Program-made: the position numbers and the translations under genes
Shown: piece by piece, positions 1-64,000 of the stretch
Layout of the letters: the number at the start of each line of letters is the position of its first letter
How positions within the stretch are numbered: the first letter of the stretch is position 1
The notes under the pieces: generated by a model
Databases searched by the model: none
What the model was told of the DNA's origin: nothing
The model's input: the letters and a program-made list of their open reading frames with translations, nothing else
Virus record (IMG/VR): IMGVR_UViG_3300017909_004705
DNA length: 64,000 nt
Source: a virus
Taxonomy: Duplodnaviria > Caudoviricetes
Reading direction: 5' to 3' (one strand)

Positions 1-908
1 TTTTGGTGTGCGGCTATGCAACCTAGACTTGATCCTGCATCACCTGGGTTTGGAATTATCCAGATGTTGTCAAATAGTCCTAGGTTTGCAAGTACCTTGT
101 TGGCCGCACAGTTAAGTGCTACTCCGCCGGCATACACCAAATTACGTGATCCATACCTACTTGCCCTGTGCCATAGATCTGCAAGGCACTCTTCCGTCAC
201 TGCCTGTATACTGGCCGCAAGGTCCATTGGATCTGCTTCCGGATGCCACTCGCTTAACCCCCTGTGTAGATTTTGCTTCAACTTAAATGGAGACTGATAC
301 ACAAAGTCATTGTATATGTCTTCTTTGTATTTTGGCTCACCGTATGCGGCCATGCCCATTAAAATGTATTCTTCTTCCGCAGGCTTCAGTCCACAACGAT
401 GTGTAAATGCACTGTAAAGTATTCCTATGCTGTGCGGATACTTGATTGTTTCCTTCCTTTCAATCCATATTTTTTCCGCAGTGGATATTGACACTGTATC
501 CCATTCACCAATTGCGTCGACTGTTAGTATTGTTGCCTCTCTGAAAGGCGATGTAAAATATCCTGCCGCGGCGTGAGAGTCATGATGTTTCACGTACTCG
601 TCGATCTTGATGTTGAAATTGTCTAGATGCCATTGTGGCAATTCTGTATGACTTAATGCATCTGACCATTGTCCTGCGTAAAGTTGCCGTGTTTTTTTCA
701 GCCAAGGCTTTTCATAATAAACAACTTTGTCGAAAGGACCATATGTCATTGCCTCATTTACTATTTGCCAATTAAGATAGTGATCGTTTTTGACCTTTGA
801 ATAGCGTTCTGCGTGTGCGGCCCATAAAACCTCACCTATGCCAGAACTGTAATCTACCACTGACATGGCGGCATCATGATTCATACAATTAATTCCTAGT
901 ATCTTCAT
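1..908 (-). CDS. Carbamoyltransferase (CmcH/NodU/TobZ family), runs off the window edge
   Basis: Not in the ORF track. Manual translation from ATG at 908 gives MKILGINCMNHDAAMSVVD...AHAERYSKVKND...HHDSHAAAGYFTSPF...TVDAIGEWDT...YPHSIGILYSAFT...EEEYILMGMAAYG...GGVALNCAAN...PNPGDAGSSLG, the hallmark NodU motifs. Confidence 0.93.
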   Translation of the reverse strand, partial: MKILGINCMNHDAAMSVVDYSSGIGEVLWAAHAERYSKVKNDHYLNWQIVNEAMTYGPFDKVVYYEKPWLKKTRQLYAGQWSDALSHTELPQWHLDNFNIKIDEYVKHHDSHAAAGYFTSPFREATILTVDAIGEWDTVSISTAEKIWIERKETIKYPHSIGILYSAFTHRCGLKPAEEEYILMGMAAYGEPKYKEDIYNDFVYQSPFKLKQNLHRGLSEWHPEADPMDLAASIQAVTEECLADLWHRASRYGSRNLVYAGGVALNCAANKVLANLGLFDNIWIIPNPGDAGSSLGCIAAHQ

Positions 909-1053
909 CTTCCTCCTTGTGCCAACCCCTGTCCTCGATATTGTTGCCTTTGCATTTAGGACATGCCCAACCCTCTTCCGAGTCGTCCTGTATTAGATCC
1001 TGTGGTGCCCCACGCCACTGACAGCCATAGCAATACCAGTTCCACCAGGCCAT
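889..1053 (-). CDS. Small Zn-ribbon/rubredoxin-like protein (CxxC...CxxC)
   Basis: MAWWNWYCYGC...WACPKC. ATG at 1053 directly follows the trxB stop, and the 3' end overlaps the carbamoyltransferase start. Confidence 0.65.
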   Translation of the reverse strand: MAWWNWYCYGCQWRGAPQDLIQDDSEEGWACPKCKGNNIEDRGWHKEEDEDTRN

Positions 1054-1054
1054 C

Positions 1055-1996
1055 CTATTTTGTCTCTTGTCCTGCAAGATATTTCTCTGCTTCCAGGGCC
1101 GCCATGCAACCCATTCCGGCGGCTGTCACCGCCTGCCTATAAGTTTTATCTTTTACGTCACCAGCGGCATAAACTCCTTCTACGCTAGTAAGAGTTGAAT
1201 CAGGTTTTGTAATTATGTAATTCTCATTGTCCATCTCTACTTGGCCTTTGAATATGCCTGTGGCTGGATCATGCCCTATTGCAATGAATACTCCATCTAT
1301 TTTCTTTTCAGTGATAGATCCATCCACTGTGCTTTTAAGTTTCACACCAGTAACGTTATTTGGATTCTCATCTCCCACTATTTCTTCAATCTGGCTGTTC
1401 CAAATACATTCGATCTTTTTGTGTGCAAATAACCTGTCCTGCAAAATTTTTTCTGCCCTTAATTTGTCTCTCCTATGCACAAGATAGACTTTACTTGCCA
1501 TTCCTGTGAGGTAAAGTGCTTCTTCAACTGCACTGTTTCCACCGCCAACCACTATGACCTCCTTGTCCTTAAAAAAGAATCCATCACATGTTGCACAGGC
1601 AGAAACTCCGAATCCTGAAAATTTCTTTTCACTTTCTATTCCCAACCATCTTGCTTGGGCGCCTGTTGATATGATCACACTGTCGGCCGTGTATGTTTCT
1701 CCACTTTCCCCTACTGCGGTGAATGGTCTATTACTGAAATCAACTGATTTAATCATGTCTGTAATGATGTCTGTGCCAACACTTTTAGCCTGTTGCTCCA
1801 TCTGTTGCATCAACCACGGCCCTTGTATTACATCACCAAATCCAGGATAGTTTTCCACGTCAGTTGTTATTGTCAATTGTCCTCCTGGTTGCATACCCTG
1901 TACCAACGTTGGCTTCAGCATCGCCCTTGCTGTGTATATGGCCGCGGTATAACCAGCGGGACCTGATCCAATAATTAAAACTTTTGAATGTTTCAT
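1055..1996 (-). CDS. trxB: Thioredoxin-disulfide reductase
   Basis: GSGPAG FAD motif, GGQLTITTDVENYPG, CATCDG redox centre, GGGNSAVEEA, AAGDV...YRQAVTAAGMGC. Likely start is MKHSKV at 1996 (ATGA overlap with the upstream stop). Confidence 0.96.
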   Translation of the reverse strand: MKHSKVLIIGSGPAGYTAAIYTARAMLKPTLVQGMQPGGQLTITTDVENYPGFGDVIQGPWLMQQMEQQAKSVGTDIITDMIKSVDFSNRPFTAVGESGETYTADSVIISTGAQARWLGIESEKKFSGFGVSACATCDGFFFKDKEVIVVGGGNSAVEEALYLTGMASKVYLVHRRDKLRAEKILQDRLFAHKKIECIWNSQIEEIVGDENPNNVTGVKLKSTVDGSITEKKIDGVFIAIGHDPATGIFKGQVEMDNENYIITKPDSTLTSVEGVYAAGDVKDKTYRQAVTAAGMGCMAALEAEKYLAGQETK

Positions 1997-2670
1997 TTTA
2001 CTTTCAAGAATCCTTTCGCTTTTACTAAAGCAGTCTCCCAATCTTCCAATGTCATGTCATATTCAAAATTTTGCGAAGTTTCGTTTACCTGTAATTCTTT
2101 AGCACCATTTTTAGTATGGAAATTCCTTGCCATTTTAGTCAACGGTGAAAGTGTAACCAATCGATTTAGATGATTTGATTTTTTGATTCTCTTGTACACT
2201 TCATTTATTATTGCACGTCCTCCGCCTTTTTTCTTTGCCCAAACTGTGTAAGCCACTGCAATCGACCCTTGCACTCCTGCCCTGTTACTGGACCTGATTG
2301 CGGAATCATAACTAAATTTTTCTAGTTCTTCAACGGTCTTTGGTACCTCATCCGTAAAAGCAAAACAAATGATGGCAGAGATGTCACCTTCGTCATCTCG
2401 CAATCCTAGTATTTTTCTACCATATGTTTGTCTGAATACTAAATCTAGTTCAGGACGGACTGGATCTTCTGTGACGTCAATATATGGAAGTTCTACAAGT
2501 GTATACTTTGATTCTTTTATTTTTTGTTTTGTGTATGCTTCTAAACTTTTATAATTTTTATTTGTGTAACTTTGTAACTTTGAAAATTTTTCCAATAGTC
2601 CGGTGACCGAAGGATGCTCTTTCCATCGTTCCAAAACCTCTTTCAGTTTTTCTTTATTAAGTATTTCCAT
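1993..2670 (-). CDS. GNAT-fold protein resembling the malonyl-CoA decarboxylase catalytic domain
   Basis: IAVAYTVW...GGGRAII...LVTLSPL resembles the MCD/GNAT motifs AVFYSIS...FVTLSP. Confidence 0.5.
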   Translation of the reverse strand: MEILNKEKLKEVLERWKEHPSVTGLLEKFSKLQSYTNKNYKSLEAYTKQKIKESKYTLVELPYIDVTEDPVRPELDLVFRQTYGRKILGLRDDEGDISAIICFAFTDEVPKTVEELEKFSYDSAIRSSNRAGVQGSIAVAYTVWAKKKGGGRAIINEVYKRIKKSNHLNRLVTLSPLTKMARNFHTKNGAKELQVNETSQNFEYDMTLEDWETALVKAKGFLKVK

Positions 2671-2672
2671 TT

Positions 2673-2777
2673 TTATTTGTAAATGAATGGATCTTTCTTC
2701 TTAAGTTCTTTCACTCTTTTTCTATAGGCTATTTCTTGTTTGAATTTAAGCCAAAGATTTTTTATCCATTTAAACAT
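2673..2777 (-). CDS. 34-aa basic micro-protein ending KDPFIYK
   Basis: Manual translation gives MFKWIKNLWLKFKQEIAYRKRVKELKKKDPFIYK. It has a GGAG Shine-Dalgarno upstream and fills the gap between flanking genes exactly. Confidence 0.75.
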   Translation of the reverse strand: MFKWIKNLWLKFKQEIAYRKRVKELKKKDPFIYK

Positions 2778-3447
2778 GATTTGTCTCCTTTCTAAAAACA
2801 TATGTTGTTAATCCGCCGTTCCTCCAGTTCCATAATATTCCTGGATGACTGTCTACGAATTTATAATCCATAAACATCTTTTTTACATCTCTACTGTAAA
2901 AACTTAATTCGTAAGGATGTTGTTCCTGATCTATTTCTAGGGTTTGAGTAGCATAATCATTTGGCAATAACTTTTGCAACCTCTTGCCCCATGGATGATA
3001 AAGACCTATTATGAACATACCACCGTTGTGTAGCATGTTTTGTAACCTTGCTAAAGTCTGCATGTAATCAGGTATGTGATGCAACACGCCCTGGCATATG
3101 ATTGTATCGAAACCATCATGTGTTTCAAACCTTGTAAGATCTTCTTTTATGAATTTAAGATTAGGCCTGTTCAGTTCTTCTTTTATTTTCACTGCATAAT
3201 TTATACTATCTGCAAAATCTACTCCGGTAAAGTTTTTGGTAGGATAGGTTTGTGCAAGATAGTTCACCATGAAACCTGTGCCACAACCTGCGTCGAGGAC
3301 AGTACGGCTATGCATTATACTGTTTGATATGAAAGCAATATAACGATTTTGCCCTGCATAGGTCTTAACAGACTGAGCAGTGTAAGGACCTGGAAAAGGA
3401 TGTTTATTATAAAAACCTTTTACCTGATCGCTTTTATTTGTATTCAT
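2770..3447 (-). CDS. Class I SAM-dependent methyltransferase
   Basis: VLDAGCGTG motif I, GVD motif II, FDTIICQGVLHH; N-terminal FYNKHPFP. Confidence 0.9.
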   Translation of the reverse strand: MNTNKSDQVKGFYNKHPFPGPYTAQSVKTYAGQNRYIAFISNSIMHSRTVLDAGCGTGFMVNYLAQTYPTKNFTGVDFADSINYAVKIKEELNRPNLKFIKEDLTRFETHDGFDTIICQGVLHHIPDYMQTLARLQNMLHNGGMFIIGLYHPWGKRLQKLLPNDYATQTLEIDQEQHPYELSFYSRDVKKMFMDYKFVDSHPGILWNWRNGGLTTYVFRKETNHV

Positions 3448-3550
3448 AAGGATCCTTCATTTTCAATTCTTCTAGTCTTTTTTTCAATTTTCTTCTGTAT
3501 GCAATTTTCTGTATCATTTTGTCAAAGAGTTGTTTTATCCATGATATCAT
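3434..3550 (-). CDS. 38-aa basic micro-protein ending KDPYEYK (paralog of 2673-2777)
   Basis: Manual translation gives MISWIKQLFDKMIQKIAYRRKLKKRLEELKMKDPYEYK. ATGA overlap with the upstream stop and a GGAG Shine-Dalgarno. Confidence 0.75.
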   Translation of the reverse strand: MISWIKQLFDKMIQKIAYRRKLKKRLEELKMKDPYEYK

Positions 3551-4350
3551 AGTTTTTCTCCTGTTATTTTTTTAAACACTGGTAACATTAATTTTACAGC
3601 ATCATCGTGTGATTCGTCAAGTGGATGAGTTGTACCCCTTTCGTAGTCATTTAACAATGCCCACTGGTTAAAACCCATCATCCTTTCACCAAAACTAAAC
3701 CATTTAGTAATATCAATTTCATTGTATAAGGCATTCATAAATTTGTCCTGATCTTTGTGATGTTTCATCTCATTGTAAAACAAACTGTTATCTGCCAGTG
3801 TGAACATAAATGGTATTTTCTTTTTTTCCAAGATATTCTGTAACCAAATTATGCTCTTCCAACTTTGGTAGACTTCGTGGTATTCATTTGCCGCGTGTCT
3901 ATAAATTGCCTCGGCAAAAGGTCTGACCCCTGTTTCTGCCAACAGGGATGACCTACGTTTCCAAACTTCTTGTTGCCCCTCTGATCCTAAAAGTGCTTTA
4001 TGCCTTTCTTCGTTTGTCATTGTAGTGTCCCAAGGTGATATCGATACCCAACGTGTGTCCTCTAATACTTTGTGCCTTGGCATTGCCCAATCATACCTTG
4101 ATGTGAACGTCCACATAACAACCACCATATCTATATTATTATTCTGTGACACTGAATTAAACACCCTACGTGCTATGCCTGAATTGCCAGTGCCCGGCAC
4201 TGCTGAACAAATAAAGTTTCCTGTTGGTTGGCAGTGCTTGAATAGTCCATAGGCCCATGTCTGCTTGGAGTCAGTTTTACCATTGTTGTCGTCTGATAAC
4301 TCCGATCCGTATGTAAAACTACAACCCCCTGCTAAAAAATCTCTAATCAT
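3547..4350 (-). CDS. SGNH/GDSL-like hydrolase or acyltransferase
   Basis: N-terminal GCSFTYG, PGTGN (block II-like), VVMWTFTSR and C-terminal HP, typical of phage SGNH-like proteins. Confidence 0.65.
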   Translation of the reverse strand: MIRDFLAGGCSFTYGSELSDDNNGKTDSKQTWAYGLFKHCQPTGNFICSAVPGTGNSGIARRVFNSVSQNNNIDMVVVMWTFTSRYDWAMPRHKVLEDTRWVSISPWDTTMTNEERHKALLGSEGQQEVWKRRSSLLAETGVRPFAEAIYRHAANEYHEVYQSWKSIIWLQNILEKKKIPFMFTLADNSLFYNEMKHHKDQDKFMNALYNEIDITKWFSFGERMMGFNQWALLNDYERGTTHPLDESHDDAVKLMLPVFKKITGEKL

Positions 4351-5521
4351 AAATCTGTAAAACCTTATTTAAAAGTGGAAATACTTCTCCAAAATTTTCC
4401 TTTCTATACTTGTCTGTCCGCAATATTCTAGCCTTACGCTGTTCTCTCATCTCAGGAGAATCCCTGTCCACGGCATTCATGAATCTAATGCTAGGCTGAT
4501 AGTCTGTGAGCATGTGATATCTATCCGTGACTATATCTTTGATTTGTTTTGGTAGGGTCTGAACATTGAAGATATCAGGGTCGAAACAGGTGTTTACATA
4601 AAAAAACTTGGGCTGGTACTGTGCTACCCATAACGCAATCTTGGCCCAATTGAACACATTGAATATTGATACCGTTGAACATATCTGAAATTCCATGTTG
4701 GGTGTTTGCATCTCCTTAAACTTGACAAGGTTAGCACTAACTTGCCGCCAATTGGCTGGATGTCGCTGATACTCGAATGCTTCGCCTATGTCATCTATAC
4801 TAAATGCTATTTCCACGTGTTTGAAGTATGCCCAAAGATCAAATATTTCCTGTGGTGGCAAATGGGTGCCGTTTGTGTTGTAATGTATGTCAATATTTTT
4901 GGCATATCCTTTTTCAACACAGTGCATTAGAATTTTGAAATGATCCTTTATCATAAAAGGTTCACCGCCTGTAAATTCAAAGTGCTCCACATGTTTTAAA
5001 TCCTCTTGCAGTTCTTCAAAAAACTGTGGATTACGTTTTGGCCATCCGCCGTCTTTCAATTGCTGTCTTGCAACAGGATTATCAGAACCTATGGCCTTTT
5101 CATAGTCTATTTCTTCCTGTGCCCATTTGCTTGAACTCCACGATCCGCAGATCCTACACTTGAGGTTGCAAACGTTACCTAACTTAAAGTCTATAAACTT
5201 TAGCGTTGGCTCGCTGTTAGGTGTCCAATCTTTGAGGCTCTTGTTCATTTTGTATATTGAGTTCTGCCTTTTTGATGTTTTACCGGCATCCTCCTCAGCC
5301 CAGCAGTTTGCACAACCTAAAGGTCTCTCTCCTTTACGGAACTGTTCTCGTAATTTTTCCATGTATTCTGTTTTCTGTATAGTTCTTAAGCTCTGTTTGT
5401 ACACTTTGACCTCTGGTATGCTACCTTTGTAGAGACAGCAAGGAGACGCACCGCCGTTTACATCCACTTCCAAGTGTGTCCATGGTAACGGACAGACAGT
5501 TGATTTTATATACTTTTCCAC
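4343..5521 (-). CDS. Radical SAM protein with N-terminal SPASM/twitch-like domain (array copy 5)
   Basis: CPLPW...PCC...CANC followed by CNLKCRIC, GGEP, YNTNG, SIDD. Confidence 0.9.
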   Translation of the reverse strand: MEKYIKSTVCPLPWTHLEVDVNGGASPCCLYKGSIPEVKVYKQSLRTIQKTEYMEKLREQFRKGERPLGCANCWAEEDAGKTSKRQNSIYKMNKSLKDWTPNSEPTLKFIDFKLGNVCNLKCRICGSWSSSKWAQEEIDYEKAIGSDNPVARQQLKDGGWPKRNPQFFEELQEDLKHVEHFEFTGGEPFMIKDHFKILMHCVEKGYAKNIDIHYNTNGTHLPPQEIFDLWAYFKHVEIAFSIDDIGEAFEYQRHPANWRQVSANLVKFKEMQTPNMEFQICSTVSIFNVFNWAKIALWVAQYQPKFFYVNTCFDPDIFNVQTLPKQIKDIVTDRYHMLTDYQPSIRFMNAVDRDSPEMREQRKARILRTDKYRKENFGEVFPLLNKVLQIYD

Positions 5522-6852
5522 CAGTCTAATATCCTTTTATCTCTTTTCAAAATATGTGTGATATCTTGTTTTCTTATTTTGTCAAGATACAGTTGTCTTA
5601 ATTTTCCCTTTTTTGTTGGGGTAAATGTTTCTCTTGTCTTTAAATTTTTAATCACATCGATCAATGCCCTTTGTTTGTGCGTGGCCTTTGGCTCCATGTA
5701 TTCCAATGCTTCATCAATAATTGTGTGTAGTAAATCTTTTGGCAGTGACAATGGACTTAAAATTTCGTCATTGCTAAAAGTAAACATGACTTTTGTCAAA
5801 ACTTCAGTGTTCAACTCTTGACTTAGGTCAAACATATTTTGTAACTCTAATAGTCCAGGCATTGTGATAGTATAATCCAATCTCATTTGTCTAGAGTGAG
5901 TTGATACTGATAAACCTTCTTTGAAATTACGCAACCACTGTGTGTAATCTAGTCCGTCTCTGATATATTCTGCAACTTCGCCGGTGCCGTCCATAGACGC
6001 ACACACCTGCCAATCATTAAAATATTTCAAAATGTCAAAAAGATTGGAGTTTCTAAAAGAGGTTCTGCTTAAATTAGTATTGTATCTAACATACACTTCG
6101 TCAGCAAATCCAAGTTCTATTATCCTTTCCATTGCTTTCCAATGCATATCCCACATCAGTGGTTCCCCTCCACACCAATAAATTTCTCTTATTTGTTTTG
6201 TTTCGATTGAATCTACAAACTCTTGTACAATTTGCTTATCTTGAAACTTTTGTATCTGTTCTCGTAAAGGAGATGCCATCCAAGGCTGTGACTCTTTGCT
6301 CCAGGTTTTGTTCTTCCTGGATTCTGCTTCCCAACTTGAACTTAACATATCACCACACATCCTACATTTAAAATTGCATAAGTTATTGAACCTATAATCA
6401 AAACTTATAGTTGGCATAGTAGTAGCACCCGTATCATCGGTTTTTGCAAACGCTTCATCAATCCTGTCTGCGAACAATTTATTCCAATACGATCTATAAA
6501 CATCTGTGTTCAAAAGTTTATGATCACACACTTGACATTCGGGTAATTCTTCCCCTGCCATCATACGCAGTCTAACAGATCGCATGTGATCTGAATTCCA
6601 GTGTTCTTTTAGCGTAAGAGGTTTGTATTCTTTTGCATTATTTCCTGTATCTATGTACTGTTTGAAACTTTGGGCAGGCTCTCTTGATGCACAACACATA
6701 CGCCTCTCGGTCTGTGGTGACAAGTAAGTGTGCGTCCATGGAGCCATACAAAATGTCTTGTTTCCATCCTTTGGCTTGACACGTTTTGACACTTTAGCCA
6801 CCTCTCCGTTCCTTGGCCATCTCTCATCCGCTGTTGGAAATCTATCCGGCAT
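5506..6852 (-). CDS. Radical SAM protein with N-terminal SPASM/twitch-like domain (array copy 4)
   Basis: CMAPW...MCC...CQVC; CNFKCRMC; GGEP; YNTN. Confidence 0.9.
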   Translation of the reverse strand: MPDRFPTADERWPRNGEVAKVSKRVKPKDGNKTFCMAPWTHTYLSPQTERRMCCASREPAQSFKQYIDTGNNAKEYKPLTLKEHWNSDHMRSVRLRMMAGEELPECQVCDHKLLNTDVYRSYWNKLFADRIDEAFAKTDDTGATTMPTISFDYRFNNLCNFKCRMCGDMLSSSWEAESRKNKTWSKESQPWMASPLREQIQKFQDKQIVQEFVDSIETKQIREIYWCGGEPLMWDMHWKAMERIIELGFADEVYVRYNTNLSRTSFRNSNLFDILKYFNDWQVCASMDGTGEVAEYIRDGLDYTQWLRNFKEGLSVSTHSRQMRLDYTITMPGLLELQNMFDLSQELNTEVLTKVMFTFSNDEILSPLSLPKDLLHTIIDEALEYMEPKATHKQRALIDVIKNLKTRETFTPTKKGKLRQLYLDKIRKQDITHILKRDKRILDWWKSI

Positions 6853-8122
6853 ACAACTCCTTTAATTCAGGAAACACTTCTGTAATGTTTTCATTTCTTA
6901 TCACATCTAATTTTTGCATACTGTCTTTAAATTGTTGCAGGTCCTTTGAATTATCTCTCCTCATCATGTAGTCTAGTCCAGACTCGAAGCCTTTTGTTGC
7001 ACGAGTTAGATGATCTTTTGGACGTAACCACTCCAAGTGTTTTTCATATTTTTCTTTTACTTTCAGTTTGTATGAATCAGGCAACAGATCTATCCTTTGT
7101 GGATATGGATACTGCAAAAGATTAAAATTAAAATCTTGTGGTTTAAGTAGTCCTTGATCAACCCAATTCCTATGGAAGTCAGGTATATGTAAGGCATTGA
7201 TTAATCCTACTGTTGAACTGATGTAGAAATCAACTTGTGGACAAACTTCCAACATCCTTTTCCTGTTTGCAACAATGTCTTCCCATACTGTACCTTTACG
7301 CATTAATTCTCCACGTTTGCCTTCAGCATCTAGGCTGGCACCTATAGATACTGAATCAAATTTATTCCATAATTCTAAAACATCAATGTCCTTGTATTTT
7401 GTCCTTGTAAAATTAGTATTGTAAATTAGTCTCACATGATACATTTTTCTTTTATCTAATTCTTTCAATATCCTGTAGTGTTCTTCCATTATAATTGGCT
7501 CACCACCAGCAAAATAAAATTGTTCCACATGTTCAAACTGATCTAACATCTGTTCCCATATGTCATTGCTACTTCTTCCAACTTTCATTACCTTGGCGTG
7601 ATTAGGCGGAGCACCAGTGAGTTTTTTGTGATCTTCGTACCAATTCGAACTAAACCATGTGCCGCAACTTCTACATGCTAGGTTACAAAGGTTACTGAAC
7701 CTTATGTCCCAATATTTGATTACAAAATCTGCTTCACCTTCTGGTGTGGTGTTGTCCACCATGCCTATGTTATGCCCAAAATGTTTGTTAGAACTCAAAC
7801 GCAAACTGAAAAAACCAGATTTTTCCTGGTCATAACATTTTCCACAATGTTTGCTCGCCTTGTTTGACAGCATATTTTTTCTTATGCCTTTCATGGTATC
7901 ATTGTTGAACACTTCCGCCATGCTATTTTTATTAAGGTCACCAACAGGATATTTGTCCAAAGCAAAACAACACGGATACGCCCTGCCGTCCGGAAACGCA
8001 TGTATGTGCAACCAAGGCATCATGCAGAAAGTTTCACTGTCGATCAACAACTCCTTTTGGCGAGGAGTCATGTCCTTAATCTTTAACTTCTCGGGCTCCT
8101 TGGCCCCGTAATCATATGCCAC
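6842..8122 (-). CDS. Radical SAM protein with N-terminal SPASM/twitch-like domain (array copy 3)
   Basis: CMMPW...DGRAYPCC...CGKC; CNLACRSC; GGEP. Confidence 0.9.
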   Translation of the reverse strand: MAYDYGAKEPEKLKIKDMTPRQKELLIDSETFCMMPWLHIHAFPDGRAYPCCFALDKYPVGDLNKNSMAEVFNNDTMKGIRKNMLSNKASKHCGKCYDQEKSGFFSLRLSSNKHFGHNIGMVDNTTPEGEADFVIKYWDIRFSNLCNLACRSCGTWFSSNWYEDHKKLTGAPPNHAKVMKVGRSSNDIWEQMLDQFEHVEQFYFAGGEPIIMEEHYRILKELDKRKMYHVRLIYNTNFTRTKYKDIDVLELWNKFDSVSIGASLDAEGKRGELMRKGTVWEDIVANRKRMLEVCPQVDFYISSTVGLINALHIPDFHRNWVDQGLLKPQDFNFNLLQYPYPQRIDLLPDSYKLKVKEKYEKHLEWLRPKDHLTRATKGFESGLDYMMRRDNSKDLQQFKDSMQKLDVIRNENITEVFPELKELYAG

Positions 8123-9455
8123 GGTACCATTCTCCTATGATTGGGAAAGTCTTTTCAAAGTCCTTTCCTGTTCGTTTGTCGTATTGGCTATAAAACGCCT
8201 TGAAATCTTTTTGCAGTTTGCTTTGTTCGGCCGCTCCTGCGTGTGGTGTTTTTACAACATCAAGGTAGTCAATCAGCCTTTGTGTTTGATTGATTTCCAT
8301 GTGTTCTAAATACTTTTCGTTACTATTTAAAAACTTTACCAAGTCCAATTTAAATTTATTTCTTAGGTCGTCTGGTAGGACAAGCGGTGATTGGAAACTA
8401 GGAAACCTCAAAATATTAAGTGTGTAATTTATTGTCGGACCGTACACCTTACTTGCATTTTTAAACCATACAATTTTCTCTAAAAACTCCGGCAATGATT
8501 CAAGGCACAATGCATTTATTGTTGCCATGTTGTGTATTTCAGATGGCACCTTATCTACCATCATATGTAAAACTTGGCTATGCCAATCACCATAATTTAA
8601 TCCATCTCTGATGTATTCAGCCTGCCCAAACGTTGCTTCACAACTAGTGTATAAGTGAAAATTTTTAAAGTTTTTTAATTTTGTTTTAAATCTATCAATA
8701 ATACTTTGCTTCGCTCCTAAATTAGAATTGATTGCGATACGCATGTTTGGATTCATTTTATCACCTTGCGTTTCAATCCAATCTAACAATCGCCATAAGT
8801 TTGGTGACATCATTGGCTCACCACCCGTGATTCTAAGTTCATCTAAACTCTTGTGCAGGTCAGTTTCCCACCATTTGTAAAATGCTTCTACATAAGGATT
8901 GGTTTCATCTTTCTTGTATGGTTCTGCACTCTCATGACTGTGAGTATAATGGTTTCTTCCGTCTGACGTGAGTCCTGTGTATGGTCCTTGTTGTTTTATA
9001 TTGTTTGCCCATGTAGAACTAAATGCAGGATTGCAATAGGTACAGGCAAACTGACAGGTCCTGTCAAATGCTATTTCTAAAGTTTTAAGATTCCAATCAA
9101 TGTTATGGTCTGATCTGTGTGCCTCATCTAAGGCCGCATCTGAAAATATTCTTGATTTATAAACCCTATCACTGATTGCGTCCCTGCCTATGTCTTCTAT
9201 CTTCCAGCAGTATTCACAACCTGCAGGCCTTTCGCCACACTGCATTTGCCTACGTTGTTCTTTCTTTTGTTTTGTGTTGTGGATTGCACTTGGATTTTTC
9301 TTAATTTCTTCGAGATCAATCTTATGCGGCAATGGGTGGTGGCAACTTGTGGTCATTCCTGATCCCAACCATATTGTTGCATTGAACCATTTGGCTCCAC
9401 AGAAACTGGCACTCTTTGTATCTAGTATTTTTTTCTTGTATTCTAAATCGTTCAT
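8112..9455 (-). CDS. Radical SAM protein with N-terminal twitch-like domain (array copy 2)
   Basis: CGAKW...SCHHP...CEYC; CQFACTYC; GGEP. Start taken at MNDLEY (ATGA overlap). Confidence 0.9.
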   Translation of the reverse strand: MNDLEYKKKILDTKSASFCGAKWFNATIWLGSGMTTSCHHPLPHKIDLEEIKKNPSAIHNTKQKKEQRRQMQCGERPAGCEYCWKIEDIGRDAISDRVYKSRIFSDAALDEAHRSDHNIDWNLKTLEIAFDRTCQFACTYCNPAFSSTWANNIKQQGPYTGLTSDGRNHYTHSHESAEPYKKDETNPYVEAFYKWWETDLHKSLDELRITGGEPMMSPNLWRLLDWIETQGDKMNPNMRIAINSNLGAKQSIIDRFKTKLKNFKNFHLYTSCEATFGQAEYIRDGLNYGDWHSQVLHMMVDKVPSEIHNMATINALCLESLPEFLEKIVWFKNASKVYGPTINYTLNILRFPSFQSPLVLPDDLRNKFKLDLVKFLNSNEKYLEHMEINQTQRLIDYLDVVKTPHAGAAEQSKLQKDFKAFYSQYDKRTGKDFEKTFPIIGEWYRGI

Positions 9456-10822
9456 GCCGATCTGCACTCCTCCCAGAATTCTTCCATCTCAGGAAATGTG
9501 TTCAAGAACCTTGTCAAACGTCTGCGGTCGTGTTCATTAAAAAAAGCGTAAAAGTTTTTTTTATTTTGCGTACTTGCGTCCGCGTTTTCGCGCCAGTATG
9601 CGAGGTTCCTCTGCATCTTCTGGATCTCAAAGTCCTTGAATATGTGTAGGCCATTCTCTTCGCCGGCGTTGTTCTGCATGTATTCTATGTTGGCCTCGTG
9701 TATTGCCTGATAACTCTCTGGTAACATCGTTATCTGTTGCCAGGCAGGTTGTCTTAGAAGTGGCACGTCGAACCATACCCTCTGGTATGTCTTGCTGTAG
9801 GCCTTCCTAAGGTCTATTATCTTCTGCAACAGTTTGTCCATGCTGGTGATACTGAGGTTGTTGTAGGTGCATATGAAGGTTATGCTGTTACGACTAGGAA
9901 TCCTGTCCAAGAACTCCTCGACATTGTCCATCATGTAGTTGAAGTCCAAACCGTCACGTATGTATTCCGCACGTTTGCCCCATGCGTCCACACTGACAAA
10001 TTGCATCATGTGTTCAACTTTCTTCTGCATACATATCTCCTGGGCCATGTTGAAGTACTTCTCTTTTAGTTTCTTGTCTGGCGGACACATGTTGCTGGTA
10101 ACATTGAGGTGAAGGTCATCCTTGGGATGGTCTATGATGTACTGGAAGACCTTGTACGTGTTCTTGTCCATCATTGGCTCTCCTCCGGTCATGCGGAAGT
10201 GTTTAAGGTTGTTGTACAGCGTGGGCCACCATTTCCAGAACGCCGTCACGTAGGGATTTTCCTCCCTGTGTGGTATGGGCCTTCTACTGCCCTGGAAGTG
10301 CTCTGGAGCGTTGTGGGGTGGAGATGTTGGATATTGGCCATACCTTTCGATCTCCTTGCCCCACGTTGTTGAGAACTGTGGAGAACAATAACTGCACTTG
10401 AAGTTACAAGCGTTGTTGAAGTTAACCTCCACGTACCTCGGTGTCCAACTTGTCGTCATTGGATTCTGTCTAATCTGCTCGAAGTCCTGCATGGCCCATG
10501 GCTCACCGGAACGGTAGTGCCTGTCTGACATCTCTCCCGTGTCCTCCATCTTCCAGCAGTACGAACATCCATCGGGACGTTCGCCTCGTAGCATCTTGAA
10601 TCTTTGGTCCAGTTTTTCAACTGTGTTGTGCAGTGCCGCTGGATTCTTCTCCAGTTGCCTTGCGTCTATTTTGTGCAATGGTGGGTGGTAGCACGAATTG
10701 GTCATCCCTGTGGGCAGGTGCAGTGAGGTCTGATTCCACTTCGCCAGGCACATCGTGGGAGACACTGTGTTCAATTTCTCCCTGGCCTTAAGTGCGTCTG
10801 CTTTGTAATCACTTGTACTCAC
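9452..10822 (-). CDS. Radical SAM protein with N-terminal twitch-like domain (array copy 1)
   Basis: CLAKW...SCYHP...CSYC; CNFKCSYC; GGEP. Probable GTG start at 10822 behind GGAG (the ORF track extends to 10912). Confidence 0.88.
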   Translation of the reverse strand: MSTSDYKADALKAREKLNTVSPTMCLAKWNQTSLHLPTGMTNSCYHPPLHKIDARQLEKNPAALHNTVEKLDQRFKMLRGERPDGCSYCWKMEDTGEMSDRHYRSGEPWAMQDFEQIRQNPMTTSWTPRYVEVNFNNACNFKCSYCSPQFSTTWGKEIERYGQYPTSPPHNAPEHFQGSRRPIPHREENPYVTAFWKWWPTLYNNLKHFRMTGGEPMMDKNTYKVFQYIIDHPKDDLHLNVTSNMCPPDKKLKEKYFNMAQEICMQKKVEHMMQFVSVDAWGKRAEYIRDGLDFNYMMDNVEEFLDRIPSRNSITFICTYNNLSITSMDKLLQKIIDLRKAYSKTYQRVWFDVPLLRQPAWQQITMLPESYQAIHEANIEYMQNNAGEENGLHIFKDFEIQKMQRNLAYWRENADASTQNKKNFYAFFNEHDRRRLTRFLNTFPEMEEFWEECRSA

Positions 10823-11708
10823 GGTCTTGCACTCCTGTGTTTTTGTGTGGTGGATAGATGTATTTGATGAACCTGCTCTGGTACTCGTCCAGTTCGGCCA
10901 CGGGCAGGTCAATCCTCTGTCTTATGCTTTCTCCATACAGTCTTAGATCCTCGTCGATGTTATCTGGTTTCACTGAATTCTCATATAGGTCGATCATCTT
11001 GTCGAGATCCCTAACCTGTATCCATTCGTTGGAGTCCACTGTGGTGCTGTAGCAACCCATCCTTGCCCCCAGCATTGCATACTTGCCATTGTCCACATCG
11101 GCTCCCACTGTCATCCATGTGCTGAGTATCCTCAAGTTAGGACCCCATATCTTTTTCATAAATTCGTCTGGTCGGATGTGTTCACCCTGGTTGAGACTCA
11201 TCTTGACTCCTTCCCTATATCCTGCTATCCAGGCCTGGAAAGGTTCACTGTTGATCACACTCGTTGAATAACAGTTGTGCAAGTTTTCATGCTTCACTGT
11301 CCAGCAAAAATCTATCTCCGCTTTTTTGTCTTTTGCATTTTCATGTGTGTGCATGTTAAGGCAAGTTTCTTTGTCCCAGCCAACCAATCCGCCATTTCCA
11401 TACACCAGTCCATTGATTATGTTCTTTGCCCGCCACCTGTGTACTGCTTTCCTGTCTGTCTTTTCGAAGTCCAGTGTCTGTAAAAGGAATCGTTCGTCGA
11501 TGATGTTGTCACCATCAACACTTATGAAGAAATCGGTCTCTGAAATTTCTGCCGCGGCCTTGTGTGCAGAATCAAAACCTTTTACACCGTCAACACGTTT
11601 TGCCCATGGAACCTTGTTTTTTAGGTCAGCCCAATTTTCTTCTTTGTTGGGTTCCATGTAACTGATGTAAACAAAATCTAGGTCTGTTACTCGGATTTTA
11701 TCTGCCAT
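10809..11708 (-). CDS. GT-A fold glycosyltransferase (GT2-like)
   Basis: FVYISYMEP, GVKGFDSAHKAAA, FISVDGDN (DxD), YGNGG. Confidence 0.7.
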   Translation of the reverse strand: MADKIRVTDLDFVYISYMEPNKEENWADLKNKVPWAKRVDGVKGFDSAHKAAAEISETDFFISVDGDNIIDERFLLQTLDFEKTDRKAVHRWRAKNIINGLVYGNGGLVGWDKETCLNMHTHENAKDKKAEIDFCWTVKHENLHNCYSTSVINSEPFQAWIAGYREGVKMSLNQGEHIRPDEFMKKIWGPNLRILSTWMTVGADVDNGKYAMLGARMGCYSTTVDSNEWIQVRDLDKMIDLYENSVKPDNIDEDLRLYGESIRQRIDLPVAELDEYQSRFIKYIYPPHKNTGVQDREYK

Positions 11709-11989
11709 TGGTATCCTTTCTCTGCCACGTCCTCTATCCAGTATGGATCACCTTCATGGAAATGTGCTCCAACATCTGCCTTAACCAATACTTTGCACTT
11801 GACTTTAGTTTTTTTTCTTGGTCTGAGAACTATGTTTCCATCTTTGAGCATGAATGCTGACTCCCCAGAACGCATTATCTCCAATTTCTTTTCAAGGCTT
11901 ACTTCTATGCTCTGTCCATCTACGGTGACCATGTGCCTCTTTTTCTTTGGCGGCGGCATGTCTGCAAGTGCTCTAAGAAGTGGATCCAT
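11687..11989 (-). CDS. Hypothetical protein
   Basis: 100-aa ORF overlapping both neighbours in the operon. Confidence 0.6.
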   Translation of the reverse strand: MDPLLRALADMPPPKKKRHMVTVDGQSIEVSLEKKLEIMRSGESAFMLKDGNIVLRPRKKTKVKCKVLVKADVGAHFHEGDPYWIEDVAEKGYQWQIKSE

Positions 11990-12773
11990 TCAATTCTCCT
12001 ACTAATTTCTTGTTGTGATAATGCACTATCCTGCTTTGCCTATAGCCTCCCATGTATAGTCTGTGTCCCACCTTGAGAGGGTAAAGGAAATTGTCGTTGT
12101 CGAATTGCTGTCCTATGCCATTGATGTGCTGTTTGTTGTGCATGAACTTGAACCATTCATAATCAATTTTGCCATTTTGTAAAGGATCCTGTATTTTGTT
12201 TGCCAATGCATACACCACATCTGTGGTAGGCTGTTCGTCATGGCAGTTCACAAGTACTTTTTCTTTTACAGTCTTCCAATCTTTTATTATAGTTTCACAG
12301 ATGTCATAGAACTGTTTTGCCTTGACGCTCCTTCTAAAATAATGTAGACCATTGTACACATCAGGCAATCTGTTTCTCTCAAACAACTTCCTATAGAAAC
12401 TGCTTACTATTACCCTGTCCTGATAGTTCCTACAATTATATGAGAACACTTGATCATGTTGCCAAAGGAAATTCCACCACCAGTCTGTGTTTTGTGTGAA
12501 CAACATGTCCGCCTCAAGTTTGATTGTGTGAGTGAACGGTGTCAATGCAAACACCTTGTATTCATTGTTTAGTTTCCATTCCTGTCCTGCACTGTCATCT
12601 TCTTTGAGAACTTTGACAAAATCAAACAGTTCATCCTCCAGAGGTTTGTCAGTGATCACGCAAACCTTGTTATGCCGATTTACTTCCTTGATACTTTTGG
12701 CCAGTGTTCTGCTGAGTGCAACATAGTCCGTGGTTGAGTTGTTCAACGCAAACCAAACATATCCCCTATCCAT
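11973..12773 (-). CDS. GT-A glycosyltransferase-like protein (GT8-like)
   Basis: DYVALS..LAKSIK...VCVITD, TPFTHTIKLEADM (ExD), TDVVYALA, HYHNK. Confidence 0.7.
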   Translation of the reverse strand: MDRGYVWFALNNSTTDYVALSRTLAKSIKEVNRHNKVCVITDKPLEDELFDFVKVLKEDDSAGQEWKLNNEYKVFALTPFTHTIKLEADMLFTQNTDWWWNFLWQHDQVFSYNCRNYQDRVIVSSFYRKLFERNRLPDVYNGLHYFRRSVKAKQFYDICETIIKDWKTVKEKVLVNCHDEQPTTDVVYALANKIQDPLQNGKIDYEWFKFMHNKQHINGIGQQFDNDNFLYPLKVGHRLYMGGYRQSRIVHYHNKKLVGELNGSTS

Positions 12774-13518
12774 TGCACCACTCCTTGTCCATTATGTGTA
12801 CGTCCAATCCAGATGTTAAATTGACTTTGTTGCCGTGTTTGAAAATTATACCATCGTCATCACTGTCCAGAACGTCAACGCTGTCAGCCAACATGCTCAT
12901 AGGCGTTGGTATCCTATCTCCCAGGTTCAACTGATGCAGTGCTATTGCGAACGCATAGTCATTCCTGTAATTCTCATAACGAATCCTGTAAAGGTTCTTG
13001 TAGTGTGTATAATACTGTTGCACGTGTTTGATCAATTCAAATATCTGTTTAGTTTTCTCTGTTTTACGGAATAGAGTCACCGTCGCCCAAACCAAAGGCA
13101 GAGTGCTTTCATCCTTGCCCTCTATCATGTTTTGCCCTGTGAGATCCTTAACACGATCATGCAACATCATGTCAAATTTAGTATTTGCAAGTTCAAGTAG
13201 AGTTGAAGAGAAAACAAAGTAGTCACAGTCCATCAGTATGGTTGTGTCGTAGGGAGAATGTTCGTATGCAAGAGCACGTTCTTTGTTGTACCATGCAACA
13301 TTTTTTCCCCTGTATGTTCTCTTATTTGTTGTCTTTGCGTCCACCAACTTATAGTTGATCATGCCCATAGGTTTGAATTTCTTAAATGTCTCTAAATTTG
13401 TTACTATCGTAATTTCTAGTTGTAGATACTTTTTGATTTGTGCCACACAACGCTCAGCCAACTTGTGATATTGTGTGTCAGGATTGTCGAAACAATATAT
13501 TAGGACCCCAGTCGTCAT
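12766..13518 (-). CDS. GT-A glycosyltransferase-like protein (GT8-like)
   Basis: SPYDTTILMDCDY (DxD), RNDYAFAIA, HIMDK; paralogous to 11973-12773. Confidence 0.7.
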   Translation of the reverse strand: MTTGVLIYCFDNPDTQYHKLAERCVAQIKKYLQLEITIVTNLETFKKFKPMGMINYKLVDAKTTNKRTYRGKNVAWYNKERALAYEHSPYDTTILMDCDYFVFSSTLLELANTKFDMMLHDRVKDLTGQNMIEGKDESTLPLVWATVTLFRKTEKTKQIFELIKHVQQYYTHYKNLYRIRYENYRNDYAFAIALHQLNLGDRIPTPMSMLADSVDVLDSDDDGIIFKHGNKVNLTSGLDVHIMDKEWCNG

Positions 13519-13835
13519 TATCTTCCCTTAGTTGAGAGATCTTGATGCAGTCGGTGATATGCGTTCAGTGTTTCCTGGTTCCTTTGTATCAATCTTCGTA
13601 GGAAATCATCCGGGTCTTGTATGTGACAAGGATTGTCGTTCACGTCCAACACAAAAAAATCTTTGTTATGTTGCTTCATTGTGCTTACAAGATTTATGGT
13701 GTCAGCGTTAGCCTTAAAAAGCCTTTCGTTGTAAGCCATCAACTGTCGAGAACGCATCTTTTCCAGTGCGTTGTCCTTAGCCTGTGCGACTTCAAAGTTA
13801 AGGTCCGAGTGTTTCTTAATATTGCCAATATCCAT
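13518..13835 (-). CDS. Hypothetical protein, first gene behind the sigma70-like promoter
   Basis: 105-aa ORF, translationally coupled to the downstream glycosyltransferase. Confidence 0.65.
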   Translation of the reverse strand: MDIGNIKKHSDLNFEVAQAKDNALEKMRSRQLMAYNERLFKANADTINLVSTMKQHNKDFFVLDVNDNPCHIQDPDDFLRRLIQRNQETLNAYHRLHQDLSTKGR

Positions 13836-13843
13836 ATAACTGT

Positions 13844-13872
13844 ATTATACAGTTAATTATTGCTGAATGCAA
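13844..13872 (-). promoter_or_regulatory. Sigma70-type promoter TTGCAT-N17-TATAAT for the modification cluster, overlapped by palindrome TAACTGTA-N3-TACAGTTA
   Basis: Plus-strand ATGCAA at 13867-13872 and ATTATA at 13844-13849, 17-bp spacer. Confidence 0.65.
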
Positions 13873-13888
13873 TATGGAAAATAATTTA

Positions 13889-14866
13889 TTATGCTGTAGT
13901 GTTGGACTCTATCGCACTTGCTGATATTGTAGCAACGGAACCTAGACCCTGGTCCGTCGTTGGGTTTACAGTGTGCAATGCCCAGTCTGTCGTACCAATG
14001 AAGTTTGCGAACTGGTCCACACCTGAAGTGTTACCATCTGTGAACTCTGAGTCTCCTGAGTCAGCGTCAATCACTGAACACTTGATTGTTACCTTTGTAG
14101 CATCGCCATAAGTGGCGTTGTCCACTTTGCCTTCTATCTTTAGATCCATGGTTGTGTAGGTTCCACTGGATTGTCTAATTACAGCAATAGTTACGTATGA
14201 TGTGCCGAAGTCATCTACTCCGTTTGCGAGACCATCAGTCTGTAGTGTCTCACCTGAACCTGATCTTGTTGATACCTGTGCGCCGATGTCAAAGTTGCCC
14301 AGTGCCGTGATCAACTCGTCAACTGAAGCATCCTTTGATGTGGCGGAACCACCACCGTTGCCTGTTCTGGTCAATTTAATTCTTATCTTACCACCTGCGT
14401 TGAAGAAATGTCTTAAGTCATTGCCGTTTGCAAAACTTACTGAATGTTCAACCACGTGTGAACCAGCGTATCTTGTTCCTGATGCCGCACTTCTAAGTTC
14501 TGAACTTTCAGATACTGCTGTGGCATTAACACAACCACCCGCGACTGATGCCGATAGAGTTGCCAGGTCCGTGGCTACAGCGGCTTTGATCTTTATTGGA
14601 TCTCCTGCTGTTACCTGTCCCCTTGCTGTCATTGAATCGTTTGTGTGGTTGGCAATGTTGTCAATCCCTGCTAGAAGTGAATTCCAACTGGCCGCTTTGA
14701 TAAGATTAGAATCTGAAGCACTTACCTGTGCTAACTCTGTTTGGCCCAGTCCTTGATTGCCTGATCCTGTGCCGGCAATGTGATTGTAACCAAATGGAGA
14801 ACTTGAACTCGCAACAAATACGTTGTATTCATCGTCTTTGATGGTTTCGCCTGCTACATATCCCAT
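13889..14866 (-). CDS. Virion structural protein (tail fibre/baseplate associated)
   Basis: S/T/G-rich, FANGNDLRHFFNAGGKI motif, located at the end of the fibre gene block. Confidence 0.65.
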   Translation of the reverse strand: MGYVAGETIKDDEYNVFVASSSSPFGYNHIAGTGSGNQGLGQTELAQVSASDSNLIKAASWNSLLAGIDNIANHTNDSMTARGQVTAGDPIKIKAAVATDLATLSASVAGGCVNATAVSESSELRSAASGTRYAGSHVVEHSVSFANGNDLRHFFNAGGKIRIKLTRTGNGGGSATSKDASVDELITALGNFDIGAQVSTRSGSGETLQTDGLANGVDDFGTSYVTIAVIRQSSGTYTTMDLKIEGKVDNATYGDATKVTIKCSVIDADSGDSEFTDGNTSGVDQFANFIGTTDWALHTVNPTTDQGLGSVATISASAIESNTTA

Positions 14867-14870
14867 AATT

Positions 14871-16496
14871 CTATTTGACTCCTATCACACACTCTGTGAG
14901 TGCTGTTTCTTCATTATATTTAGCTTTTATTAAACGCCCTATTACATTAAAATGGTTGCATTCGTCTGCCGTGGCCACACGTGCTTCGGCATTTCCTGCC
15001 GAAACTAGCCTGTCACCTGCCTTGCCAGTGCCTTTGAGCTTCACGAACACACGTCCTTTCAGTGCTACCATAGGATGTGTGTGGTTGTTTCCTGCCTGTG
15101 CATTCATCAAAAATGCTGGTGAATCTGACACTACACCAAAAACAGCGTCTGAAAGTTCAGTTTGACATTTGGTAACTTCAGCATGGCCTCCCAACTGCAC
15201 TACATCACCTGCTTCTGTTTCACAGTCAGCCTCGTATCTCTCTGCCAAGTCAGCATATTGGGCCGATGTCGATGTAGCGTGAACAATGTTTGCTCTTAGA
15301 TCAACCAAGGTTGGTGCTTCTAGTTCAGTGTCACCATCAGCGCCTTTGAACGCCGTCCAGGCACCACCTGCATTGCCATGAATCGTTGTGCCGTCATCCG
15401 CGAATGTTTCGTCCCACACCCAATAAAGGTTCTGTTCTGTTGCACTCGATGTTGCACCTCTGTTGACCTTCAATCCAGAATAACTTGGCATTCCTGCGTT
15501 TGAAGAAATATTCCTATTCAATTCTATTATATTGTCTTCTACAGAAAGAGTTACTGTGTTCATTATGGTGTTTGTGCCATCAACTGTCAAATCGCCAACT
15601 CTTAGATGTTCAATCCTTCCTGTGGATCCTTTGATTCTTAACGCTTCTGTCTGTGTTCCACCGTCATTGACCGTGAAAATTATGTCTTTGTTTTCTGTAG
15701 TTTGTGCAATGGTGAAATCATCGCTTGAAAGTTGCATGGTTACATCTGAACCGGCACCTATTGTAATACCTAAATCATTCAACACACCCAAACTTCCTGA
15801 TGTTGTGTCATTGGCATTGGATCTTAGGTAGTTGGCCGCGGCTACTCCACCCAATGAATCCGAGTCTGTGGAGGTACCTCTGAATTTTGCAGAAGTTACC
15901 GCTGATGAAAGTTGAATACCCTGTGCGACTGTGGAATATCCTGCCGCGATAAGAGCCGCGCCTGCCGTCTCCGAAGAGCTAGGAGTAAATGCCAAGTTGG
16001 AAACAACTCCAACCACAGCATCATTGGCCACAAATTTTAAGATGTCTCTGTTTACACCGGTGTTGTCTTGTATGGTTTCTGGAATGGCATTGGTCACACC
16101 TGAACCTGCAACCGTTGTTGGTCCAATCAGTGTCCAAGCAGATCCATCATATACGTAATACTGTTTGTTGGTAGTGTCAAACCATTCATCACCAAGCACA
16201 GCATTAGTTGGTGCAGTGGTTGACGGAGTAGGTCCCAGTGGTTTAAATTTTGCTCCTGTGTACACGTTAAGTTGATTGTTAGTCTTGTCGTACCACAGTT
16301 GTCCTTGAATTTTGTTGTTTGGTGCTGATGTGTTGTTAAAATTTTCTAGAAGTTTTACAAGGTTTTCATTCAACGCCTCTCCGAAACCCGCATAACCTTT
16401 TCCGATCAGTGTGAGATCAGTTGTGGTTGTGTCTATCGTTCCATCCGCGAGGGTGACCAATAAGGTTCCGAATGTGTTGTTTATCTTGTAAGCCAT
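14871..16496 (-). CDS. Tail fibre/baseplate fibre with C-terminal intramolecular-chaperone-like (peptidase G2-type) domain
   Basis: Shared fibre N-terminus (GKGYAGFGEALNENLVKLLENF...GQLWYD); C-terminal AQYADLAERY...FGVVS..PAFLMN...VALKGRV. Confidence 0.75.
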   Translation of the reverse strand: MAYKINNTFGTLLVTLADGTIDTTTTDLTLIGKGYAGFGEALNENLVKLLENFNNTSAPNNKIQGQLWYDKTNNQLNVYTGAKFKPLGPTPSTTAPTNAVLGDEWFDTTNKQYYVYDGSAWTLIGPTTVAGSGVTNAIPETIQDNTGVNRDILKFVANDAVVGVVSNLAFTPSSSETAGAALIAAGYSTVAQGIQLSSAVTSAKFRGTSTDSDSLGGVAAANYLRSNANDTTSGSLGVLNDLGITIGAGSDVTMQLSSDDFTIAQTTENKDIIFTVNDGGTQTEALRIKGSTGRIEHLRVGDLTVDGTNTIMNTVTLSVEDNIIELNRNISSNAGMPSYSGLKVNRGATSSATEQNLYWVWDETFADDGTTIHGNAGGAWTAFKGADGDTELEAPTLVDLRANIVHATSTSAQYADLAERYEADCETEAGDVVQLGGHAEVTKCQTELSDAVFGVVSDSPAFLMNAQAGNNHTHPMVALKGRVFVKLKGTGKAGDRLVSAGNAEARVATADECNHFNVIGRLIKAKYNEETALTECVIGVK

Positions 16497-16499
16497 ACT

Positions 16500-16679
16500 T
16501 TAATTGTTTGATGCGTTGTCTCTTACGTCTACTAGAAAACTAACATCACCCACCAACTTGATTAATATAGCCGCTAATTCTGGTGTAAGCATTTGATCTA
16601 TCTTTGCCTCTTCGGCATCAGTCCATGCTGTTCCGTAGTTTGCATTGATGTAATCTGCCACTTCTTGTTTTGTTGCCAT
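16500..16679 (-). CDS. 59-aa hypothetical protein
   Basis: Below the ORF-track cutoff. MATKQEVADYINANYGTAWTDAEEAKIDQMLTPELAAILIKLVGDVSFLVDVRDNASNN, with an AGGAG Shine-Dalgarno and TAAATA upstream. Confidence 0.7.
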   Translation of the reverse strand: MATKQEVADYINANYGTAWTDAEEAKIDQMLTPELAAILIKLVGDVSFLVDVRDNASNN

Positions 16680-16698
16680 TTAAATGTACTCCTTATGC

Positions 16699-17163
16699 TT
16701 ATTTATTACGGCTGTTGATCTGCTCATCGTCTGATATCCAAGTTAAATCCTCAGAATATGCCCCATCGAGATCACGTAAAAATGTCTTAACATTGCTTTC
16801 CGTAAGCATCATATTGTGGTATTTTGTGTATCTTTTGTGAAGTGCCTGTTCCTTTGTGGCGGTGTATACCAACTTCAGCTCTCTTTCTTTTGCCAGTTTC
16901 ATTATACTGTCTATGCACAACTTCAAAGCAGTGTGTACTTTGCGACTATCCGCCTGTTTATCAGTGACAATCCATTCCATGAATCCAAACTGTGTGCCCT
17001 CTCCTATGTACAATCCTCCAGCACACAATGGCTTTCCGTTGTCTTCAATGATGATTCCCTCTGGTGGAAGGCACTCCTTTGGCACTTTGCCAAATTCCCA
17101 ATCAGCCCACCACTTGACTAAGGTGTCATAATCTTTATCTCTGTCCCACTTCCTACTTTGCAT
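16699..17163 (-). CDS. GNAT-like acyltransferase
   Basis: Pattern of beta-strands (PLCAGGLY, FGFMEWIVTD) plus helix and LVYTAT, consistent with a GNAT fold. Confidence 0.55.
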   Translation of the reverse strand: MQSRKWDRDKDYDTLVKWWADWEFGKVPKECLPPEGIIIEDNGKPLCAGGLYIGEGTQFGFMEWIVTDKQADSRKVHTALKLCIDSIMKLAKERELKLVYTATKEQALHKRYTKYHNMMLTESNVKTFLRDLDGAYSEDLTWISDDEQINSRNK

Positions 17164-17731
17164 TTTTTTGTATCACTATCTTGTTTATGTTATATCTTTT
17201 TGAAAAGCACATGTCTACGCATTCGGCCACATCTCCTGCATCCAACTTTGGGTATTCATCCCATAATCCATTGCTCATATCGGTATCTACAGTGTCGGGA
17301 CAAACATCATATATCTGTATGGGATAATCATAAAGATCTTGTTGAGCCTTCTCGATAAATTCAATCAATTCTTTTTTGTTTTTGCAATACCAATTATATT
17401 CTTGTTGCTTTAAACTGCTATCCATGCCAGCCTGGGTGCCAGACGTGCTTGTAATTACTGCCACATGCTTCTCATCATTTTTATATAAGTCAATGATTGC
17501 TTTTAACATTTTAAGTTGACTGTCTTTTGCGTAGGCATTCAACACAATATATTTGAAGTTTGCCATTTGTTGCACAATGGCATCACAGTCTTTGTCGACA
17601 TCGAGTCCTTCTGACTTTGATACTCCATAACAAAAATAATTTTTTGATTTGTACAAGTCAAATATTGCCTTTCCTATACCTCTGGTGTGGCCTGTAACAA
17701 ATATCCTAGGTTTTTTGCTTTCTTGACTCAT
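17153..17731 (-). CDS. Short-chain dehydrogenase/reductase
   Basis: VTGHTRGIG Rossmann motif, LNA, ITSTSG, YxxxK (YCKNK), PDTVDTDM. Confidence 0.8.
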   Translation of the reverse strand: MSQESKKPRIFVTGHTRGIGKAIFDLYKSKNYFCYGVSKSEGLDVDKDCDAIVQQMANFKYIVLNAYAKDSQLKMLKAIIDLYKNDEKHVAVITSTSGTQAGMDSSLKQQEYNWYCKNKKELIEFIEKAQQDLYDYPIQIYDVCPDTVDTDMSNGLWDEYPKLDAGDVAECVDMCFSKRYNINKIVIQKNAK

Positions 17732-18377
17732 ATGTATCAACTAAATTTTCCAGCCCTTCAAAACATTCTGAATAATGCTGGTAATATTTTTCAAACTTCT
17801 CTTTAGTATACTCTGATTCTTTGAAAAAGTCAATTAGCAAGGTGGTTCTCTCACCAGGATTATTGTTGAAACCGTTGTGTAACTGCCTGTCTGGCTGAAA
17901 TACAAAAGCATCTCCAGTTTTCCAAGTGTACAACTCTTGCTTTTCCGTATCAATGTTCATTACGTACATACCGCTTTGATCTCCACCACCGTCATCTAGG
18001 CACATTTGATATCTCCAACCGCCTTCGTTGTCAGTATGATTACCAATTTTCGTGTTTGGGCCAACCGTCATAATAGCAACATTAGTCTTGTAAGGAAATT
18101 TCCTTAGTATCGAATACAGTATCGGATAATCATTGAATGACTGACCTTCGTGATCTCCTGATTGTATTCCAAGTGCCCGCCACTGTCCATGCACATAGTC
18201 ACCTGACTTGTCATCAAAATCGTCAGGAAGTCCTCGCACACTGTCGGAAAAATCTTCTGGGTCTAGAAAAGTTTTGTTAGGTTGGGTGTCAAACTCGTGT
18301 TTAATGTTTTGCCAGTGTTTGTCTAACTGTCTAAAACATTCGCCTTGTTTTCCGTGGTAAAAACTTTTATCAAGCAT
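17706..18377 (-). CDS. Aspartyl/asparaginyl beta-hydroxylase-like 2OG-Fe(II) dioxygenase
   Basis: W..IKHE, GQWRAL, IGNHTD (HxD), WKTGDAFVF, distal H, ERTTLLIDF. Confidence 0.8.
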   Translation of the reverse strand: MLDKSFYHGKQGECFRQLDKHWQNIKHEFDTQPNKTFLDPEDFSDSVRGLPDDFDDKSGDYVHGQWRALGIQSGDHEGQSFNDYPILYSILRKFPYKTNVAIMTVGPNTKIGNHTDNEGGWRYQMCLDDGGGDQSGMYVMNIDTEKQELYTWKTGDAFVFQPDRQLHNGFNNNPGERTTLLIDFFKESEYTKEKFEKYYQHYSECFEGLENLVDTYESRKQKT

Positions 18378-19791
18378 TCAGTATATTAACATTTTTATCA
18401 TGTATCTGTCTATCATGATCCTGCCAATTACTAAAAATATCTTCGCCGTGGTTGATTAGTTCTTGCTGTTCGCTTAATTCGAAGTAATCTGTGAATTCTG
18501 TTCCATTAATTATGATTCTTCTGTTTTCGTTACCGAACACATAAACAATCACTTCATCATCACCTAATGCAACACCTAGTCTACTGTCTTGAACCCGTAC
18601 CCATGCACCGTCTTCTTTGACCATGTGTGTGCCAGAAACTTGTATTCCATTGTAGTCATATAAGTTGTCTATCAAGAATTTACCTGTTGCGAACACTTTG
18701 CCTCCTACTGAAACCTCATCACCTATGTCAACTTGCTCGACCGGTTTCAAAGAACCGTCTGCCATGGATATCATGGTGCCTGCTATGAAACAACCACCGC
18801 CCGATCCTGTAGAACCTGATGCTGATCCTCCTGATGCGTTTCCAAACCCTGCTGATGTGCTTATGAAGTTTATTCCGCTGTTGAACAATGCCTTCCAAGA
18901 ACCACCAATTTTAACATATCCTGCTGTTATTCTTTTCCATACATTGTTGACTTTGAAGAAAGCGTCATTGATGCCTTTCCATGTGCCACCAACTTTAAAT
19001 TTACCTTCTACACTTGTATTGAATATCACTACTGCAAGACCGTCTGCTCCAGATCCACTAGGATTGCCGCCTACTGCAACTCCTGATTGATAGTAGGCAT
19101 TATCTGTTCCGCCTGGTGTTACTCCAGAACCGTTGCTTTCTGTGCCACCTGCCGCTGTGTTTGATCCTGATGTACCACCGGTACCACCGTTGTCACCTGA
19201 ACCACCGTTACCACCAGTACCTCCGTCAGTACCCCCTCCACCGGCACCTGCACCACCTCCGTCTCCAGAGTGTCCTGCACCGTTTTCTCCCAGTGTGCCT
19301 GGTGAGTTAGATGTTGCTGAATTTGAGTTGGAACCTGATGTACCGTTCGAGGCAATACCAGCACCTGCTCCACCACCGCCTCCTCCAGCGGTTGCTATTT
19401 CGTTTCCGTCGACTAATACTACTGTGGCACCTCCGCCACCGCCGCCTGAGCCTGATGAACCACGTGGACCTGATGAACCACCAGTACCACCCGAGTACCC
19501 TGCTATGCTTTTGCCGTTTGTTCCACCTGGGGCACCACCGCCACCACCTCCACCGGCTCCACCGCCGCCTACTGCGACAGTCATTGTCTTGCCAATGTTG
19601 GATGTCATTGAAATTGCTGTTGCAGAAACGTGATGTCCTGCGGCGCCTGTGCCTCCCGGGCCACCTCGGTCACCGCCACCACCGCCACCAGCGCCACCCC
19701 ATAGGTGTACGTCAATTGATTGTGTGCCAGGTGGTATTTCGACCTGTCGAAGTGTTCCTGAGTATAAAAAAGTATTAACTATTGCCGCCAT
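18370..19791 (-). CDS. Glycine-rich adhesin/fibre-tip protein with C-terminal Hint (Hedgehog/intein) domain
   Basis: LWGGAGGGGG poly-Gly repeats, KVGGTWK/KVNNVWK/KIGGSWK repeats, then GGG|CFIAGTMISMADGSLKPVEQVDIGDEV (Hint block A) and SGTH (block B-like). Confidence 0.8.
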   Translation of the reverse strand: MAAIVNTFLYSGTLRQVEIPPGTQSIDVHLWGGAGGGGGGDRGGPGGTGAAGHHVSATAISMTSNIGKTMTVAVGGGGAGGGGGGGAPGGTNGKSIAGYSGGTGGSSGPRGSSGSGGGGGGATVVLVDGNEIATAGGGGGGAGAGIASNGTSGSNSNSATSNSPGTLGENGAGHSGDGGGAGAGGGGTDGGTGGNGGSGDNGGTGGTSGSNTAAGGTESNGSGVTPGGTDNAYYQSGVAVGGNPSGSGADGLAVVIFNTSVEGKFKVGGTWKGINDAFFKVNNVWKRITAGYVKIGGSWKALFNSGINFISTSAGFGNASGGSASGSTGSGGGCFIAGTMISMADGSLKPVEQVDIGDEVSVGGKVFATGKFLIDNLYDYNGIQVSGTHMVKEDGAWVRVQDSRLGVALGDDEVIVYVFGNENRRIIINGTEFTDYFELSEQQELINHGEDIFSNWQDHDRQIHDKNVNILNA

Positions 19792-19795
19792 GGGA

Positions 19796-21235
19796 TTAGC
19801 TCTCCCTTACGAACCAAAGATCCCCGTTTGAGCCTTGACCAGATGTAGGTGCTGAGGTCTCAACGTATCTGTTACCTGCTATGCTGTTGCTACCGTCGTC
19901 GGATATTGTAGAGCCACCCCATAATTTTAGTGATTTGGTTACCTGCCCTAGCGTTGTTACATCTGCACTTGTTGTTGACGATGAAGAAGTGATGTCAGAT
20001 CCAACAGCGGCCAATGTCAATGTCGTGACTTTAAGGTTACCTGTTGACGAATCTGTTATCAGAGGTTTTGTGCCTTTGTTAGCATCACCGTCGTCTGTCG
20101 CGTCTAACAGTCTTAACACTTGCGAGTATGTTCCACCTGAACCTGCTGTCCAGTGGTTCTCAGATGCGTCCCAGAATATTCTTGCGTCATCTGTGTCTGG
20201 AGTCTCAACTATGAATCCTGCATCAACGTCTCCACCACTGGAGTTGACCTTGATGAATGTGTCTGTGTGTTCTGATATGTTGGATGAAGTGTAACTGTAT
20301 GCACCACTAACATTCAAATTTCCTGTGATTGTCACATCACCTGTGATGTCAACACCACCATCGGCACCTGTCAATGTCAAAGGTGTTTTTGTGCTACCAC
20401 CATCGTTGACTGTGAATTTTAGATCCTTGTCCTGTGATGTCTGTGCAATAGTGACATCATTGCTCGAAACTGAAATTGTCAATTCTTGTGCGTCACCTAC
20501 CACAACTCCTGTGTCATTGTCTACCGTCAATGACCCTGTTGTAGTGTCATTGGCATCCGCTCTCAGAAAGTTACCACCGGCTATGACCGTGGCTGAAGTG
20601 TTTGACGTGCCTGAAACATCTATGTTTGCCGCCTGTGTGTTGGTTCCTTCGAACACCGCACTCAAAGTCGAGTTCAGTGTGAAGCCTGCTTTGATCTCCG
20701 CAAATCCCGACTGTGACACACTTGGTGTGAAAGTTTCTTTGGAAAGTATCGCCACCCTAGTGTTGCCCACGTACATCGAAGATACGACCTTGTCTCCACC
20801 TGCACTAGCCAGTGTCTCGATCTTCCAACCTGACAGTGTCTGCCCTGCTGTGTATACTGGGCCAACCAGCACGAATGCTGATCCTGTGTACACATACAGT
20901 TGGTCATCTGTTGAATTGTGCCAAAGATCTCCTGCTGATGCTGAAGTTGGTGCTGATGCCTGGGACTTCGCCGCACCCGTTGGTTTGAATGCTGATCCGT
21001 CGTAAACTTTCAACTGTGCTGTGTTGGTGTCGAACCAAAGTTCACCCCTCAGAGGTGAAGTTGGAGCCGACGTGCTGGCCGCGTTTTCCAATAATTTTAC
21101 TAAATTTTCGTTAAGGCCTTCACCAAAACCCGAGAAGCTCTTTCCAAACAACTGCAACGAAGTGGTGTTATCGACCGTTCCGTCCGTGATTGTTGTTACT
21201 ACTGTTCCGTCTGTTTTGTTAATTGTGTACGCCAT
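19796..21235 (-). CDS. Tail fibre/baseplate fibre protein (paralog)
   Basis: MAYTINKTDG...GFGEGLNENLVKLLEN...GELWFD; C-terminal APTSGQGSNGDLW. Confidence 0.75.
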   Translation of the reverse strand: MAYTINKTDGTVVTTITDGTVDNTTSLQLFGKSFSGFGEGLNENLVKLLENAASTSAPTSPLRGELWFDTNTAQLKVYDGSAFKPTGAAKSQASAPTSASAGDLWHNSTDDQLYVYTGSAFVLVGPVYTAGQTLSGWKIETLASAGGDKVVSSMYVGNTRVAILSKETFTPSVSQSGFAEIKAGFTLNSTLSAVFEGTNTQAANIDVSGTSNTSATVIAGGNFLRADANDTTTGSLTVDNDTGVVVGDAQELTISVSSNDVTIAQTSQDKDLKFTVNDGGSTKTPLTLTGADGGVDITGDVTITGNLNVSGAYSYTSSNISEHTDTFIKVNSSGGDVDAGFIVETPDTDDARIFWDASENHWTAGSGGTYSQVLRLLDATDDGDANKGTKPLITDSSTGNLKVTTLTLAAVGSDITSSSSTTSADVTTLGQVTKSLKLWGGSTISDDGSNSIAGNRYVETSAPTSGQGSNGDLWFVRES

Positions 21236-21259
21236 TTCTTATATTTACCTCATCTTTTT

Positions 21260-22960
21260 TTAATTTAGAACCGTCTGACTTGTAAAATAAGTTTGTGTTT
21301 CAAAACTGAAAATTACAAACATGTGTTTGCCGTTAGTAGTTGAACCATCACCGACTGTAACAGTGGACTGGGTTACCCCATCTACCTGAAATACTATTTC
21401 CCTAATCGTTGCTGTCTGTGTAACTACTGTTAAGAATTTTATTGTTCCGTTTTGAATATTTGTAAAATTCAAGGTAACGTCAGCGTTTACAAACACTTCG
21501 GCGTATCTTGAATTAGACATGTCTATAGTTTGATTAGTTGTAACTCCAGCACTAATTGTTCCTTTAGACTGAACTTCACCAATTATGCTGTCTGCTGTGA
21601 AATTTCCTTGAACTTGTAAATCATCGTTAATCGTCACAGCACTTGAATCTGTTGCACTTAATGACGTGCCTGTTATAGATAATCCGTCAAGCACAACCGC
21701 ACCTGTTCCTGAACCTTTTAGCACAAGGTTGTCATTTGATCTACTTGCTACTATCTCATTATCATTTATCGTTACACCTTGGCTTTTAATCTCTGTTGCA
21801 TCTAATGTGTCAAAGAACGCTGTTGCGAATCTATTTCCGTCTGTACCTAAATTGTGTGTTGAATCTGCACTTGGCAATATGGCTTCTGAGTTTAATGTTC
21901 CTGTAAGAGTACCTCCAGTTAATAAAAGGTTGAGACTTGCTGAGCCTGTCACTGTCCCTGTAACATCTCCTGTTACGTCACCTGTTACATCTCCTACCAC
22001 GTTTCCTGTTATAGGTCCTGTGAATGCTGTTGCGTTTACTGTGCCTGACACATCCAGTTTTGTGGTCGGCGTTAATGTGCCTATCCCTATCCTGGCCACC
22101 GATCCGTCCATTGTCATCAGCGTGGTTGTTGTACCGCCTGTGTTGACTTTGAAGGTGATATCTGAATCTGATATGATGTTTTGCATCACTACACCACTGC
22201 TGTCAACAGTCAGTGAGAGATCGTTGTCAACTCCGACCTTGAGTCCGTTATCATTGAGAATTCCTAAAGTTCCTGTTGTGGTATCATTGGCGTTTGATCT
22301 GAGATAATTGGCCGCCGCAACTCCACCTAATGCATCTGCGTCTGTTGACGTGCCTGCAAATTTAAGATCTGATATTGACGTTGATAATGTGATACCTTTC
22401 TTGATTGAAGCAAATCCTGATATGGCCGCTTTTGGCGTGAATTCATCTTCAGATATAATTGCGATCAGGTTTCCGTTGTTAAACAATTTTGTTACATTCT
22501 GATCTGTGTCAGTGTCGTCTGTTATGGTTTCAAATGTGAACCCGTTTGTGTTGGCACCGGCTGAAGTGTTTGGTCCAATTAATATATTTGACGTTCCGTT
22601 GTAGAAAAAAAGTTGTGCTGTGTCTGAATCTATCCAAAGATCACCTGTAACTAGATTGGAAGGTGCGGTTGGACCATACGGCACAGTGTTACCTGCAGGC
22701 ACGAAGTTCGAGCCTGTGTAAACTTTTAGTTGTGAAGCACCACTGTCATACCATAACTGTCCTTGAATAGGTTTGCTGGGTGCCGAGCTGTTGGCAAAAT
22801 TTTCTAAAAGATGTAAAAAGTTTTCGTGGATTACCTCACCATATCCAGCATAACCTCTTCCAATGAATTTGAGATCAGTCTGTGTGTTCAGCACACCATC
22901 CTGGACGGTGTAAGAGCTGGGCGAAGCAGAACTATTTGTCTTGTCAACTGTGTATGCCAT
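21260..22960 (-). CDS. Tail fibre/baseplate fibre protein (paralog)
   Basis: Same N-terminal module, RIGIGT..P...LDV motif, GDVT repeats. Confidence 0.75.
   Translation of the reverse strand: MAYTVDKTNSSASPSSYTVQDGVLNTQTDLKFIGRGYAGYGEVIHENFLHLLENFANSSAPSKPIQGQLWYDSGASQLKVYTGSNFVPAGNTVPYGPTAPSNLVTGDLWIDSDTAQLFFYNGTSNILIGPNTSAGANTNGFTFETITDDTDTDQNVTKLFNNGNLIAIISEDEFTPKAAISGFASIKKGITLSTSISDLKFAGTSTDADALGGVAAANYLRSNANDTTTGTLGILNDNGLKVGVDNDLSLTVDSSGVVMQNIISDSDITFKVNTGGTTTTLMTMDGSVARIGIGTLTPTTKLDVSGTVNATAFTGPITGNVVGDVTGDVTGDVTGTVTGSASLNLLLTGGTLTGTLNSEAILPSADSTHNLGTDGNRFATAFFDTLDATEIKSQGVTINDNEIVASRSNDNLVLKGSGTGAVVLDGLSITGTSLSATDSSAVTINDDLQVQGNFTADSIIGEVQSKGTISAGVTTNQTIDMSNSRYAEVFVNADVTLNFTNIQNGTIKFLTVVTQTATIREIVFQVDGVTQSTVTVGDGSTTNGKHMFVIFSFETQTYFTSQTVLN
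21945..22020 (-). repeat. 12-nt/4-aa G[DNT]VT repeat in fibre shaft
   Basis: GPITGNVVGDVTGDVTGDVTGTVTG. Confidence 0.7.
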
Positions 22961-23685
22961 TAGTATCCTGTGTTACCGCCTGAAGTAGTGCCGCTCACTG
23001 TGTTTGAAGTTGTCAGTGCAGTGGAACTAGTCTCAGTAAAAGTAGTCAAACTTTGTATCCTTAGTGTGTAGTCAATTTGTATTAATCTGTTCAGTGATTT
23101 CTGCACTGGATGAAATACAACGTGTGTTAAAAGTTTATTGGTTGAACCATTCTCTGTACCTTCCCAACTTTTCAATCCAAGTTCGTCAAATACAAAATCG
23201 CCATTGAAATCCGTTGTGTTGTCGAATGCCGCCTGGCCTGTGGGCTCACCGTAGTCCAAGGTGCAAGTGCAAACTATGTCAGTGTACTTGTTTCCTGCTG
23301 TGTGTCTCACTTCCATCTTGTTTCTAGTGGTGTCCTTGTTTGTTGCCGAATTGTCATCTATTACTTTGTAATAAGTCTGATTGTAAAGACTTGCGTTGGT
23401 TCCTGTTGAGTTAGGTGTAAGATAAGTTATAATTCCTGTGGGATCAACACTGGTTCCACCGTTTCCAAAAGCCATTTCATGCACAAAGCCTGTGCTTTTA
23501 TTAGCCAATGAATTGGCCAACGCCTGAGACATGTTTTCATAATGAATTGCATTTCTCTTATCAACGATCACTTCTCCAGTGTCTGGATCAAAGATCTTGA
23601 TGTGGCCAGTCATCATAACGCCTGTGTTATCCTGTGGCTTTTTGTTCTCTTCTTTTGTTTCTGTTGGTTTGTTGTCCTGTGTCAT
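22960..23685 (-). CDS. Baseplate-associated structural protein
   Basis: GHIKIFD...NAIHYEN...FVFDELGL...LLTHVVFHPVQKSLNR; sits between the giant baseplate gene and the fibres, with TAAATA upstream. Confidence 0.6.
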   Translation of the reverse strand: MTQDNKPTETKEENKKPQDNTGVMMTGHIKIFDPDTGEVIVDKRNAIHYENMSQALANSLANKSTGFVHEMAFGNGGTSVDPTGIITYLTPNSTGTNASLYNQTYYKVIDDNSATNKDTTRNKMEVRHTAGNKYTDIVCTCTLDYGEPTGQAAFDNTTDFNGDFVFDELGLKSWEGTENGSTNKLLTHVVFHPVQKSLNRLIQIDYTLRIQSLTTFTETSSTALTTSNTVSGTTSGGNTGY

Positions 23686-23694
23686 CTAGTGTAT

Positions 23695-26600
23695 TTATTC
23701 AGGTGCGTTTGTGGGCTCATCCGCTATGAATTTAGCCTGTTGAGTGGTCGACGCCTGTAATCCTCTACCATCTGCTGGATTACCATCTTTGGCTGTATAC
23801 CAGACCTGTCCTTTCTTGTGTAATATTTTGATCTGTGTGCCTGAAGCCGGTGCTGTGCTTAGAGTCACTGCTGTCGAACTTCCGTCCACAGAATAGTTTA
23901 TAGTTGATCCATCCTCGCTAGTGAGCAACAATCGTTGGCCACCAATGAATATGTCTAACTCACTAGCGGAGGCTGGTGCTTGTGATAGTGCAAACACTGT
24001 TGTACTGCCATCACCTGTGAAGGTGTTGGTGTAAACTGTGTCCGCGTAAGGGATGGTTTGAGTACCAGACGCATCTACCACTTCCGTGCCTGATCCATGC
24101 TCCTTAATTCCTGTTCCAAGTGTTCCACGTTTAAGTTGTCCCAACGTGTTACTTGATTTTGTGAAATATTCTATTCTCTCTTTGTCAATAAAGATAACCC
24201 CCGGTATTATTGTTTGAACTGAAGATCCGTCTCTACTGATAATGCTTTTTGGATCTGGTAACAATGATCCGTCTTTGACAGTGATTGTTTTGATACCTGG
24301 TGTCATGTCTTGTGTTAATGTCGTAGTTGCAGTTTTAGAGATTCGTTTGTAGAAAGTCCTGTTCAACATGTCTTTGAATATCCTGAATCCTGTGGCATTT
24401 ACTGCTGAGTCAACAGCAAAGTACAACACATCCAGCCTGTCAGAGGACGTGATAGTTCTTCCGTTGATGGTTAAAGTGTTACCGCTAACTGTGTAGTCAC
24501 TACCCTGTAATAATTGTTCACCGTTGAGCCAAACAAAAGTGTAACTGGCATTAAGTGTATCAAATCGTAGTTTGAAAACTCCACTGCTTCTACCCTCTAG
24601 AACTTCTCGTCTCTGTTTCATGCCTAAAGCATTGTTGAAAGTAGTGACTGATAAAGTGTCACTTGCACTTAATGAATATGGAGATGTGATTGCACTTGGC
24701 ACAAGAACCAAATCAGCATCAGCACCACCGTCAACGAAATACTGATGGTCGACTAGTGTAGATATACAAATAACGTCAGTCGATGATGGCACATTCGCTG
24801 TGTTAAAATTAACGTTTTGATTGCCTATGTCCACAGTGTAATGAGTGTTTAAGATTTTTTGAACTCCATTGACAAAAACTTCTACTTGACTTGCTGATGA
24901 AATGGTCTTGGCCGGATCAACAGTAGAATCATCTTCAAGTCCTGCTAACACGCTATAAGTGTAAGTGCTTCCGTCACCTAGATAGTAAGTGTTATCCGGT
25001 CCTCGTAACAGCCTACCATTTAGTTCCACAGTTGTCAGTCCAGATAAAGGACCTATTGCTCCAGGTGGATACGTTAATGCATATCTATTGGTTGATCCAT
25101 CATAAGTTATTGACTCATTACGAACACTGGCAAAACTTCTAGTTGATGTTGTGGACTTGTTGAATCCTGCTATCTGCACAAAGGCATCTGCTTCTGGTGG
25201 AGTGTTGAATGTTACAGTGATTGTGTTTGCACTAATCGACGTTGCGTATGCTGTAGTTGGCACTCCGTCTATTGTCACATAGATATCAGATGATGTTGAA
25301 TCAAGATTGAACTCACCCCTGGTTGACGTCAAGAACGCTGTCGTGCTTCCGTCACCAGTGAATGTGTTAAGCACTCTGTAGTTTTCTCCAGATATGGCAA
25401 AGACCTTAGTTGATATTTCACTATGGTTTGCAGGTGCTGTGTCAAATGTAATTGTTTTGTTAGCAACGTCGATGGTGTAGTCTGATATTGTTGAGTCCAA
25501 AGCACTGCCTTTTTGAATCACTCCATCTACTGCTACTGTCACTGATCCCAGTGATCCTGGGAAATCTCCTATGCTGAACACAGTTGTAGTTCCGTCTCCT
25601 CTGTAGTTTCTCTCAGATATAAATGGAACTCCAGACTCTGGCGAGGTATAGACTTTTATGTCCACTGTGTCGAACATCTGTCCTGGCACAGTTTCTTCTG
25701 GTGCGTAACTCGTATCAGGAGAAACAAACTGATCGCCCTCTAAGACAATGTCACTTGGTGCATGACCAAGTGCCGATGTGAAAAGTCCGCCCTTCACGAT
25801 AGAATCGATTGTCCTATCATCTGTCGGAGTCAACACACCGTCATCATCGAAAGGAATAAATTCAACTAATGCGTTCGCTTCTGGAGTTTCACTGATGCCA
25901 AATGTGACCGTTGATCCATCACCTCTGATGACATCGGGAAGTTTTTTCCTTGTACTGTCGTCCTGTGTGATGTAAACTTGAAAAACTTCTGTTGTGGCCG
26001 GCGCAGTGTCAAATGTGTAATCGTTATTGATGCCATCTGCTCTAAATGCCTTGATTCTAGATCCGCCAAATGTGTCGAATGGGAAATCATACCAGCCCGA
26101 TTTGTCCCATCCTGCTTCTTGTGAAAACAATAATCCTGTGACCATTGTTCCGCCATAGTCAACACCTGACATTACCTGATCTAACTCGTTGCCTGGCATG
26201 CCTGCTCCTGGTGTGTAAAAACCTTTTGTTCTGTCAGCGGCCGTAAGTCCAGTTTCATCGCCGTACACCTTGTACACACTGCCGACGTTGTCGTCGAAGT
26301 CTGTTGATGACGTGAATGCATTGGTCACTTTGTAAAGTTGGTTGTTGTATCTCAGTAGGTCATTGTAAGCATAGTTTGTGTTGGACGCCCAGTCTACAAC
26401 TCTAGATGTGCTGGAAACCCTGTCAAATTTTATTGTGGTGTCAAAATCTCTTACCAGGTCGTTGGCGAGATTAGCATATGCTCTTGCTGTGTCTGACGGA
26501 GTTGAACCGTCATCGGCACCACCCGTGATAACCACCATTGGAGTGGCTGTGTAATTAGATCCTTTGCCTGTTAGTGTAATTTTTGTTACCTTACCGTCTT

Positions 26601-29600
26601 GTATTGTTGCTGTTGCCGTGGCCGCAGTAATGTCTGGAGTCTCATACATTTTGTAGGCACCCGATCTAGTGCTGGTAGGAGTGATAGTTGTACTTGGACC
26701 ATAAAACAGTCCAGATAAGCCGTCGAAGCCGTAGGTGTTTGTGGTTCCCGAACCTCCGTTTTGACTGTCCCATATTTTTGCTTGAGTCTCACTACTGAAC
26801 AAAGGATAAAAGTAACCGTAACTGCCTGATGTTGAACCTCTATTACTAGTTGCTTGGATCTGGAATGGCCCTGTTGATGCCACCGTACCACCTACTATGT
26901 TTACTGTAGGTGTCTTGGTGTATCCGGATCCACCATCAAAAACTGTTATTGATGAAACATATTTCTTGTGGTAATCGTTCCACATCTGCCATGGGTATTC
27001 AGTCAACTTCGCAGTGTCTAGACTTACATTCAACGGTCTTATTTTTCCTGTACTTGCGTCATAGAAAGTTGGATTGTCAAAGTCTGTGTATATACCGTCT
27101 TGCGTTTCTGTCTTATCATAACCAAGTCTATACTCTCGCAGTTTAGTATGGAAAGGTTTGACTTCGTTTATGTAATCTTCTATCCAATCATCCGTTCCAG
27201 TTGTGTAGGTTTTTCTCTGGTCCAGTTCACGCACACTGTTTTTTGCGTTGATAAATGAAGTTTTAAACATCCAGTCTACGTAAGTTTGCTCTGCGAGAAC
27301 TTTTCTCAATCCTGTAAAGAACAAAGTGTTGTATTCGATAGCAAGGTTGTTGATAAACAAGTCATCTCTTAAGGCAGTGAGAATATTTCTTGTTTCAATG
27401 CTTGGCTGTTGGTCAAAGAAGTTGTCGTCGAAATTGTCTGCTCCGGCAAATCCTGTTGCGTCCTGCGAATAGTCATAAAGTTTAGTGCTGAGCCTTATTG
27501 TGCCATTTTCTGTACCAACATTTTTGAAACCTGTGGCCGTTTTCATGAACAATTTCCAACCACCTGTGTCCGCGTTTGTTACCTTTACGTGTTTTCCGAT
27601 AGCCAGGTCAAGTGTGTCAAGCTCATACTGGAAGGTGACTTGTTTGTCAATCTTCGTGTTCTCGTCGTGGGTCATTGTGCCGTCTGTGTCGTACCAATCT
27701 GTGTAACTCCAGTACGCACTAGTGTTATAGGTCTGTAGTTTTGTTCTCATGAATTCTGTGCCGTCCCATGTGTATATTGCCCAATAGTTGTTGGCCGTTT
27801 CGTCTGCCTTGACCAAATATCTCACACTGCCTGACAAGTCTGCCGTGTTAATATAGGTCAACTCAGCGTATGTGTCAATCGTTGCGTCCCATTCACCACT
27901 CTGTTGCGTTGGCTCAGGCTCCTTCTTGTCTAGGTTGCTTAAATTTATCGTTCCGCTCAACTGATTTTTCTTCAGCACGGTGTTTGCGTAATCTATGATT
28001 TCTTTCAAAGCGGCGTATCTGTCAACGTACCAACTCTGCCTAGGCCTTACATTGTTACCATATCTCTCATTCACAGGTGAGTTAGGGTCAGGCACTATGT
28101 CGCCTGTGCTGTTTGAGCCAATCAAAGAGTCCCACCAACGTGTTTCAACTTGGTGTCCAGGTTTGAAATCGGCATCTCCCTCTCTGGCCAACTTCCAGAC
28201 GCTGTGTGCATCACCATCAAAGTCATTTGTCCTTATGTCAACGTTTAGCACGATGTCATCCCCGACAAGGTCATTCACGTTGTAAATCTGTAATTTGTTG
28301 GTGTCCGTTACCGCGTAGTACTTGATGTCAAATGCACTTGGGTTCGCGATAAGATTCGCCACGTATGCCACTGTGTTGATCCTGTGTCCTGCTCGGTGCC
28401 TATGCCTGTCTCCGCCTGAACGTGGTGGCAATGTTGTTTTGCCTTTGACCCAATAGTAATAGACATTGACAAATCTATCTGCCCTTGAATCATATATTTG
28501 TTTTACCGTGTACTGTTCATCGTTGCCATACAGAGCGGTGCCGGTCACTACTTGATTAGTCTGTCGCCTTAAGTTCCATTCACTTGGCAACAGCCTTGAC
28601 TCTGTCCATTCATACACATCGATACTTGAGCCTGGGAAGGTTCTTCCCCAGTTGTTGTTCTTGTATTCCTGTCCGCCTTGCTCGTACCATAGCCATTTTA
28701 CAGTTGAAAGATCCCACCATACCTCACCTAAGTGATCCTCTGCCCATGGTGTTTTGCTGTTTGCATTATCCCCAACATTGTAGGTTGCTGGATCCCATGC
28801 TGTTTTGATGTCAATCTCTCTGTCTGCCAGTCCCAAAATTCTTCCTTTGACAGGATCATAAAGATCATAATAGTCTCTTATCTGTTTGCTTTTGTTGTTG
28901 AATTCGAACACCTGTCCCAACTTGCTGACGTCTATGAAAGCAGTTTCTGACGCTATGTTCTTCCATGCGAAACTGCCACTGGTTGTCAAATCATATCTTA
29001 TGACTGTTCCGTCATTTTCTACTTTGGTGCTTCCGTCTGATGTCGTGTTCCCGTCGTCCTGTGGAGCACCTACCAACACTGTGTTGTCTATCATGCAAAC
29101 GCCACGCCCAAAGTCATCGTTCTCCGAAACGCTGTCTCCTTCAAGCATGTCATCTATTACAAATTTTGAATTGTACATGGTTGCCGTGAATGCACCACCC
29201 GAACCAATGTTTAGGTCCACCACGTCAGTGTCCTGCAAGTCGAAAGTTGTTTCACCGGAGTCAAATTTCATTTCTCTGTATGTCGCAAATCTTTCAGCAC
29301 CTATCACTATCCTGTTGCCCGACTGGTTGATGTCAAGGCTGTTACCGAACTTCATGTTGTTCTGTGTCTCTGGTGCCTTAATAGTCTGTTGAAGTGTGTA
29401 AGTGTTTGTTGATCCATCAGCGTTCCATTTGTAGTAGTACACTGCTCCACCATCTATCTGACTAGTGCTACCGTCATCTACTCCTGGTGCTCCTATTATC
29501 AGCGTGGTTCCGTCCTTGCTCATAGCCATCGACTCCCCAAACGCGGTGTTGAGAGAAGATCCATCACTTGACACTCCTGTCAATGTCTGTGCCAAAACAA

Positions 29601-32600
29601 AAGAATGTTGTGTGCTTCCGTCGTTGCTCTGCGAGGTCCTTCGGAATATTTCGACCTTGCCGGCATTTCCAGGCGCAAGTGAACTGACGGCCAAAATATC
29701 GCCGTTGTCATTTGCCTCTAACCTGTGGCCGAACCTCTGTCCTGAGCCGCCATCTGGTGCTTCTATTGTGTAATCCTGTGTCCATGTGTCATACGTAGAA
29801 CCGTCTGATCCAACTGCCCACTTGTACATGTAAACTCTTCCTTGGTCACTGTCATGTCCAGGAGCCGAAATAAAAAGATACTTGGTAGGTGTTGTGGTCA
29901 ACGAGTCGGCGCCAGGTTCGGATATTTGGTGTTGCCAACCAAAGTTCAATCCTTCGTTGCTACTAGATCCGTCCGTTGGAGGAGATATTGTGTTTAGTAT
30001 CGAATACTCAAAAGTGCTTGGATTCCATTGGTATACCTTAACAAGTCCCGAATCTATCTGCCTGGTGCTACCGTCTGAGTCGACTGTGTTACTGAATGGT
30101 GCACCTGCAACCACATAATTCTCATCGGTACTGATTGATAACGATTCACCCAATCTGCTGGTATTGTCATCGTTCTCTGTCATAGTGACAGTTGACTGAG
30201 TTGAGAGGCTAGTGCCTGCATCTGCATTTTTCCTAAATAGGAAATGCACTTCACCTTGCCCTTTGCCTGGTGCTGAAACAATAATTGTTCTACCGTCGTT
30301 ACGTGCAACAATCCTGTGTCCAAACTCCTGTGATGCTGTCGTGGCATCAGGTGAAAGAACCAGTCCTGCATCGTATGGATCACACTTTTCGTACACACGC
30401 CACAGTCCTGAACTGTCGCTGTCAGCAAAAACCTTGTCCCCTTCTCTGTCTATCGCAGAATCTCTGTCATTGTATTCACTGTGATGTATTAGATCGTTCA
30501 CATTGTCCATTGATGCGAGTCTTACAGAAATAAATTTGCTTATGTTTCCAAAACTGTCTGCTGTTGAACCATCTTCTAATGTTGGTATGAAACCCACGTT
30601 TCCTTGGAAATCAATAATGACCGTCTTGTGACTCACAACGGCCGCTACTTGATACACACCATTAAGCGTTGGCTCCTCACTATTAGAGATTGCAAAAAAG
30701 TCCGGTTGGCTTGTAGAAGAACCTGCTGACAGACCATGTGATCCTGTGAATGTGATCTCCAACTGTGTTGCATCGTTTATAGACCGTAGATCTGCAATGG
30801 TTACTCCTGCGTTGGTTATTCTAAACACGTCCCAATCATTGTTGCTCTTGTTTGCCACCCAAATTAAATCATTTGCTGACACAGTTGACATGTCTAGGTT
30901 CAAAAGCTCTGTTATGTTGAATGCAGTGTGTTGCACCTGGGTTAGCCTAGGATACCCTGCTGTTTTAAATACCTGGGCTCTGTCTCTGTCTATTCCTTCT
31001 TTTGTATAATCTAGTCTTTTGAAAGTTTCCGAGGCAGTGTATTCAACCGGCCTGAAATAAAAATTTTCCTTGACTATGCCACGTGATCTTCCATATGACG
31101 CCGTTTCATTTGTGTTGTCTAAAAGTTCTATGCTTTGCGGGTTAAATTGGATTTCACTGTCTTTTAGAGTTATCTGTATGTTTTCAGTTGTGTCTGTGTT
31201 TCCAAATGACCCTGTCCTAATCATCCATTCAGGATATAGGTCGAGATTTATATCTTCGCCTTCATACTTCGCTTTTAAAATTTTATCTATTGCCGCCTGT
31301 GTTCCTTTTTCTCTGATATAGCCTTGGTAGAACTTGTATTGTGATACATCATTTACAAATAGATTCTCAAGATAGTCTCTTGACTGATAGCCTATTAGCC
31401 TCTGAGCCAGTTCCTGTTGTGATTCGTCAAAGTTGTTTGTCTCTAGATTGTAGAAATCGTTGAACTGCGATATCTTATATTCGAAATTCGGAATCAGTTG
31501 TGGTGCAGGTTTTTGATCTTTCTGTGTCCAATTTAGTGTATCAAACTTAGATCCTGAATTATGATTGGTTTTTGCCACATAAAATTTTCCTTGATATTCA
31601 ACGCTGTCACCTATTCTGTAATCTGTATTCGCCAACCAATATGTGACCTGTGCCGCATCAAACACAAAACCTGGGGCATAGTAGTCACCGTTCCAATTTG
31701 CAGTCTTCCAGCCAACCACTTTCAATCTTTGCTGTCTGAAACCTGTTGACGGTTCATAAATTATATCTGAGAACACAGTTTTGTTGTCAAAGATCAGCAA
31801 GTGTTCTTTCTGCACAGTGTTCAAAGAGATGTTGTAAAGTCCAATTGTGTCTGACTTGATTCCAAGCTCGAACGTCTTGCCAATTCTTTTTGTTGACAGT
31901 TCGGCTATGTCTATCTTCCTACCGCCTGCATCAAGCACTGAGTAGTCGCCTGCAAGATTCCTTAGTTTCCCAACAACACTGTTATCTGTGTCCAGTTCAA
32001 ACCCGTCCGCGGCCGGTGATACTGTCACAGCAGATCCAGGAGCCCATTCCTGCGTGGTCCAAAATAAAAATTCCCTGACCGCGTTTGACCAATTCAATGT
32101 TTCTTTCAATTCATTTGAAAACTTGTTGAATTTGAAGCCCTGTGACTCTAGCCAGTGTCCATATCCAAACAAGAAGTCTGCCACGTCCTGTATAGTGTCA
32201 AACACATGTCCATACGGTATGGTCTGTGTCGCTTGTTGGTGTGTTGCATATTTTTTGACTACCAGTGAACCTTCCACTGAGACTGGTGTGACCGATGAAG
32301 TTGTTACTGGGTAGTTGAACTTGAAGTAAGGTCTCACAGTGTTATATCCAAGCACTTTGTAGCCACCAAGCACCGTTGAGCCATCTGCACTAATGTCTGT
32401 GTTCTTTTCTATAAGCACACCCGAGTAGTAGAAACTCTCAACAGGATTTGATGTCCTGAACAATATTTTAAAGTTTTCGTCGGGGATAAATTTAGAGCCT
32501 GACGTGGATCCAGGAGAAACACTGTCCGTCAACACTTTTATGTTTTCTTTGTCTGTGAAGCCGCCTAACTTGTATGCCAACTGGACAGTCAGTCCTTTCA

Positions 32601-35600
32601 TTTTGTCAGTGTAAAAAGTTTCTGCATCAAGATTCCTTGACACTAGATAGTTGATCACATAGTTCTGATACCCTGTGGTCTGATATCTAGTTGTGACACC
32701 TGTTGCAGTGTCTGTCGAGGTTTCAAGATGATACTTGGCAGTGGCCAGTGTTCTCCTGATGCCGGTATCGGTATCAATTTGGTTTTCTGCCGTGTTTGTT
32801 CCAAGCCTAGATACGTCAAAAAAGTTAGAAAAGAATTTAGCAGGTTTTGTCACTGCAAGTGTCTTCAAGGCAGTAAACGGAAATGAACTTGATCTTCTCC
32901 ATGCCGTTTCCGCAGGTGCATGGTCTCCAAATTTCCAAGCATTCTGCCTACCTGGTATGTCATAGTTGTCAACAAGTCCTGACGCCAAAGGATCAAGCAA
33001 ATTTCCTGATGCGTCAACTGGCAAGTATGATCGTATTGTTGGTTTGCCATATCTGCCAACCTCGGTCGCAATCCTGTTCCATAAAACATCATTGGCAGAT
33101 GTGTAAGGAGCCGGGCCATAAAGGTCCTCCCAGTCGCTTGGTTTTTCCGAATGTCCTAACATCTCCCACGGTCTCACATGCGGTGCGTCTGTGTCATAGA
33201 AGTATTTGTATATGCCTCTCCAGTGTCCTGGTAGGTTTTCATCTATAAGTCTGCCTCTAGATCTTGCGTAGTTGTATGTGAAAGGTGATCCTTCAGAGAA
33301 TGCTGTGTTGTTAATGTACTGAACATTGTTCCTACCTGCCCATTTGTAAAAGTCAGGACCCATGATATCATTTATTTCTCCAAGCGTGTAATCAGTTGAC
33401 GTAAATGCACTTGGAATCACATCATTCATTTCCAGCAAGTCTGAATCGAATGTCACTTTAATGTTGTTGTAAATTCTTTTTTCAAGTTCTAAGATCAAAT
33501 CATCACGTTCGTCTCCGTATGCTTTTATGATCGAACCGTCATGTTTTCTTATAACTGCCGTGTCAACAAGAAATGTATTATCCGTAAATGCTTCTGGTGT
33601 GAATTTAGGATACATACCAAGTTTGGTAGGGGACGGTGGCATGTAACTGCCAGTGGTATCTTCGTAGTCCTTGATTACAATTTTATCTCCTTCTACTAGG
33701 GCTCTTGATATGTTTACAGAATCATCTGTGGTGCTAAAAGTATAGTCCGTGCCTAGTAGTAACTGAGCGCCATTGAGATAGACATACACCGCCCTGTTGC
33801 TAGGCTTAGATATATCATGTTGTGAATTTAAAGCATAATCTTTCTGTGATGATCCCATCACAGTGTATAATCTAGTTGACACGTTTTCTCCATACCCTAT
33901 CATGTCCTCATAGAAGAAAGGGAAACTGCTATCTCTACCTGGCGTGATCGCTGAAATTATCTCGTCCACCCTGTCAGCGGCAATACCTTCATAAGAAGTG
34001 CCTGTGGCGTGGGTCAAGAACGAATTGTACCATTTCTCATATTCTTGATTAGCATAATCAATGGCAGTGATTGCATTTGCCTCTTGATCAATAAGATTGA
34101 AAATGGCCGGCAACAAAGGTGCTTCGTGTTGCTGAATGCTTCCGCCTTTTAATCTGGCGTCAGGCTTGTCCCTGAGATTCGACACCCCTGGTATTGATCC
34201 TGTGACATCCGGATTCCTATCAAGAATGTCTCTCACATGATTTAAAATTTGGCCAAAAGTAAAAGTGCCCAACTGTTCATTCAATGAGTTTGTTGATAAA
34301 TTTTGTGGTAGTTCGTATATGCCCTTATCACTCACTTTGTCAGCACTGCTATATCCTGCTATCCTTACCTGGTCGTTTATTTCAAGATCCTCGTTGAATT
34401 TAACATACTTGTTTGTTGATCCATCGACTAACGTGTAATCTGTTGACAACGTTTTTCGTGTTCCATTTACCACTACCGACACTTCTAAATCAGTCAGTGA
34501 AGCAGAGTTTTTGAAGAAGTCAATTGGAAAAAGTTTCTTTTCTGTGGCATCAACTATAAGGGTTCTCACAACCCGCTGTTTACTGTCACTTGTTCTCTTT
34601 ATCCAAGAACTTCTGGAATTGTGTGTGGCACGTCCTGTCGTGTAGTGCAGATGTCCTTCGCCAAGCCTTTTGGTGACGGTAGTTGTGCCGCTTTTGTATG
34701 TGAATGTACCTGCGGTATGATCAGATTCGAAAACAATGTCACCTATGTTGTTAATTGTGTTGTATTTTACTTTTATGCCTAGCACGGTGTCTGTAGTTGC
34801 CGAGTCAGATGTTGCAAATTCAAAAACTTTTGCTCCAGCGAATGTTGAGTTAGGATACGTAGTGGCGTCATCGAACGACACATGATCGTTGTCGAACATT
34901 GCAAAAAGAGGTTGCTGGTTTACTCCAGTCTTCTGTTGTGCTTCTTTCCATTCTGTGGTAGTGGTGTCAAAGTAAAAGGTCTTACCTTGATTATTGGTTC
35001 CAAATTCTATAAAAACGCTGTCGTCGGCTGTAGGCACTCCATCGTCCTCTAGTGTAAGACTAATATTTTGCGAACTGTCTCCAGTGTCGGCAAAACTGAC
35101 TTTGTAAATTCTTCCCTTGACTGTAGGATCAGTGTCTGCCGCAAATATCACCCTCATTCCTTCAGCAAGTGTGATACCATCGATAATGTATCCGGTCTGT
35201 AGAACTATTTCACTGAATGCATCCTTGGTGACTGTGTCGTACAAGGTTACAGATTTCTTTGCCACTGTGCCGTGATTGTACAGGGCAAGTCCTGAATCGA
35301 ATTCAATAATGGGTCTTTTGGCTCTAGCGTCCTCGTCGAAAGTTGCCGTGAAGCCTCCTATCCTAGCAGTCTCTTCTATCACCGATCTATGGAACCACCT
35401 GTTGTATCTAGACCAGGCGTTCTGGTCTCTGGAATCTCTTTTGATTGTGATATAATCCAGTGTTTCTGGAATGTAGAACGCTTTTGCATATGGTCTTGAG
35501 TCGTACGCCACTGAGTCATAAAGTATCGTCGACTCGGTTGCATAAGAGCCTGGTGTGATAAGGTCCTCAACATCTGTCAGTGTGATAGCATCACCAACTC

Positions 35601-36621
35601 CCTCAACATAGTATTCTTTGTTTTGATACGCAGTAGGAACCTTATCATTTTTGAATGTAATCTTCATTCCATTAGAAAGATCAAGCGTCCTTAAACTGTA
35701 ATTTTTTGTTCCTATGATGTCATTCTCAGGATTGATTTGGACTGTGGATGTTATATCTCTGATTTGTAGTAGGCCGTACATGGCATTGTGGTTGCCACAC
35801 TGATAATATAAAGTGTCAGGTGCTCCTGTAAGTGGTACCGTGAACGTTACTGTGCCGTAATCGGCACCGTTGTTTGTAACGCCTGAGCTGAAAAGTGTTG
35901 ATGTTGACCCGTCTTCCGCAACCTGATTGTTATAAGGTTCAGTCATTATGTAGAAAGGATGACCTTTTGCGTTTACATTGAATTTGTAGGTGTTTCCCCT
36001 GTACAGAATAAGAGTTGGATTGTTTTCATTTTCCCTGTGGGTGAACTCGTAGGCCGCTTGGGCATTATTTTTTACAGAGTATTCAACCACCGAGTTCGGT
36101 CCAACTGAATCTATCTCTATTGATCCTGGTCCATCAGGCATCCAGTAGTATTCTCTGTAGTTGACCAGTTTGTCATAGTCTATTGCAGGGTTCCAACTGT
36201 AGACAGTTTCCTTGTTTAACCTGTCATGGTTATCTACATTGCCTCCAAAAAACTTGATCTGGTTTATGTAGTCATCATAGGTACCTGTAAATTTGACCTG
36301 ATCCTCAGGATTTATACTGGTTGTGTCTTTGTCTGTGTAAGTTACCGCAGGCTCGAGCTGGTAGGCCATCCTGTCTCTGCTGGTTGCAGGCAGGTACCTG
36401 TCATTGACGTTTCTTGTGTAAGCATCCTGTCTGCCTATGAAACCGTCAAGCCTCTCCAGTGAACCTTTCTGTACCAAAGGATCTAGTGTACTTGCTAGAA
36501 ATCTCTGGTTGCTGTCTGTCCTGTAAAAGGCAGGAAGATGTTGTACGGTACGTCTGTACTCGTTGTTTCCTTGTTTTACAACTTCATTATTGACTGATGC
36601 GTTTGTTGTGTTGTCTGCCAT
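23695..36621 (-). CDS. Giant (4308 aa) baseplate wedge/virion structural protein with cupredoxin-like, FG-GAP propeller and GDGSTT beta-repeat domains
   Basis: Directly follows the gp6-like gene. Contains FYQGYIREKGT..AI and YINEVKPFHTK baseplate-wedge-type motifs and FG-GAP repeats (FG..., GAP). Confidence 0.75.
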   Translation of the reverse strand: MADNTTNASVNNEVVKQGNNEYRRTVQHLPAFYRTDSNQRFLASTLDPLVQKGSLERLDGFIGRQDAYTRNVNDRYLPATSRDRMAYQLEPAVTYTDKDTTSINPEDQVKFTGTYDDYINQIKFFGGNVDNHDRLNKETVYSWNPAIDYDKLVNYREYYWMPDGPGSIEIDSVGPNSVVEYSVKNNAQAAYEFTHRENENNPTLILYRGNTYKFNVNAKGHPFYIMTEPYNNQVAEDGSTSTLFSSGVTNNGADYGTVTFTVPLTGAPDTLYYQCGNHNAMYGLLQIRDITSTVQINPENDIIGTKNYSLRTLDLSNGMKITFKNDKVPTAYQNKEYYVEGVGDAITLTDVEDLITPGSYATESTILYDSVAYDSRPYAKAFYIPETLDYITIKRDSRDQNAWSRYNRWFHRSVIEETARIGGFTATFDEDARAKRPIIEFDSGLALYNHGTVAKKSVTLYDTVTKDAFSEIVLQTGYIIDGITLAEGMRVIFAADTDPTVKGRIYKVSFADTGDSSQNISLTLEDDGVPTADDSVFIEFGTNNQGKTFYFDTTTTEWKEAQQKTGVNQQPLFAMFDNDHVSFDDATTYPNSTFAGAKVFEFATSDSATTDTVLGIKVKYNTINNIGDIVFESDHTAGTFTYKSGTTTVTKRLGEGHLHYTTGRATHNSRSSWIKRTSDSKQRVVRTLIVDATEKKLFPIDFFKNSASLTDLEVSVVVNGTRKTLSTDYTLVDGSTNKYVKFNEDLEINDQVRIAGYSSADKVSDKGIYELPQNLSTNSLNEQLGTFTFGQILNHVRDILDRNPDVTGSIPGVSNLRDKPDARLKGGSIQQHEAPLLPAIFNLIDQEANAITAIDYANQEYEKWYNSFLTHATGTSYEGIAADRVDEIISAITPGRDSSFPFFYEDMIGYGENVSTRLYTVMGSSQKDYALNSQHDISKPSNRAVYVYLNGAQLLLGTDYTFSTTDDSVNISRALVEGDKIVIKDYEDTTGSYMPPSPTKLGMYPKFTPEAFTDNTFLVDTAVIRKHDGSIIKAYGDERDDLILELEKRIYNNIKVTFDSDLLEMNDVIPSAFTSTDYTLGEINDIMGPDFYKWAGRNNVQYINNTAFSEGSPFTYNYARSRGRLIDENLPGHWRGIYKYFYDTDAPHVRPWEMLGHSEKPSDWEDLYGPAPYTSANDVLWNRIATEVGRYGKPTIRSYLPVDASGNLLDPLASGLVDNYDIPGRQNAWKFGDHAPAETAWRRSSSFPFTALKTLAVTKPAKFFSNFFDVSRLGTNTAENQIDTDTGIRRTLATAKYHLETSTDTATGVTTRYQTTGYQNYVINYLVSRNLDAETFYTDKMKGLTVQLAYKLGGFTDKENIKVLTDSVSPGSTSGSKFIPDENFKILFRTSNPVESFYYSGVLIEKNTDISADGSTVLGGYKVLGYNTVRPYFKFNYPVTTSSVTPVSVEGSLVVKKYATHQQATQTIPYGHVFDTIQDVADFLFGYGHWLESQGFKFNKFSNELKETLNWSNAVREFLFWTTQEWAPGSAVTVSPAADGFELDTDNSVVGKLRNLAGDYSVLDAGGRKIDIAELSTKRIGKTFELGIKSDTIGLYNISLNTVQKEHLLIFDNKTVFSDIIYEPSTGFRQQRLKVVGWKTANWNGDYYAPGFVFDAAQVTYWLANTDYRIGDSVEYQGKFYVAKTNHNSGSKFDTLNWTQKDQKPAPQLIPNFEYKISQFNDFYNLETNNFDESQQELAQRLIGYQSRDYLENLFVNDVSQYKFYQGYIREKGTQAAIDKILKAKYEGEDINLDLYPEWMIRTGSFGNTDTTENIQITLKDSEIQFNPQSIELLDNTNETASYGRSRGIVKENFYFRPVEYTASETFKRLDYTKEGIDRDRAQVFKTAGYPRLTQVQHTAFNITELLNLDMSTVSANDLIWVANKSNNDWDVFRITNAGVTIADLRSINDATQLEITFTGSHGLSAGSSTSQPDFFAISNSEEPTLNGVYQVAAVVSHKTVIIDFQGNVGFIPTLEDGSTADSFGNISKFISVRLASMDNVNDLIHHSEYNDRDSAIDREGDKVFADSDSSGLWRVYEKCDPYDAGLVLSPDATTASQEFGHRIVARNDGRTIIVSAPGKGQGEVHFLFRKNADAGTSLSTQSTVTMTENDDNTSRLGESLSISTDENYVVAGAPFSNTVDSDGSTRQIDSGLVKVYQWNPSTFEYSILNTISPPTDGSSSNEGLNFGWQHQISEPGADSLTTTPTKYLFISAPGHDSDQGRVYMYKWAVGSDGSTYDTWTQDYTIEAPDGGSGQRFGHRLEANDNGDILAVSSLAPGNAGKVEIFRRTSQSNDGSTQHSFVLAQTLTGVSSDGSSLNTAFGESMAMSKDGTTLIIGAPGVDDGSTSQIDGGAVYYYKWNADGSTNTYTLQQTIKAPETQNNMKFGNSLDINQSGNRIVIGAERFATYREMKFDSGETTFDLQDTDVVDLNIGSGGAFTATMYNSKFVIDDMLEGDSVSENDDFGRGVCMIDNTVLVGAPQDDGNTTSDGSTKVENDGTVIRYDLTTSGSFAWKNIASETAFIDVSKLGQVFEFNNKSKQIRDYYDLYDPVKGRILGLADREIDIKTAWDPATYNVGDNANSKTPWAEDHLGEVWWDLSTVKWLWYEQGGQEYKNNNWGRTFPGSSIDVYEWTESRLLPSEWNLRRQTNQVVTGTALYGNDEQYTVKQIYDSRADRFVNVYYYWVKGKTTLPPRSGGDRHRHRAGHRINTVAYVANLIANPSAFDIKYYAVTDTNKLQIYNVNDLVGDDIVLNVDIRTNDFDGDAHSVWKLAREGDADFKPGHQVETRWWDSLIGSNSTGDIVPDPNSPVNERYGNNVRPRQSWYVDRYAALKEIIDYANTVLKKNQLSGTINLSNLDKKEPEPTQQSGEWDATIDTYAELTYINTADLSGSVRYLVKADETANNYWAIYTWDGTEFMRTKLQTYNTSAYWSYTDWYDTDGTMTHDENTKIDKQVTFQYELDTLDLAIGKHVKVTNADTGGWKLFMKTATGFKNVGTENGTIRLSTKLYDYSQDATGFAGADNFDDNFFDQQPSIETRNILTALRDDLFINNLAIEYNTLFFTGLRKVLAEQTYVDWMFKTSFINAKNSVRELDQRKTYTTGTDDWIEDYINEVKPFHTKLREYRLGYDKTETQDGIYTDFDNPTFYDASTGKIRPLNVSLDTAKLTEYPWQMWNDYHKKYVSSITVFDGGSGYTKTPTVNIVGGTVASTGPFQIQATSNRGSTSGSYGYFYPLFSSETQAKIWDSQNGGSGTTNTYGFDGLSGLFYGPSTTITPTSTRSGAYKMYETPDITAATATATIQDGKVTKITLTGKGSNYTATPMVVITGGADDGSTPSDTARAYANLANDLVRDFDTTIKFDRVSSTSRVVDWASNTNYAYNDLLRYNNQLYKVTNAFTSSTDFDDNVGSVYKVYGDETGLTAADRTKGFYTPGAGMPGNELDQVMSGVDYGGTMVTGLLFSQEAGWDKSGWYDFPFDTFGGSRIKAFRADGINNDYTFDTAPATTEVFQVYITQDDSTRKKLPDVIRGDGSTVTFGISETPEANALVEFIPFDDDGVLTPTDDRTIDSIVKGGLFTSALGHAPSDIVLEGDQFVSPDTSYAPEETVPGQMFDTVDIKVYTSPESGVPFISERNYRGDGTTTVFSIGDFPGSLGSVTVAVDGVIQKGSALDSTISDYTIDVANKTITFDTAPANHSEISTKVFAISGENYRVLNTFTGDGSTTAFLTSTRGEFNLDSTSSDIYVTIDGVPTTAYATSISANTITVTFNTPPEADAFVQIAGFNKSTTSTRSFASVRNESITYDGSTNRYALTYPPGAIGPLSGLTTVELNGRLLRGPDNTYYLGDGSTYTYSVLAGLEDDSTVDPAKTISSASQVEVFVNGVQKILNTHYTVDIGNQNVNFNTANVPSSTDVICISTLVDHQYFVDGGADADLVLVPSAITSPYSLSASDTLSVTTFNNALGMKQRREVLEGRSSGVFKLRFDTLNASYTFVWLNGEQLLQGSDYTVSGNTLTINGRTITSSDRLDVLYFAVDSAVNATGFRIFKDMLNRTFYKRISKTATTTLTQDMTPGIKTITVKDGSLLPDPKSIISRDGSSVQTIIPGVIFIDKERIEYFTKSSNTLGQLKRGTLGTGIKEHGSGTEVVDASGTQTIPYADTVYTNTFTGDGSTTVFALSQAPASASELDIFIGGQRLLLTSEDGSTINYSVDGSSTAVTLSTAPASGTQIKILHKKGQVWYTAKDGNPADGRGLQASTTQQAKFIADEPTNAPE

Positions 36622-39600
36622 TAGTATCCTGATCCACTACTGCCGGAACTTGACGACGATCCGGAACCTGTTGTAGTAGAGCCTGACACTGCTGATCCTG
36701 TTGTGCTGTTCGTTGTGGCAGTTGATACTGATGTGACAACAGATCCCGAAGCCGCTAATTGGTTGGCTCCAAGTGCTGTAATGATTGACACATCATCAAC
36801 GGTGGCCCCACTGATGAAAATTTCGTCTGCCGCTGAATTCAGTTGGAACAAAGACCCAAAACTTTGTCCTGACTGGTTTGGCACGATTACAACCGTTAGT
36901 AGGTCAGGTGCCAATTCATTGTGAACATAAGCGGCTAATTCTGTGAAATAAAAACTGTCTCCAAAATCCCAGTTGTCCAAAGCAAAAAATTCGTTAATTG
37001 CGGCTATCACTCTTGTTTTTATTACTGCATCTGACACATTTGTTTTAGGATTTTTAACAACTTTGAATGTTGCTTGTAATTCTTCATTGGCTGTCGAGCC
37101 AAACAACACTTTGTACTTGACAGGATGGTAAACAATCTGGTCTGATAAAGATTTCAATGGATTTAATATTCCAGAATAGTTTATCCTCAGTTGATCAGAA
37201 GTGGAAGTCTCAGGTGCTGTCCCACCGTCCTGTAGATATATTCTAAATAGATTGTCATAGGTCCTCTCCAGCATGTAAACGTCTACAATGTTAGACACAC
37301 TTGGATCGATCCGTGTTTCTTGGCCAGCATGATGCTTGTATTGGAAACTTAAAGAACTCCTGCCTTTTCTGGCAATGTAATCGGTGCTGGTTGAGAGTGT
37401 GTTCGTTGTGCTGTCATATTTTTTGATCACATCCTCATCCGATGCATAGAAGTAAAATAATTGATTGTCAGAATAAGTTGCACTCGATAGTGTTATGTCT
37501 GCTTCCTTTTCTGACACTACGAAGTTGGAGGCCGCATACGGTCTGAATCTCTCTATATTGTCATATGAAGTGTATTTCTCGAAAAAAACAAATTTTGTAG
37601 ACTCTGCCAGTGTTGGCTCGATTATGATGTCGAACAGTTCCGGATTGTCCACAACTCCATCGTCGTCATCGTCAAAGAATCCAACTTGGACTTTCCTGTT
37701 GTCTTGGAAGCCATCTGATTCAGTTACTGTGTCCACCACCTGCCAGGTGATAGGATATCCAACGCTGTTGCCTGTGGAAACTATGCTGTTTGTCTTTAAT
37801 AATTTTACTGTGTCCTTGACACTTTTTCCTGTTTTATAGTCATAAATTCTTTCTTCCACGTCGTAATGGAACTTGTTCTGTGACTCAGATTCAAAAATGT
37901 AATCTAGTTTCCTATATTGAACTGTATACGTGTTTCCGTCATTGGTGAATTTGAACCACCAACTTGCATCCGCATTTGTGCCTGTGATACTTCCTGTGTC
38001 TGCTAGACTGAATACAGAACTTGTTGAAAGATTGGTTGACGTGATTACTTTCCAAGACTCACTGTCTACATCATAACGTAATCCAAACTCCTCAAAGGCT
38101 TCAATCCGATCAATAATATCCGTCTCTAGGGTGCTTGAAAACGAAGTTGTAAGATTTGGAATAATCGCGTTGATCACTGATCCATCAGGGACCACGTTGT
38201 TCAAAGTAACTGGTCCGACCCCTGTCTCTAGGTTACCTTTTCCGCCGTTGGCGCCATCTAACACCACCGCGCCAATCTTTGCCCAAAGTCTGTCTTCTGC
38301 CTCGTCTGTTCCTGCGGTCACCAAAGTATTGTTCAAAAATTCCCTTGTGTCCGGAGACGTGAACTTTATCAAGGCTCCTGGTTTGGCGTATTTTAAATTC
38401 GAAGTGGCGGAATCGCCTATCACTAGGGCACCACCTGACGTGAAAAATCCAGTGTTTGTGTTTGTTGAAGTCGTTGTGGAATTCCATGTTGCTGTCAGTC
38501 CACTGACGTCTTTGGTAGCATATTTCAGATAATAGAATTGTCTTGCATATGCATTCTTTAATTTTGCTTCTATGTCAGCGTCGATTGTTGATTGTATATC
38601 ACTACGATTGTTGAAAGTGAATGTAAACTGTTGTGTTGATTCTTCTCTGTAAAGGATACCGTCCTCAGCAAAGGTGCTGACATTAGAGTAGGCACCTGTG
38701 GGATCCAAGATCTCCTTGGCCCTGGAAATACCCGATGCTGATCTGTTTACAGATCTTACCTTTACAATCTCCTGTGATGCCGATAATGGCACAACTTGAT
38801 AATCCTCAGCGGTGATCATCCTGTTCTGCGAATAATAAACCTGAGATGCTTTTTCCTTTATTGAATCATTGGTCTCAGTTGCCGCCGCATTGTACACCGC
38901 GGCCTTAAGGCTGATAGTCATTGTCAACGACTGTTGTGCACCGTTGGCATCCGTGTATGGCACAGTCAACTGTACGTTCTGCATGTCAGACGACTGTATG
39001 GCATACTTGGCGTTGTCACTCACCCTGACGTATGCTCTGAAACTTCCCAATGGAATGTTTGAAAAGTTTCCGTCTCCAAACACAAGATCCACTGCGTCAT
39101 CATTTTTGGTAACGACGTTGTAAATGTTTCTTTCTGACCTAGACAATGAATTGTAAATTGCGTTATTGCCGGACAGTGCAGGGACCTTGTTCCATACTTC
39201 TGCTATTTGACCAAACTGATCTAATTTGTAAAGCCAAACGTCGGTGTCGTTGACATTTGTTATGTCAAGTGGCTTGACGAAATTGGTTACAGATGCATCA
39301 ATCGTGAAATCTGTCTGCTGTAAGGTTCCTTGTTTGAAAAGGAAGAAAAATCCTGTGTTGTTGGAACTGTCCCCAGATCCGTCAGATCTGTATGTGTATG
39401 TAAGTCCCGATCCAGGCACTGGGTCTGACTCGTAGATGCTGTCTGAACCTGTGATCCTGCTTGACACTATCTCGAATCCCCTCGATATGCCTCCAACGGA
39501 TTTTGAAAATTTAAAGATCGGTAAATCCAATTGATTTGAACTTAAAGTGTATACTTCTGTGTCAATGCCACCAATCTGACCCGACTCCCTTGGATTGCCG

Positions 39601-40109
39601 AACAGTTGTCCTGTCTGGTTGGCCGCGTTAAGTATGGCTGTGAATTGTTCTCTGTAGTTTGAGTTGGCAGAATCATTCCATATGATTGTGCTGTTCGCTA
39701 GATTTGTTCCGGTGCTGTCTAGTACGTCCTGCGTGGTTGAAATAGAATCTATCTTCAACAATCCTGTGGCTGGCTTGTTTCTCTTTGCATTGTAGTTGAT
39801 TAATCTTGCTAATCTCAGCACAGAGTTTCTTCTCTCCGCTGTCTCGAGGAAATTTTCCCTTGCGTTCAAGTCCACCCTGAATGACAGTGCCTGGGAAATG
39901 TAGGCTATCAGATCTATTAGTGCAACGTATTCCGAACTTTCAACAAAGTCATTGAAATCGTCTGGATAGTTCTCCCTGAGATAGGCAACCATGGTCCTTC
40001 TAAGAGTCTCAAAGTCATAAGATTTGAAATCTGCCTGCTGGAAAGCCTGGTAGATCTTTCTCCAATCTTCCGCTACAAGTAATCTGTTCTGTCTATCTGT
40101 TGTGGCCAT
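36621..40109 (-). CDS. gp6: Baseplate wedge subunit, T4 gp6-like
   Basis: DFETLR...DFNDF.ESS...LIDLIAY...ENFLETAERRNSVLRLARLINY; FGDGNF; YSQNRMITAEDY. Confidence 0.85.
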   Translation of the reverse strand: MATTDRQNRLLVAEDWRKIYQAFQQADFKSYDFETLRRTMVAYLRENYPDDFNDFVESSEYVALIDLIAYISQALSFRVDLNARENFLETAERRNSVLRLARLINYNAKRNKPATGLLKIDSISTTQDVLDSTGTNLANSTIIWNDSANSNYREQFTAILNAANQTGQLFGNPRESGQIGGIDTEVYTLSSNQLDLPIFKFSKSVGGISRGFEIVSSRITGSDSIYESDPVPGSGLTYTYRSDGSGDSSNNTGFFFLFKQGTLQQTDFTIDASVTNFVKPLDITNVNDTDVWLYKLDQFGQIAEVWNKVPALSGNNAIYNSLSRSERNIYNVVTKNDDAVDLVFGDGNFSNIPLGSFRAYVRVSDNAKYAIQSSDMQNVQLTVPYTDANGAQQSLTMTISLKAAVYNAAATETNDSIKEKASQVYYSQNRMITAEDYQVVPLSASQEIVKVRSVNRSASGISRAKEILDPTGAYSNVSTFAEDGILYREESTQQFTFTFNNRSDIQSTIDADIEAKLKNAYARQFYYLKYATKDVSGLTATWNSTTTSTNTNTGFFTSGGALVIGDSATSNLKYAKPGALIKFTSPDTREFLNNTLVTAGTDEAEDRLWAKIGAVVLDGANGGKGNLETGVGPVTLNNVVPDGSVINAIIPNLTTSFSSTLETDIIDRIEAFEEFGLRYDVDSESWKVITSTNLSTSSVFSLADTGSITGTNADASWWFKFTNDGNTYTVQYRKLDYIFESESQNKFHYDVEERIYDYKTGKSVKDTVKLLKTNSIVSTGNSVGYPITWQVVDTVTESDGFQDNRKVQVGFFDDDDDGVVDNPELFDIIIEPTLAESTKFVFFEKYTSYDNIERFRPYAASNFVVSEKEADITLSSATYSDNQLFYFYASDEDVIKKYDSTTNTLSTSTDYIARKGRSSLSFQYKHHAGQETRIDPSVSNIVDVYMLERTYDNLFRIYLQDGGTAPETSTSDQLRINYSGILNPLKSLSDQIVYHPVKYKVLFGSTANEELQATFKVVKNPKTNVSDAVIKTRVIAAINEFFALDNWDFGDSFYFTELAAYVHNELAPDLLTVVIVPNQSGQSFGSLFQLNSAADEIFISGATVDDVSIITALGANQLAASGSVVTSVSTATTNSTTGSAVSGSTTTGSGSSSSSGSSGSGY

Positions 40110-40123
40110 TGTATATACAACGG

Positions 40124-40131
40124 TATTTATA
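40124..40131 (-). promoter_or_regulatory. T4-type late promoter TATAAATA
   Basis: Exact TATTTATA on the plus strand, 14 bp upstream of the gp6-like start. Confidence 0.75.
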
Positions 40132-40151
40132 TGTTAGGAAATGTGCGTATA

Positions 40152-40565
40152 TTAAGATAGACGCAATAGAGAGTTTTCGTCGAAATTAAACCGCAGTTTT
40201 TCAGTGATATTCAAAGGAACATAGGTGATGGTTGCCTGTATGGCTATGCCCTTATCGGCCTCTGTTACCAAAATTTCTTCTGTGGAGATCCTTGGATCTG
40301 CGTTGAGATTCGCTGTTATATCCTCAACAATGGCCTCCTTAAGATCGTCCGTGAATGGTTCAAATATTGCGTCATATATGATTGTGCCAAAATCAGGATT
40401 CTCAACCCTTTCGCCTTTACGCACACTCAATCGGTTGATCAGTCCTTGCTTGGCAACCTCGAAATCATAAAGTTTGAAGTTCCGCTTATCTGCACGTGAA
40501 CTAAAACCTTTAAAGGTCACTGTTTTGTTTGATAAGTCTCCTGTTCCTGAATCTCCGTATGCCAT
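40152..40565 (-). CDS. gp25: Baseplate wedge subunit gp25/GPW family
   Basis: RKGERVENPDFGTIIYDAIFEP...DPRI. Confidence 0.88.
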   Translation of the reverse strand: MAYGDSGTGDLSNKTVTFKGFSSRADKRNFKLYDFEVAKQGLINRLSVRKGERVENPDFGTIIYDAIFEPFTDDLKEAIVEDITANLNADPRISTEEILVTEADKGIAIQATITYVPLNITEKLRFNFDENSLLRLS

Positions 40566-40581
40566 ACTGTATATTTACTTT

Positions 40582-42531
40582 CTAAAACCTAAAAAAACTT
40601 CTCACTGCACTTATGCCTGTGTTAACAAATGATGCAACTTTTCCTTGGACAAAACTCATCACCGCCTCCTTAGGATCTAAATTGATTAACTTTTCAATTT
40701 GATCTGCCTTGGTAACAAGCGAGTTAAGATTTTTAACAGGCAATTTAATCTTATCATTTAGATTGACGACCCTTGCCAGTTTATTAGATACTGCCTTGAT
40801 AGATCTTTGTTTTAATAGTTCAGTTTTGATAACTTTAAATTCTGTGGCAGAAATTCCTAGGGCGTCCAAGTTCGCTATTGGCAGTTTGATCTTAATGTTG
40901 AGTTTGCCCAGTTGATCTGCCACTGCCTTGATGCTTGGCTGTTCCATCAACTCCGCTTTGATACGTTCCAATTCAGTGGATGAAATTTCTGGATTTGTTC
41001 TCTTGATCTGTTCTATGATGTCATTAACAACACTTGCTTTCTTGATCTCTGCCATTGCTTCGTTGATGAATGTTTTTATTCTCTGAGTGCTACTCTGCCT
41101 GTCATATGGCTCATGTGTAACAAAATCAGATACCGTAGTCCTGTTTTCGATCTTGTTAGGCTTGCCTTGCAAGATGGCTTGGTCATCGTCTATGTCAATT
41201 AAGCCTTCTGTGACCCTTATCCCTATTGCATCGGGTTTGAGCCAACTTGGTCCCCATTGTTTACTAGCATTCTGTGAATTGAAGTGTACTTGCGACCCTG
41301 CCAAATGAATCTGGCCACTGGCCCCATGTAGTTGTGTGCCATCTGTGAACGAGGATATGCCGTCTCTGGCATAGTGCCTCACCGCACCTCCCTGTGAACT
41401 GTTCAATATACCTTTTTGTCCCATTGCAAACAGATATCCTTCTGCGTTGATTCCAACATTTGTTTCTGACGTAAAGTTTATTACTCCCTTGGCGTGAAAA
41501 TTAATGTTCATGTCTGAGTGCAGGTTGAAATCTCGACTTGTTCTCATATTGATTCCTCCATCGGAGTATAGGCTTACAGTACCATCCCTGTCCATCTCTA
41601 TGAATGCCTTACCTGACCCATTAGCGATATACACCACGCCGTCTGTGTCGTGCATCAACAATTGGTGTCCCGATGCCGTCCTCAATCTGGTGAGTTGATT
41701 AGTTCCATCCTGTGCACCGTCGTCCATGACGAAACTGTGTCCTGGATCTCTGTCTGTCTTGATTTTAACATTCGATAAACCTATGTTCAACACACGTGAA
41801 TCATCACGTATCCTACCTGGGGTGTTCATGCCAAACACCCTGCTAGGAGATTCCCTACGAGCACTAGATGAGGTTGTGCCACGCACTGTGTCCTGTACCA
41901 GACCTTGTGCAGTCAGTTGATCTGCAAGTATGTCATTTATCGGGTATCTCCAATTCGCTAGATTGCTAAGAGTCTCGCCGTCCTGATATCTTCTTTGATT
42001 TTTTTCTCCCGCGGGAAGGAAATCCGTGCCGTAATTTGTTTGACCGCTTATTCTCCGCTCTCTGTTAGTTGATCCAGAATACTCTGTACGTGATGAAGAA
42101 CCGTTTGCAGGGACCTGTTGATTAACAAGTGGTTTCTGTACGCAACCTATCCAGAATGCGGTGTTGTTTGACTGTTCTCCCTTGGCAAATATCACCAACA
42201 CGTCGGTGTCTATGTCGGGTGGTACCGCCCACATGCCATAACTGTGTTGTGTAGTTTTGTAACTGAATGGATCACTGTTGCTGACCGCGTTTATACTTTT
42301 GGCTCCGTAAAATGGCGAAAGGTACTGGCACCATATTATCTGCTCAGGACCTGGGTTAGTTGTCAACGTGAGGGCAGGTATGTTCACACCAAGTCGACCC
42401 ATCCTCAGTGGATCATTGGTGACCTTGACCGTCGCTATGTACGGACCCGCATCATTGTCAACGAACTTCTCTTTGAAGTCCTTCTGGTTGTCCTGTGTGT
42501 CTGTGAATCCTCTTGAATCGCTGTATGACAT
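40582..42531 (-). CDS. Baseplate central spike, gp5-like (OB fold plus beta-helix, no lysozyme domain evident)
   Basis: NDPLRMGRLGVNIP, YGMWAVPPD, GHSFVMDDG, RLRTASGHQLLMHD, THEPY. Confidence 0.8.
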   Translation of the reverse strand: MSYSDSRGFTDTQDNQKDFKEKFVDNDAGPYIATVKVTNDPLRMGRLGVNIPALTLTTNPGPEQIIWCQYLSPFYGAKSINAVSNSDPFSYKTTQHSYGMWAVPPDIDTDVLVIFAKGEQSNNTAFWIGCVQKPLVNQQVPANGSSSRTEYSGSTNRERRISGQTNYGTDFLPAGEKNQRRYQDGETLSNLANWRYPINDILADQLTAQGLVQDTVRGTTSSSARRESPSRVFGMNTPGRIRDDSRVLNIGLSNVKIKTDRDPGHSFVMDDGAQDGTNQLTRLRTASGHQLLMHDTDGVVYIANGSGKAFIEMDRDGTVSLYSDGGINMRTSRDFNLHSDMNINFHAKGVINFTSETNVGINAEGYLFAMGQKGILNSSQGGAVRHYARDGISSFTDGTQLHGASGQIHLAGSQVHFNSQNASKQWGPSWLKPDAIGIRVTEGLIDIDDDQAILQGKPNKIENRTTVSDFVTHEPYDRQSSTQRIKTFINEAMAEIKKASVVNDIIEQIKRTNPEISSTELERIKAELMEQPSIKAVADQLGKLNIKIKLPIANLDALGISATEFKVIKTELLKQRSIKAVSNKLARVVNLNDKIKLPVKNLNSLVTKADQIEKLINLDPKEAVMSFVQGKVASFVNTGISAVRSFFRF

Positions 42532-42553
42532 ACTTTAATTTATACTCCTAAAT

Positions 42554-44740
42554 TTATGATGATAAATTTGTTATATCACCTACTTGGTCTGTTATTTTTT
42601 TAAGTGCTTTGTCCTTGAGTTTCCTTTTCTCATCGGCTATGTTGACTTCTTTTTGGATCTCAGTGATTTCGGAAATAGCAGAGTTTGCCAACACAGGGGC
42701 AACTCCTTTGCCCTGCTGGTTGTCGAACCTGCTACAGTGCAGTGTCTGAGTGAACTGCCCTTGGTTGAAACTGCTTTCTATCTTGTTGACCTGGTATAGC
42801 CCATTGAAGAACAGGTTCTCGTCTCTGAAGCGTTTGCCTTGACCATTGAACATAGTTCCTTCTTTCTCGTCTATGTCATCCGGCAGTCTGTACCTAACAT
42901 TGATGATGGGTTGGAATTGGTCAGCGTTGAACCCACCAGATGCTGTGTCGTACACTTCGTTCTTATTACCAAACGCTACGGTGCCCTTGGGACCAAGAGG
43001 CACGTACATGTCCTGGCAGATGTATGTGGGATCTCCCAGTATGTCAAGCTCGATCCTCATCATATCAACATCCGGGTTGGTGAGATAATCATAAAACTGC
43101 TGTGCCTTGTTGTCCTCACCTGCCACCGACGATAGTGTGTTTACACCCTTGATGCTGGAAGGATACTGTCTCAATGGTAGCAACGGTTCTGGATCTCTCT
43201 CACGTCCAAACACGTTTTTAAATGCTTCACCCACGTGTGTGAATAGTCCTTTCTCCACATAATCTTTGTCATCGCCCCTTACGTTACGTCTGTAGTAGGC
43301 AGTCTTGTAGTTGATCCTCAGACCTTGCACGTCCACGTTGTCACCTGTGTATATGAAATCGTATTCTTTGTGAACCATTCTACTCCAATCAACGTTGGCA
43401 ACGCTGATTCCTGGTGCAATTAATTTTAATATGTGTATCCTGAAGGGTATGGCCCTGTATATTATAATTTTAGGAGACATCTTTGTTATGGGATCAATAC
43501 GCTCGGGGTCTGGAGTTAAGACAGTGGTCTTTATCTTGAACCAGTCGACATACTGGTTGTTTACCAGTGTCTTCTCGAAATCTTTACTTTTGAATATAGC
43601 GGATAATTTTTGCGGATCTTTCAAAGTGGCGTTGTCATATTTTCCTGTGCTTCTGAGATAAGTGGTCCAAAAACTCTGTGCCAATTCTTGGAAACCGGTA
43701 CCGCTCCTGACGGCGTCTTCGAACCATTTTGTCATGGCAATGCCACCGCTGGCCTGTGCAGATGCTTTTTTACCGTCCGGGTACGTTATTGAATCTAACG
43801 AATAGGTGTCTTCAGAATCTGACACAGAACCACTGTTGTTGGCCGATTGTGTTTCATTTTTGTATTTTCCAGCGTTTTCGAACACCTCTGGATCTATTTC
43901 AAACTTGTATATGTCCTCATAGAGCCTTACCTTTTCTTTGATCTCATCCTCCATCTGTTTTTTGAGTACACGTTCCGCACTCCTGGCCCATTCATTTACA
44001 TCGTCGGCTTCTAATGGCATTCCTGTTCGTGGAAATTTATACCTGTCATCATAGGCCAGATCTGTGTAGGGCACTGCCACCACGGTATACCTCGCACCAC
44101 CTTCCGTGACATCCAAGTCCACCCTGCTGATCAGTATTGGAATCTTTCTTGTGTGGCTCTTGTTGGTGCTGTGTTGTGCGTATGCCCGGCCGTGTTCATC
44201 GACTCCCTTGAATTCTATTGTAAACAATAATGGGGCATCTTGGTAGTCCAGGAAGCCATTGAGTGCTGTGCAGGCCCTTACCTTTTCTATGAATGTTATA
44301 CCAAAAGGTTCATGTATCTCAAATTCCATTTTTGTGAAGTTTCCGAGGTTTCGTTCTGGGTTTGGACCCACAGTCGATATCATGTTCACGTTTTCAATAA
44401 AAAGATCATGATTACGTGCCAAAATATCTATGCTATCTTGATAGTTCTCATAGAACTTTTGCCTGTCCTTCTGCTTAGATAAGATCTCCACTACACTGTT
44501 GTTTTGGGCTTTGAATTCTCTTGTGGTCACATGGCTCCCGTCACCAATACCTCCGGTACGTGCAATGATGTCATGCACAGGATTTGTTAAAAATTTTCTT
44601 GATTGGTATTCGTTCTCTGTAATACCACTCAAAGTGAATATGGTGTTAAAAGAAGCGTACTGGTGCAGTACGTTCGGTTTTAGGAATGGCTTTGAGACCT
44701 TGCCGGATCCTCGAACATTGTTTTCATAGAATGATGACAT
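42554..44740 (-). CDS. Baseplate hub protein (gp27-like)
   Basis: EPFGITF, YDFIYTGDNVDV, LDILGDP, GLYQVNKIESSFNQGQFTQTL; position next to the gp5-like gene. Confidence 0.65.
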   Translation of the reverse strand: MSSFYENNVRGSGKVSKPFLKPNVLHQYASFNTIFTLSGITENEYQSRKFLTNPVHDIIARTGGIGDGSHVTTREFKAQNNSVVEILSKQKDRQKFYENYQDSIDILARNHDLFIENVNMISTVGPNPERNLGNFTKMEFEIHEPFGITFIEKVRACTALNGFLDYQDAPLLFTIEFKGVDEHGRAYAQHSTNKSHTRKIPILISRVDLDVTEGGARYTVVAVPYTDLAYDDRYKFPRTGMPLEADDVNEWARSAERVLKKQMEDEIKEKVRLYEDIYKFEIDPEVFENAGKYKNETQSANNSGSVSDSEDTYSLDSITYPDGKKASAQASGGIAMTKWFEDAVRSGTGFQELAQSFWTTYLRSTGKYDNATLKDPQKLSAIFKSKDFEKTLVNNQYVDWFKIKTTVLTPDPERIDPITKMSPKIIIYRAIPFRIHILKLIAPGISVANVDWSRMVHKEYDFIYTGDNVDVQGLRINYKTAYYRRNVRGDDKDYVEKGLFTHVGEAFKNVFGRERDPEPLLPLRQYPSSIKGVNTLSSVAGEDNKAQQFYDYLTNPDVDMMRIELDILGDPTYICQDMYVPLGPKGTVAFGNKNEVYDTASGGFNADQFQPIINVRYRLPDDIDEKEGTMFNGQGKRFRDENLFFNGLYQVNKIESSFNQGQFTQTLHCSRFDNQQGKGVAPVLANSAISEITEIQKEVNIADEKRKLKDKALKKITDQVGDITNLSS

Positions 44741-44743
44741 CTA

Positions 44744-45043
44744 TTATATCCCTAGGTCGGTGTTCACGTTGCCTGGCTTAGGCAGTTGTATTGTGACTCC
44801 TGGTTTGAAATCGTAGATTGGATCCTCTATCTGGTCTGGATTACGCTGTGCGAACACCCACCATAGCCTCGGGGTGCCATAGAGGTCAAAGGCCAGCAGA
44901 TCTGGTCTGTATGCGTAAGTTCTTTCTATAGTGTATGATTGATCATCATCCTCTGCCGTGATGGTCCTTGGCACGAATGTCTCTAAATTAATCTCGTTCT
45001 GTGGAGTTGAGAAGTAGGGTGATGTCGCTGAATACTTGGCCAT
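44744..45043 (-). CDS. Baseplate wedge subunit gp53-like (LysM-like)
   Basis: YRPDLLAFDLYGTPRLWWVFAQRN. Confidence 0.8.
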   Translation of the reverse strand: MAKYSATSPYFSTPQNEINLETFVPRTITAEDDDQSYTIERTYAYRPDLLAFDLYGTPRLWWVFAQRNPDQIEDPIYDFKPGVTIQLPKPGNVNTDLGI

Positions 45044-45870
45044 TAAATGAATCCTATGTCGCCTTCCCCCTTGCCACTCAGTTCACCACGAGCAAATTCT
45101 GACAGAGAGAATTTTTTGAGAGATTCTCTGCTGTACACTGGCGTTACCAAAACTGAAATGTTAGACAGTGTGGGAGCCCATGACTGTGACTCACCTGCAA
45201 TAACTGCCTGCTGGAAGCCAGCGTCTGCGCCATTCAGTTGCCTGTATGGGGTGTTTGACTGTTTTGTAGAAATGTAATCAATACCTGGTCTCAGTTCAAC
45301 GTTGAATGTGTTTACCACCACGGGCACTTTGTTGAACACATGATCACCGTAGCCCGACATGTGCATGATCGGTGGTGGATTGCCCTTTAGTGGTTGGCTA
45401 TCTTTTCCGAAATACATCTTAGTAATAGTCCTTAGGAAATTGACGGTTGCCACCCAGTGCTTGGCATCATCAGAATTTTGTACAGGAAATTCGCCAATTA
45501 TGTTGTATGAGTCCACCTGTGAATTTTGGTAAGCCTGAAATGGATAGTTGCTGTGTGTCTGTGACAACGGATTGTAATTCGCGGAGTGCTGTATGACCAC
45601 AGCAGGCGTCAACGGCCAAAATACACCACGTGATGGAATCAATGGGGCCATTAATTCGTTGTTACGTAAAATGGAGTCATAGACCTGGTTAGCGTTTGTT
45701 GGGATCTGTAGCCGCACACGCCAGTCTGTTTTGTCACCTCTTCCTGACCATTTGGCCCTTGCTTGTACCAGCCTGTTGTCAGGATTTATACCCGCACCCG
45801 TCAATCTGCCCAGGGTCCTGTTGAATATGCCCTGTCCCACGTTCTTTATTACCTTGCCAAGTGTTGCCAT
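45043..45870 (-). CDS. Baseplate tail-tube initiator/cap (gp48/gp54-like)
   Basis: P.TP...SANY...HSNY...FLRTITKM.FG...GNPPP....GYG..VFNKVPVVV. Confidence 0.6.
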   Translation of the reverse strand: MATLGKVIKNVGQGIFNRTLGRLTGAGINPDNRLVQARAKWSGRGDKTDWRVRLQIPTNANQVYDSILRNNELMAPLIPSRGVFWPLTPAVVIQHSANYNPLSQTHSNYPFQAYQNSQVDSYNIIGEFPVQNSDDAKHWVATVNFLRTITKMYFGKDSQPLKGNPPPIMHMSGYGDHVFNKVPVVVNTFNVELRPGIDYISTKQSNTPYRQLNGADAGFQQAVIAGESQSWAPTLSNISVLVTPVYSRESLKKFSLSEFARGELSGKGEGDIGFI

Positions 45871-45878
45871 CTAAATGG

Positions 45879-45907
45879 TTGCTTTCCTTCGTAAAATTTC
45901 GTATACT
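45879..45907 (+). promoter_or_regulatory. Sigma70-type promoter TTGCTT-N17-TATACT for gp55-gp47-gp46
   Basis: Exact 17-bp spacing, about 100 bp upstream of gp55. Confidence 0.65.
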
Positions 45908-45914
45908 TTAACTA

Positions 45915-45922
45915 TATTTATA
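45915..45922 (-). promoter_or_regulatory. T4-type late promoter TATAAATA for the baseplate operon
   Basis: TATTTATA on the plus strand upstream of 45870. Confidence 0.7.
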
Positions 45923-46009
45923 GGCATTATTTTAGGCGCACTTAATTCACCATACGGCACGATTCAACAGACCTGTTTGTGGTCATTTCAACGACAATGA
46001 AAGATAATT

Positions 46010-46993
46010 ATGAAACGAGTGAAATACCTAAACAACCGAGATCTGTTGGCACAGATACACGCCAGCAAAAACACATACTGCTCTTACGTCACACCTGAGG
46101 ACGCACAGTATGACCTGATAGTACCCAACTTGAAAAAGATCAACGCAAGTGCAGTGGCACAGGCAAGGAAGATGAAGGCCAAAAGGCTGACCCAGGAAGC
46201 ATGGGAACAGGCCAAGGAGGCAGGGCTAAAGAAAATTAAATTGGCCGACTACACAGTTTCACCGAGAAAGATAGACAAGACCGACCTGGTGTTCAGGGTC
46301 ATGATGTTCGATCACGTGCCCATGGACGACGAAAGAAAAAAGAATCCTAAAACGACAGCGGATCACCACAGCAAGGTGAACTTCCCTCCCTTCCAACACT
46401 ACAGATTCGACAAAAAAGACAAACTGGTGTGCGTGGGCAAATCACACTGGGTGGGCGGAATGAACAACGGACACTTCTCGTCAGACCATGGCAAGATGAC
46501 CAACCAGTTGGCCACGATGTACATGAAACTGTGTGAGAGATACGGAACAAGGGCAAACTGGAGAGGGTACACCTACAATGATGAGATGCAGTCACAGGCT
46601 CTGATGCAACTGTCACAGATCGGACTACAGTTTGATGAATCAAAATCAGACAACCCATTCGCATACTACACGGCGGCCATCACGAACAGTTTCACAAGGA
46701 TACTGAACATAGAAAAGAAAAATCAATCCATACGTGACGACCTGCTAGAATACAATGGCATGATGCCAAGTTTCACAAGACAAAATGAAAATGACGTAAG
46801 TGCACCATCGTACAAGAAGCGAATGAAGAATGTACACGGAGACGTACACGCTGTGAACAAAACAACATTAGCAAAACTTAACAAAGTTTTAAAGAAAAAA
46901 GGAAAACTTGACTCGGAAGATTTCAAAGATGTAAAATTCAAGAACAAAATAGACATGACAAATCACAAACCAACACTGAAGAAGAAATGGTAA
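46010..46993 (+). CDS. gp55: Late-transcription sigma factor, T4 gp55-like
   Basis: YLNNRDLL, NWRGYTYNDEM, FDESKSDNPFAYYT..I.NSF.R; located upstream of gp47/gp46 as in T4. Confidence 0.85.
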   Translation: MKRVKYLNNRDLLAQIHASKNTYCSYVTPEDAQYDLIVPNLKKINASAVAQARKMKAKRLTQEAWEQAKEAGLKKIKLADYTVSPRKIDKTDLVFRVMMFDHVPMDDERKKNPKTTADHHSKVNFPPFQHYRFDKKDKLVCVGKSHWVGGMNNGHFSSDHGKMTNQLATMYMKLCERYGTRANWRGYTYNDEMQSQALMQLSQIGLQFDESKSDNPFAYYTAAITNSFTRILNIEKKNQSIRDDLLEYNGMMPSFTRQNENDVSAPSYKKRMKNVHGDVHAVNKTTLAKLNKVLKKKGKLDSEDFKDVKFKNKIDMTNHKPTLKKKW

Positions 46994-46996
46994 CAT

Positions 46997-48016
46997 ATGT
47001 TTTTTAAGAAAGTAGCATGTTTCACTGACATACACTTTGGAATGAAAGGAAACAGTCGTGTACACAACGACGACTGTGAAGCGTTTATATATTGGTTCAT
47101 AGATCAGGCAAAACTGCACGGATGTGAGACCTGCATATTCCTTGGTGACTGGCATCACCACAGATCCGCCACAAACGTTTCCACAATGAACTACACAGTC
47201 TCCAACATGGAAAGATTAGGCAAAGCGTTCGAGAAAGTTTACGTGATAATGGGTAACCATGATCTATATTACAGAGACAAAAGAGAAATCAATTCAATGG
47301 AGTACATCAGAAACATTCCAAACATACAAATCGTTAACGAATGGTTGGTGGAAGACGATGTGGCAATCATACCATGGGTAGTGCAAGACGAATGGAAGAA
47401 AATTGCAAACATGAAACAGAAATACGTGTTCGGACACTTCGAATTGCCTTACTTCAAGATGAATGCCATGGTAGAAATGCCGGATGTTGGTGGCATACAA
47501 ACAGATCATTTTGCAGGATGTGGCAAAGTGTTCTCAGGACACTTTCACAAGAGACAGTACATGAAAAACGTGACATACATGGGCAATGCCTTTCCACACA
47601 ACTATGCAGATGCATGGGATGACGATCGTGGAATGATGGTGTTGGAATATGGTGGCGAGCCCAAATACATCAACTGGCCGGACATGCCAAGATACATCAC
47701 AATAAAAGTTTCAGAATTGCTGGAAGACCCAGACAAGTACCTAAAGCCAAAGATGTACGTGAGGGTGACGCTTGACATCAAAATTAGTTACGAAGAAGCA
47801 AACTTTGTAAGGGAAACATTCATAGACAAATATCAACTGAGGGAACTACAACTGATACCCGAGCAGGTGGACAACGCCCAGCAACCTTTGGTAGAAGTTC
47901 AGAAGTTTGACAGCGTGGATCAGATCGTAATCAAACAACTGCAAGGCGTAGACTCAGAAGTCTACGACAAGAATATATTAACGGCAATTTACAACGATTT
48001 AGATGTCACGCATTAG
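46997..48016 (+). CDS. gp47: Recombination endonuclease subunit (Mre11/SbcD-like)
   Basis: TDIHFG, GDWHH, GNHD, GHFE, SGHFH metallophosphoesterase motifs. Confidence 0.92.
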   Translation: MFFKKVACFTDIHFGMKGNSRVHNDDCEAFIYWFIDQAKLHGCETCIFLGDWHHHRSATNVSTMNYTVSNMERLGKAFEKVYVIMGNHDLYYRDKREINSMEYIRNIPNIQIVNEWLVEDDVAIIPWVVQDEWKKIANMKQKYVFGHFELPYFKMNAMVEMPDVGGIQTDHFAGCGKVFSGHFHKRQYMKNVTYMGNAFPHNYADAWDDDRGMMVLEYGGEPKYINWPDMPRYITIKVSELLEDPDKYLKPKMYVRVTLDIKISYEEANFVRETFIDKYQLRELQLIPEQVDNAQQPLVEVQKFDSVDQIVIKQLQGVDSEVYDKNILTAIYNDLDVTH

Positions 48017-48224
48017 TAAAAGGAAATTGTTAAAGGCCCTGAAAGGTGAATTAGAAGCACCAACCATGTCAGACACTATGATATTCGACATGTTCAAGAA
48101 TCCACCGAGCCAGGAAGAATGGCTCAAAGGCTACAAAAGATGGGTCCAACAACAGGACCTGACTGCGTTACCAGAGATAGAAAAGTTAATAAAAAAAAGT
48201 AAAAGAAAGAGAAAAAAGTGTTAA
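48003..48224 (+). CDS. Hypothetical basic protein
   Basis: 73-aa ORF overlapping the gp47 stop and the gp46 start. Confidence 0.55.
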   Translation: MSRISKRKLLKALKGELEAPTMSDTMIFDMFKNPPSQEEWLKGYKRWVQQQDLTALPEIEKLIKKSKRKRKKC

Positions 48225-49993
48225 CCATAAAAGAACTTACAGTAAAAAATTTCATGAGCGTGGGAAACCAGGCCCAAGCAATAGACTTTGCTAACAAAAG
48301 TCTAGTTCTAGTGATTGGTGAGAACATGGACCTTGGAGGTGACGACGCAGGTGCTAGGAATGGTACAGGTAAAACAACAATCATCAATGCACTGTCGTAT
48401 GTTTTCTTTGGTGAGGCACTAACAAACATAAGAAGAGACAATCTCGTGAACAAGACCAACGAGAAAGGAATGCTGGTAAGCGTGAGGTTCATCAAGAACA
48501 ACATAACATACACAATCGAAAGAGGAAGAAAACCACAGGTGTTCAGATTCTATGCAAATGACATTGAACAGAACCTCGAAAGCAATGAAGCACAAGGTGA
48601 AAACAGAGAAACTCAGCAAGAAATAAACAAGCTCATGGGAATGACCCATGCAATGTTCAAAAACATTATAGCATTGAACACATACACACAACCTTTCCTG
48701 TCAACCAAACAGGCAGAACAAAGAGAGATCATAGAGCAGTTGCTTGGAATCACCCTGCTATCACAAAAAGCCGATCTGTTGAAAGAAAAACAAAAGACAA
48801 CAAAACAACTGCTGACTGAAGAGAAATTAAACATCGATGCAAAAATGAACTCAAACGAAAAGATTCAGGAATCAATAGAAAGTTTGAAGATAAGATCCAA
48901 CGCATGGTCCAAGCAGAAGGAAGACGACATAAAAAGTTTTACAGAAGCAATAGCGGAACTTGAAAAAGTCGACATAAAACAGGAACTGGACGCACACAAA
49001 CGTCTCCAGAAACACAACGAAAACTACATAAAATTATTGAGTCTGCAGAAAGAAAAAGCATATCACGAGGATTCGTACACCAAAGCAAAAAGCACAGTGG
49101 AAAAAACCGAAAATGATTTAGAATATGCGGCACAGCAAAAATGTCCAACCTGTGAACAGGAGTTGCTGGATGACAAGCACACACATCTTGTCGACAAACT
49201 GAAGGCAACGCTGACAGAGTCCAAAGAATATGCTTCAAAACTTGAAAGCGATCTTGCAAAGATACAACAGGGCATAGATGCAATAGGAGACTTGGGTAGC
49301 ACACCTGACACATACTACGACACAATAGATGAGGCGTACAACCACAAAGGTTCCTTGAAAGACCTTAAACGTCAACTAGAACAGACCGAAGGTAAGGAGG
49401 ATGTGTACGCAGAACAGATCGCAGAGATGCAAAGTAAGGCCATACAAAAGATAGACTACACCAAAGCCAACGAACTAGAAGACTTGCACAGGCACCAAGA
49501 CTTCCTGTACAAACTGTTGACCGCAAAAGATTCTTTCATAAGAACAAGGATAATAGAACAGAACTTAACATATCTCAACCAGCGTCTGGCATACTTCCTG
49601 GGCAAGGTGAAACTGCCACACACAGTGACTTTCCAGTCAGACCTAACAGTGCGTATCGAGGAACTGGGCAGAGAACTGGACTTCGACAACTTGAGCAGAG
49701 GTGAGAGAAACAGGTTGATATTAAGTTTAAGTTGGGCATTCCGAGATGTGTGGGAGAGCCTTTATCAACAGATCAACTTGCTGTTCATAGACGAACTGGT
49801 GGACGCAGGCATGGACATATCAGGAGTAGAAAGCTCTATGGCGGTGCTGAAAGACATGAGCAGGACACAGAAGAAAAACATATTCCTGATTTCACACAAG
49901 GACGAACTTGTGAGCAGGGTGAATTCAGTACTGAAAGTTGTAAAAGAAAACGGTTTTACCAATTACGCAAATGACGTTGATATCATCGTATAA
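48218..49993 (+). CDS. gp46: Recombination ATPase subunit (Rad50/SbcC-like)
   Basis: KNFMSVG, NGTGKT Walker A, CPTC zinc hook, LSRGE signature, LLFIDE Walker B, ISH. Confidence 0.93.
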   Translation: MLTIKELTVKNFMSVGNQAQAIDFANKSLVLVIGENMDLGGDDAGARNGTGKTTIINALSYVFFGEALTNIRRDNLVNKTNEKGMLVSVRFIKNNITYTIERGRKPQVFRFYANDIEQNLESNEAQGENRETQQEINKLMGMTHAMFKNIIALNTYTQPFLSTKQAEQREIIEQLLGITLLSQKADLLKEKQKTTKQLLTEEKLNIDAKMNSNEKIQESIESLKIRSNAWSKQKEDDIKSFTEAIAELEKVDIKQELDAHKRLQKHNENYIKLLSLQKEKAYHEDSYTKAKSTVEKTENDLEYAAQQKCPTCEQELLDDKHTHLVDKLKATLTESKEYASKLESDLAKIQQGIDAIGDLGSTPDTYYDTIDEAYNHKGSLKDLKRQLEQTEGKEDVYAEQIAEMQSKAIQKIDYTKANELEDLHRHQDFLYKLLTAKDSFIRTRIIEQNLTYLNQRLAYFLGKVKLPHTVTFQSDLTVRIEELGRELDFDNLSRGERNRLILSLSWAFRDVWESLYQQINLLFIDELVDAGMDISGVESSMAVLKDMSRTQKKNIFLISHKDELVSRVNSVLKVVKENGFTNYANDVDIIV

Positions 49994-50005
49994 TTAGATT
50001 TAGGT

Positions 50006-51088
50006 ATGTTTTGCACCCAACCATTTAATCACATAGATATTGTTGTAGAAAACGACAAAGTATTTTTGCAACCTTGTAATGTTTGGAACACTAAAAAATT
50101 TAGCATAGACGAATATAAAAATCACATAGGAAAATTAAAAGATACGTTAGCATCAACCTATTATAAGCCAGGCTGTAACATATGTGAGAACGAGGATAAA
50201 AAGAACATCAGATCTAGACGTGTAGCACAGAATGAATTTTCAAATGACAATAACCTGTCACTGCAAAAATTACAAAGTTTGGGAGTGAGGTATGGGACTC
50301 TATGTAATAGCAAATGTATGATCTGCAGTCATCAGAGATCTTCCTCTTGGGTCGTAGATGCAGAAAAATTAGGAATAAAGGTAGCAGAACAATACAAATA
50401 CAAAAAGAACTTACTACCGGGTGTTGATATATTCTTTGACAACTTTGATCTAGATGATCTGAAATATGTTGAATTCCACGGGGGCGAGCCATTGATGCAA
50501 GACTATCCCGAAGAATTCCTAAAGAGGATAAAAAAGTTAGATCAACTCATCGTAAAACTAAACACTAATCTCACAGTGCTACCGTCGCCTAATCTTAACG
50601 TGTTGTTAAGCAAATGTAAAAGGGTGGACTTCTTACTGAGTGTTGACGACGTGGGTGACAGATATGAAATTCTTAGGTATCCTGGCAAATGGGACAAATT
50701 CACACAACACATAGAAATCATGAAACAACATGGATACAGACTCATGGCTTACAACTGCCTATCATCATTGAACATTTTCTATTGCGTGGAATATTACAAA
50801 TGGGCAACCAAAAATTTTGGAGTTAACGTGCATTCACAATTCGTGGTGGACAAACCATACCTCGATGTAAGTTACCTGCCTCAACATGCCAAAGCAATGG
50901 TGTTAGAAAAAATACAAGACTACAAAGGAAAAATATTTGATTCAATTAGACAAAAATTAAAAGTTGAAAAACAGGACCTCAGTGACAGATTGTTGAAATA
51001 CATAAGAAATCTCGATGAGATAAGGGAGACAAACTTCCCGGAAACTTTCAAGGAATGGTACACAATATTAAGTAAGGAAATCGCATGA
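50006..51088 (+). CDS. Radical SAM protein with N-terminal twitch-like domain
   Basis: CTQPF...PCN...CNIC; CNSKCMIC; GGEP; NTN; SVDD. Confidence 0.85.
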   Translation: MFCTQPFNHIDIVVENDKVFLQPCNVWNTKKFSIDEYKNHIGKLKDTLASTYYKPGCNICENEDKKNIRSRRVAQNEFSNDNNLSLQKLQSLGVRYGTLCNSKCMICSHQRSSSWVVDAEKLGIKVAEQYKYKKNLLPGVDIFFDNFDLDDLKYVEFHGGEPLMQDYPEEFLKRIKKLDQLIVKLNTNLTVLPSPNLNVLLSKCKRVDFLLSVDDVGDRYEILRYPGKWDKFTQHIEIMKQHGYRLMAYNCLSSLNIFYCVEYYKWATKNFGVNVHSQFVVDKPYLDVSYLPQHAKAMVLEKIQDYKGKIFDSIRQKLKVEKQDLSDRLLKYIRNLDEIRETNFPETFKEWYTILSKEIA

Positions 51089-51564
51089 AGACTTTGATAA
51101 CAGGTGGACACGGCAATCTAGCAAACAGTTTGAAAAAATACATAGATGGGGATTACTATGGAAAGGACATGCTGGACCTCACCAACAGGAACTGCATAAG
51201 AAACTTGCCAAACTATGACATGTTGATACACACCGCAAGAGGCAGTAACAGGATCAATGACAACCTGTCTTTGCTTTTTTCCAAAGCAAAAAAAATATTT
51301 GTGTTCACAAGCAAACAAGGCACGTTTATGAATTGGAAGAAAAAAGGTCCGATAGACTATGGGTTGGAAAAATTAGCCTTGAATTTCATAGTGTACAGGC
51401 ATAACATGGAATATTCAAACGCCCAGATATTTGAGCCAGGACACATGGAATTGGAAAAAGATTACGATATTATCGCTGAAAAGTTCAACAAAATACACAA
51501 AGATTGGTCATTTACCAAAAATCAAATATATGATCTAGCAAATGAACGATATATTCCTTATTAA
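51085..51564 (+). CDS. Small NAD(P)-binding SDR/epimerase-like protein
   Basis: LITGGHGNLA Rossmann start, YGLEK (YxxxK). Confidence 0.6.
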   Translation: MKTLITGGHGNLANSLKKYIDGDYYGKDMLDLTNRNCIRNLPNYDMLIHTARGSNRINDNLSLLFSKAKKIFVFTSKQGTFMNWKKKGPIDYGLEKLALNFIVYRHNMEYSNAQIFEPGHMELEKDYDIIAEKFNKIHKDWSFTKNQIYDLANERYIPY

Positions 51565-51569
51565 TCCAC

Positions 51570-51598
51570 TTGACAAACCAGTTCGTACGTGCTTTAAT
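51570..51598 (+). promoter_or_regulatory. Sigma70-type promoter TTGACA-N17-TTTAAT
   Basis: Consensus -35 with correct spacing upstream of 51652. Confidence 0.6.
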
Positions 51599-51651
51599 TA
51601 CACTAACGTTAATTAATGTTATCGTACGACAACAAAGGAAGGACGTAAATT

Positions 51652-51846
51652 ATGTCAAATGAAACACATGACGCTATAATGACAGCAATACAGACTTACT
51701 CAGAAGAGAATGGTAAGTTTGTTGAAAAAGGTGTAAAAGCCTCTGCAACAAGAGCCAGAAAGGCTTTAGCAGAATTATCTAAACTGATCAAAACGAGAAG
51801 GAAAGAAATTCAAGAAGTGAAGAACGCGGCCAAGACGGCGGCGTAA
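51652..51846 (+). CDS. Histone H1-like (Hc1 family) nucleoid protein
   Basis: KFVEKGVKASATRARKALAELSKL.K..RK matches the Hc1-family GNKAAxxRAR helix; strong Shine-Dalgarno, own promoter and terminator. Confidence 0.7.
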   Translation: MSNETHDAIMTAIQTYSEENGKFVEKGVKASATRARKALAELSKLIKTRRKEIQEVKNAAKTAA

Positions 51847-51868
51847 TAAATCAATTGAATTGCAGTTC

Positions 51869-51899
51869 AACCCCTGGCTTTCGCGAGTCGGGGGTTTTT
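51869..51899 (+). terminator. Rho-independent terminator
   Basis: AACCCCTGGCTT-TCGC-GAGTCGGGGGTT hairpin followed by a T run, between convergent genes. Confidence 0.8.
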
Positions 51900-52909
51900 C
51901 ATTTCAACAGATCGTATAGCTCGGGCAGATTATTTTCTAGACTTAATCCAGAAAACTTGTCTTGTTTTGCAATATTATCTAAAAATGCTTTTTTGCTTTC
52001 CATATTGCCTTTCCAAGTAATTTTATTTTTCTTGAAAAAAACAGGATTTTTATTTTGTACTATTTCTCCAACTGCCGGTGGTAAATTATTAAAAGCAAAT
52101 TCGCTTGGACCAAAGACCATGTTCAAGTCAATGTTGCTTGGCAACAACTTAAAAATTTCAATCATTATTCTGTCCACGTGCAAGATATTAAGGTTGTTTA
52201 TTGTGCAATTCGTTGATAGTTTGTCAAGTCCAAAATATTTTTTATAGTTGTTGACGTTCTTGCTTACCTGATCCCATTTTGCCGGTTGCCTAATGTATTC
52301 AAATATTTTTCCATATCCGTCTATTGAAAAACAAATATTAAAATTTTCAAAACTGTTAAGCAATTCTATTTGTTTTTGATTAAGCTCAACTGTGCCATTT
52401 GTTTGCAGTGAAAATTTGACGGACTTGTCCAGTTTGGTCAACGTAGTCCATAATGAAGCAGATCTCAAAGTTTCTCCACCTATAAATTCTATATGCTGGA
52501 AACTGTCAAAGTCTATATCAATTTTTTCTTTTAAGACATCCTCCTTACCCCATTTGTGAGCATCTCCCATAAAATTATTTTTCTTGAACCATGCCGTGCT
52601 GGCATATGGCCCACACATCACGCAGTAGAGATTGCACTGATTACCTACAGGCACGACAGCAGTTTTTAAACTTCTCACATCCAAATCTAGATATGAACTG
52701 TAAAGACCATTATAAAATTGTCTTTTTGATTTGATTCCAATATTTTCCACGTTGTAACATTCTCTGCAAAAACGGCTTTGCCGGTTGTTCCTGTGATCGT
52801 CCAATAGTTCTTGTAAGTCATTTCGCCTGTCATAATCTTGGAGAACACAGCAGGGTGCGTCCTTCTGATAGTCCTGATTGATAAACGGCAAGACACATTT
52901 ATTTTGCAT
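51899..52909 (-). CDS. Radical SAM protein with N-terminal twitch-like domain
   Basis: CVLPF...PCC...CREC; CNLYCVMC; GGET; QTNG; SIDG...EYIR. Confidence 0.85.
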   Translation of the reverse strand: MQNKCVLPFINQDYQKDAPCCVLQDYDRRNDLQELLDDHRNNRQSRFCRECYNVENIGIKSKRQFYNGLYSSYLDLDVRSLKTAVVPVGNQCNLYCVMCGPYASTAWFKKNNFMGDAHKWGKEDVLKEKIDIDFDSFQHIEFIGGETLRSASLWTTLTKLDKSVKFSLQTNGTVELNQKQIELLNSFENFNICFSIDGYGKIFEYIRQPAKWDQVSKNVNNYKKYFGLDKLSTNCTINNLNILHVDRIMIEIFKLLPSNIDLNMVFGPSEFAFNNLPPAVGEIVQNKNPVFFKKNKITWKGNMESKKAFLDNIAKQDKFSGLSLENNLPELYDLLK

Positions 52910-53309
52910 TGATAATTCCTTTGCCGTGTACCCTCACACGAATGTGTCCATTGTAATAATCGTCGGTCTCCAAGACCTTGCGTGAAAACTGCTCACGTGC
53001 TTCGATGTAGGATAGTTCCGCTTTGGACTTGCAGTAGAACAGTATTTCTCTTTTGAACTTGTCTTTGCCAAGTCTGTTGACATCCATTGTGAGATCATCG
53101 CTGGAACCATAGTAGTCCTGCCAATCAGAATTCACCTTGTACCTGCGTTTGTTCTTTCTGCCCTTGAGTGGTGGCCTGGACCTTTTGAACTTTGCCAATT
53201 TCTTACCTATGTACATCCTACCGTTGGTTGTATTTGTTATCAGATAGACAAATCCTATCACACCTTCTGGTATTTTGGTAATTTCATTTCCTTGATAAGT
53301 CCAGTTCAT
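52899..53309 (-). CDS. GIY-YIG endonuclease (free-standing)
   Basis: GFVYLITN...MYIGKK...YYGSS...E...YYN. Start at MNWTY (53309) with TAAATA immediately upstream. Confidence 0.85.
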   Translation of the reverse strand: MNWTYQGNEITKIPEGVIGFVYLITNTTNGRMYIGKKLAKFKRSRPPLKGRKNKRRYKVNSDWQDYYGSSDDLTMDVNRLGKDKFKREILFYCKSKAELSYIEAREQFSRKVLETDDYYNGHIRVRVHGKGIINAK

Positions 53310-53364
53310 GTCGGTATTTAAAGCCAAAAAGATTGACCTTGAAATAAAACTAATATAAACAAGT

Positions 53365-53785
53365 GTGATAGGCACACAACAACTTTTCAAAAAACACACA
53401 GGCAAACATAGCATCCATGTAGTGAGCACGGAAATGCGGCAGGAATGCGACAGGTGAATCCGTTGATGCAAATGGCAGAAATGATTGGGGCTCTGAGAAA
53501 AAGCAACCCCAGGTCTATTATAGATTATCTTACAAAGATATAGTAGGCTCGCGTTGGATGAATAAGCGAATGGGTACAGCACAACCGCCCAGTTACGACA
53601 GCATTGTATGATGACTGCGAACTCACCACAGGGTTCAAGTCAGTTCGGCTAGAAATAGCCGAATTGTGACTGCTCATCTACCACAGGGGACGCATATATG
53701 CGTCATTTGTTTTTACAACTGCGTAAGTTAAAAAAAGAAACGAGCGTAAGCGAAGTTTCAGATGGCGTGAGCCGTCTCTGACAAT
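53365..53785 (+). ncRNA. Candidate structured ncRNA (or origin-associated transcript); family not recognised
   Basis: ~490-bp gap without a credible ORF, containing at least six stem-loops with G-U pairs and GNRA loops on the + strand. Confidence 0.5.
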
Positions 53786-53801
53786 GCATTAAGTAGTAAC
53801 A

Positions 53802-54572
53802 ATGGAACTACTATTCGATCACACACTGGGCAAACAGGAACAGCAGGACCTCGTGATATGCAGGCCCATGGCCATTGTGGAACAGGATGAAGAAGTAGAG
53901 GCACTGGACAGAGGATGGCTGGCGCTGGACCACCCAGTGATGGGCAAGGAGGTGTTCTACCAGAGCCGTAGCACACGCATAGACGTGGACAAGTACAGGC
54001 CACGATTCAAGAGGCACACCCACGACGGACAGGAGATCGGCTACAAGGTTATCGATGCCTCGGAGATGGTGCGTCTATTGAGCCTGCCTGTGATATACAA
54101 GCAGTACATGAAGCGTAAAAATTTTGGCGCTGACTACGACCCGTTCGCCCACTACCATGCACGTGATCAATTCATGGTGTTCTATCTGGGCACCGCGGAC
54201 AACATAGTGGGGTTCACCAAGCAGAAGCGATACAGGTACCAGGAGGACAACTACTCAACCATAGACAACTTCGACTCCAGGGACCTGGCGGGATTGGAGA
54301 GCGTGATACACGCAAACACCATACCCATATCAGACATCACCCTGGACATGGAGATCGAGTGGGCCAGCAACAACTACGTGCGGTACTTCTACATGGGATC
54401 CGGATACGAGCAGAGCTCGGAGTACAAGGCCAACTACAAGGGGTTCGAGTGGTGGACCGGCACCGAATGGAGCACGGACAAACGACAGTACAGGAAGTTG
54501 TGCAGGAGGGACTCTAGGATCGAGACCCTGAAGGATGTCGGAAACCTTTCACTGATTCCAGATAAGTCTTAG
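53802..54572 (+). CDS. Arginyl/leucyl-tRNA--protein transferase-like protein (ATE/Bpt, GNAT fold)
   Basis: ALDRGW near the N-terminus, STRI, and C-terminal EIEWA...YFYMG.GY....EYKANYKGFE.W, resembling the ATE_C YxYLGYxxxxxxxxxYK motif. Confidence 0.6.
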   Translation: MELLFDHTLGKQEQQDLVICRPMAIVEQDEEVEALDRGWLALDHPVMGKEVFYQSRSTRIDVDKYRPRFKRHTHDGQEIGYKVIDASEMVRLLSLPVIYKQYMKRKNFGADYDPFAHYHARDQFMVFYLGTADNIVGFTKQKRYRYQEDNYSTIDNFDSRDLAGLESVIHANTIPISDITLDMEIEWASNNYVRYFYMGSGYEQSSEYKANYKGFEWWTGTEWSTDKRQYRKLCRRDSRIETLKDVGNLSLIPDKS

Positions 54573-55041
54573 ACCAGTTCTTGTAGTACGGGCCTGACTC
54601 CAACATCTTGGAGAACCGATTCAACTTGCTGAGGCTCTGTGCCAGGAACAGCACGAACTCACCGTTGTTGAGCTTGACGTGTTGCACACGCTCTTCTATC
54701 TCGGGATGGTCCTCCAGCACCACTATGTCCTTGGGCATGAACCTCTCATTGAACCATTCTGCCATGCTCACGGTCTGCTGGGCGGTGAAATGACGTGGAT
54801 CCGCGATTATGCACAGCACGTCCCTGTGCTGGAAATCGAAATTGTGTATCATGCCGTATATGGTTCTCCAGTCTGCCAATGAATCCAGTTCCACGAACTC
54901 CACTTTGTTTTCCACGATGGCCTTCTGGGCGTAGGGACACGGTGGCAGGTTGCCGAACACCGGATTGGGTTTGGTCACAAACTCGCTAATCCAGGTCTTT
55001 ATCTTCTGTGTCGGTGTCTGTTTCTTGCGTGGAGTCTTCAT
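54514..55041 (-). CDS. DUF1415-like protein
   Basis: IKTWI..FV...NLPPCPYA.KA, LEDHP. Confidence 0.55.
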   Translation of the reverse strand: MKTPRKKQTPTQKIKTWISEFVTKPNPVFGNLPPCPYAQKAIVENKVEFVELDSLADWRTIYGMIHNFDFQHRDVLCIIADPRHFTAQQTVSMAEWFNERFMPKDIVVLEDHPEIEERVQHVKLNNGEFVLFLAQSLSKLNRFSKMLESGPYYKNWSKTYLESVKGFRHPSGSRS

Positions 55042-55303
55042 GTGTGCCTTTGATCTTATTTAGAGCCTCTTCGAGCAATTTCTCCTTGGTCTCGAGTTTG
55101 GCCTCCAGCTCGGCCATTTTCTTGTTTTGCTCACCTATCCTGTGTCCTAGGCTCTGCACGTCCTGTTCTCTGTGTTCCAGTTTGATCAACACCTGCTTCA
55201 TACGACTCTCCTTGCTCTTGACTTTCGCCAGAGCATCATCACGGTCTTTTGTGATTTCTACGACTTCTGCTTTGAGTTCCTTGACTAGGTCTCGTTCGGA
55301 CAT
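54986..55303 (-). CDS. Coiled-coil hypothetical protein
   Basis: Heptad-rich E/K sequence. Confidence 0.55.
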   Translation of the reverse strand: MSERDLVKELKAEVVEITKDRDDALAKVKSKESRMKQVLIKLEHREQDVQSLGHRIGEQNKKMAELEAKLETKEKLLEEALNKIKGTHEDSTQETDTDTEDKDLD

Positions 55304-55355
55304 ATGTAAGTGTTAATTATCTGCATGTTCAAATACCATTATAGTATACTATATT

Positions 55356-55577
55356 TTAAAAGAAAGGTTGACCGCTTTTCTTGGTTGTTTCCAAGTTGTC
55401 TTTTACCAGTTGTGCTATGATCTCACGTTCAGTTGGACTCAGTGCCATGGCCTCGGAGTATGAAAGTCCTCCCCTCATGTACCAACTGATCTTTACCAGT
55501 TCGTGCTTCAGTTCCTTCTGGCCGTTCTCCATGTCCTTCAAAGTCTTGATTATGTCAGAGTCCGTTTGTGAAAGCAA
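55356..55577 (-). CDS. Tail assembly chaperone C-terminal part (gp51/T-like), probably expressed by -1 frameshift
   Basis: SWYMRGGLSYSEAMALSPTERE motif; weak TTG start; lies in the -1 frame of the upstream gene. Confidence 0.7.
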   Translation of the reverse strand: MLSQTDSDIIKTLKDMENGQKELKHELVKISWYMRGGLSYSEAMALSPTEREIIAQLVKDNLETTKKSGQPFF

Positions 55578-55579
55578 GG

Positions 55580-56434
55580 TTATACGAAAAAATTTGATGT
55601 ATCAAATGTAACAGGAACCTCGTAAGTGACCGGCGCACCTTTCTTGATCTGTTCCTCTGTGGCCTTCATCTTCAGTGGCTTGACTGCACCCTGTCCCCGT
55701 AGTTGCGTCAGTTTGTCTTCAATCTCTTTGACCAACACTGCGTTGGCGTTCTCCACAAACTCCTTGATGTGTGTTGGGTCAGATATCTCGGTGCCATCCT
55801 GCATTGTGACCTTTTCGATGTTCTTTAAAATTATGCTGGCGTTCAATTCAGTGAGGGTCTTGAATGCTTCGTTGAATCTTTTCGCCTTGTCCTCATCTGG
55901 CAACTTGGAATCCTGTATAGCAGTGTACATCTTCTGCTGTTGGAAAGTCTGTAATGACGTCGAAGTCATGTCCTTGTAGGTCAAAGGTCTAACAGTGATC
56001 TTTAGTCCATCGTCCAATGTTATTTCTGAATCCACTTTTGTTGCTTTCAGTTGGTCAAGTATCGCAGGAAGGTTGACAGAATGTGCCACGGTTTCGTTCA
56101 CTTTCGGCACGTTGAAATTGATCTCCATTGTTTCACCATAAGTTGCTATCCTTATTGCAATCAAAATGGTGTCCAGGTCATAGCTCTTTATCTGCCATGC
56201 ATCTTTTATCTCGGGCACACAGCTCTGTATTACGTCTACCACCCCCTGTCCGTTCATCAGTGCATCTGGAGTCTTGAAACGTATCTCATCCTTGGCTGTC
56301 ATCGGCATCACTCCTAGTTCTCCGGTCTGTGTGGGTGTAATGACATGTGGAGGATAGTTTGTGCCAGATGGCAACGACACATAAATCGCCGGGTGTCTAA
56401 AATACTTGTTTAATGGGTTTGCATTTTCTGTCAT
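55580..56434 (-). CDS. Baseplate hub assembly/tail chaperone, gp26-like
   Basis: NPLNKYFR.P.IYVSLPS, PMTAKDE, DLD.ILIAIRIATYG, C-terminal NFF. Confidence 0.78.
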   Translation of the reverse strand: MTENANPLNKYFRHPAIYVSLPSGTNYPPHVITPTQTGELGVMPMTAKDEIRFKTPDALMNGQGVVDVIQSCVPEIKDAWQIKSYDLDTILIAIRIATYGETMEINFNVPKVNETVAHSVNLPAILDQLKATKVDSEITLDDGLKITVRPLTYKDMTSTSLQTFQQQKMYTAIQDSKLPDEDKAKRFNEAFKTLTELNASIILKNIEKVTMQDGTEISDPTHIKEFVENANAVLVKEIEDKLTQLRGQGAVKPLKMKATEEQIKKGAPVTYEVPVTFDTSNFFV

Positions 56435-56444
56435 TTTTTTATTC

Positions 56445-56485
56445 TATAAATATACACTAAAAGCGTATAGATGTCTATATTTATA
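56445..56485. promoter_or_regulatory. Overlapping pair of oppositely oriented late promoters (TATAAATA on each strand)
   Basis: TATAAATA at 56445-56452 (+, toward tape measure) and TATTTATA at 56478-56485 (-, toward the gp26-like gene). Confidence 0.7.
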
Positions 56486-56515
56486 TGCGTATAAAAAGGG
56501 CTGAAAAAACATCGT

Positions 56516-58621
56516 ATGGACGATCAAGAACTTATAAAAAAACTGCTGGAAGAACTGCAGAAACTAAATCCTTCTCGTGATCAGGCAAAAAAAAGGCAAC
56601 TTGCCCAAAAAGAATTAGAGGCCTTGCAGAAGAAATTACCACTTACCACCAAAGAGCGTGATATACTAATACAGCAATTAAAGGTATCTAAAGAGTTACT
56701 TAAAAACGACCAGGAACAGGTCAAAACAATCGACGAGGCAATAAAGTCACAGGAAAACTTGTCCAAGGCAAATGCCGACATGGTCGACATCTTGGAGAGA
56801 GTTGGCAACAGTTTCGTAGGTCTTGGCAAGGCGGCGTTCAGAGGTGAGGGTAGCATAAGTGCATTCACTGACAATGTTTTAGGCCTACAGACACTGGGCA
56901 ACAGGTTAGATGTCAACATAGAAACATTCAGGCAACTTTCACAGACAGGTGCAAACTTTGGACAGTCGATAGTTCAATTGAGGACGGCGGCGGCGGAAGC
57001 GGCACTGCCACTCGATGACTTTGCTTCATTGGTTGCAAACAATTCACAGAATTTGGCGGCTCTGTTCGGATCAACAACACAAGGTGCACAGGCCATAGCA
57101 AGGTTAGGAGCCATAACGAGAGAAGTCGGTATAGAAAGATTGGCACCATTAGGACTTACAGTTGATGAGATCAACGAGACGCTACTATTAAATTTAGATT
57201 CTCAGAGAAGAACAGGAATATTAGGCAGACTTACTGATCAGCAAAGAACCCAGAGTGCCATAAATTTCGCTGAACAGTTAGATAGGCTGGCAAAACTGAC
57301 AGGTCAACAGAGAGATGAACTACGAGCACAGATAGAACAGCAACAGAGTAACGAAAGATTCCAAGCGGCACTGCAAGGGCAAACAGATGAAACACGTCAA
57401 AGACTCCAAGCGTTCGCGGGAACAGTGGCGGGCATTAGTCCAGAGTTGGCAGAAGGCTTCCAAGACTTGATTGCAAACGCAGGAGTCCCGGTTACTGAAT
57501 CAGCGTTAGCACTTGTCCAAAACATTCCAGAGGCACAAGGAATTATTAGAAGCCTCATCAATGGAACTGTGTCGGCGGAACAAGCATTGGTCGGAATAAG
57601 AGATGTGTCAGCGGCGAGCATAGATAGATTTAGGAAAGCCACTGTAACAGGACAAGTTGAGTTCTTGGCACTACAAGGTGGTATTATAAATTTAGGAAGA
57701 AGAATTACAGACACAGGTGCAGTGATAGACGAACAAAACGCATCAACATCGAGCCTGGTAAGGAATTTAACATCATTCGAACAAGCATCTAAAGTTCTAT
57801 CAAGCCAGTTTCAATCGATTGAAACAGGATTACTACAGGCATTTGGACCAGCACTTGGTGGATTGATTGGTGGCATTCAAGGAATAATGGGAGGCACAGG
57901 AGGAATAGCACAGGCACTGGCCAAGGCACCTTATCTCACTGCAACTCTATTTGCCGGAGCACTGACAGGCAAGTTCCTTTTCAACAAGGCCTCACAGATA
58001 GGAATAATTGCCGCAGGTACTAGGATAGGAACGCAAGGTCTCGGAAAAACAATCGGAAGCATAACGCAAGGTTTCAAACCAGGAGGAGCCATCAGAAGTG
58101 CGGGAGGCTTTTTGGGCAAAGTAGGTCTTGGAGGCATTGGAGCGGCCGGACTTGCAGTATCTGGAGGAATAGCAGGCGGAGACACTCCTATGGAGAAATT
58201 TGCAGGTGTGGCAGGATCCGCGGCATCGGGTGCTTTACTTGGATCAGTCATTCCTGGTGTTGGCACAACTGTTGGAGCAGTACTAGGCGGTCTGTATGGA
58301 TTGGTCAAGGCATCAGGCGCCATGGAGTTTGGTGGCAACATGGAGGCTGGTAAAACTTACCTCGTTGGTGAGCGAGGACCAGAATTTATAACTTCAAGCA
58401 CAGGAGGAACTGTAACCGCTAACAACGATCTTAAGGAAACATTTGACACTACTGCTTTAGAGACAAAAATGGCGGCGATGAGCACTGAACTCAATAATGC
58501 AAATAAGGCTCTTGCATCTATGGTAAACGGCGTAAATACACTTGTTGCAGTCGAATCCAGGGCCTTGAAAGCAGTTGAAACAACGGCTAGAAAAGATCGT
58601 AATCAGGTCGGGCTTGTTTAG
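56516..58621 (+). CDS. Tail tape measure protein
   Basis: Long helical A/Q/L-rich sequence, LAKLTG..R motif, Gly-rich hydrophobic segments, YLVGERGPE motif; adjacent to the chaperone genes. Confidence 0.78.
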   Translation: MDDQELIKKLLEELQKLNPSRDQAKKRQLAQKELEALQKKLPLTTKERDILIQQLKVSKELLKNDQEQVKTIDEAIKSQENLSKANADMVDILERVGNSFVGLGKAAFRGEGSISAFTDNVLGLQTLGNRLDVNIETFRQLSQTGANFGQSIVQLRTAAAEAALPLDDFASLVANNSQNLAALFGSTTQGAQAIARLGAITREVGIERLAPLGLTVDEINETLLLNLDSQRRTGILGRLTDQQRTQSAINFAEQLDRLAKLTGQQRDELRAQIEQQQSNERFQAALQGQTDETRQRLQAFAGTVAGISPELAEGFQDLIANAGVPVTESALALVQNIPEAQGIIRSLINGTVSAEQALVGIRDVSAASIDRFRKATVTGQVEFLALQGGIINLGRRITDTGAVIDEQNASTSSLVRNLTSFEQASKVLSSQFQSIETGLLQAFGPALGGLIGGIQGIMGGTGGIAQALAKAPYLTATLFAGALTGKFLFNKASQIGIIAAGTRIGTQGLGKTIGSITQGFKPGGAIRSAGGFLGKVGLGGIGAAGLAVSGGIAGGDTPMEKFAGVAGSAASGALLGSVIPGVGTTVGAVLGGLYGLVKASGAMEFGGNMEAGKTYLVGERGPEFITSSTGGTVTANNDLKETFDTTALETKMAAMSTELNNANKALASMVNGVNTLVAVESRALKAVETTARKDRNQVGLV

Positions 58622-58622
58622 G

Positions 58623-58651
58623 TTGCTAAATGTATAAAAAAAGTGTAATAT
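58623..58651 (+). promoter_or_regulatory. Sigma70-like promoter TTGCTA-N17-TAATAT before portal
   Basis: 17-bp spacing within the short tape measure-portal gap. Confidence 0.4.
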
Positions 58652-58656
58652 AAAGC

Positions 58657-60387
58657 ATGGCTTGGAAAAAATATTTTAAAGACGCTAACCTTTCGCCAAT
58701 ATCTGGTGAGAAAGTACCCAACTTCGCAAAGAGGAACTACAGTTCTTACTTGCCAGACGTGTACACAGGACACCCCAACAGGATACAGAGGTACTTCCAG
58801 TATGACCAGATGGATTCAGATTCTGAGATCAATGCGGCACTGGACATACTAGCAGAATTTTCAACACAGAAGAACACAGAGAACGAAACTCCATTTGATC
58901 TTGTGTTCAAGGATGAGACCACAGAGCATGAAGTGAAACTTCTTAAGAAGGCTTTGCAACAATGGACAAAATCTAACAAATTCAACAAAAGGATATTTAG
59001 GATCTTCAGGAACGCACTGAAATACGGAGACTGTTTCTTTGTGAGAGACCCCGAAACACAAAAATGGTTATACATCGACAACGCAAAAGTAGATAGAATT
59101 GTTGTCAACGAATCTGAGGGCAAGAAACCTGAACAGTATGTCATCCGAGACATCAATCCAAACCTACAGAGATTGAGTGCAACACAGATAACACCAAACC
59201 AAACATATGGTGGTGGTGGAACAACAGGTGGTGGTACAGCGGCGTACGGATCAAGTTATGCAAACGCAGGTGCAACGAACAGCCTATCAGGATTTGCGGG
59301 TGCCACAACAGGCGGAAGATTCTACAAGACAATGAATGCCTACAATATTAATGCAGAGCATGTAATACACATGTCCATGTCGGACGGTTTAGACAACTTG
59401 TTCCCGTTCGGACAGTCTGTTTTAGAACAAGTGTTCAAAGTTTACAAGCAGAAGGAATTATTAGAAGATGCAATCATAATTTACAGGGTTCAGAGAGCAC
59501 CAGAGAGGAGGGTGTTCTACATAGACGTGGGTAACATGCCTACACACTTGGCGATGCAATTCGTTGAAAGAGTTAAGAACGAGATAAACCAAAGAAGAAT
59601 TCCAAGTGCATCTGGTGGTGCAAACTTTATTGATGCAACATATAATCCGATGTCGATCAATGAAGATTACTTCTTCCCACAGACAGCAGAAGGTAGAGGA
59701 TCTAAAGTCGACACGCTTCCAGGTGGTACAAACCTAGGAGAGATAGATGACTTGAGATTCTTCACAAACAAACTGTTTAGAGGTTTGAGGATACCAAGTT
59801 CATACCTACCAACAGGTGCAGAGGATGGACAGCAACAGTACAACGACGGAAGAGTCGGTACTGCTTACATACAGGAACTGAGGTTCAACAAATATTGTGC
59901 CAGATTGCAAAGCATGTTGGCGGAAACTTTTGATGAGGAATTTAAATTATGGGTCAAAACAAAAGGCTACAACATTGATAACTCAATGTTTGAAATAAAA
60001 TTAAATCCACCGCAGAACTTTGCACAATACAGGCAGACTGAAATGGACCAAGCAAGGGTAAACACATTTACAGCGGTTGCAGAATTGCCTTACATGAGTA
60101 AGAGATTTGCACTGAAGAGATATCTCGGCCTGACTGAAGAAGAGATGGCGAGAAATGCTGATCTATGGGCAGAAGAAAATAATATTCCACAGAAAAAACA
60201 GACTAAAAATGCACAACTGCGTACAGGTGGCATAACACAGTCGGGAATAGCTGGAGATCTTGATCAATTCGAAGAGCCGACAGCAAGTCCTGATGCACCA
60301 GAACCAGGATCACCACAACCAGGACAACCAGGACAAACGCCAGGTGGACAGACTCCGGGCGGTACAGGCGGCGGCGGACAGGTATAA
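58657..60387 (+). CDS. gp20: Portal vertex protein, T4 gp20-like
   Basis: LEDAIIIYRVQRAPERRVFYIDVGNMP, EDYFFP..AEGRGSKVDTLPGG.NLGEIDD, ELRF.K. Confidence 0.95.
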   Translation: MAWKKYFKDANLSPISGEKVPNFAKRNYSSYLPDVYTGHPNRIQRYFQYDQMDSDSEINAALDILAEFSTQKNTENETPFDLVFKDETTEHEVKLLKKALQQWTKSNKFNKRIFRIFRNALKYGDCFFVRDPETQKWLYIDNAKVDRIVVNESEGKKPEQYVIRDINPNLQRLSATQITPNQTYGGGGTTGGGTAAYGSSYANAGATNSLSGFAGATTGGRFYKTMNAYNINAEHVIHMSMSDGLDNLFPFGQSVLEQVFKVYKQKELLEDAIIIYRVQRAPERRVFYIDVGNMPTHLAMQFVERVKNEINQRRIPSASGGANFIDATYNPMSINEDYFFPQTAEGRGSKVDTLPGGTNLGEIDDLRFFTNKLFRGLRIPSSYLPTGAEDGQQQYNDGRVGTAYIQELRFNKYCARLQSMLAETFDEEFKLWVKTKGYNIDNSMFEIKLNPPQNFAQYRQTEMDQARVNTFTAVAELPYMSKRFALKRYLGLTEEEMARNADLWAEENNIPQKKQTKNAQLRTGGITQSGIAGDLDQFEEPTASPDAPEPGSPQPGQPGQTPGGQTPGGTGGGGQV

Positions 60388-60401
60388 GGGTAAATACTGA
60401 T

Positions 60402-60644
60402 ATGAAACTCAACGAATTTTTCACATATGGTGCAGACGGCTTCCAACAAGACAAAACTTACGAGCCGGAACACGATATTTCAATCTTGGATTCAGAAGAC
60501 ACACGAAAAACACGTTTGACACTCAAACAAATCAACTCTATGAGACTTGCATCTGAGGAACACGATGCACAGCAGAAGGAAGAAGCAGTTTTTGTTCAAA
60601 AGATGTACGGACAGCCTGCACAAGACGATAACTTACAGTTATAA
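60402..60644 (+). CDS. Hypothetical head-module protein
   Basis: DTRKTRLTL.QIN; TAAATA at 60391-60396 upstream. Confidence 0.7.
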   Translation: MKLNEFFTYGADGFQQDKTYEPEHDISILDSEDTRKTRLTLKQINSMRLASEEHDAQQKEEAVFVQKMYGQPAQDDNLQL

Positions 60645-61279
60645 TGTCATCAATAGCATTCGTATTAGGAAACGGTGAATCACGTAGGGGGATCGAAATA
60701 AATGATCTCATAGCGAAGGGCACGGTGTTTGCCTGTAATGGTGTGTACAGAACACACAGACCGCACTTCTTAATCGCGGTAGATCCAAAGATGATCAAAG
60801 AGATAGCCGAAACGGATTACATGATACACAATAAAGTGTGGTCAAACTACAATGCACAATACAGCAAATATCAAAAAGTTCTCGATCACTGCAACTGGTT
60901 TAAACCAAGCCTGGGTTGGTCGAGTGGTCCAACTGCACTTAGGATGGCGTGTGAGCATGGATTCAAGGAGATCTACGTGCTTGGCTTTGACTATCAAGGA
61001 CATCTACAAGAAGGCAAAAATCAACATTACAGATTCAACAACGTGTTCAAGGATACAAGGAACTATAAAAAAAGCAACGAACAGGCAACCTTTCATGGCA
61101 ACTGGCTAAACCAAACTAAACGTTGTGTGCAAGATTTTCCTGATACGCAGTTTCACAGGATCGTTCCAAAAGGCTGGTTCATCCCCAAAGATCTACAGGG
61201 CAAATTCACCAAAGGAAACATAGATCATCCAACGATAGAAGAATTTCTCGAAAAATTCAACCTAGAATTAAAAAAATAG
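60644..61279 (+). CDS. Maf/DUF115/GT42 (CstII-like) nonulosonic-acid-transferase-like protein
   Basis: VLGNGES, FACN..YR, LIAVD, SSGPTAL..A...GFKEIYVLGFD. Confidence 0.6.
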   Translation: MSSIAFVLGNGESRRGIEINDLIAKGTVFACNGVYRTHRPHFLIAVDPKMIKEIAETDYMIHNKVWSNYNAQYSKYQKVLDHCNWFKPSLGWSSGPTALRMACEHGFKEIYVLGFDYQGHLQEGKNQHYRFNNVFKDTRNYKKSNEQATFHGNWLNQTKRCVQDFPDTQFHRIVPKGWFIPKDLQGKFTKGNIDHPTIEEFLEKFNLELKK

Positions 61280-61387
61280 GCAAAAAGACACCTTTTAGCG
61301 CCAATTATCACACCGTTTTTACGCTTTATTTGTAAATACAAACACTTATAAGTACAAATCGACTATAAAACAAGGAGCACGTGTAAA

Positions 61388-62377
61388 ATGTCAAACAATA
61401 AATTTGAATCGTTATTAGAGTTGCTAATAAACGAAGAAAACGATAAAGCAGAGGCTTTATTCCATGAAATCGTTGTAGAAAAATCAAGAGATATCTACGA
61501 AAATCTAGCAGACGAAGAAGTTACTGCAGAAGCGATGCATGACAAGAAAATGAAAAAAGAAGATGAAGTTACAGAAACTGAAGCATCTGATGAAGCAAAA
61601 GTAGAAGAAACTGCTGAAGAGAAAGTAGAAGAAACTACAGAAGAAGCAAAAGATGAAGAAGTAAAAGAAACTTCAGAAGAGTCTAAAGAAGATCAAGTTG
61701 ATGAAGTTGCTGAAATCGAAGACGAAGCAACAGAATCAGAAACAACTGAAGAAGAATCAATCGAAGAAGTAGGCGGTGACGCAACTGACGAATTGGTTAA
61801 AGACATATCAGCAGACGAAGAAGGCGCTAAAGAAATGAACATGGACATGGAAATGGACAAAGACATGGACAAAGACATGGACGGCGACAAAGGCGACGAA
61901 GATATGGAAGACAGAGTTGTTGACTTAGAAGACGCTTTAGATGAATTAAAGGCTGAATTCGAAGCAATGATGGGCGACAAGAAAGATGACAAAGAAGAAA
62001 AAGAAGATGAGTCATTAGAAGTTGCACCAGAGTTAACTCCAGAAGTTGAAATGGAAGGCAAGAAGGACATGGGTAAGAAAAAAGAAGACATGAAAGAGTA
62101 CAAAAACCCAGTAAGCGCCGACACTGCTGACCACTCAGACAGCGGAAAATCACCAATTGGTACAGCTAACAAACCACTTAACTCAGCAAACGCTAAAAGT
62201 TTAAACCAAGGCCAGGCTGACAGTGGCGACAGAGCGGCACCAACTGCACAAAAAATGGGTGAATTTGAGAACTCGCCAGGCAAAGCGAAAGGTACTTCAA
62301 TGAAAAAAGAAGTAAAACCTGCTACTGCTGACGGTTCTGACAAATCTGCAAAATCTCCAGTTATTTCTAGAAAATAA
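61388..62377 (+). CDS. Acidic prohead core/scaffold-type protein
   Basis: Extremely Glu-rich; LFHEIVVEKSR.IYE and EDRVVDLEDALDELKAEFE; lies between portal and protease. Confidence 0.7.
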   Translation: MSNNKFESLLELLINEENDKAEALFHEIVVEKSRDIYENLADEEVTAEAMHDKKMKKEDEVTETEASDEAKVEETAEEKVEETTEEAKDEEVKETSEESKEDQVDEVAEIEDEATESETTEEESIEEVGGDATDELVKDISADEEGAKEMNMDMEMDKDMDKDMDGDKGDEDMEDRVVDLEDALDELKAEFEAMMGDKKDDKEEKEDESLEVAPELTPEVEMEGKKDMGKKKEDMKEYKNPVSADTADHSDSGKSPIGTANKPLNSANAKSLNQGQADSGDRAAPTAQKMGEFENSPGKAKGTSMKKEVKPATADGSDKSAKSPVISRK

Positions 62378-62405
62378 TTGTTGATTTAGAGGAGGAGATC
62401 ATTGG

Positions 62406-63035
62406 ATGTCACTATACCTTAGAGAGAATCTAACATTTGATCAGGCCAGAGTACAGATCTTGCACGAGGGCGAACACGGCAAGGATTTGTACATGAAGGG
62501 AATCTGTATTCAAGGTGGAATCAAGAACGCTAACCAAAGAATTTACCCAGTAAATGAAATTGGAAAAGCAGTGAAAACACTTAATGACCAGATCGGATCA
62601 GGATACTCTGTTTTAGGTGAAGTGGATCACCCAGATGATTTAAAAATTAATTTGGACCGTGTGTCTCACATGATAACTGAGATGTGGATGGACGGACCAA
62701 ATGGATATGGTAAGATGAAAATCCTACCAACACCGATGGGCCAACTTGTCAAAACTATGTTGGAATCAGGAGTGAAACTAGGCGTATCAAGTAGGGGAAG
62801 TGGAAACATTTCTGAGTACGGAAGCGGTGAAGTTTCAGACTTTGAGATCATCACAGTAGATGTTGTGGCCCAACCTTCGGCACCAGGTGCTTACCCAACG
62901 CCAATTTACGAACACCTTATGAACACCAAGGGTGGTAACATGGTAAAAGGGTTGGCCGCTGAAGTTAGAAATGACCCAAAAGCACAGAAGTATCTAAAAG
63001 ATGCTTTAACAAACATAATAAAGGACCTAAAATAA
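62406..63035 (+). CDS. gp21: Prohead protease, T4 gp21-like
   Basis: NANQRIYP, GEVDHP, RVSHMI, GVSSRGSG, DVVAQPSAPGAY. Confidence 0.95.
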   Translation: MSLYLRENLTFDQARVQILHEGEHGKDLYMKGICIQGGIKNANQRIYPVNEIGKAVKTLNDQIGSGYSVLGEVDHPDDLKINLDRVSHMITEMWMDGPNGYGKMKILPTPMGQLVKTMLESGVKLGVSSRGSGNISEYGSGEVSDFEIITVDVVAQPSAPGAYPTPIYEHLMNTKGGNMVKGLAAEVRNDPKAQKYLKDALTNIIKDLK

Positions 63036-63036
63036 C

Positions 63037-64000
63037 ATGATAGACGCAATATCAAAACTTGTTGAATCAGGAGCAATCTCAGAAGACGTTCAAAAGAGCA
63101 TCCAAGAGGCTTGGGATTCAAAAATCAAGGAAAACAAAGAACAAGTAGGTGCAGAGTTAAGAGAAGAGTTTGCTAAAAGATACGAACACGACAAAGCAAA
63201 CATGATCGAGGCTATCGATTCTATGATGAACGAGAAATTATCTGAAGAGATCACAAAGTTCGTTGAAGACAGAAAAGCACTTGCACAGGAAAAAATTGCT
63301 TACAAAGAAAACGTAGGCAAACACTCTGCTAAATTAGAAGAATTTATTCTTTCTAAATTGAACGAAGAGTTAAAAGAGTTACACGGCGACAGAAAAAATG
63401 TACATGAAAACTTTAAGAAAATGGAAGAGTTTGTAGTAAACGCTCTTGCAAAAGAAATTAAAGAGTTCCATGAAGACAAAAAAGGCGTTGTGGAAACGAA
63501 AGTCAAACTAGTAGCCGAAGCCAAAAAACAAATGGCTAAGATGAAAGAGGCTTTCATAACAAGATCTGCTAAAGTTGTAGAGAATGCAGTGAACAAAAAA
63601 CTTGCTGAAGAGTTAAAATCTCTGAAGGAAGACATTACATCTGCTAGAGAAATCAACTTTGGTAAGAAAATATTCGAGGCGTTTGCTTCTGAGTACCAGA
63701 ATTCTTACTTAAATGAGAAATCTGAGACTGCGAAGTTAATGAAAGTTGTGGATGAAACTACAATGAAATTAAAAGACGCTGAGAAAGCCGTCGAAGAGAA
63801 ACAAGCGGTGATTGAGTCGAAAGAAGCCGAGTCCAAAAGACAGGCAGACTTGATGGAACGTAAGGAAAAGATGGCTGAGATGCTCAAACCGTTGGGCAAA
63901 GAAAAGAGTGAGGTAATGAGCCAGTTGTTAGAATCAGTTCAAACAGCAAAACTTCAGGCTTCATTCGACAAGTATCTACCACACGTGATGGCTGACAAAC
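63037..64000 (+). CDS. gp22: Prohead core scaffolding protein, T4 gp22-like (truncated by window end)
   Basis: Not in the ORF track. MIDAISKLVESGAISEDVQKSIQEAWDSKIKENKEQVGAELREEFAKRYEHDK..., coiled coil, NFGKKIFEAFASEY; follows gp21. Confidence 0.85.
   Translation, partial: MIDAISKLVESGAISEDVQKSIQEAWDSKIKENKEQVGAELREEFAKRYEHDKANMIEAIDSMMNEKLSEEITKFVEDRKALAQEKIAYKENVGKHSAKLEEFILSKLNEELKELHGDRKNVHENFKKMEEFVVNALAKEIKEFHEDKKGVVETKVKLVAEAKKQMAKMKEAFITRSAKVVENAVNKKLAEELKSLKEDITSAREINFGKKIFEAFASEYQNSYLNEKSETAKLMKVVDETTMKLKDAEKAVEEKQAVIESKEAESKRQADLMERKEKMAEMLKPLGKEKSEVMSQLLESVQTAKLQASFDKYLPHVMADK

Follow-up and report, generated by a model that had tools for sequence, protein, structure and literature searches.

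A radical SAM-rich operon beside the fibre genes of a marine jumbo phage as a candidate glycan-tailoring pathway

The minus-strand operon described here most likely builds an unusual glycan. It occupies positions 1-18377 of the window, i.e. the whole 64,000-nt stretch of IMGVR_UViG_3300017909_004705 (Caudoviricetes) that was analysed, and its source is a T4-related jumbo phage, which is abundant, uncultured and marine. The predicted glycan-tailoring pathway is well supported because glycosyltransferase (GT) folds, a NovN/GdmN/TobZ-type carbamoyltransferase, dehydratase and DegT genes in relatives, radical SAM genes in a bacterial O-antigen locus and the linkage to fibre genes all point to it. 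The initial annotation had likewise proposed a biosynthetic or tailoring cluster for a modified glycan. That the operon assembles and tailors this glycan with a virion protein as its most likely acceptor has, in our judgement, about an even chance of being correct.

Gene order and conservation

As depicted by the ORF layout (Table 1), the operon is a near-gapless run directly after the fibre genes. Its genes overlap or abut from the fibres (13889-16496 and 19796-22960) to the window's left edge, so the tightly overlapping run noticed earlier is borne out. Within 13889-16496, the match to Peptidase_G2, an intramolecular-chaperone cleavage domain, is weak (E 2.7e-05, 24.1 bits; cut-off 25 bits). 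Among the genes interleaved with the fibres, the proposed Asp/Asn hydroxylase (17706-18377; PF05118, E 6.6e-11) and short-chain dehydrogenase (SDR, 17153-17740; adh_short, E 2.5e-8) were recovered, whereas the 154-aa 'GNAT' (16699-17163), with a single Atlas neighbour at 12%, is a weak lead only.

Table 1. Features of the operon and the adjoining fibre region
Feature	Position	Strand	Evidence or remark
O-carbamoyltransferase, N-terminal 302 residues; gene passes the window's left edge	3..908	-	Carbam_trans_N 2e-42
Small Cys-rich ORF, rubredoxin/zinc-ribbon-like, accessory	889..1077	-	CxxC ... WxCPxC; conserved in 7 related loci
Thioredoxin-reductase-type flavoprotein (TrxB), accessory	1055..1996	-	Pyr_redox_2 2.8e-54, CATC motif
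GNAT-like protein, weak assignment, variable	1993..2670	-	phrog_1758 acetyltransferase E 0.0045
34-aa basic micro-ORF ending KDPFIYK, copy 2	2673..2777	-	Conserved
SAM-dependent methyltransferase	2770..3447	-	Methyltransf_31 3.5e-20, NodS 9e-8
38-aa conserved micro-ORF, copy 1	3434..3550	-	Start overlaps SGNH stop (ATGA)
SGNH/DUF6071-like predicted esterase or acyltransferase	3547..4350	-	Invariant residues, hhalign
Radical SAM 1 (N_Twi_rSAM)	4343..5521	-	NF033640 9e-112, 374 bits
Radical SAM 2 (N_Twi_rSAM)	5506..6852	-	NF033640 1.9e-93
Radical SAM 3 (N_Twi_rSAM)	6842..8122	-	NF033640 1.8e-123, 413 bits
Radical SAM 4 (N_Twi_rSAM)	8112..9467	-	NF033640 3.5e-87
Radical SAM 5 (N_Twi_rSAM)	9452..10822	-	NF033640 9.5e-98
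GT-A-fold glycosyltransferase-like protein, o299	10809..11708	-	AF2 fold, invariant DxD
100-aa protein	11687..11989	-	Conserved at low identity
GT8-like (glycogenin-fold) retaining glycosyltransferase, o266	11973..12773	-	AF2 model + Foldseek
Second GT8-like glycosyltransferase, o250	12766..13518	-	Paralogue of o266, hhalign 97.7%
105-aa conserved protein, first gene after fibres	13518..13835	-	Conserved among relatives
Two fibre-like structural genes, 325 + 541 aa	13889..16496	-	PHROG tail fibre + virion structural matches; synteny conserved
Accessory genes among fibres (154-aa protein, SDR, Asp/Asn beta-hydroxylase-family oxygenase)	16699..18377	-	Presence varies

The core (carbamoyltransferase, SGNH protein, five radical SAM enzymes and three GTs) is syntenic in 69 IMG/VR viral contigs at about 50-95% identity, and this clustering is more than chance. 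Wherever a relative offers sufficient flanking sequence, the suggested co-occurrence with fibre genes is seen, and this extends to a complete genome that is about 50% identical. A CheckV-complete 357-kb relative keeps the order fibres, GT8, GT8, GT-A, radical SAM genes, SGNH, micro-ORF and carbamoyltransferase; no priming transferase (PF02397, PF00953), ABC-2 exporter or membrane-embedded component was found in this genome. Phages that are otherwise nearly identical can carry, in place of a single radical SAM or GT gene, a version of about 50% identity. Loci L003 and L005, for instance, both have radical SAM 3 at 91%, but radical SAM 2 stands at 51% versus 83% and radical SAM 4 at 48% versus 87%. 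Surface-glycan loci typically show mosaicism of this kind.

Radical SAM enzymes and their bacterial homologues

The five paralogous radical SAM genes (4343-10822) all belong to NCBIfam NF033640 (N_Twi_rSAM, N-terminal Twitch), with E values of 1e-87 to 1e-123 and 293-413 bits against a curated cut-off of 170 bits. Each carries an N-terminal SPASM/Twitch match and CxxxCxxC, which confirms the count of five given in the initial annotation. Radical SAM 3 has more than 6500 metagenomic homologues; for radical SAM 5, the longest ORF extends to 10912 and the family match begins at residue 51. Two further copies in the window (50006-52909) adjoin a homing endonuclease, not sugar genes, which was counted against the best explanation. 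Copy numbers are 7 in the 64-kb window and 12 in the complete 357-kb relative, and all 7 window copies share with NF033640 the N-terminal Cys cluster, CxxxCxxC and GGEP and score above the cut-off. As the family is without any characterised member, membership gives a name and not a function. Even the nearest experimental structures are only distantly similar (E 1e-6 or worse), and both points were counted against the best explanation.

NF033640 is rare in bacteria: 3 genuinely bacterial contigs were found among 802 genomes sampled, a count that omits two query MAGs whose matches are phage contigs. One bacterial chromosome holds four tandem NF033640 genes within a Wzm/Wzt O-antigen locus, which comprises rmlC, rmlD, Wzm, a Wzt-NF033640 fusion, three more NF033640 genes, two methyltransferases and a WbsX GT. 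Another bacterial NF033640 gene adjoins a GT2 and an epimerase, and the third context is uninformative. The homologues in an exported O-antigen pathway point to an envelope glycan rather than a virion protein.

The same chemistry might indeed serve to modify the envelope of the infected host (LPS/O-antigen, capsule or peptidoglycan-linked glycan) through host lipid-linked intermediates and exporters, with superinfection exclusion or surface change before lysis as a possible purpose. O-acylation or deacylation of surface glycans is the typical role of SGNH enzymes, and cyanophages and pelagiphages commonly encode Nol-like carbamoyltransferases together with GTs and methyltransferases. The missing phage priming enzyme and exporter would be no obstacle if those of the host serve. 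However, the operon invariably sits where the fibre module ends and shares its strand, its mosaic variation follows the neighbouring fibre genes, and the complete relative yielded no membrane-embedded component. An envelope target is judged rather unlikely.

Glycosyltransferases and tailoring enzymes

The AF2 model of o266 (pLDDT 90.6) matched glycogenin (GT8) and GT6 in Foldseek (E 2e-8, prob 1.0), and its PDB profile matches are glycogenins only. D97-x-D99 is invariant in o250. The N-domain of o299 (AF2 pLDDT 84.5) adopts a predicted GT-A fold with invariant D65-x-D67 and gave VIA Z scores of about 9-10.1 to B4GALNT1, ThuS/SunS and STIV A197. Thus the three GT-A glycosyltransferases claimed at the outset stand, o266 and o299 by predicted fold and o250 by paralogy. 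The closest folds, i.e. glycogenin, the SunS/ThuS glycocin transferases and ppGalNAc-T, were counted in favour of a protein target. GT-A fold similarity in itself leaves the acceptor unspecified, a point we counted against the best explanation.

The carbamoyltransferase had been called NodU-type. The profile of its full-length orthologue matches the sugar/small-molecule O-carbamoyltransferases NovN, GdmN and TobZ over both domains (E 1e-75 to 1e-51). The SGNH-like protein found no Pfam or PDB sequence match; its earlier assignment is upheld by invariant S11 (the Ser in GGCSFT), G53, N56 and D245-x-x-H248 and by hhalign at 93.7% to a DUF6071 protein. The methyltransferase, also correctly recognised, is a variable insertion between the two micro-ORF copies, missing from most related loci, and DNA contigs without it join 2720 to 3533. 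TrxB was likewise verified and is restricted to 3 of the 69 related loci. The GNAT-like call at 1993-2670 is a weak lead only, with Acetyltransf_1 or MCD in 13-45% of Atlas neighbour members.

Genes for a sugar 4,6-dehydratase/epimerase (Epimerase/GDP_Man_Dehyd) and a DegT aminotransferase lie in relatives directly after the carbamoyltransferase or convergent to the cluster. One relative (G005) shows the order radical SAM-epimerase-radical SAM at 142.9-147.3 kb.

Proposed pathway and its target

Host nucleotide sugars would be the starting material, since no sugar-1-phosphate nucleotidyltransferase was found in the complete relative. These sugars would be reshaped by the 4,6-dehydratase/epimerase and DegT aminotransferase encoded just past the window's edge in relatives. 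The three GT-A-fold transferases (two glycogenin-like GT8, one GT2-like) may then assemble a short glycan on the acceptor, to be decorated by the TobZ/NovN-type O-carbamoyltransferase and the SGNH/DUF6071 acyl-esterase and, in some strains, by the methyltransferase and GNAT-like enzyme as well. We infer that the five N-terminal-Twitch enzymes modify the sugars by radical C-H chemistry in successive steps; by analogy with BtrN, BlsE and DesII, candidate reactions are epimerisation, dehydration/deoxygenation, oxidation and C-C/C-methyl formation.

The acceptor would most likely be a virion protein encoded in the neighbouring fibre/baseplate module, with the host envelope as the main alternative. 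The virion is indicated indirectly, by synteny, by the lack of a priming phosphoglycosyltransferase and exporter in the complete relative and by the protein/peptide-directed GT folds. The stretch from the baseplate promoter at 40124 to the operon contains no perfect T4-type late promoter, which was also counted for the best explanation.

The micro-ORF and alternative substrates

The 34-aa micro-ORF, present in about 60 of the 69 loci, is under strong purifying selection (codon-position diversity 0.21/0.12/0.47). SPASM/Twitch enzymes often act on peptides; together with this conserved peptide gene in the operon, this too was counted against the best explanation. The radical SAM enzymes could be RiPP-like maturases that cross-link or epimerise the micro-ORF product or a fibre protein, which the GTs and carbamoyltransferase would then decorate, e.g. 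at its conserved tyrosines, to a glycopeptide. Among the nearest GT folds are tyrosine-glucosylating glycogenin and SunS/ThuS, which are glycocin S-glycosyltransferases, and the radical SAM enzymes give weak NCBIfam side-matches to sactipeptide and ranthipeptide maturases. Nevertheless, the domain search found no PqqD-like recognition domain in them, the peptide lacks conserved Cys, Ser or Thr residues, and it was not found in the bacterial radical SAM arrays. Moreover, its family accompanies Carbam_trans_N genes in phage replication modules without radical SAM enzymes or GTs, so the micro-ORF is not tied to the former. Peptide maturation is improbable. What is new here is a strongly conserved micro-ORF with a KDPFIYK end, whose link to carbamoyltransferase genes recurs in two phage contexts that are unrelated to each other.

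The second context, where other phages have Carbam_trans_N-only relatives and the micro-ORF flanked by primase and helicase genes, bears on phage DNA or nucleotides, on which the cluster might place a glycan or carbamoylated side chain at a modified base to evade restriction. Radical SAM enzymes take part in thymidine hypermodification pathways, and those of the operon are weakly similar to viperin, MoaA and QueE. Phage GTs that make complex glycans on DNA are described by Pyle et al. 2024, as cited in PMC12619734. However, the complete relative has a single gene of the thymidylate synthase family, a canonical ThyA (352 bits) with the dUMP-specifying Asn (PFNIASY), and no dCMP hydroxymethylase is evident there. 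The cluster sits among the late structural genes and outside the replication region, and the DegT and 4,6-dehydratase genes suggest free nucleotide-sugar chemistry. DNA is an unlikely target, and its hypermodification by this cluster seems highly improbable.

Comparison with known systems

No characterised phage pathway of like composition was found in the literature, as the initial annotation had supposed. T4-like cyanophages and pelagiphages, also marine T4-related myoviruses, carry carbamoyltransferase, GT, methyltransferase and 2OG oxygenase genes in variable 'LPS/cell-surface' islands, as here. Their Nol-like carbamoyltransferases are only 28-35% identical to that of the operon, and the islands inspected are without a radical SAM array, SGNH/DUF6071 gene or micro-ORF. 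The bacterial Wzm/Wzt O-antigen locus shares tandem NF033640 genes, methyltransferases and a GT with the phage operon, but the latter is without Wzm/Wzt, priming transferase and ligase.

The sugar and nucleoside Twitch/SPASM enzymes BtrN, BlsE and MoaA, as well as DesII, share a radical SAM core and an auxiliary Fe-S domain with the phage enzymes. This domain is N-terminal in the phage enzymes but C-terminal in the BtrN/BlsE/MoaA type, and sequence similarity is marginal (BlsE 5e-4, MoaA 9e-3, BtrN 0.05). The 4,6-dehydratase and DegT aminotransferase near the phage genes resemble deoxyaminosugar pathways, such as the desosamine pathway of DesII.

Glycans on mycobacteriophage capsids and tail tubes are described by Freeman et al. 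2023, as cited in PMC12619734. The phage operon is known from its genes alone, unlike systems whose virion glycans have been seen. To our knowledge, the mycobacteriophage, chlorovirus and Mimivirus systems contain no radical SAM enzymes, carbamoyltransferase or SGNH protein. Chlorovirus capsids and Mimivirus fibrils are glycosylated by virus-encoded enzymes, and these giant viruses also have dehydratase, aminotransferase and acyltransferase genes. Virus-encoded virion glycosylation and the phage operon have in common GT-A transferases near structural genes and no need of a lipid-linked export pathway.

Operon architecture and radical SAM family

The minus-strand run of genes that leads from the fibre genes to the left edge of the window is almost gapless, as the initial annotation had described. 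Its five radical SAM enzymes, also claimed there, all match the NCBIfam model NF033640 ("N_Twi_rSAM") at scores over the curated whole-protein cut-off of 170 bits, and the same family recurs in two further genes far from the operon. In an alignment of the seven paralogues, whose pairwise identity is merely 19-29%, the CxxxCxxC motif (C146, C150, C153), the GGEP motif (G206-G207-E208) and the N-terminal cysteines C33, C93 and C96 are invariant. As NF033640 members, the five tandem enzymes are predicted to bind Fe-S and cleave SAM. In three copies, a PF13186 SPASM/Twitch match was found at residues 10-110, N-terminal to the Radical_SAM match. A mis-joining of the C-termini of upstream genes was ruled out as the source of these N-terminal matches, because the NF033640 model spans each ORF end to end.

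Searching the radical SAM profile against the PDB gave remote matches only, and a literature search on N-terminal Twitch radical SAM enzymes, radical SAM enzymes in jumbo phages and those in O-antigen loci found nothing relevant. The "moraphage" paper (PMC12619734) mentions core glycosyltransferases and no radical SAM enzymes; moraphages may or may not be this lineage. TrxB and the rubredoxin-like ORF could together supply the radical SAM enzymes with electrons. As a dedicated reductant the pair was plausible, yet it was rejected since both genes are accessory and missing from most relatives.

Positions of the features in the window, and of one bacterial fusion gene
Feature	Position	Strand	Remark
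Carbamoyltransferase	3-908	minus	N-terminal 302 residues in the window
Rubredoxin/zinc-ribbon-like ORF	889-1077	minus	CxxC...WxCPxC; between TrxB and carbamoyltransferase; in 7 related loci
TrxB	1055-1996	minus	CATC
GNAT-like protein	1993-2670	minus	weak lead
Micro-ORF copy	2673-2777	minus	
Methyltransferase	2770-3447	minus	
Micro-ORF copy	3434-3550	minus	
SGNH-like protein	3547-4350	minus	
Radical SAM genes rSAM1-5	4343-10822	minus	NF033640, 293-413 bits
GT-A-fold protein	10809-11708	minus	
First GT8-like protein	11973-12773	minus	
Second GT8-like protein	12766-13518	minus	
Gap between last fibre gene and first operon gene	13836-13888		contains a perfect 17-bp palindrome with TATAAT
Conserved 59-aa ORF	16497-16698	minus	in an apparent gap between fibre-module genes; 46 related loci, often as tandem duplicates
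154-aa GNAT-like protein	16699-17163		weak lead
SDR	17153-17740		
Asp/Asn hydroxylase	17706-18377		
Glycine-rich 473-aa protein	18370-19791	minus	C-terminal Hint (intein-like autoprocessing) start motif; among fibre genes; only in some relatives
Single 4308-aa ORF	23695-36621	minus	between baseplate wedge gene and fibre genes
gp6-type baseplate wedge	36621-40109		best matches ~35%: Sinorhizobium phage Phosso, Agrobacterium phage Atu_ph07, Salicola phage SCTP-2
Radical SAM gene	50006-51088	plus	NF033640, 188 bits
Radical SAM gene	51899-52909	minus	NF033640, 179 bits
SegE-type GIY-YIG homing endonuclease	52899-53582		adjoins the radical SAM gene 51899-52909
ORF adjoining the portal gene	60644-61279	plus	weakly matches MptE-like/Maf and CST-I sialyltransferase families; candidate for a further gene of glycan metabolism
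Wzt-NF033640 fusion (bacterial)	L085 8579-11143, G106 contig 19		854 aa; O-antigen ABC transporter ATPase: ABC_tran + Wzt_C + NF033640

Conservation among relatives

A protein-pattern scan of IMG/VR recovered 69 loci on contigs of up to 357 kb. According to tblastn with all window proteins, a core is conserved down to about 50% identity and comprises the carbamoyltransferase, the SGNH-like protein, rSAM1-5, the GT-A-fold protein, both GT8-like proteins, a small 105-aa gene and two upstream fibre genes, while TrxB, the methyltransferase, the GNAT-like protein, the SDR, the hydroxylase and the 154-aa gene vary among relatives. The CheckV-complete 357-kb relative carries, in this order, three fibre paralogues, a 325-aa fibre, GT8, GT8, GT-A, extra genes, five radical SAM genes, SGNH, micro-ORF and carbamoyltransferase. 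The suspected linkage of the cluster to the fibre genes is borne out, since in relatives the operon keeps its place at the fibre module. Phages about 90% identical at rSAM3 have individual radical SAM or glycosyltransferase genes swapped for versions whose identity to the window copies is only about 50%.

After the carbamoyltransferase, relatives carry an NAD-dependent epimerase/4,6-dehydratase and a DegT aminotransferase, and one locus adds a further radical SAM gene; in the complete relative the DegT and epimerase genes are convergent to the cluster. A sugar-1-phosphate nucleotidyltransferase was not found in the complete relative, which makes host nucleotide sugars the likely input of the operon. 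The complete relative has 12 NF033640 matches, which include a second tandem array, and 10 of the 12 score over the cut-off. In a 55%-complete relative there are 9, with an epimerase gene enclosed between two of them at 142.9-147.3 kb. A scan for sigma-70 promoters and terminators gave no enrichment over shuffled sequences. The palindrome ahead of the first operon gene may be a regulatory site.

Glycosyltransferases and tailoring enzymes

None of the three supposed glycosyltransferases matched a Pfam family at E <= 0.01, and they were therefore tested by fold. The model of the first GT8-like protein (pLDDT 90.6) retrieved glycogenin (GT8) in Foldseek at E 2e-8 and probability 1.0, followed by GT6, and its profile matched only glycogenins in the PDB, at E 0.1. 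The second is its paralogue (hhalign 97.7%). Both hold an invariant acidic pair (E87-x-D89 in the first, D97-x-D99 in the second), a candidate for the metal-binding DxD motif that follows the fourth strand. On the modelled fold, the two proteins are best described as GT8-like rather than as GT8 members, because a Pfam GT8 match is absent and the PDB profile match of the first reached E 0.1. The N-terminal domain of the third protein (model pLDDT 84.5) has a GT-A fold, as judged from its match to B4GALNT1 (Z 10.1, rmsd 3.0 over 139 residues), with further fold matches to ThuS (Z 9.4) and STIV A197 (Z 9.2) and an invariant DxD motif (D65-G-D67). This protein may instead be a nucleotidyltransferase, because IspD-type cytidylyltransferases share the superfold at Z 8-9. 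The claim of three GT-A glycosyltransferases is upheld by fold for two of them, and the remaining one is linked as a paralogue. PDB profile searches with the second GT8-like protein, the GT-A-fold protein and the SGNH-like protein returned nothing informative.

The SGNH-like protein had no Pfam, NCBIfam or PDB sequence match. Among 12 orthologues, S11 (in GGCSFT), G53, N56 and H248 are invariant and D245 nearly so, which corresponds to blocks I, III and V, and the protein aligns to a DUF6071 protein carrying GDS (hhalign 93.7%). The SGNH assignment is probable, given the conserved catalytic blocks and the relationship to DUF6071.

For the carbamoyltransferase, the Kae1-like N-domain (Carbam_trans_N) scored 146 bits vs a cut-off of 24. 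A YrdC-like C-domain makes carbamoyl-AMP; here it lies beyond the window edge. Orthologues that are 95% identical to the part inside the window do include it, as their profile matches the C-domains of NovN, GdmN and TobZ at positions 318-476. The gene is full length in relatives, and the profile matches these three enzymes across both domains. The NodU equivalog NF041651 was matched at 38 bits vs a cut-off of 1000; the protein is accordingly a member of the family but not NodU itself. Plain Pfam matches supported the methyltransferase, TrxB, the carbamoyltransferase N-domain, the Asp/Asn hydroxylase and the SDR, and both GNAT assignments stay weak leads.

A micro-ORF tied to the carbamoyltransferase domain

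At 3448-3546 and again at 2671-2769, an apparent gap codes for a small basic peptide that has KDPFIYK, or a close variant of it, at its C-terminus. The start codon of the copy next to the SGNH gene overlaps the stop codon of that gene (ATGA), and a 34-aa version follows this gene in about 60 of the 69 loci. Over the last 15 codons of 40 distinct nucleotide versions, diversity at codon positions 1/2/3 was 0.09/0.03/0.41, and this third-position excess makes it clear that the peptide is under strong purifying selection. The methyltransferase gene lies between the two micro-ORF copies, and relatives' DNA contigs join across it.

A degenerate DNA scan of IMG/VR for the C-terminal motif gave at least 120 loci (L087-L206). 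Among the matches listed, the motif is followed by a stop and forms the end in 115 of 120; a Carbam_trans_N gene lies downstream on the same strand in 85, at a distance of no more than 36 nt in 32; and only 24 of the 120 are of the operon type. The remaining 96 matches listed include 57 in a primase-helicase module and 68 with a 331-343-aa protein that has the Kae1-like domain only. The primase-helicase modules inspected also carry ClpP, a 2OG oxygenase and often DUF6071 proteins. The motif also terminates some 91- and 170-aa proteins. As the linkage to Carbam_trans_N recurs in two unrelated contexts, the peptide is tied to the carbamoyltransferase N-domain, loosely to DUF6071/SGNH, and not to the radical SAM enzymes.

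This distribution bears on a RiPP reading, in which a peptide would be the substrate: a conserved 34-aa micro-ORF within the operon would suit it, but the association with the carbamoyltransferase instead of the radical SAM enzymes speaks against it. The five radical SAM enzymes had no Pfam match to a PqqD-like RiPP recognition element, a domain whose distant forms can escape HMMs. The micro-ORF product may be a partner or carrier, a membrane anchor or an arrest peptide. It found no match by tblastn against cultured phages, and was absent near the carbamoyltransferases of S-SSM5, HTVC008M and C48C1 and from the Vibrio K566 and Ralstonia RsoM2USA loci.

Bacterial context and target of the pathway

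NF033640 was searched for in 401 genomes from each of two bacterial phyla (802 in total), with two query MAGs set aside since their hits were phage contigs. Only three of the 802 genomes carried it on genuinely bacterial contigs. In the first (G106), contig 19 holds, adjoining dnaE and accA, rmlC, rmlD, Wzm, a Wzt-NF033640 fusion, three more NF033640 genes, methyltransferases (TylF-type and others) and a WbsX glycosyltransferase. In the second, an NF033640 gene lies beside a GT2 gene and an epimerase gene; the neighbours in the third (G579) were uninformative. The Wzt locus and the GT2/epimerase neighbours lend independent support to a glycan or nucleotide sugar as the probable NF033640 substrate.

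The reading of the operon as a glycan pathway is well supported, and a virion protein is a plausible target. The bacterial context favours an envelope glycan. The complete relative lacks both priming phosphoglycosyltransferase families and an ABC-2 exporter, a result that favours a protein in the cytoplasm as acceptor, in the simplest case one of the virion. The same acceptor is favoured by the fixed position of the operon at the fibre module and by the resemblance of the glycosyltransferase folds to protein- or peptide-directed enzymes; none of these points is decisive. With regard to modification of DNA, the sole thymidylate-synthase-family gene in the complete relative is a canonical ThyA, so that no hydroxymethyl-cytosine handle is apparent.

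A bolder scheme, to which we attach a low probability, would make NF033640 a new radical SAM class directed at glycans or nucleotide sugars; five such enzymes would work in series to produce a radically rearranged sugar for the phage's own tail fibres, with strain-wise enzyme swaps diversifying the decoration. The KDPFIYK micro-protein would in addition be an obligatory partner of Kae1-type carbamoyltransferases (carrier, anchor or translational sensor) and a new small-protein family common to unrelated marine phages.

Phage lineage and environmental distribution

PHROG and tblastn matches identify the source of the window as a T4-related jumbo myovirus. Besides the gp6-type wedge gene, it encodes gp25- and gp5-type baseplate proteins, a late sigma factor, gp46/47-type nuclease subunits and a portal. 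The T4 late promoter consensus TATAAATA occurs as four perfect boxes (40124, 45915, 56445 and 56478), all intergenic and upstream of structural genes, and this placement suggests that the lineage uses T4-like late transcription; no perfect box lies within 1-23.7 kb.

Megablast of 1-20000 against cultured phages gave no match, so the phage is without a close cultured relative. One of the radical SAM genes has thousands of close homologues in seawater metagenomes, and ten studies have seawater and estuary runs containing at least part of the window. All bins of 1-20000 are covered by contigs from one metatranscriptomic run, which mostly belong to relatives and, as RNA-library contigs, are no proof of transcription. 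The profile search of genomes' contigs matched only phage contigs binned into MAGs. Contigs of this lineage (L072-L074) occur in published MAGs labelled Betaproteobacteria, Verrucomicrobia and Rickettsiales, a membership that is likely binning contamination and not host evidence.

Significance

The operon would offer the first functional handle on NF033640, a curated model without a known reaction. In this phage lineage, for which seawater metagenomes contain close homologues by the thousand, the family has expanded and reaches 7-12 copies in a genome. The bacterial Wzt fusion provides a tractable cellular system in which the chemistry could be worked out, and the micro-ORF makes a candidate small protein or arrest peptide that can be tested independently. 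A product located on the fibres would bear on host recognition or defence evasion by marine jumbo phages, and also on the reasons for the mosaic make-up of the locus. Among the virus-encoded glycan pathways known, to our knowledge none employs radical SAM chemistry. The mosaic gene replacement in the phage operon resembles that of surface-glycan loci.

Follow-up and report, generated by a model that had tools for sequence, protein, structure and literature searches.

Within the window (the whole stretch of DNA that was analysed, 64,000 nucleotides in length), two short open reading frames lie on the minus strand on either side of a methyltransferase gene. ORF1 (positions 2673-2777) would encode 34 amino acids ending in KKKDPFIYK and represents the canonical form, whereas ORF2 (3434-3550) would encode 38 amino acids, with a four-residue insertion and the tail KDPYEYK. 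A preliminary description of this DNA had proposed that the two are paralogues, each with a Shine-Dalgarno site, and that both overlap their neighbours. Paralogy was confirmed at these coordinates by BLASTP of the pair, in which 21 of 38 positions are identical (55%, E 8e-11); no third copy was found within the 64 kb. Likewise, the sequence AGGAGA is present on the minus strand ahead of both ORF1 (2784-2789) and ORF2 (3557-3562), in each case with a 6-nt spacer to the ATG. (Note that an alternative upstream ATG at 2801 would extend ORF1 to 42 aa; we took ORF1 to be 34 aa because its relatives are nearly all exactly that length. The peptide D/E-RRQIM of the Shine-Dalgarno region at ORF1 is kept in relatives.) The claim of overlap holds for both ends of ORF2 and for the start of ORF1. 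In particular, the start of ORF2 and the stop of the 267-aa gene ahead of it (u267) share an ATGA at 3547-3550, the end of ORF2 overlaps the start of the methyltransferase gene by 14 nt, and the start of ORF1 overlaps the end of the methyltransferase gene by 8 nt. The claim does not hold for the stop of ORF1, which lies 2 nt ahead of the ATG of a 225-aa gene (u225), so that this junction is a gap. From the Shine-Dalgarno sites and the packing, both ORFs are predicted to be translationally coupled to their neighbours. One metatranscriptome run contained a twentieth of the sampled words; its contigs, in which carry-over of DNA is possible, span positions 2762-3081 and 3443-3645 but not most of ORF1, and are at best weak evidence of transcription.

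The neighbouring genes are likewise on the minus strand. Upstream of ORF2 is u267 (3547-4350), the product of which is a predicted SGNH-fold protein related to DUF6071, and upstream of this, in the same operon, are five tandem genes for N-terminal-twitch radical-SAM enzymes (4343-10912; NCBIfam NF033640, E 1e-87 to 1e-112). The gene between ORF2 and ORF1 (2770-3447) encodes a class I SAM-dependent methyltransferase (Pfam Methyltransf_31/25/11, E 3.5e-20). Downstream of ORF1 is u225 (1993-2670), the product of which has no match in Pfam or PHROG; its usual place in this phage group is after the canonical micro-ORF, with synteny in 20 of 25 loci. A gene for a thioredoxin-reductase-like flavoprotein (1055-2041; Pfam Pyr_redox_2, E 2.8e-54) separates the micro-ORFs from the gene for a TobZ/NodU-type O-carbamoyltransferase (3-908; Pfam Carbam_trans_N, E 2e-42), which is in the same operon, 1.8 kb downstream of ORF1, and is cut by the edge of the window such that its N-terminal 302 residues are present.

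Both ORFs belong to a family for which no entry exists in Pfam, NCBIfam, PHROG or the PDB. A family profile HMM of 34 positions, with the motif at the C-terminal end, matches ORF1 with an E value of 3.5e-21 and ORF2 with an E value of 3.1e-15, and at a cut-off of E<=1e-3 it matches 239 cluster representatives (50% clustering). ORF1 is 91% identical to one member (P0001) and the near relatives number 64. Purifying selection on the micro-ORFs is indicated by pN/pS values of 0.22 for the full length and 0.095 for the C-terminal half, pS itself being saturated (0.88). Judged from the near relatives, the cluster representatives and pN/pS, the pattern shared by ORF1 and ORF2 lies far beyond chance, and we consider both to be real micro-proteins, each with a predicted long amphipathic K/R-rich helix, a helix-breaking Asp-Pro and a tail of the form [F/Y]-x-Y-(K). 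By inspection, K and R account for 12 of the 34 residues of ORF1, and no hydrophobic segment is of membrane-spanning length. The module to which these genes belong occurs in marine T4-like phages and in Actinomycetota, Pseudomonadota, Bacteroidota, Verrucomicrobiota and other phyla; a cultured-phage collection gave no match by megablast of window positions 1-6000 or by tblastn of both micro-ORFs and u267. The micro-ORFs usually escape gene callers, although they rank with the best conserved genes of the module.

Conservation of the tail is centred on a single residue. The tyrosine is invariant (188 of 188 tails), position -2 relative to it is F, Y or H, and position -1 and the residue after the tyrosine vary freely; D, P, F and I around the tyrosine each vary in some member. 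A short ORF lying immediately upstream of the next gene, often overlapping it, and most strongly conserved in its last residues before the stop codon might act as a regulatory leader, the C-terminus of which arrests the ribosome at the stop and so controls the coupled downstream gene. However, the residue that separates the tyrosine from the stop codon is variable or missing, the N-terminal amphipathic helix is conserved too, the downstream gene differs by locus (methyltransferase, u225 or carbamoyltransferase), and the same tail ends 300-aa enzymes encoded downstream of the carbamoyltransferase in Streptomyces. We therefore regard an arrest peptide as highly improbable.

Many phage copies lie directly after a gene for a DnaG-type primase. 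A role as a primase accessory was rejected because neither the bacterial nor the window copies lie near a primase gene, and the gene that always follows is that of the carbamoyltransferase. Identity with Pfam PriX (PF18689) was also rejected; the matches are weak (E 1.6e-5, 25.5 bits, for P0010; E 0.003-0.03 for 34-residue members; no match for the window ORFs) and were judged to be compositional because both are K/E/I-rich helices.

The preliminary description had further suggested that the methyltransferase gene was inserted by recombination at a micro-ORF, and the comparative data uphold part of this idea. Among the relatives selected by u267, 22 of 25 have a single micro-ORF and no methyltransferase gene, and related DNA contigs skip 807-813 nt, corresponding to the methyltransferase, with both breakpoints inside micro-ORFs. 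The copies in the window, however, appear to be old, as they are only ~65-70% identical at the DNA level, and the upstream one belongs to a separate conserved 38-aa subtype (P0152, P0187) that, in loci L230-L237, always lies between the SGNH-like gene and the methyltransferase gene. (Note that the constant association of this second, diverged copy with a methyltransferase counts against the tyrosine-shuttle model set out below, which leaves it unexplained.)

Two suggestions as to function had been made in the preliminary description, the first of which was that the micro-proteins are RiPP precursors in which a helical leader precedes an aromatic-x-aromatic core that is cross-linked by SPASM radical-SAM enzymes. 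The tail does have the aromatic-x-aromatic pattern, five genes for twitch/SPASM radical-SAM enzymes lie immediately upstream in the same operon, and the phage group that contains u267 always has the radical-SAM array and a micro-ORF together. Homologues of these radical-SAM genes were nevertheless found in only 6 of 32 loci that had been selected by peptide motif and that had at least 6 kb of upstream sequence, such that co-occurrence with a radical-SAM maturase is not obligate; most bacterial loci lack them, as do the primase-helicase cassettes that constitute the commonest phage context. Moreover, u267 separates the micro-ORFs of the window from the radical-SAM genes, such that none is adjacent to one, and NF033640 enzymes are not, to our knowledge, known as peptide maturases. 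We thus give almost no credence to a radical-SAM RiPP precursor, and the radical-SAM genes appear to be context rather than required partners of the micro-ORFs. No RRE/PqqD-like recognition element was seen when the neighbouring genes in the window were scanned with Pfam.

When linkage to the radical-SAM genes and linkage to the carbamoyltransferase are compared, the family tracks the carbamoyltransferase. Of 76 phage loci that were picked solely by a DNA motif for KDPFIYK, 70 have a carbamoyltransferase gene downstream on the same strand, and in 29 it is immediately next. The commonest phage arrangement is primase, micro-ORF, carbamoyltransferase and helicase. Among bacterial loci picked solely by the carbamoyltransferase, 49 of 79 contain an ORF with a DP[FYH]xY tail, variant tails being present in further loci, and ~38 of these 49 ORFs end between -3 and +32 nt before the carbamoyltransferase start. 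Tail ORFs accompany 56 of 77 bacterial carbamoyltransferase homologues. In a tree of the carbamoyltransferases built with FastTree, a tail is present in 69 of 90 rows, and 12 of the 21 tail-less rows constitute one Plantactinospora clade. On this evidence the partner appears to be one subfamily of TobZ/NodU-type carbamoyltransferases. (In the largest phage group the unit consists of the micro-ORF and the carbamoyltransferase gene only. The absence of an SGNH gene beside this pair is a point against the shuttle model; five large phage records of this type, which are 38-67% complete, were searched for a DUF6071/u267 gene at other positions and gave two sub-threshold matches.)

Structure prediction for a complex of the carbamoyltransferase with the micro-protein gave a score of 0.47, compared to 0.00 for the best control. 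This is a weak pass; in the benchmark, 58 of 80 solved complexes and 2 of 110 mismatched pairs attain the mark, and the passes scoring <=0.60 comprise only 7 of the 80 solved complexes plus both passing mismatches. At least 49% of the contacts are common to the runs, and the pLDDT of the partner is no lower than 57. Together, the linkage and the predicted complex make it likely, in our estimation, that the micro-protein partners the carbamoyltransferase specifically, whatever the mode of binding. The second suggestion in the preliminary description, that of an SxtK-like accessory of the carbamoyltransferase, thus stands as far as the partnership is concerned, but the micro-proteins are not members of the DUF5989/SxtK family itself (see below).

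The gene that ORF2 abuts encodes a candidate for a second partner. An AF2 model of the u267 protein (pLDDT 78, pTM 0.80) has SGNH esterases (TesA and acetyl-xylan esterases) as its top Foldseek matches in the PDB, and its invariant residues are S11, G53, G55, N56, D245 and H248. The fold, together with the conserved Ser, Gly/Asn and Asp-x-x-His (Asp245-x-x-His248), is that of the predicted SGNH partner in a system of the DltX type. An HMM of u267 matches bacterial DUF6071 ORFs. As direct comparison of u267 with DUF6071 by hhalign is weak (probability 9.5%), the relation between the two rests on the fold and on HMM matches to the same bacterial ORFs. A micro-ORF follows the u267 homologue in 25 of 25 cases. 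Moreover, in bacteria a basic stretch followed by DP[FY]IYP forms the end of DUF6071 proteins (Pfam E 1e-31 to 4e-51) encoded adjacent to the carbamoyltransferase, and some fused tails end weak GDSL-like proteins that adjoin the carbamoyltransferase. The tail and an SGNH-like gene co-occur across bacteria (counts of 33/20/2/24; Fisher p 2.5e-6). At the level of sequence, the micro-proteins therefore appear to be a detached form of the tail that is fused to DUF6071/SGNH-like enzymes in many bacteria, and u267 and ORF2 of the window look like a split version of the DUF6071-tail fusion. These findings suggest that the micro-proteins probably act as the partner arm of a carbamoyltransferase and esterase-like enzyme pair. 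(An apparent fusion of u267 and micro-ORF in P0010/L005 was rejected as a natural fusion; the contig has many split genes, so a sequencing frameshift is the most likely cause.)

A carbamoyltransferase, an SGNH-type enzyme and a methyltransferase are also united with a short precursor peptide in the crocagin cluster, in which CgnA is the precursor (with a C-terminal Ile-Tyr-Trp core), CgnI the carbamoyltransferase, CgnD the SGNH-type esterase/protease and CgnL the methyltransferase (PMC10070186). By analogy, the [F/Y]-x-Y end might be a core that is carbamoylated, cut off by the SGNH-type hydrolase and, in phages with two copies, methylated to yield a small modified peptide or alkaloid. The shared features are the short peptide with an aromatic C-terminal core and the three enzyme types; in addition, each micro-ORF of the window directly precedes a tailoring gene, and the 38-aa subtype always precedes the methyltransferase gene. 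However, fusion of the tail to the end of the SGNH-like enzyme in many bacteria would be odd for a precursor, and position -1 and the residue after the tyrosine of the putative core are free to vary. Unlike in the crocagin cluster, no CgnB/CgnE-type peptide-binding protein or CgnC-type dioxygenase was seen in the window, and the neighbourhoods are dominated by sugar-pathway genes (DegT, epimerases and glycosyltransferases). We consider a crocagin-like substrate improbable.

The reading that we prefer, though tentatively, is that a tyrosine arm like that of DltX and PatA serves both the carbamoyltransferase and the SGNH enzyme. In the known systems, the tyrosine of an FxYxxF motif in DltX or PatA bears an acyl group and delivers it to an SGNH partner (DltD and PatB, respectively) (PMC12148441). 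By this model, the helix of the micro-protein would dock on the carbamoyltransferase, and the tail tyrosine would enter the active site and take the carbamoyl group (from carbamoyl phosphate and ATP) as O-carbamoyl-tyrosine. The carbamoyl group would then be handed to the catalytic serine of the SGNH-like u267 protein, and this enzyme would transfer it to an end acceptor that probably bears a sugar. Such an arrangement would parallel, in soluble form, the tyrosine acyl shuttles DltB-DltX-DltD and PatA-PatB. In the window the arm would exist twice, as a 38-aa copy still coupled to the SGNH gene and a 34-aa copy that has remained beside the genes running towards the carbamoyltransferase. Support for a shuttle comes from conservation of the kind expected of chemistry, namely a tyrosine without exception, an F, Y or H at -2 and a free choice of residue thereafter. 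We know of no precedent for an O-carbamoyl-tyrosine intermediate. With rather more reserve, we advance the specific proposal that the carbamoyl group may leave an ATP-dependent TobZ-type carbamoyltransferase on the invariant C-terminal tyrosine of a soluble 34-residue peptide and be delivered by this peptide to the serine of a DUF6071/SGNH transferase, the peptide being a cytoplasmic counterpart of DltX/PatA that carries a new group.

The same linkage, fusion and complex-prediction evidence could reflect a non-covalent accessory or adaptor, which is essentially the second suggestion of the preliminary description. In this case the helix and a DPFIY peg would bind the carbamoyltransferase and stabilise it, activate it, localise it (for example, to the membrane via the amphipathic helix) or tether the SGNH-like enzyme to it, and the tyrosine would never be loaded. 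Such an adaptor is the easiest way to account for the two-gene cassettes of micro-ORF and carbamoyltransferase that have no adjacent SGNH gene. Kae1/TsaD-type domains, which are present in these carbamoyltransferases, are also generally regulated by small partner proteins. On the other hand, one absolutely invariant tyrosine amid D, P, F and I residues that vary looks more like chemistry than packing, the tail resembles FxY acyl-shuttle motifs, and in bacteria the presence of the tail is tightly nested with that of SGNH-like genes. An adaptor is accordingly a possibility about which we are doubtful.

If the tyrosine-shuttle model is correct, the DltX/PatA mechanism would extend from membrane acylation to soluble carbamoylation, and a role could be assigned both to DUF6071 and to SxtK/DUF5989, the tail of which (PFIYTLF) is a perfect match to FxYxxF. 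Phages would then carry a mobile two- or three-gene unit, the arm of which is duplicated when new tailoring genes recombine in, and the model would offer a handle on a phage glycan or small-molecule pathway. Even if the shuttle model is wrong, the family would still be an obligate partner of a widespread clade of enzymes and warrants annotation. The comparative data bring together three unexplained parts, which are DUF6071, the micro-protein and the small proteins encoded next to SxtI-type carbamoyltransferases.

Several known systems bear comparison with this module. The HypF-HypE system uses a carbamoyltransferase in which YrdC-like and Kae1-like domains are combined, and the residue that it modifies is the cysteine at the C-terminal end of the partner protein. 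The enzyme domain type is the same as that found here, and the carbamoyl group would in both cases pass to a flexible C-terminal residue of a protein partner; in HypF-HypE, however, a 35-kDa protein supplies a cysteine as the acceptor and the product goes on to form a cyanide ligand, whereas here the acceptor would be a tyrosine on a 4-kDa peptide.

SxtK/DUF5989 proteins (Pfam PF19451) are ~50 aa in length and are encoded beside SxtI-type carbamoyltransferases. They resemble the micro-proteins in being tiny, in their association with NodU-family carbamoyltransferases, in their C-terminal PFIY and in often having an SGNH/GDSL gene nearby. Verified DUF5989 members have a central transmembrane helix and end in APFIYTLF, with the full FxYxxF, whereas the window ORFs are predicted to be soluble and are highly basic; of the pattern PFIYxxF, ORF1 has PFIY, ORF2 has PYEY and neither has the xxF. 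The DUF5989 Pfam model gave no match at E<=10 to ORF1, ORF2 or four relatives, and hhalign of the micro-ORF family against DUF5989 aligned the five residues xPFIY only (probability 10.7%). Note that some bacterial genomes hold both DUF5989 and micro-ORF systems, each beside different carbamoyltransferases. A likeness is also seen to DUF6071 (Pfam PF19547) proteins of Streptomyces and other bacteria, which have an R-x-DP[FY]IYP tail, a basic stretch and a carbamoyltransferase neighbour; unlike in these fusions, the tail in the window has a 38-aa gene to itself, complete with start codon and Shine-Dalgarno site, and a second free copy is present.

Finally, there is the comparison with DltX and PatA. 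The activating enzyme in our case would be a soluble ATP-dependent carbamoyltransferase, no MBOAT was found in the window module or related loci, and carbamoyl would take the place of acetyl or D-alanyl as the group carried. The window ORFs have no membrane helix and contain only the F/Y-x-Y part of the hexapeptide FxYxxF; most members lack the final three positions of the motif, and the absence of these positions from the window copies counts against a shuttle. Homology of the micro-proteins to DltX or PatA could not be detected by sequence. FxYxxF is also the C-terminal tail of other bacterial MBOATs, where it is described as a tyrosine acyl shuttle, and in NgPatA the motif reads FIYANF (PMC12148441). 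ORF1 ends in FIYK, and three of the 188 relatives have the full motif, with endings of the form F-x-Y-K-N-F (FIYKNF or similar). Like DltX/PatA, the family consists of a micro-protein or fused tail, occurring in both detached and fused forms, with an aromatic-x-Tyr at its extreme C-terminus, and it is encoded together with a group-activating enzyme and an SGNH-fold enzyme.

The window belongs to a marine T4-like phage: its genes include those for a late sigma factor, a portal protein and an SbcC-like nuclease, and its sequence was found in seawater metagenomes. A long minus-strand operon runs from five N-terminal-twitch radical-SAM genes (10912-4343; NF033640) through the 267-aa gene u267 (4350-3547), micro-ORF 2 (3550-3434), a SAM methyltransferase gene (3447-2770), micro-ORF 1 (2777-2673), the 225-aa gene u225 (2670-1993) and a thioredoxin-reductase-like gene (2041-1055) to the gene for a TobZ/NodU-type carbamoyltransferase, which is cut by the window edge (908-3). 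(The radical-SAM genes are tandem paralogues with an N-terminal twitch/SPASM-like domain and constitute a conserved phage module; farther upstream in the operon are glycosyltransferase-like genes and genes without an assigned function. Also on the minus strand, a 4308-aa ORF at 23695-36621, probably encoding a giant structural or fibre protein, is followed directly by a 1162-aa ORF at 36621-40109, with virion-protein-like genes around.)

The sequences of the two micro-ORFs are exactly as read in the preliminary description, and their products are paralogues (55% identity, E 8e-11) with the tails KDPFIYK (micro-ORF 1) and KDPYEYK (micro-ORF 2). Both have AGGAGA six bases 5' of the ATG; micro-ORF 2 and u267 share an ATGA overlap, and the methyltransferase gene overlaps micro-ORF 2 by 14 nt and micro-ORF 1 by 8 nt. 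No third copy is present in the 64-kb window. When a 42-aa reading of micro-ORF 1 was used as the query of a word-indexed search, 64 clusters were matched, nearly all of exactly 34 aa and coming from a large number of marine samples. A profile of the family (A1), built from 58 members and searched against 1.84 billion representatives, recovered 239 of them at E<=1e-3, almost all 33-76 aa long with the matched region at the extreme C-terminus. Among 38 distinct 34-codon DNA sequences, synonymous sites were saturated (pS 0.88) and pN/pS was 0.22 overall and 0.095 for the C-terminal half. Both micro-ORFs are genes and belong to a real micro-protein family, one that is uncatalogued: no entry of Pfam, NCBIfam, PHROG or PDB and no named ESM-Atlas cluster covers it. 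All 188 tails have the tyrosine; position -2 is F in 164, Y in 22 and H in 2, the residue following the tyrosine is K in 151, absent in 12 and otherwise something else, and three relatives end in F-x-Y-K-N-F. Note that some metagenomic proteins, such as P0065 and P0068 (75 and 59 aa), contain two family copies in tandem in a single reading frame; thus, elsewhere the micro-ORF has been duplicated by other routes.

The micro-ORFs had been proposed to encode either RiPP precursors of the radical-SAM enzymes or accessory subunits of the carbamoyltransferase. In 25 viral loci fetched via u267, the micro-ORF directly followed the u267 homologue in every case, and the module was strongly syntenic. 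Because this set is biased by the manner of its selection, we rescanned viral contigs with back-translated KDPFIYK alone, which gave 120 loci, 87 of them with a profile match. A carbamoyltransferase gene lay downstream on the same strand in 70 of the 76 motif-selected loci with enough downstream DNA (immediately next in 29), whereas of the 32 loci that extend 6 kb or more upstream, only 6 contained homologues of the window's radical-SAM genes, so that the RiPP proposal is not supported. The upstream neighbour was u267 in only 20 of 85. In the largest phage group a DnaG-type primase gene lies upstream and the gene beyond the carbamoyltransferase resembles a replicative helicase; in many T4-like phages (numerous viral loci, L037 and L079 among them) the micro-ORF and the carbamoyltransferase gene form a self-contained two-gene insert between the DnaG-type primase gene and a helicase-like gene. 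(Some family members give weak matches to Pfam PriX, primase X, which we think are a compositional coincidence.)

For bacteria and archaea, 79 genome loci were fetched via the carbamoyltransferase alone. An ORF ending in DP[FYH]xY followed by 0-3 residues occurred on the carbamoyltransferase strand in 49 of these, and for about 38 of the 49 the ORF end falls within a range from 3 nt inside to 32 nt ahead of the carbamoyltransferase start; several loci scored negative have variant tails (PPMLYK, KDFIY, DDRFIY, KEFIY). On a FastTree tree, 69 of 90 carbamoyltransferases were accompanied by the tail, and of the 21 rows without it 12 were one Plantactinospora clade and several others were truncated loci. 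The hosts include Streptomyces, Micromonospora, Nocardia, Amycolatopsis, Reyranella, Edaphobacter, Haliscomenobacter and Verrucomicrobia, and the tail family is therefore not phage-specific. (Three contigs binned as the bacterial MAGs TMED41, TMED46 and MED657, L151, L152 and L153, are probably mis-binned phage contigs: their carbamoyltransferases have 80-95% identity with the phage enzyme, and the neighbouring genes are of phage type.) Linkage in both phages and bacteria thus bears out the accessory proposal in substance, and we consider it probable that the micro-protein is a dedicated partner of the carbamoyltransferase. Structure prediction of the pair, as had been suggested, weakly supports the pairing: the score was 0.47 and that of the best control 0.00 (contact agreement between runs at least 49%, partner pLDDT at least 57), against a mark that 58 of 80 solved complexes reach, as do 2 of 110 mismatches; with scores of 0.60 or less, only 7 of the 80 solved complexes reach it, together with both passing mismatches.

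In several bacteria the same basic stretch and DP[FY]IY(P) tail stand at the C-terminal end of a 300-390-aa protein that adjoins the carbamoyltransferase and is either a DUF6071 protein (Pfam E 1e-31 to 4e-51) or weakly GDSL-like. In others, L170 and L175 among them, the order is phage-like: a gene of DUF6071 or GDSL-like type is followed by a separate micro-ORF and then the carbamoyltransferase gene. Tail and SGNH-like gene co-occurred strongly (both in 33 loci, tail alone in 20, SGNH-like gene alone in 2, neither in 24; p 2.5e-6), and both SGNH-only loci have variant tails. No Pfam match was found for u267, but the first Foldseek matches of its AF2 model (pLDDT 78, pTM 0.80) were SGNH esterases (TesA, acetyl-xylan esterases; probability about 1, E about 1e-3), its invariant residues correspond to SGNH blocks I, II/III and V (Ser11, Gly53/Gly55/Asn56, Asp245-x-x-His248), and its HMM and that of DUF6071 match the same bacterial ORFs. 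Together with the bacterial fusions, these findings indicate that u267 and micro-ORF 2 are a split form of the DUF6071-tail fusion. None of the papers searched mentions DPFIY or DUF6071.

Micro-ORF 2 is of a 38-aa subtype, with a four-residue insertion and the tail DPY[D/E]YK, that recurs in other marine contigs, always in the order u267, 38-aa ORF, methyltransferase gene (14-nt overlap), canonical 34-aa ORF (missed by gene callers) and u225. In L028 and L029, which share this two-copy layout, the tail is of a third kind, DPYLYR, and the methyltransferase shows only about 40% identity. (The usual follower of the canonical micro-ORF, u225, at 1993-2670 on the minus strand, is without a family; an acyltransferase fold is hinted at by its motif ...KKKGGGRAIINEV... 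and by a faint match (E 0.086) to the GNAT-fold MCD domain.) The methyltransferase gene had been suggested to have been inserted by recombination at the micro-ORF. In DNA contigs from another sample, 2720/2726 is joined to 3534, with 807-813 nt skipped and both breakpoints within the micro-ORFs, and of the 25 loci fetched via u267, 22 have a single copy and lack the methyltransferase; these observations fit gain or loss of the gene through recombination between micro-ORF copies. However, DNA identity between the copies in the window is only about 65-70%, and they share no long exact repeat, so that here the event is not recent. Identity to L230, a related locus, is mosaic (radical-SAM 88%, u267 56%, 38-aa ORF 66%, methyltransferase 88%, 34-aa ORF 88%, u225 84%), so that the 38-aa copy follows u267 in its evolution, and the 34-aa copy the genes downstream. 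The pattern suggests that the SGNH gene, together with its micro-ORF (3434-4350), moves as one unit between related phages.

What recurs, then, is a carbamoyl-activating enzyme, a flexible tail whose tyrosine is invariant and which has an aromatic residue at -2, and an SGNH-fold enzyme. The same three-part logic is found in DltB-DltX-DltD and PatA-PatB, in which the tyrosine of a C-terminal FxYxxF, carried by the micro-protein DltX or fused to the MBOAT (NgPatA ends in FIYANF), receives the acyl group of the donor enzyme and delivers it to the serine of the SGNH protein (PMC12148441). By analogy, the tail tyrosine would take carbamoyl from the carbamoyltransferase and hand it to the SGNH serine. 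We tentatively regard this carbamoyl-tyrosine shuttle, which is testable and fairly novel, as the most likely mechanism, on the strength of the recurring trio; its main rival, a purely non-covalent subunit or adaptor, would account more simply for the two-gene cassettes of micro-ORF and carbamoyltransferase. The micro-ORFs had also been likened to SxtK, and the likeness in the PFIY ending holds. Verified DUF5989 (PF19451) proteins, which three of the bacterial genomes above encode beside other carbamoyltransferases, end in ...APFIYTLF, a perfect FxYxxF. Unlike the window ORFs, however, they have a membrane helix; the window micro-ORFs do not match the DUF5989 model, and in a comparison of profiles only xPFIY aligned; the likeness lies in motif and context, and the micro-ORFs are not members of the DUF5989 family. 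The saxitoxin literature lists SxtJ and SxtK without an assigned function and supposes that they act with SxtI (PMC2679770). The DUF5989/SxtK proteins of L238-L240 have the C-terminal sequence PFIYT[LI]F, which fits the FxYxxF motif exactly, and in L240 the gene occurs together with those for a carbamoyltransferase and an SGNH-like protein; by the same analogy, SxtK may itself be a DltX-like shuttle.
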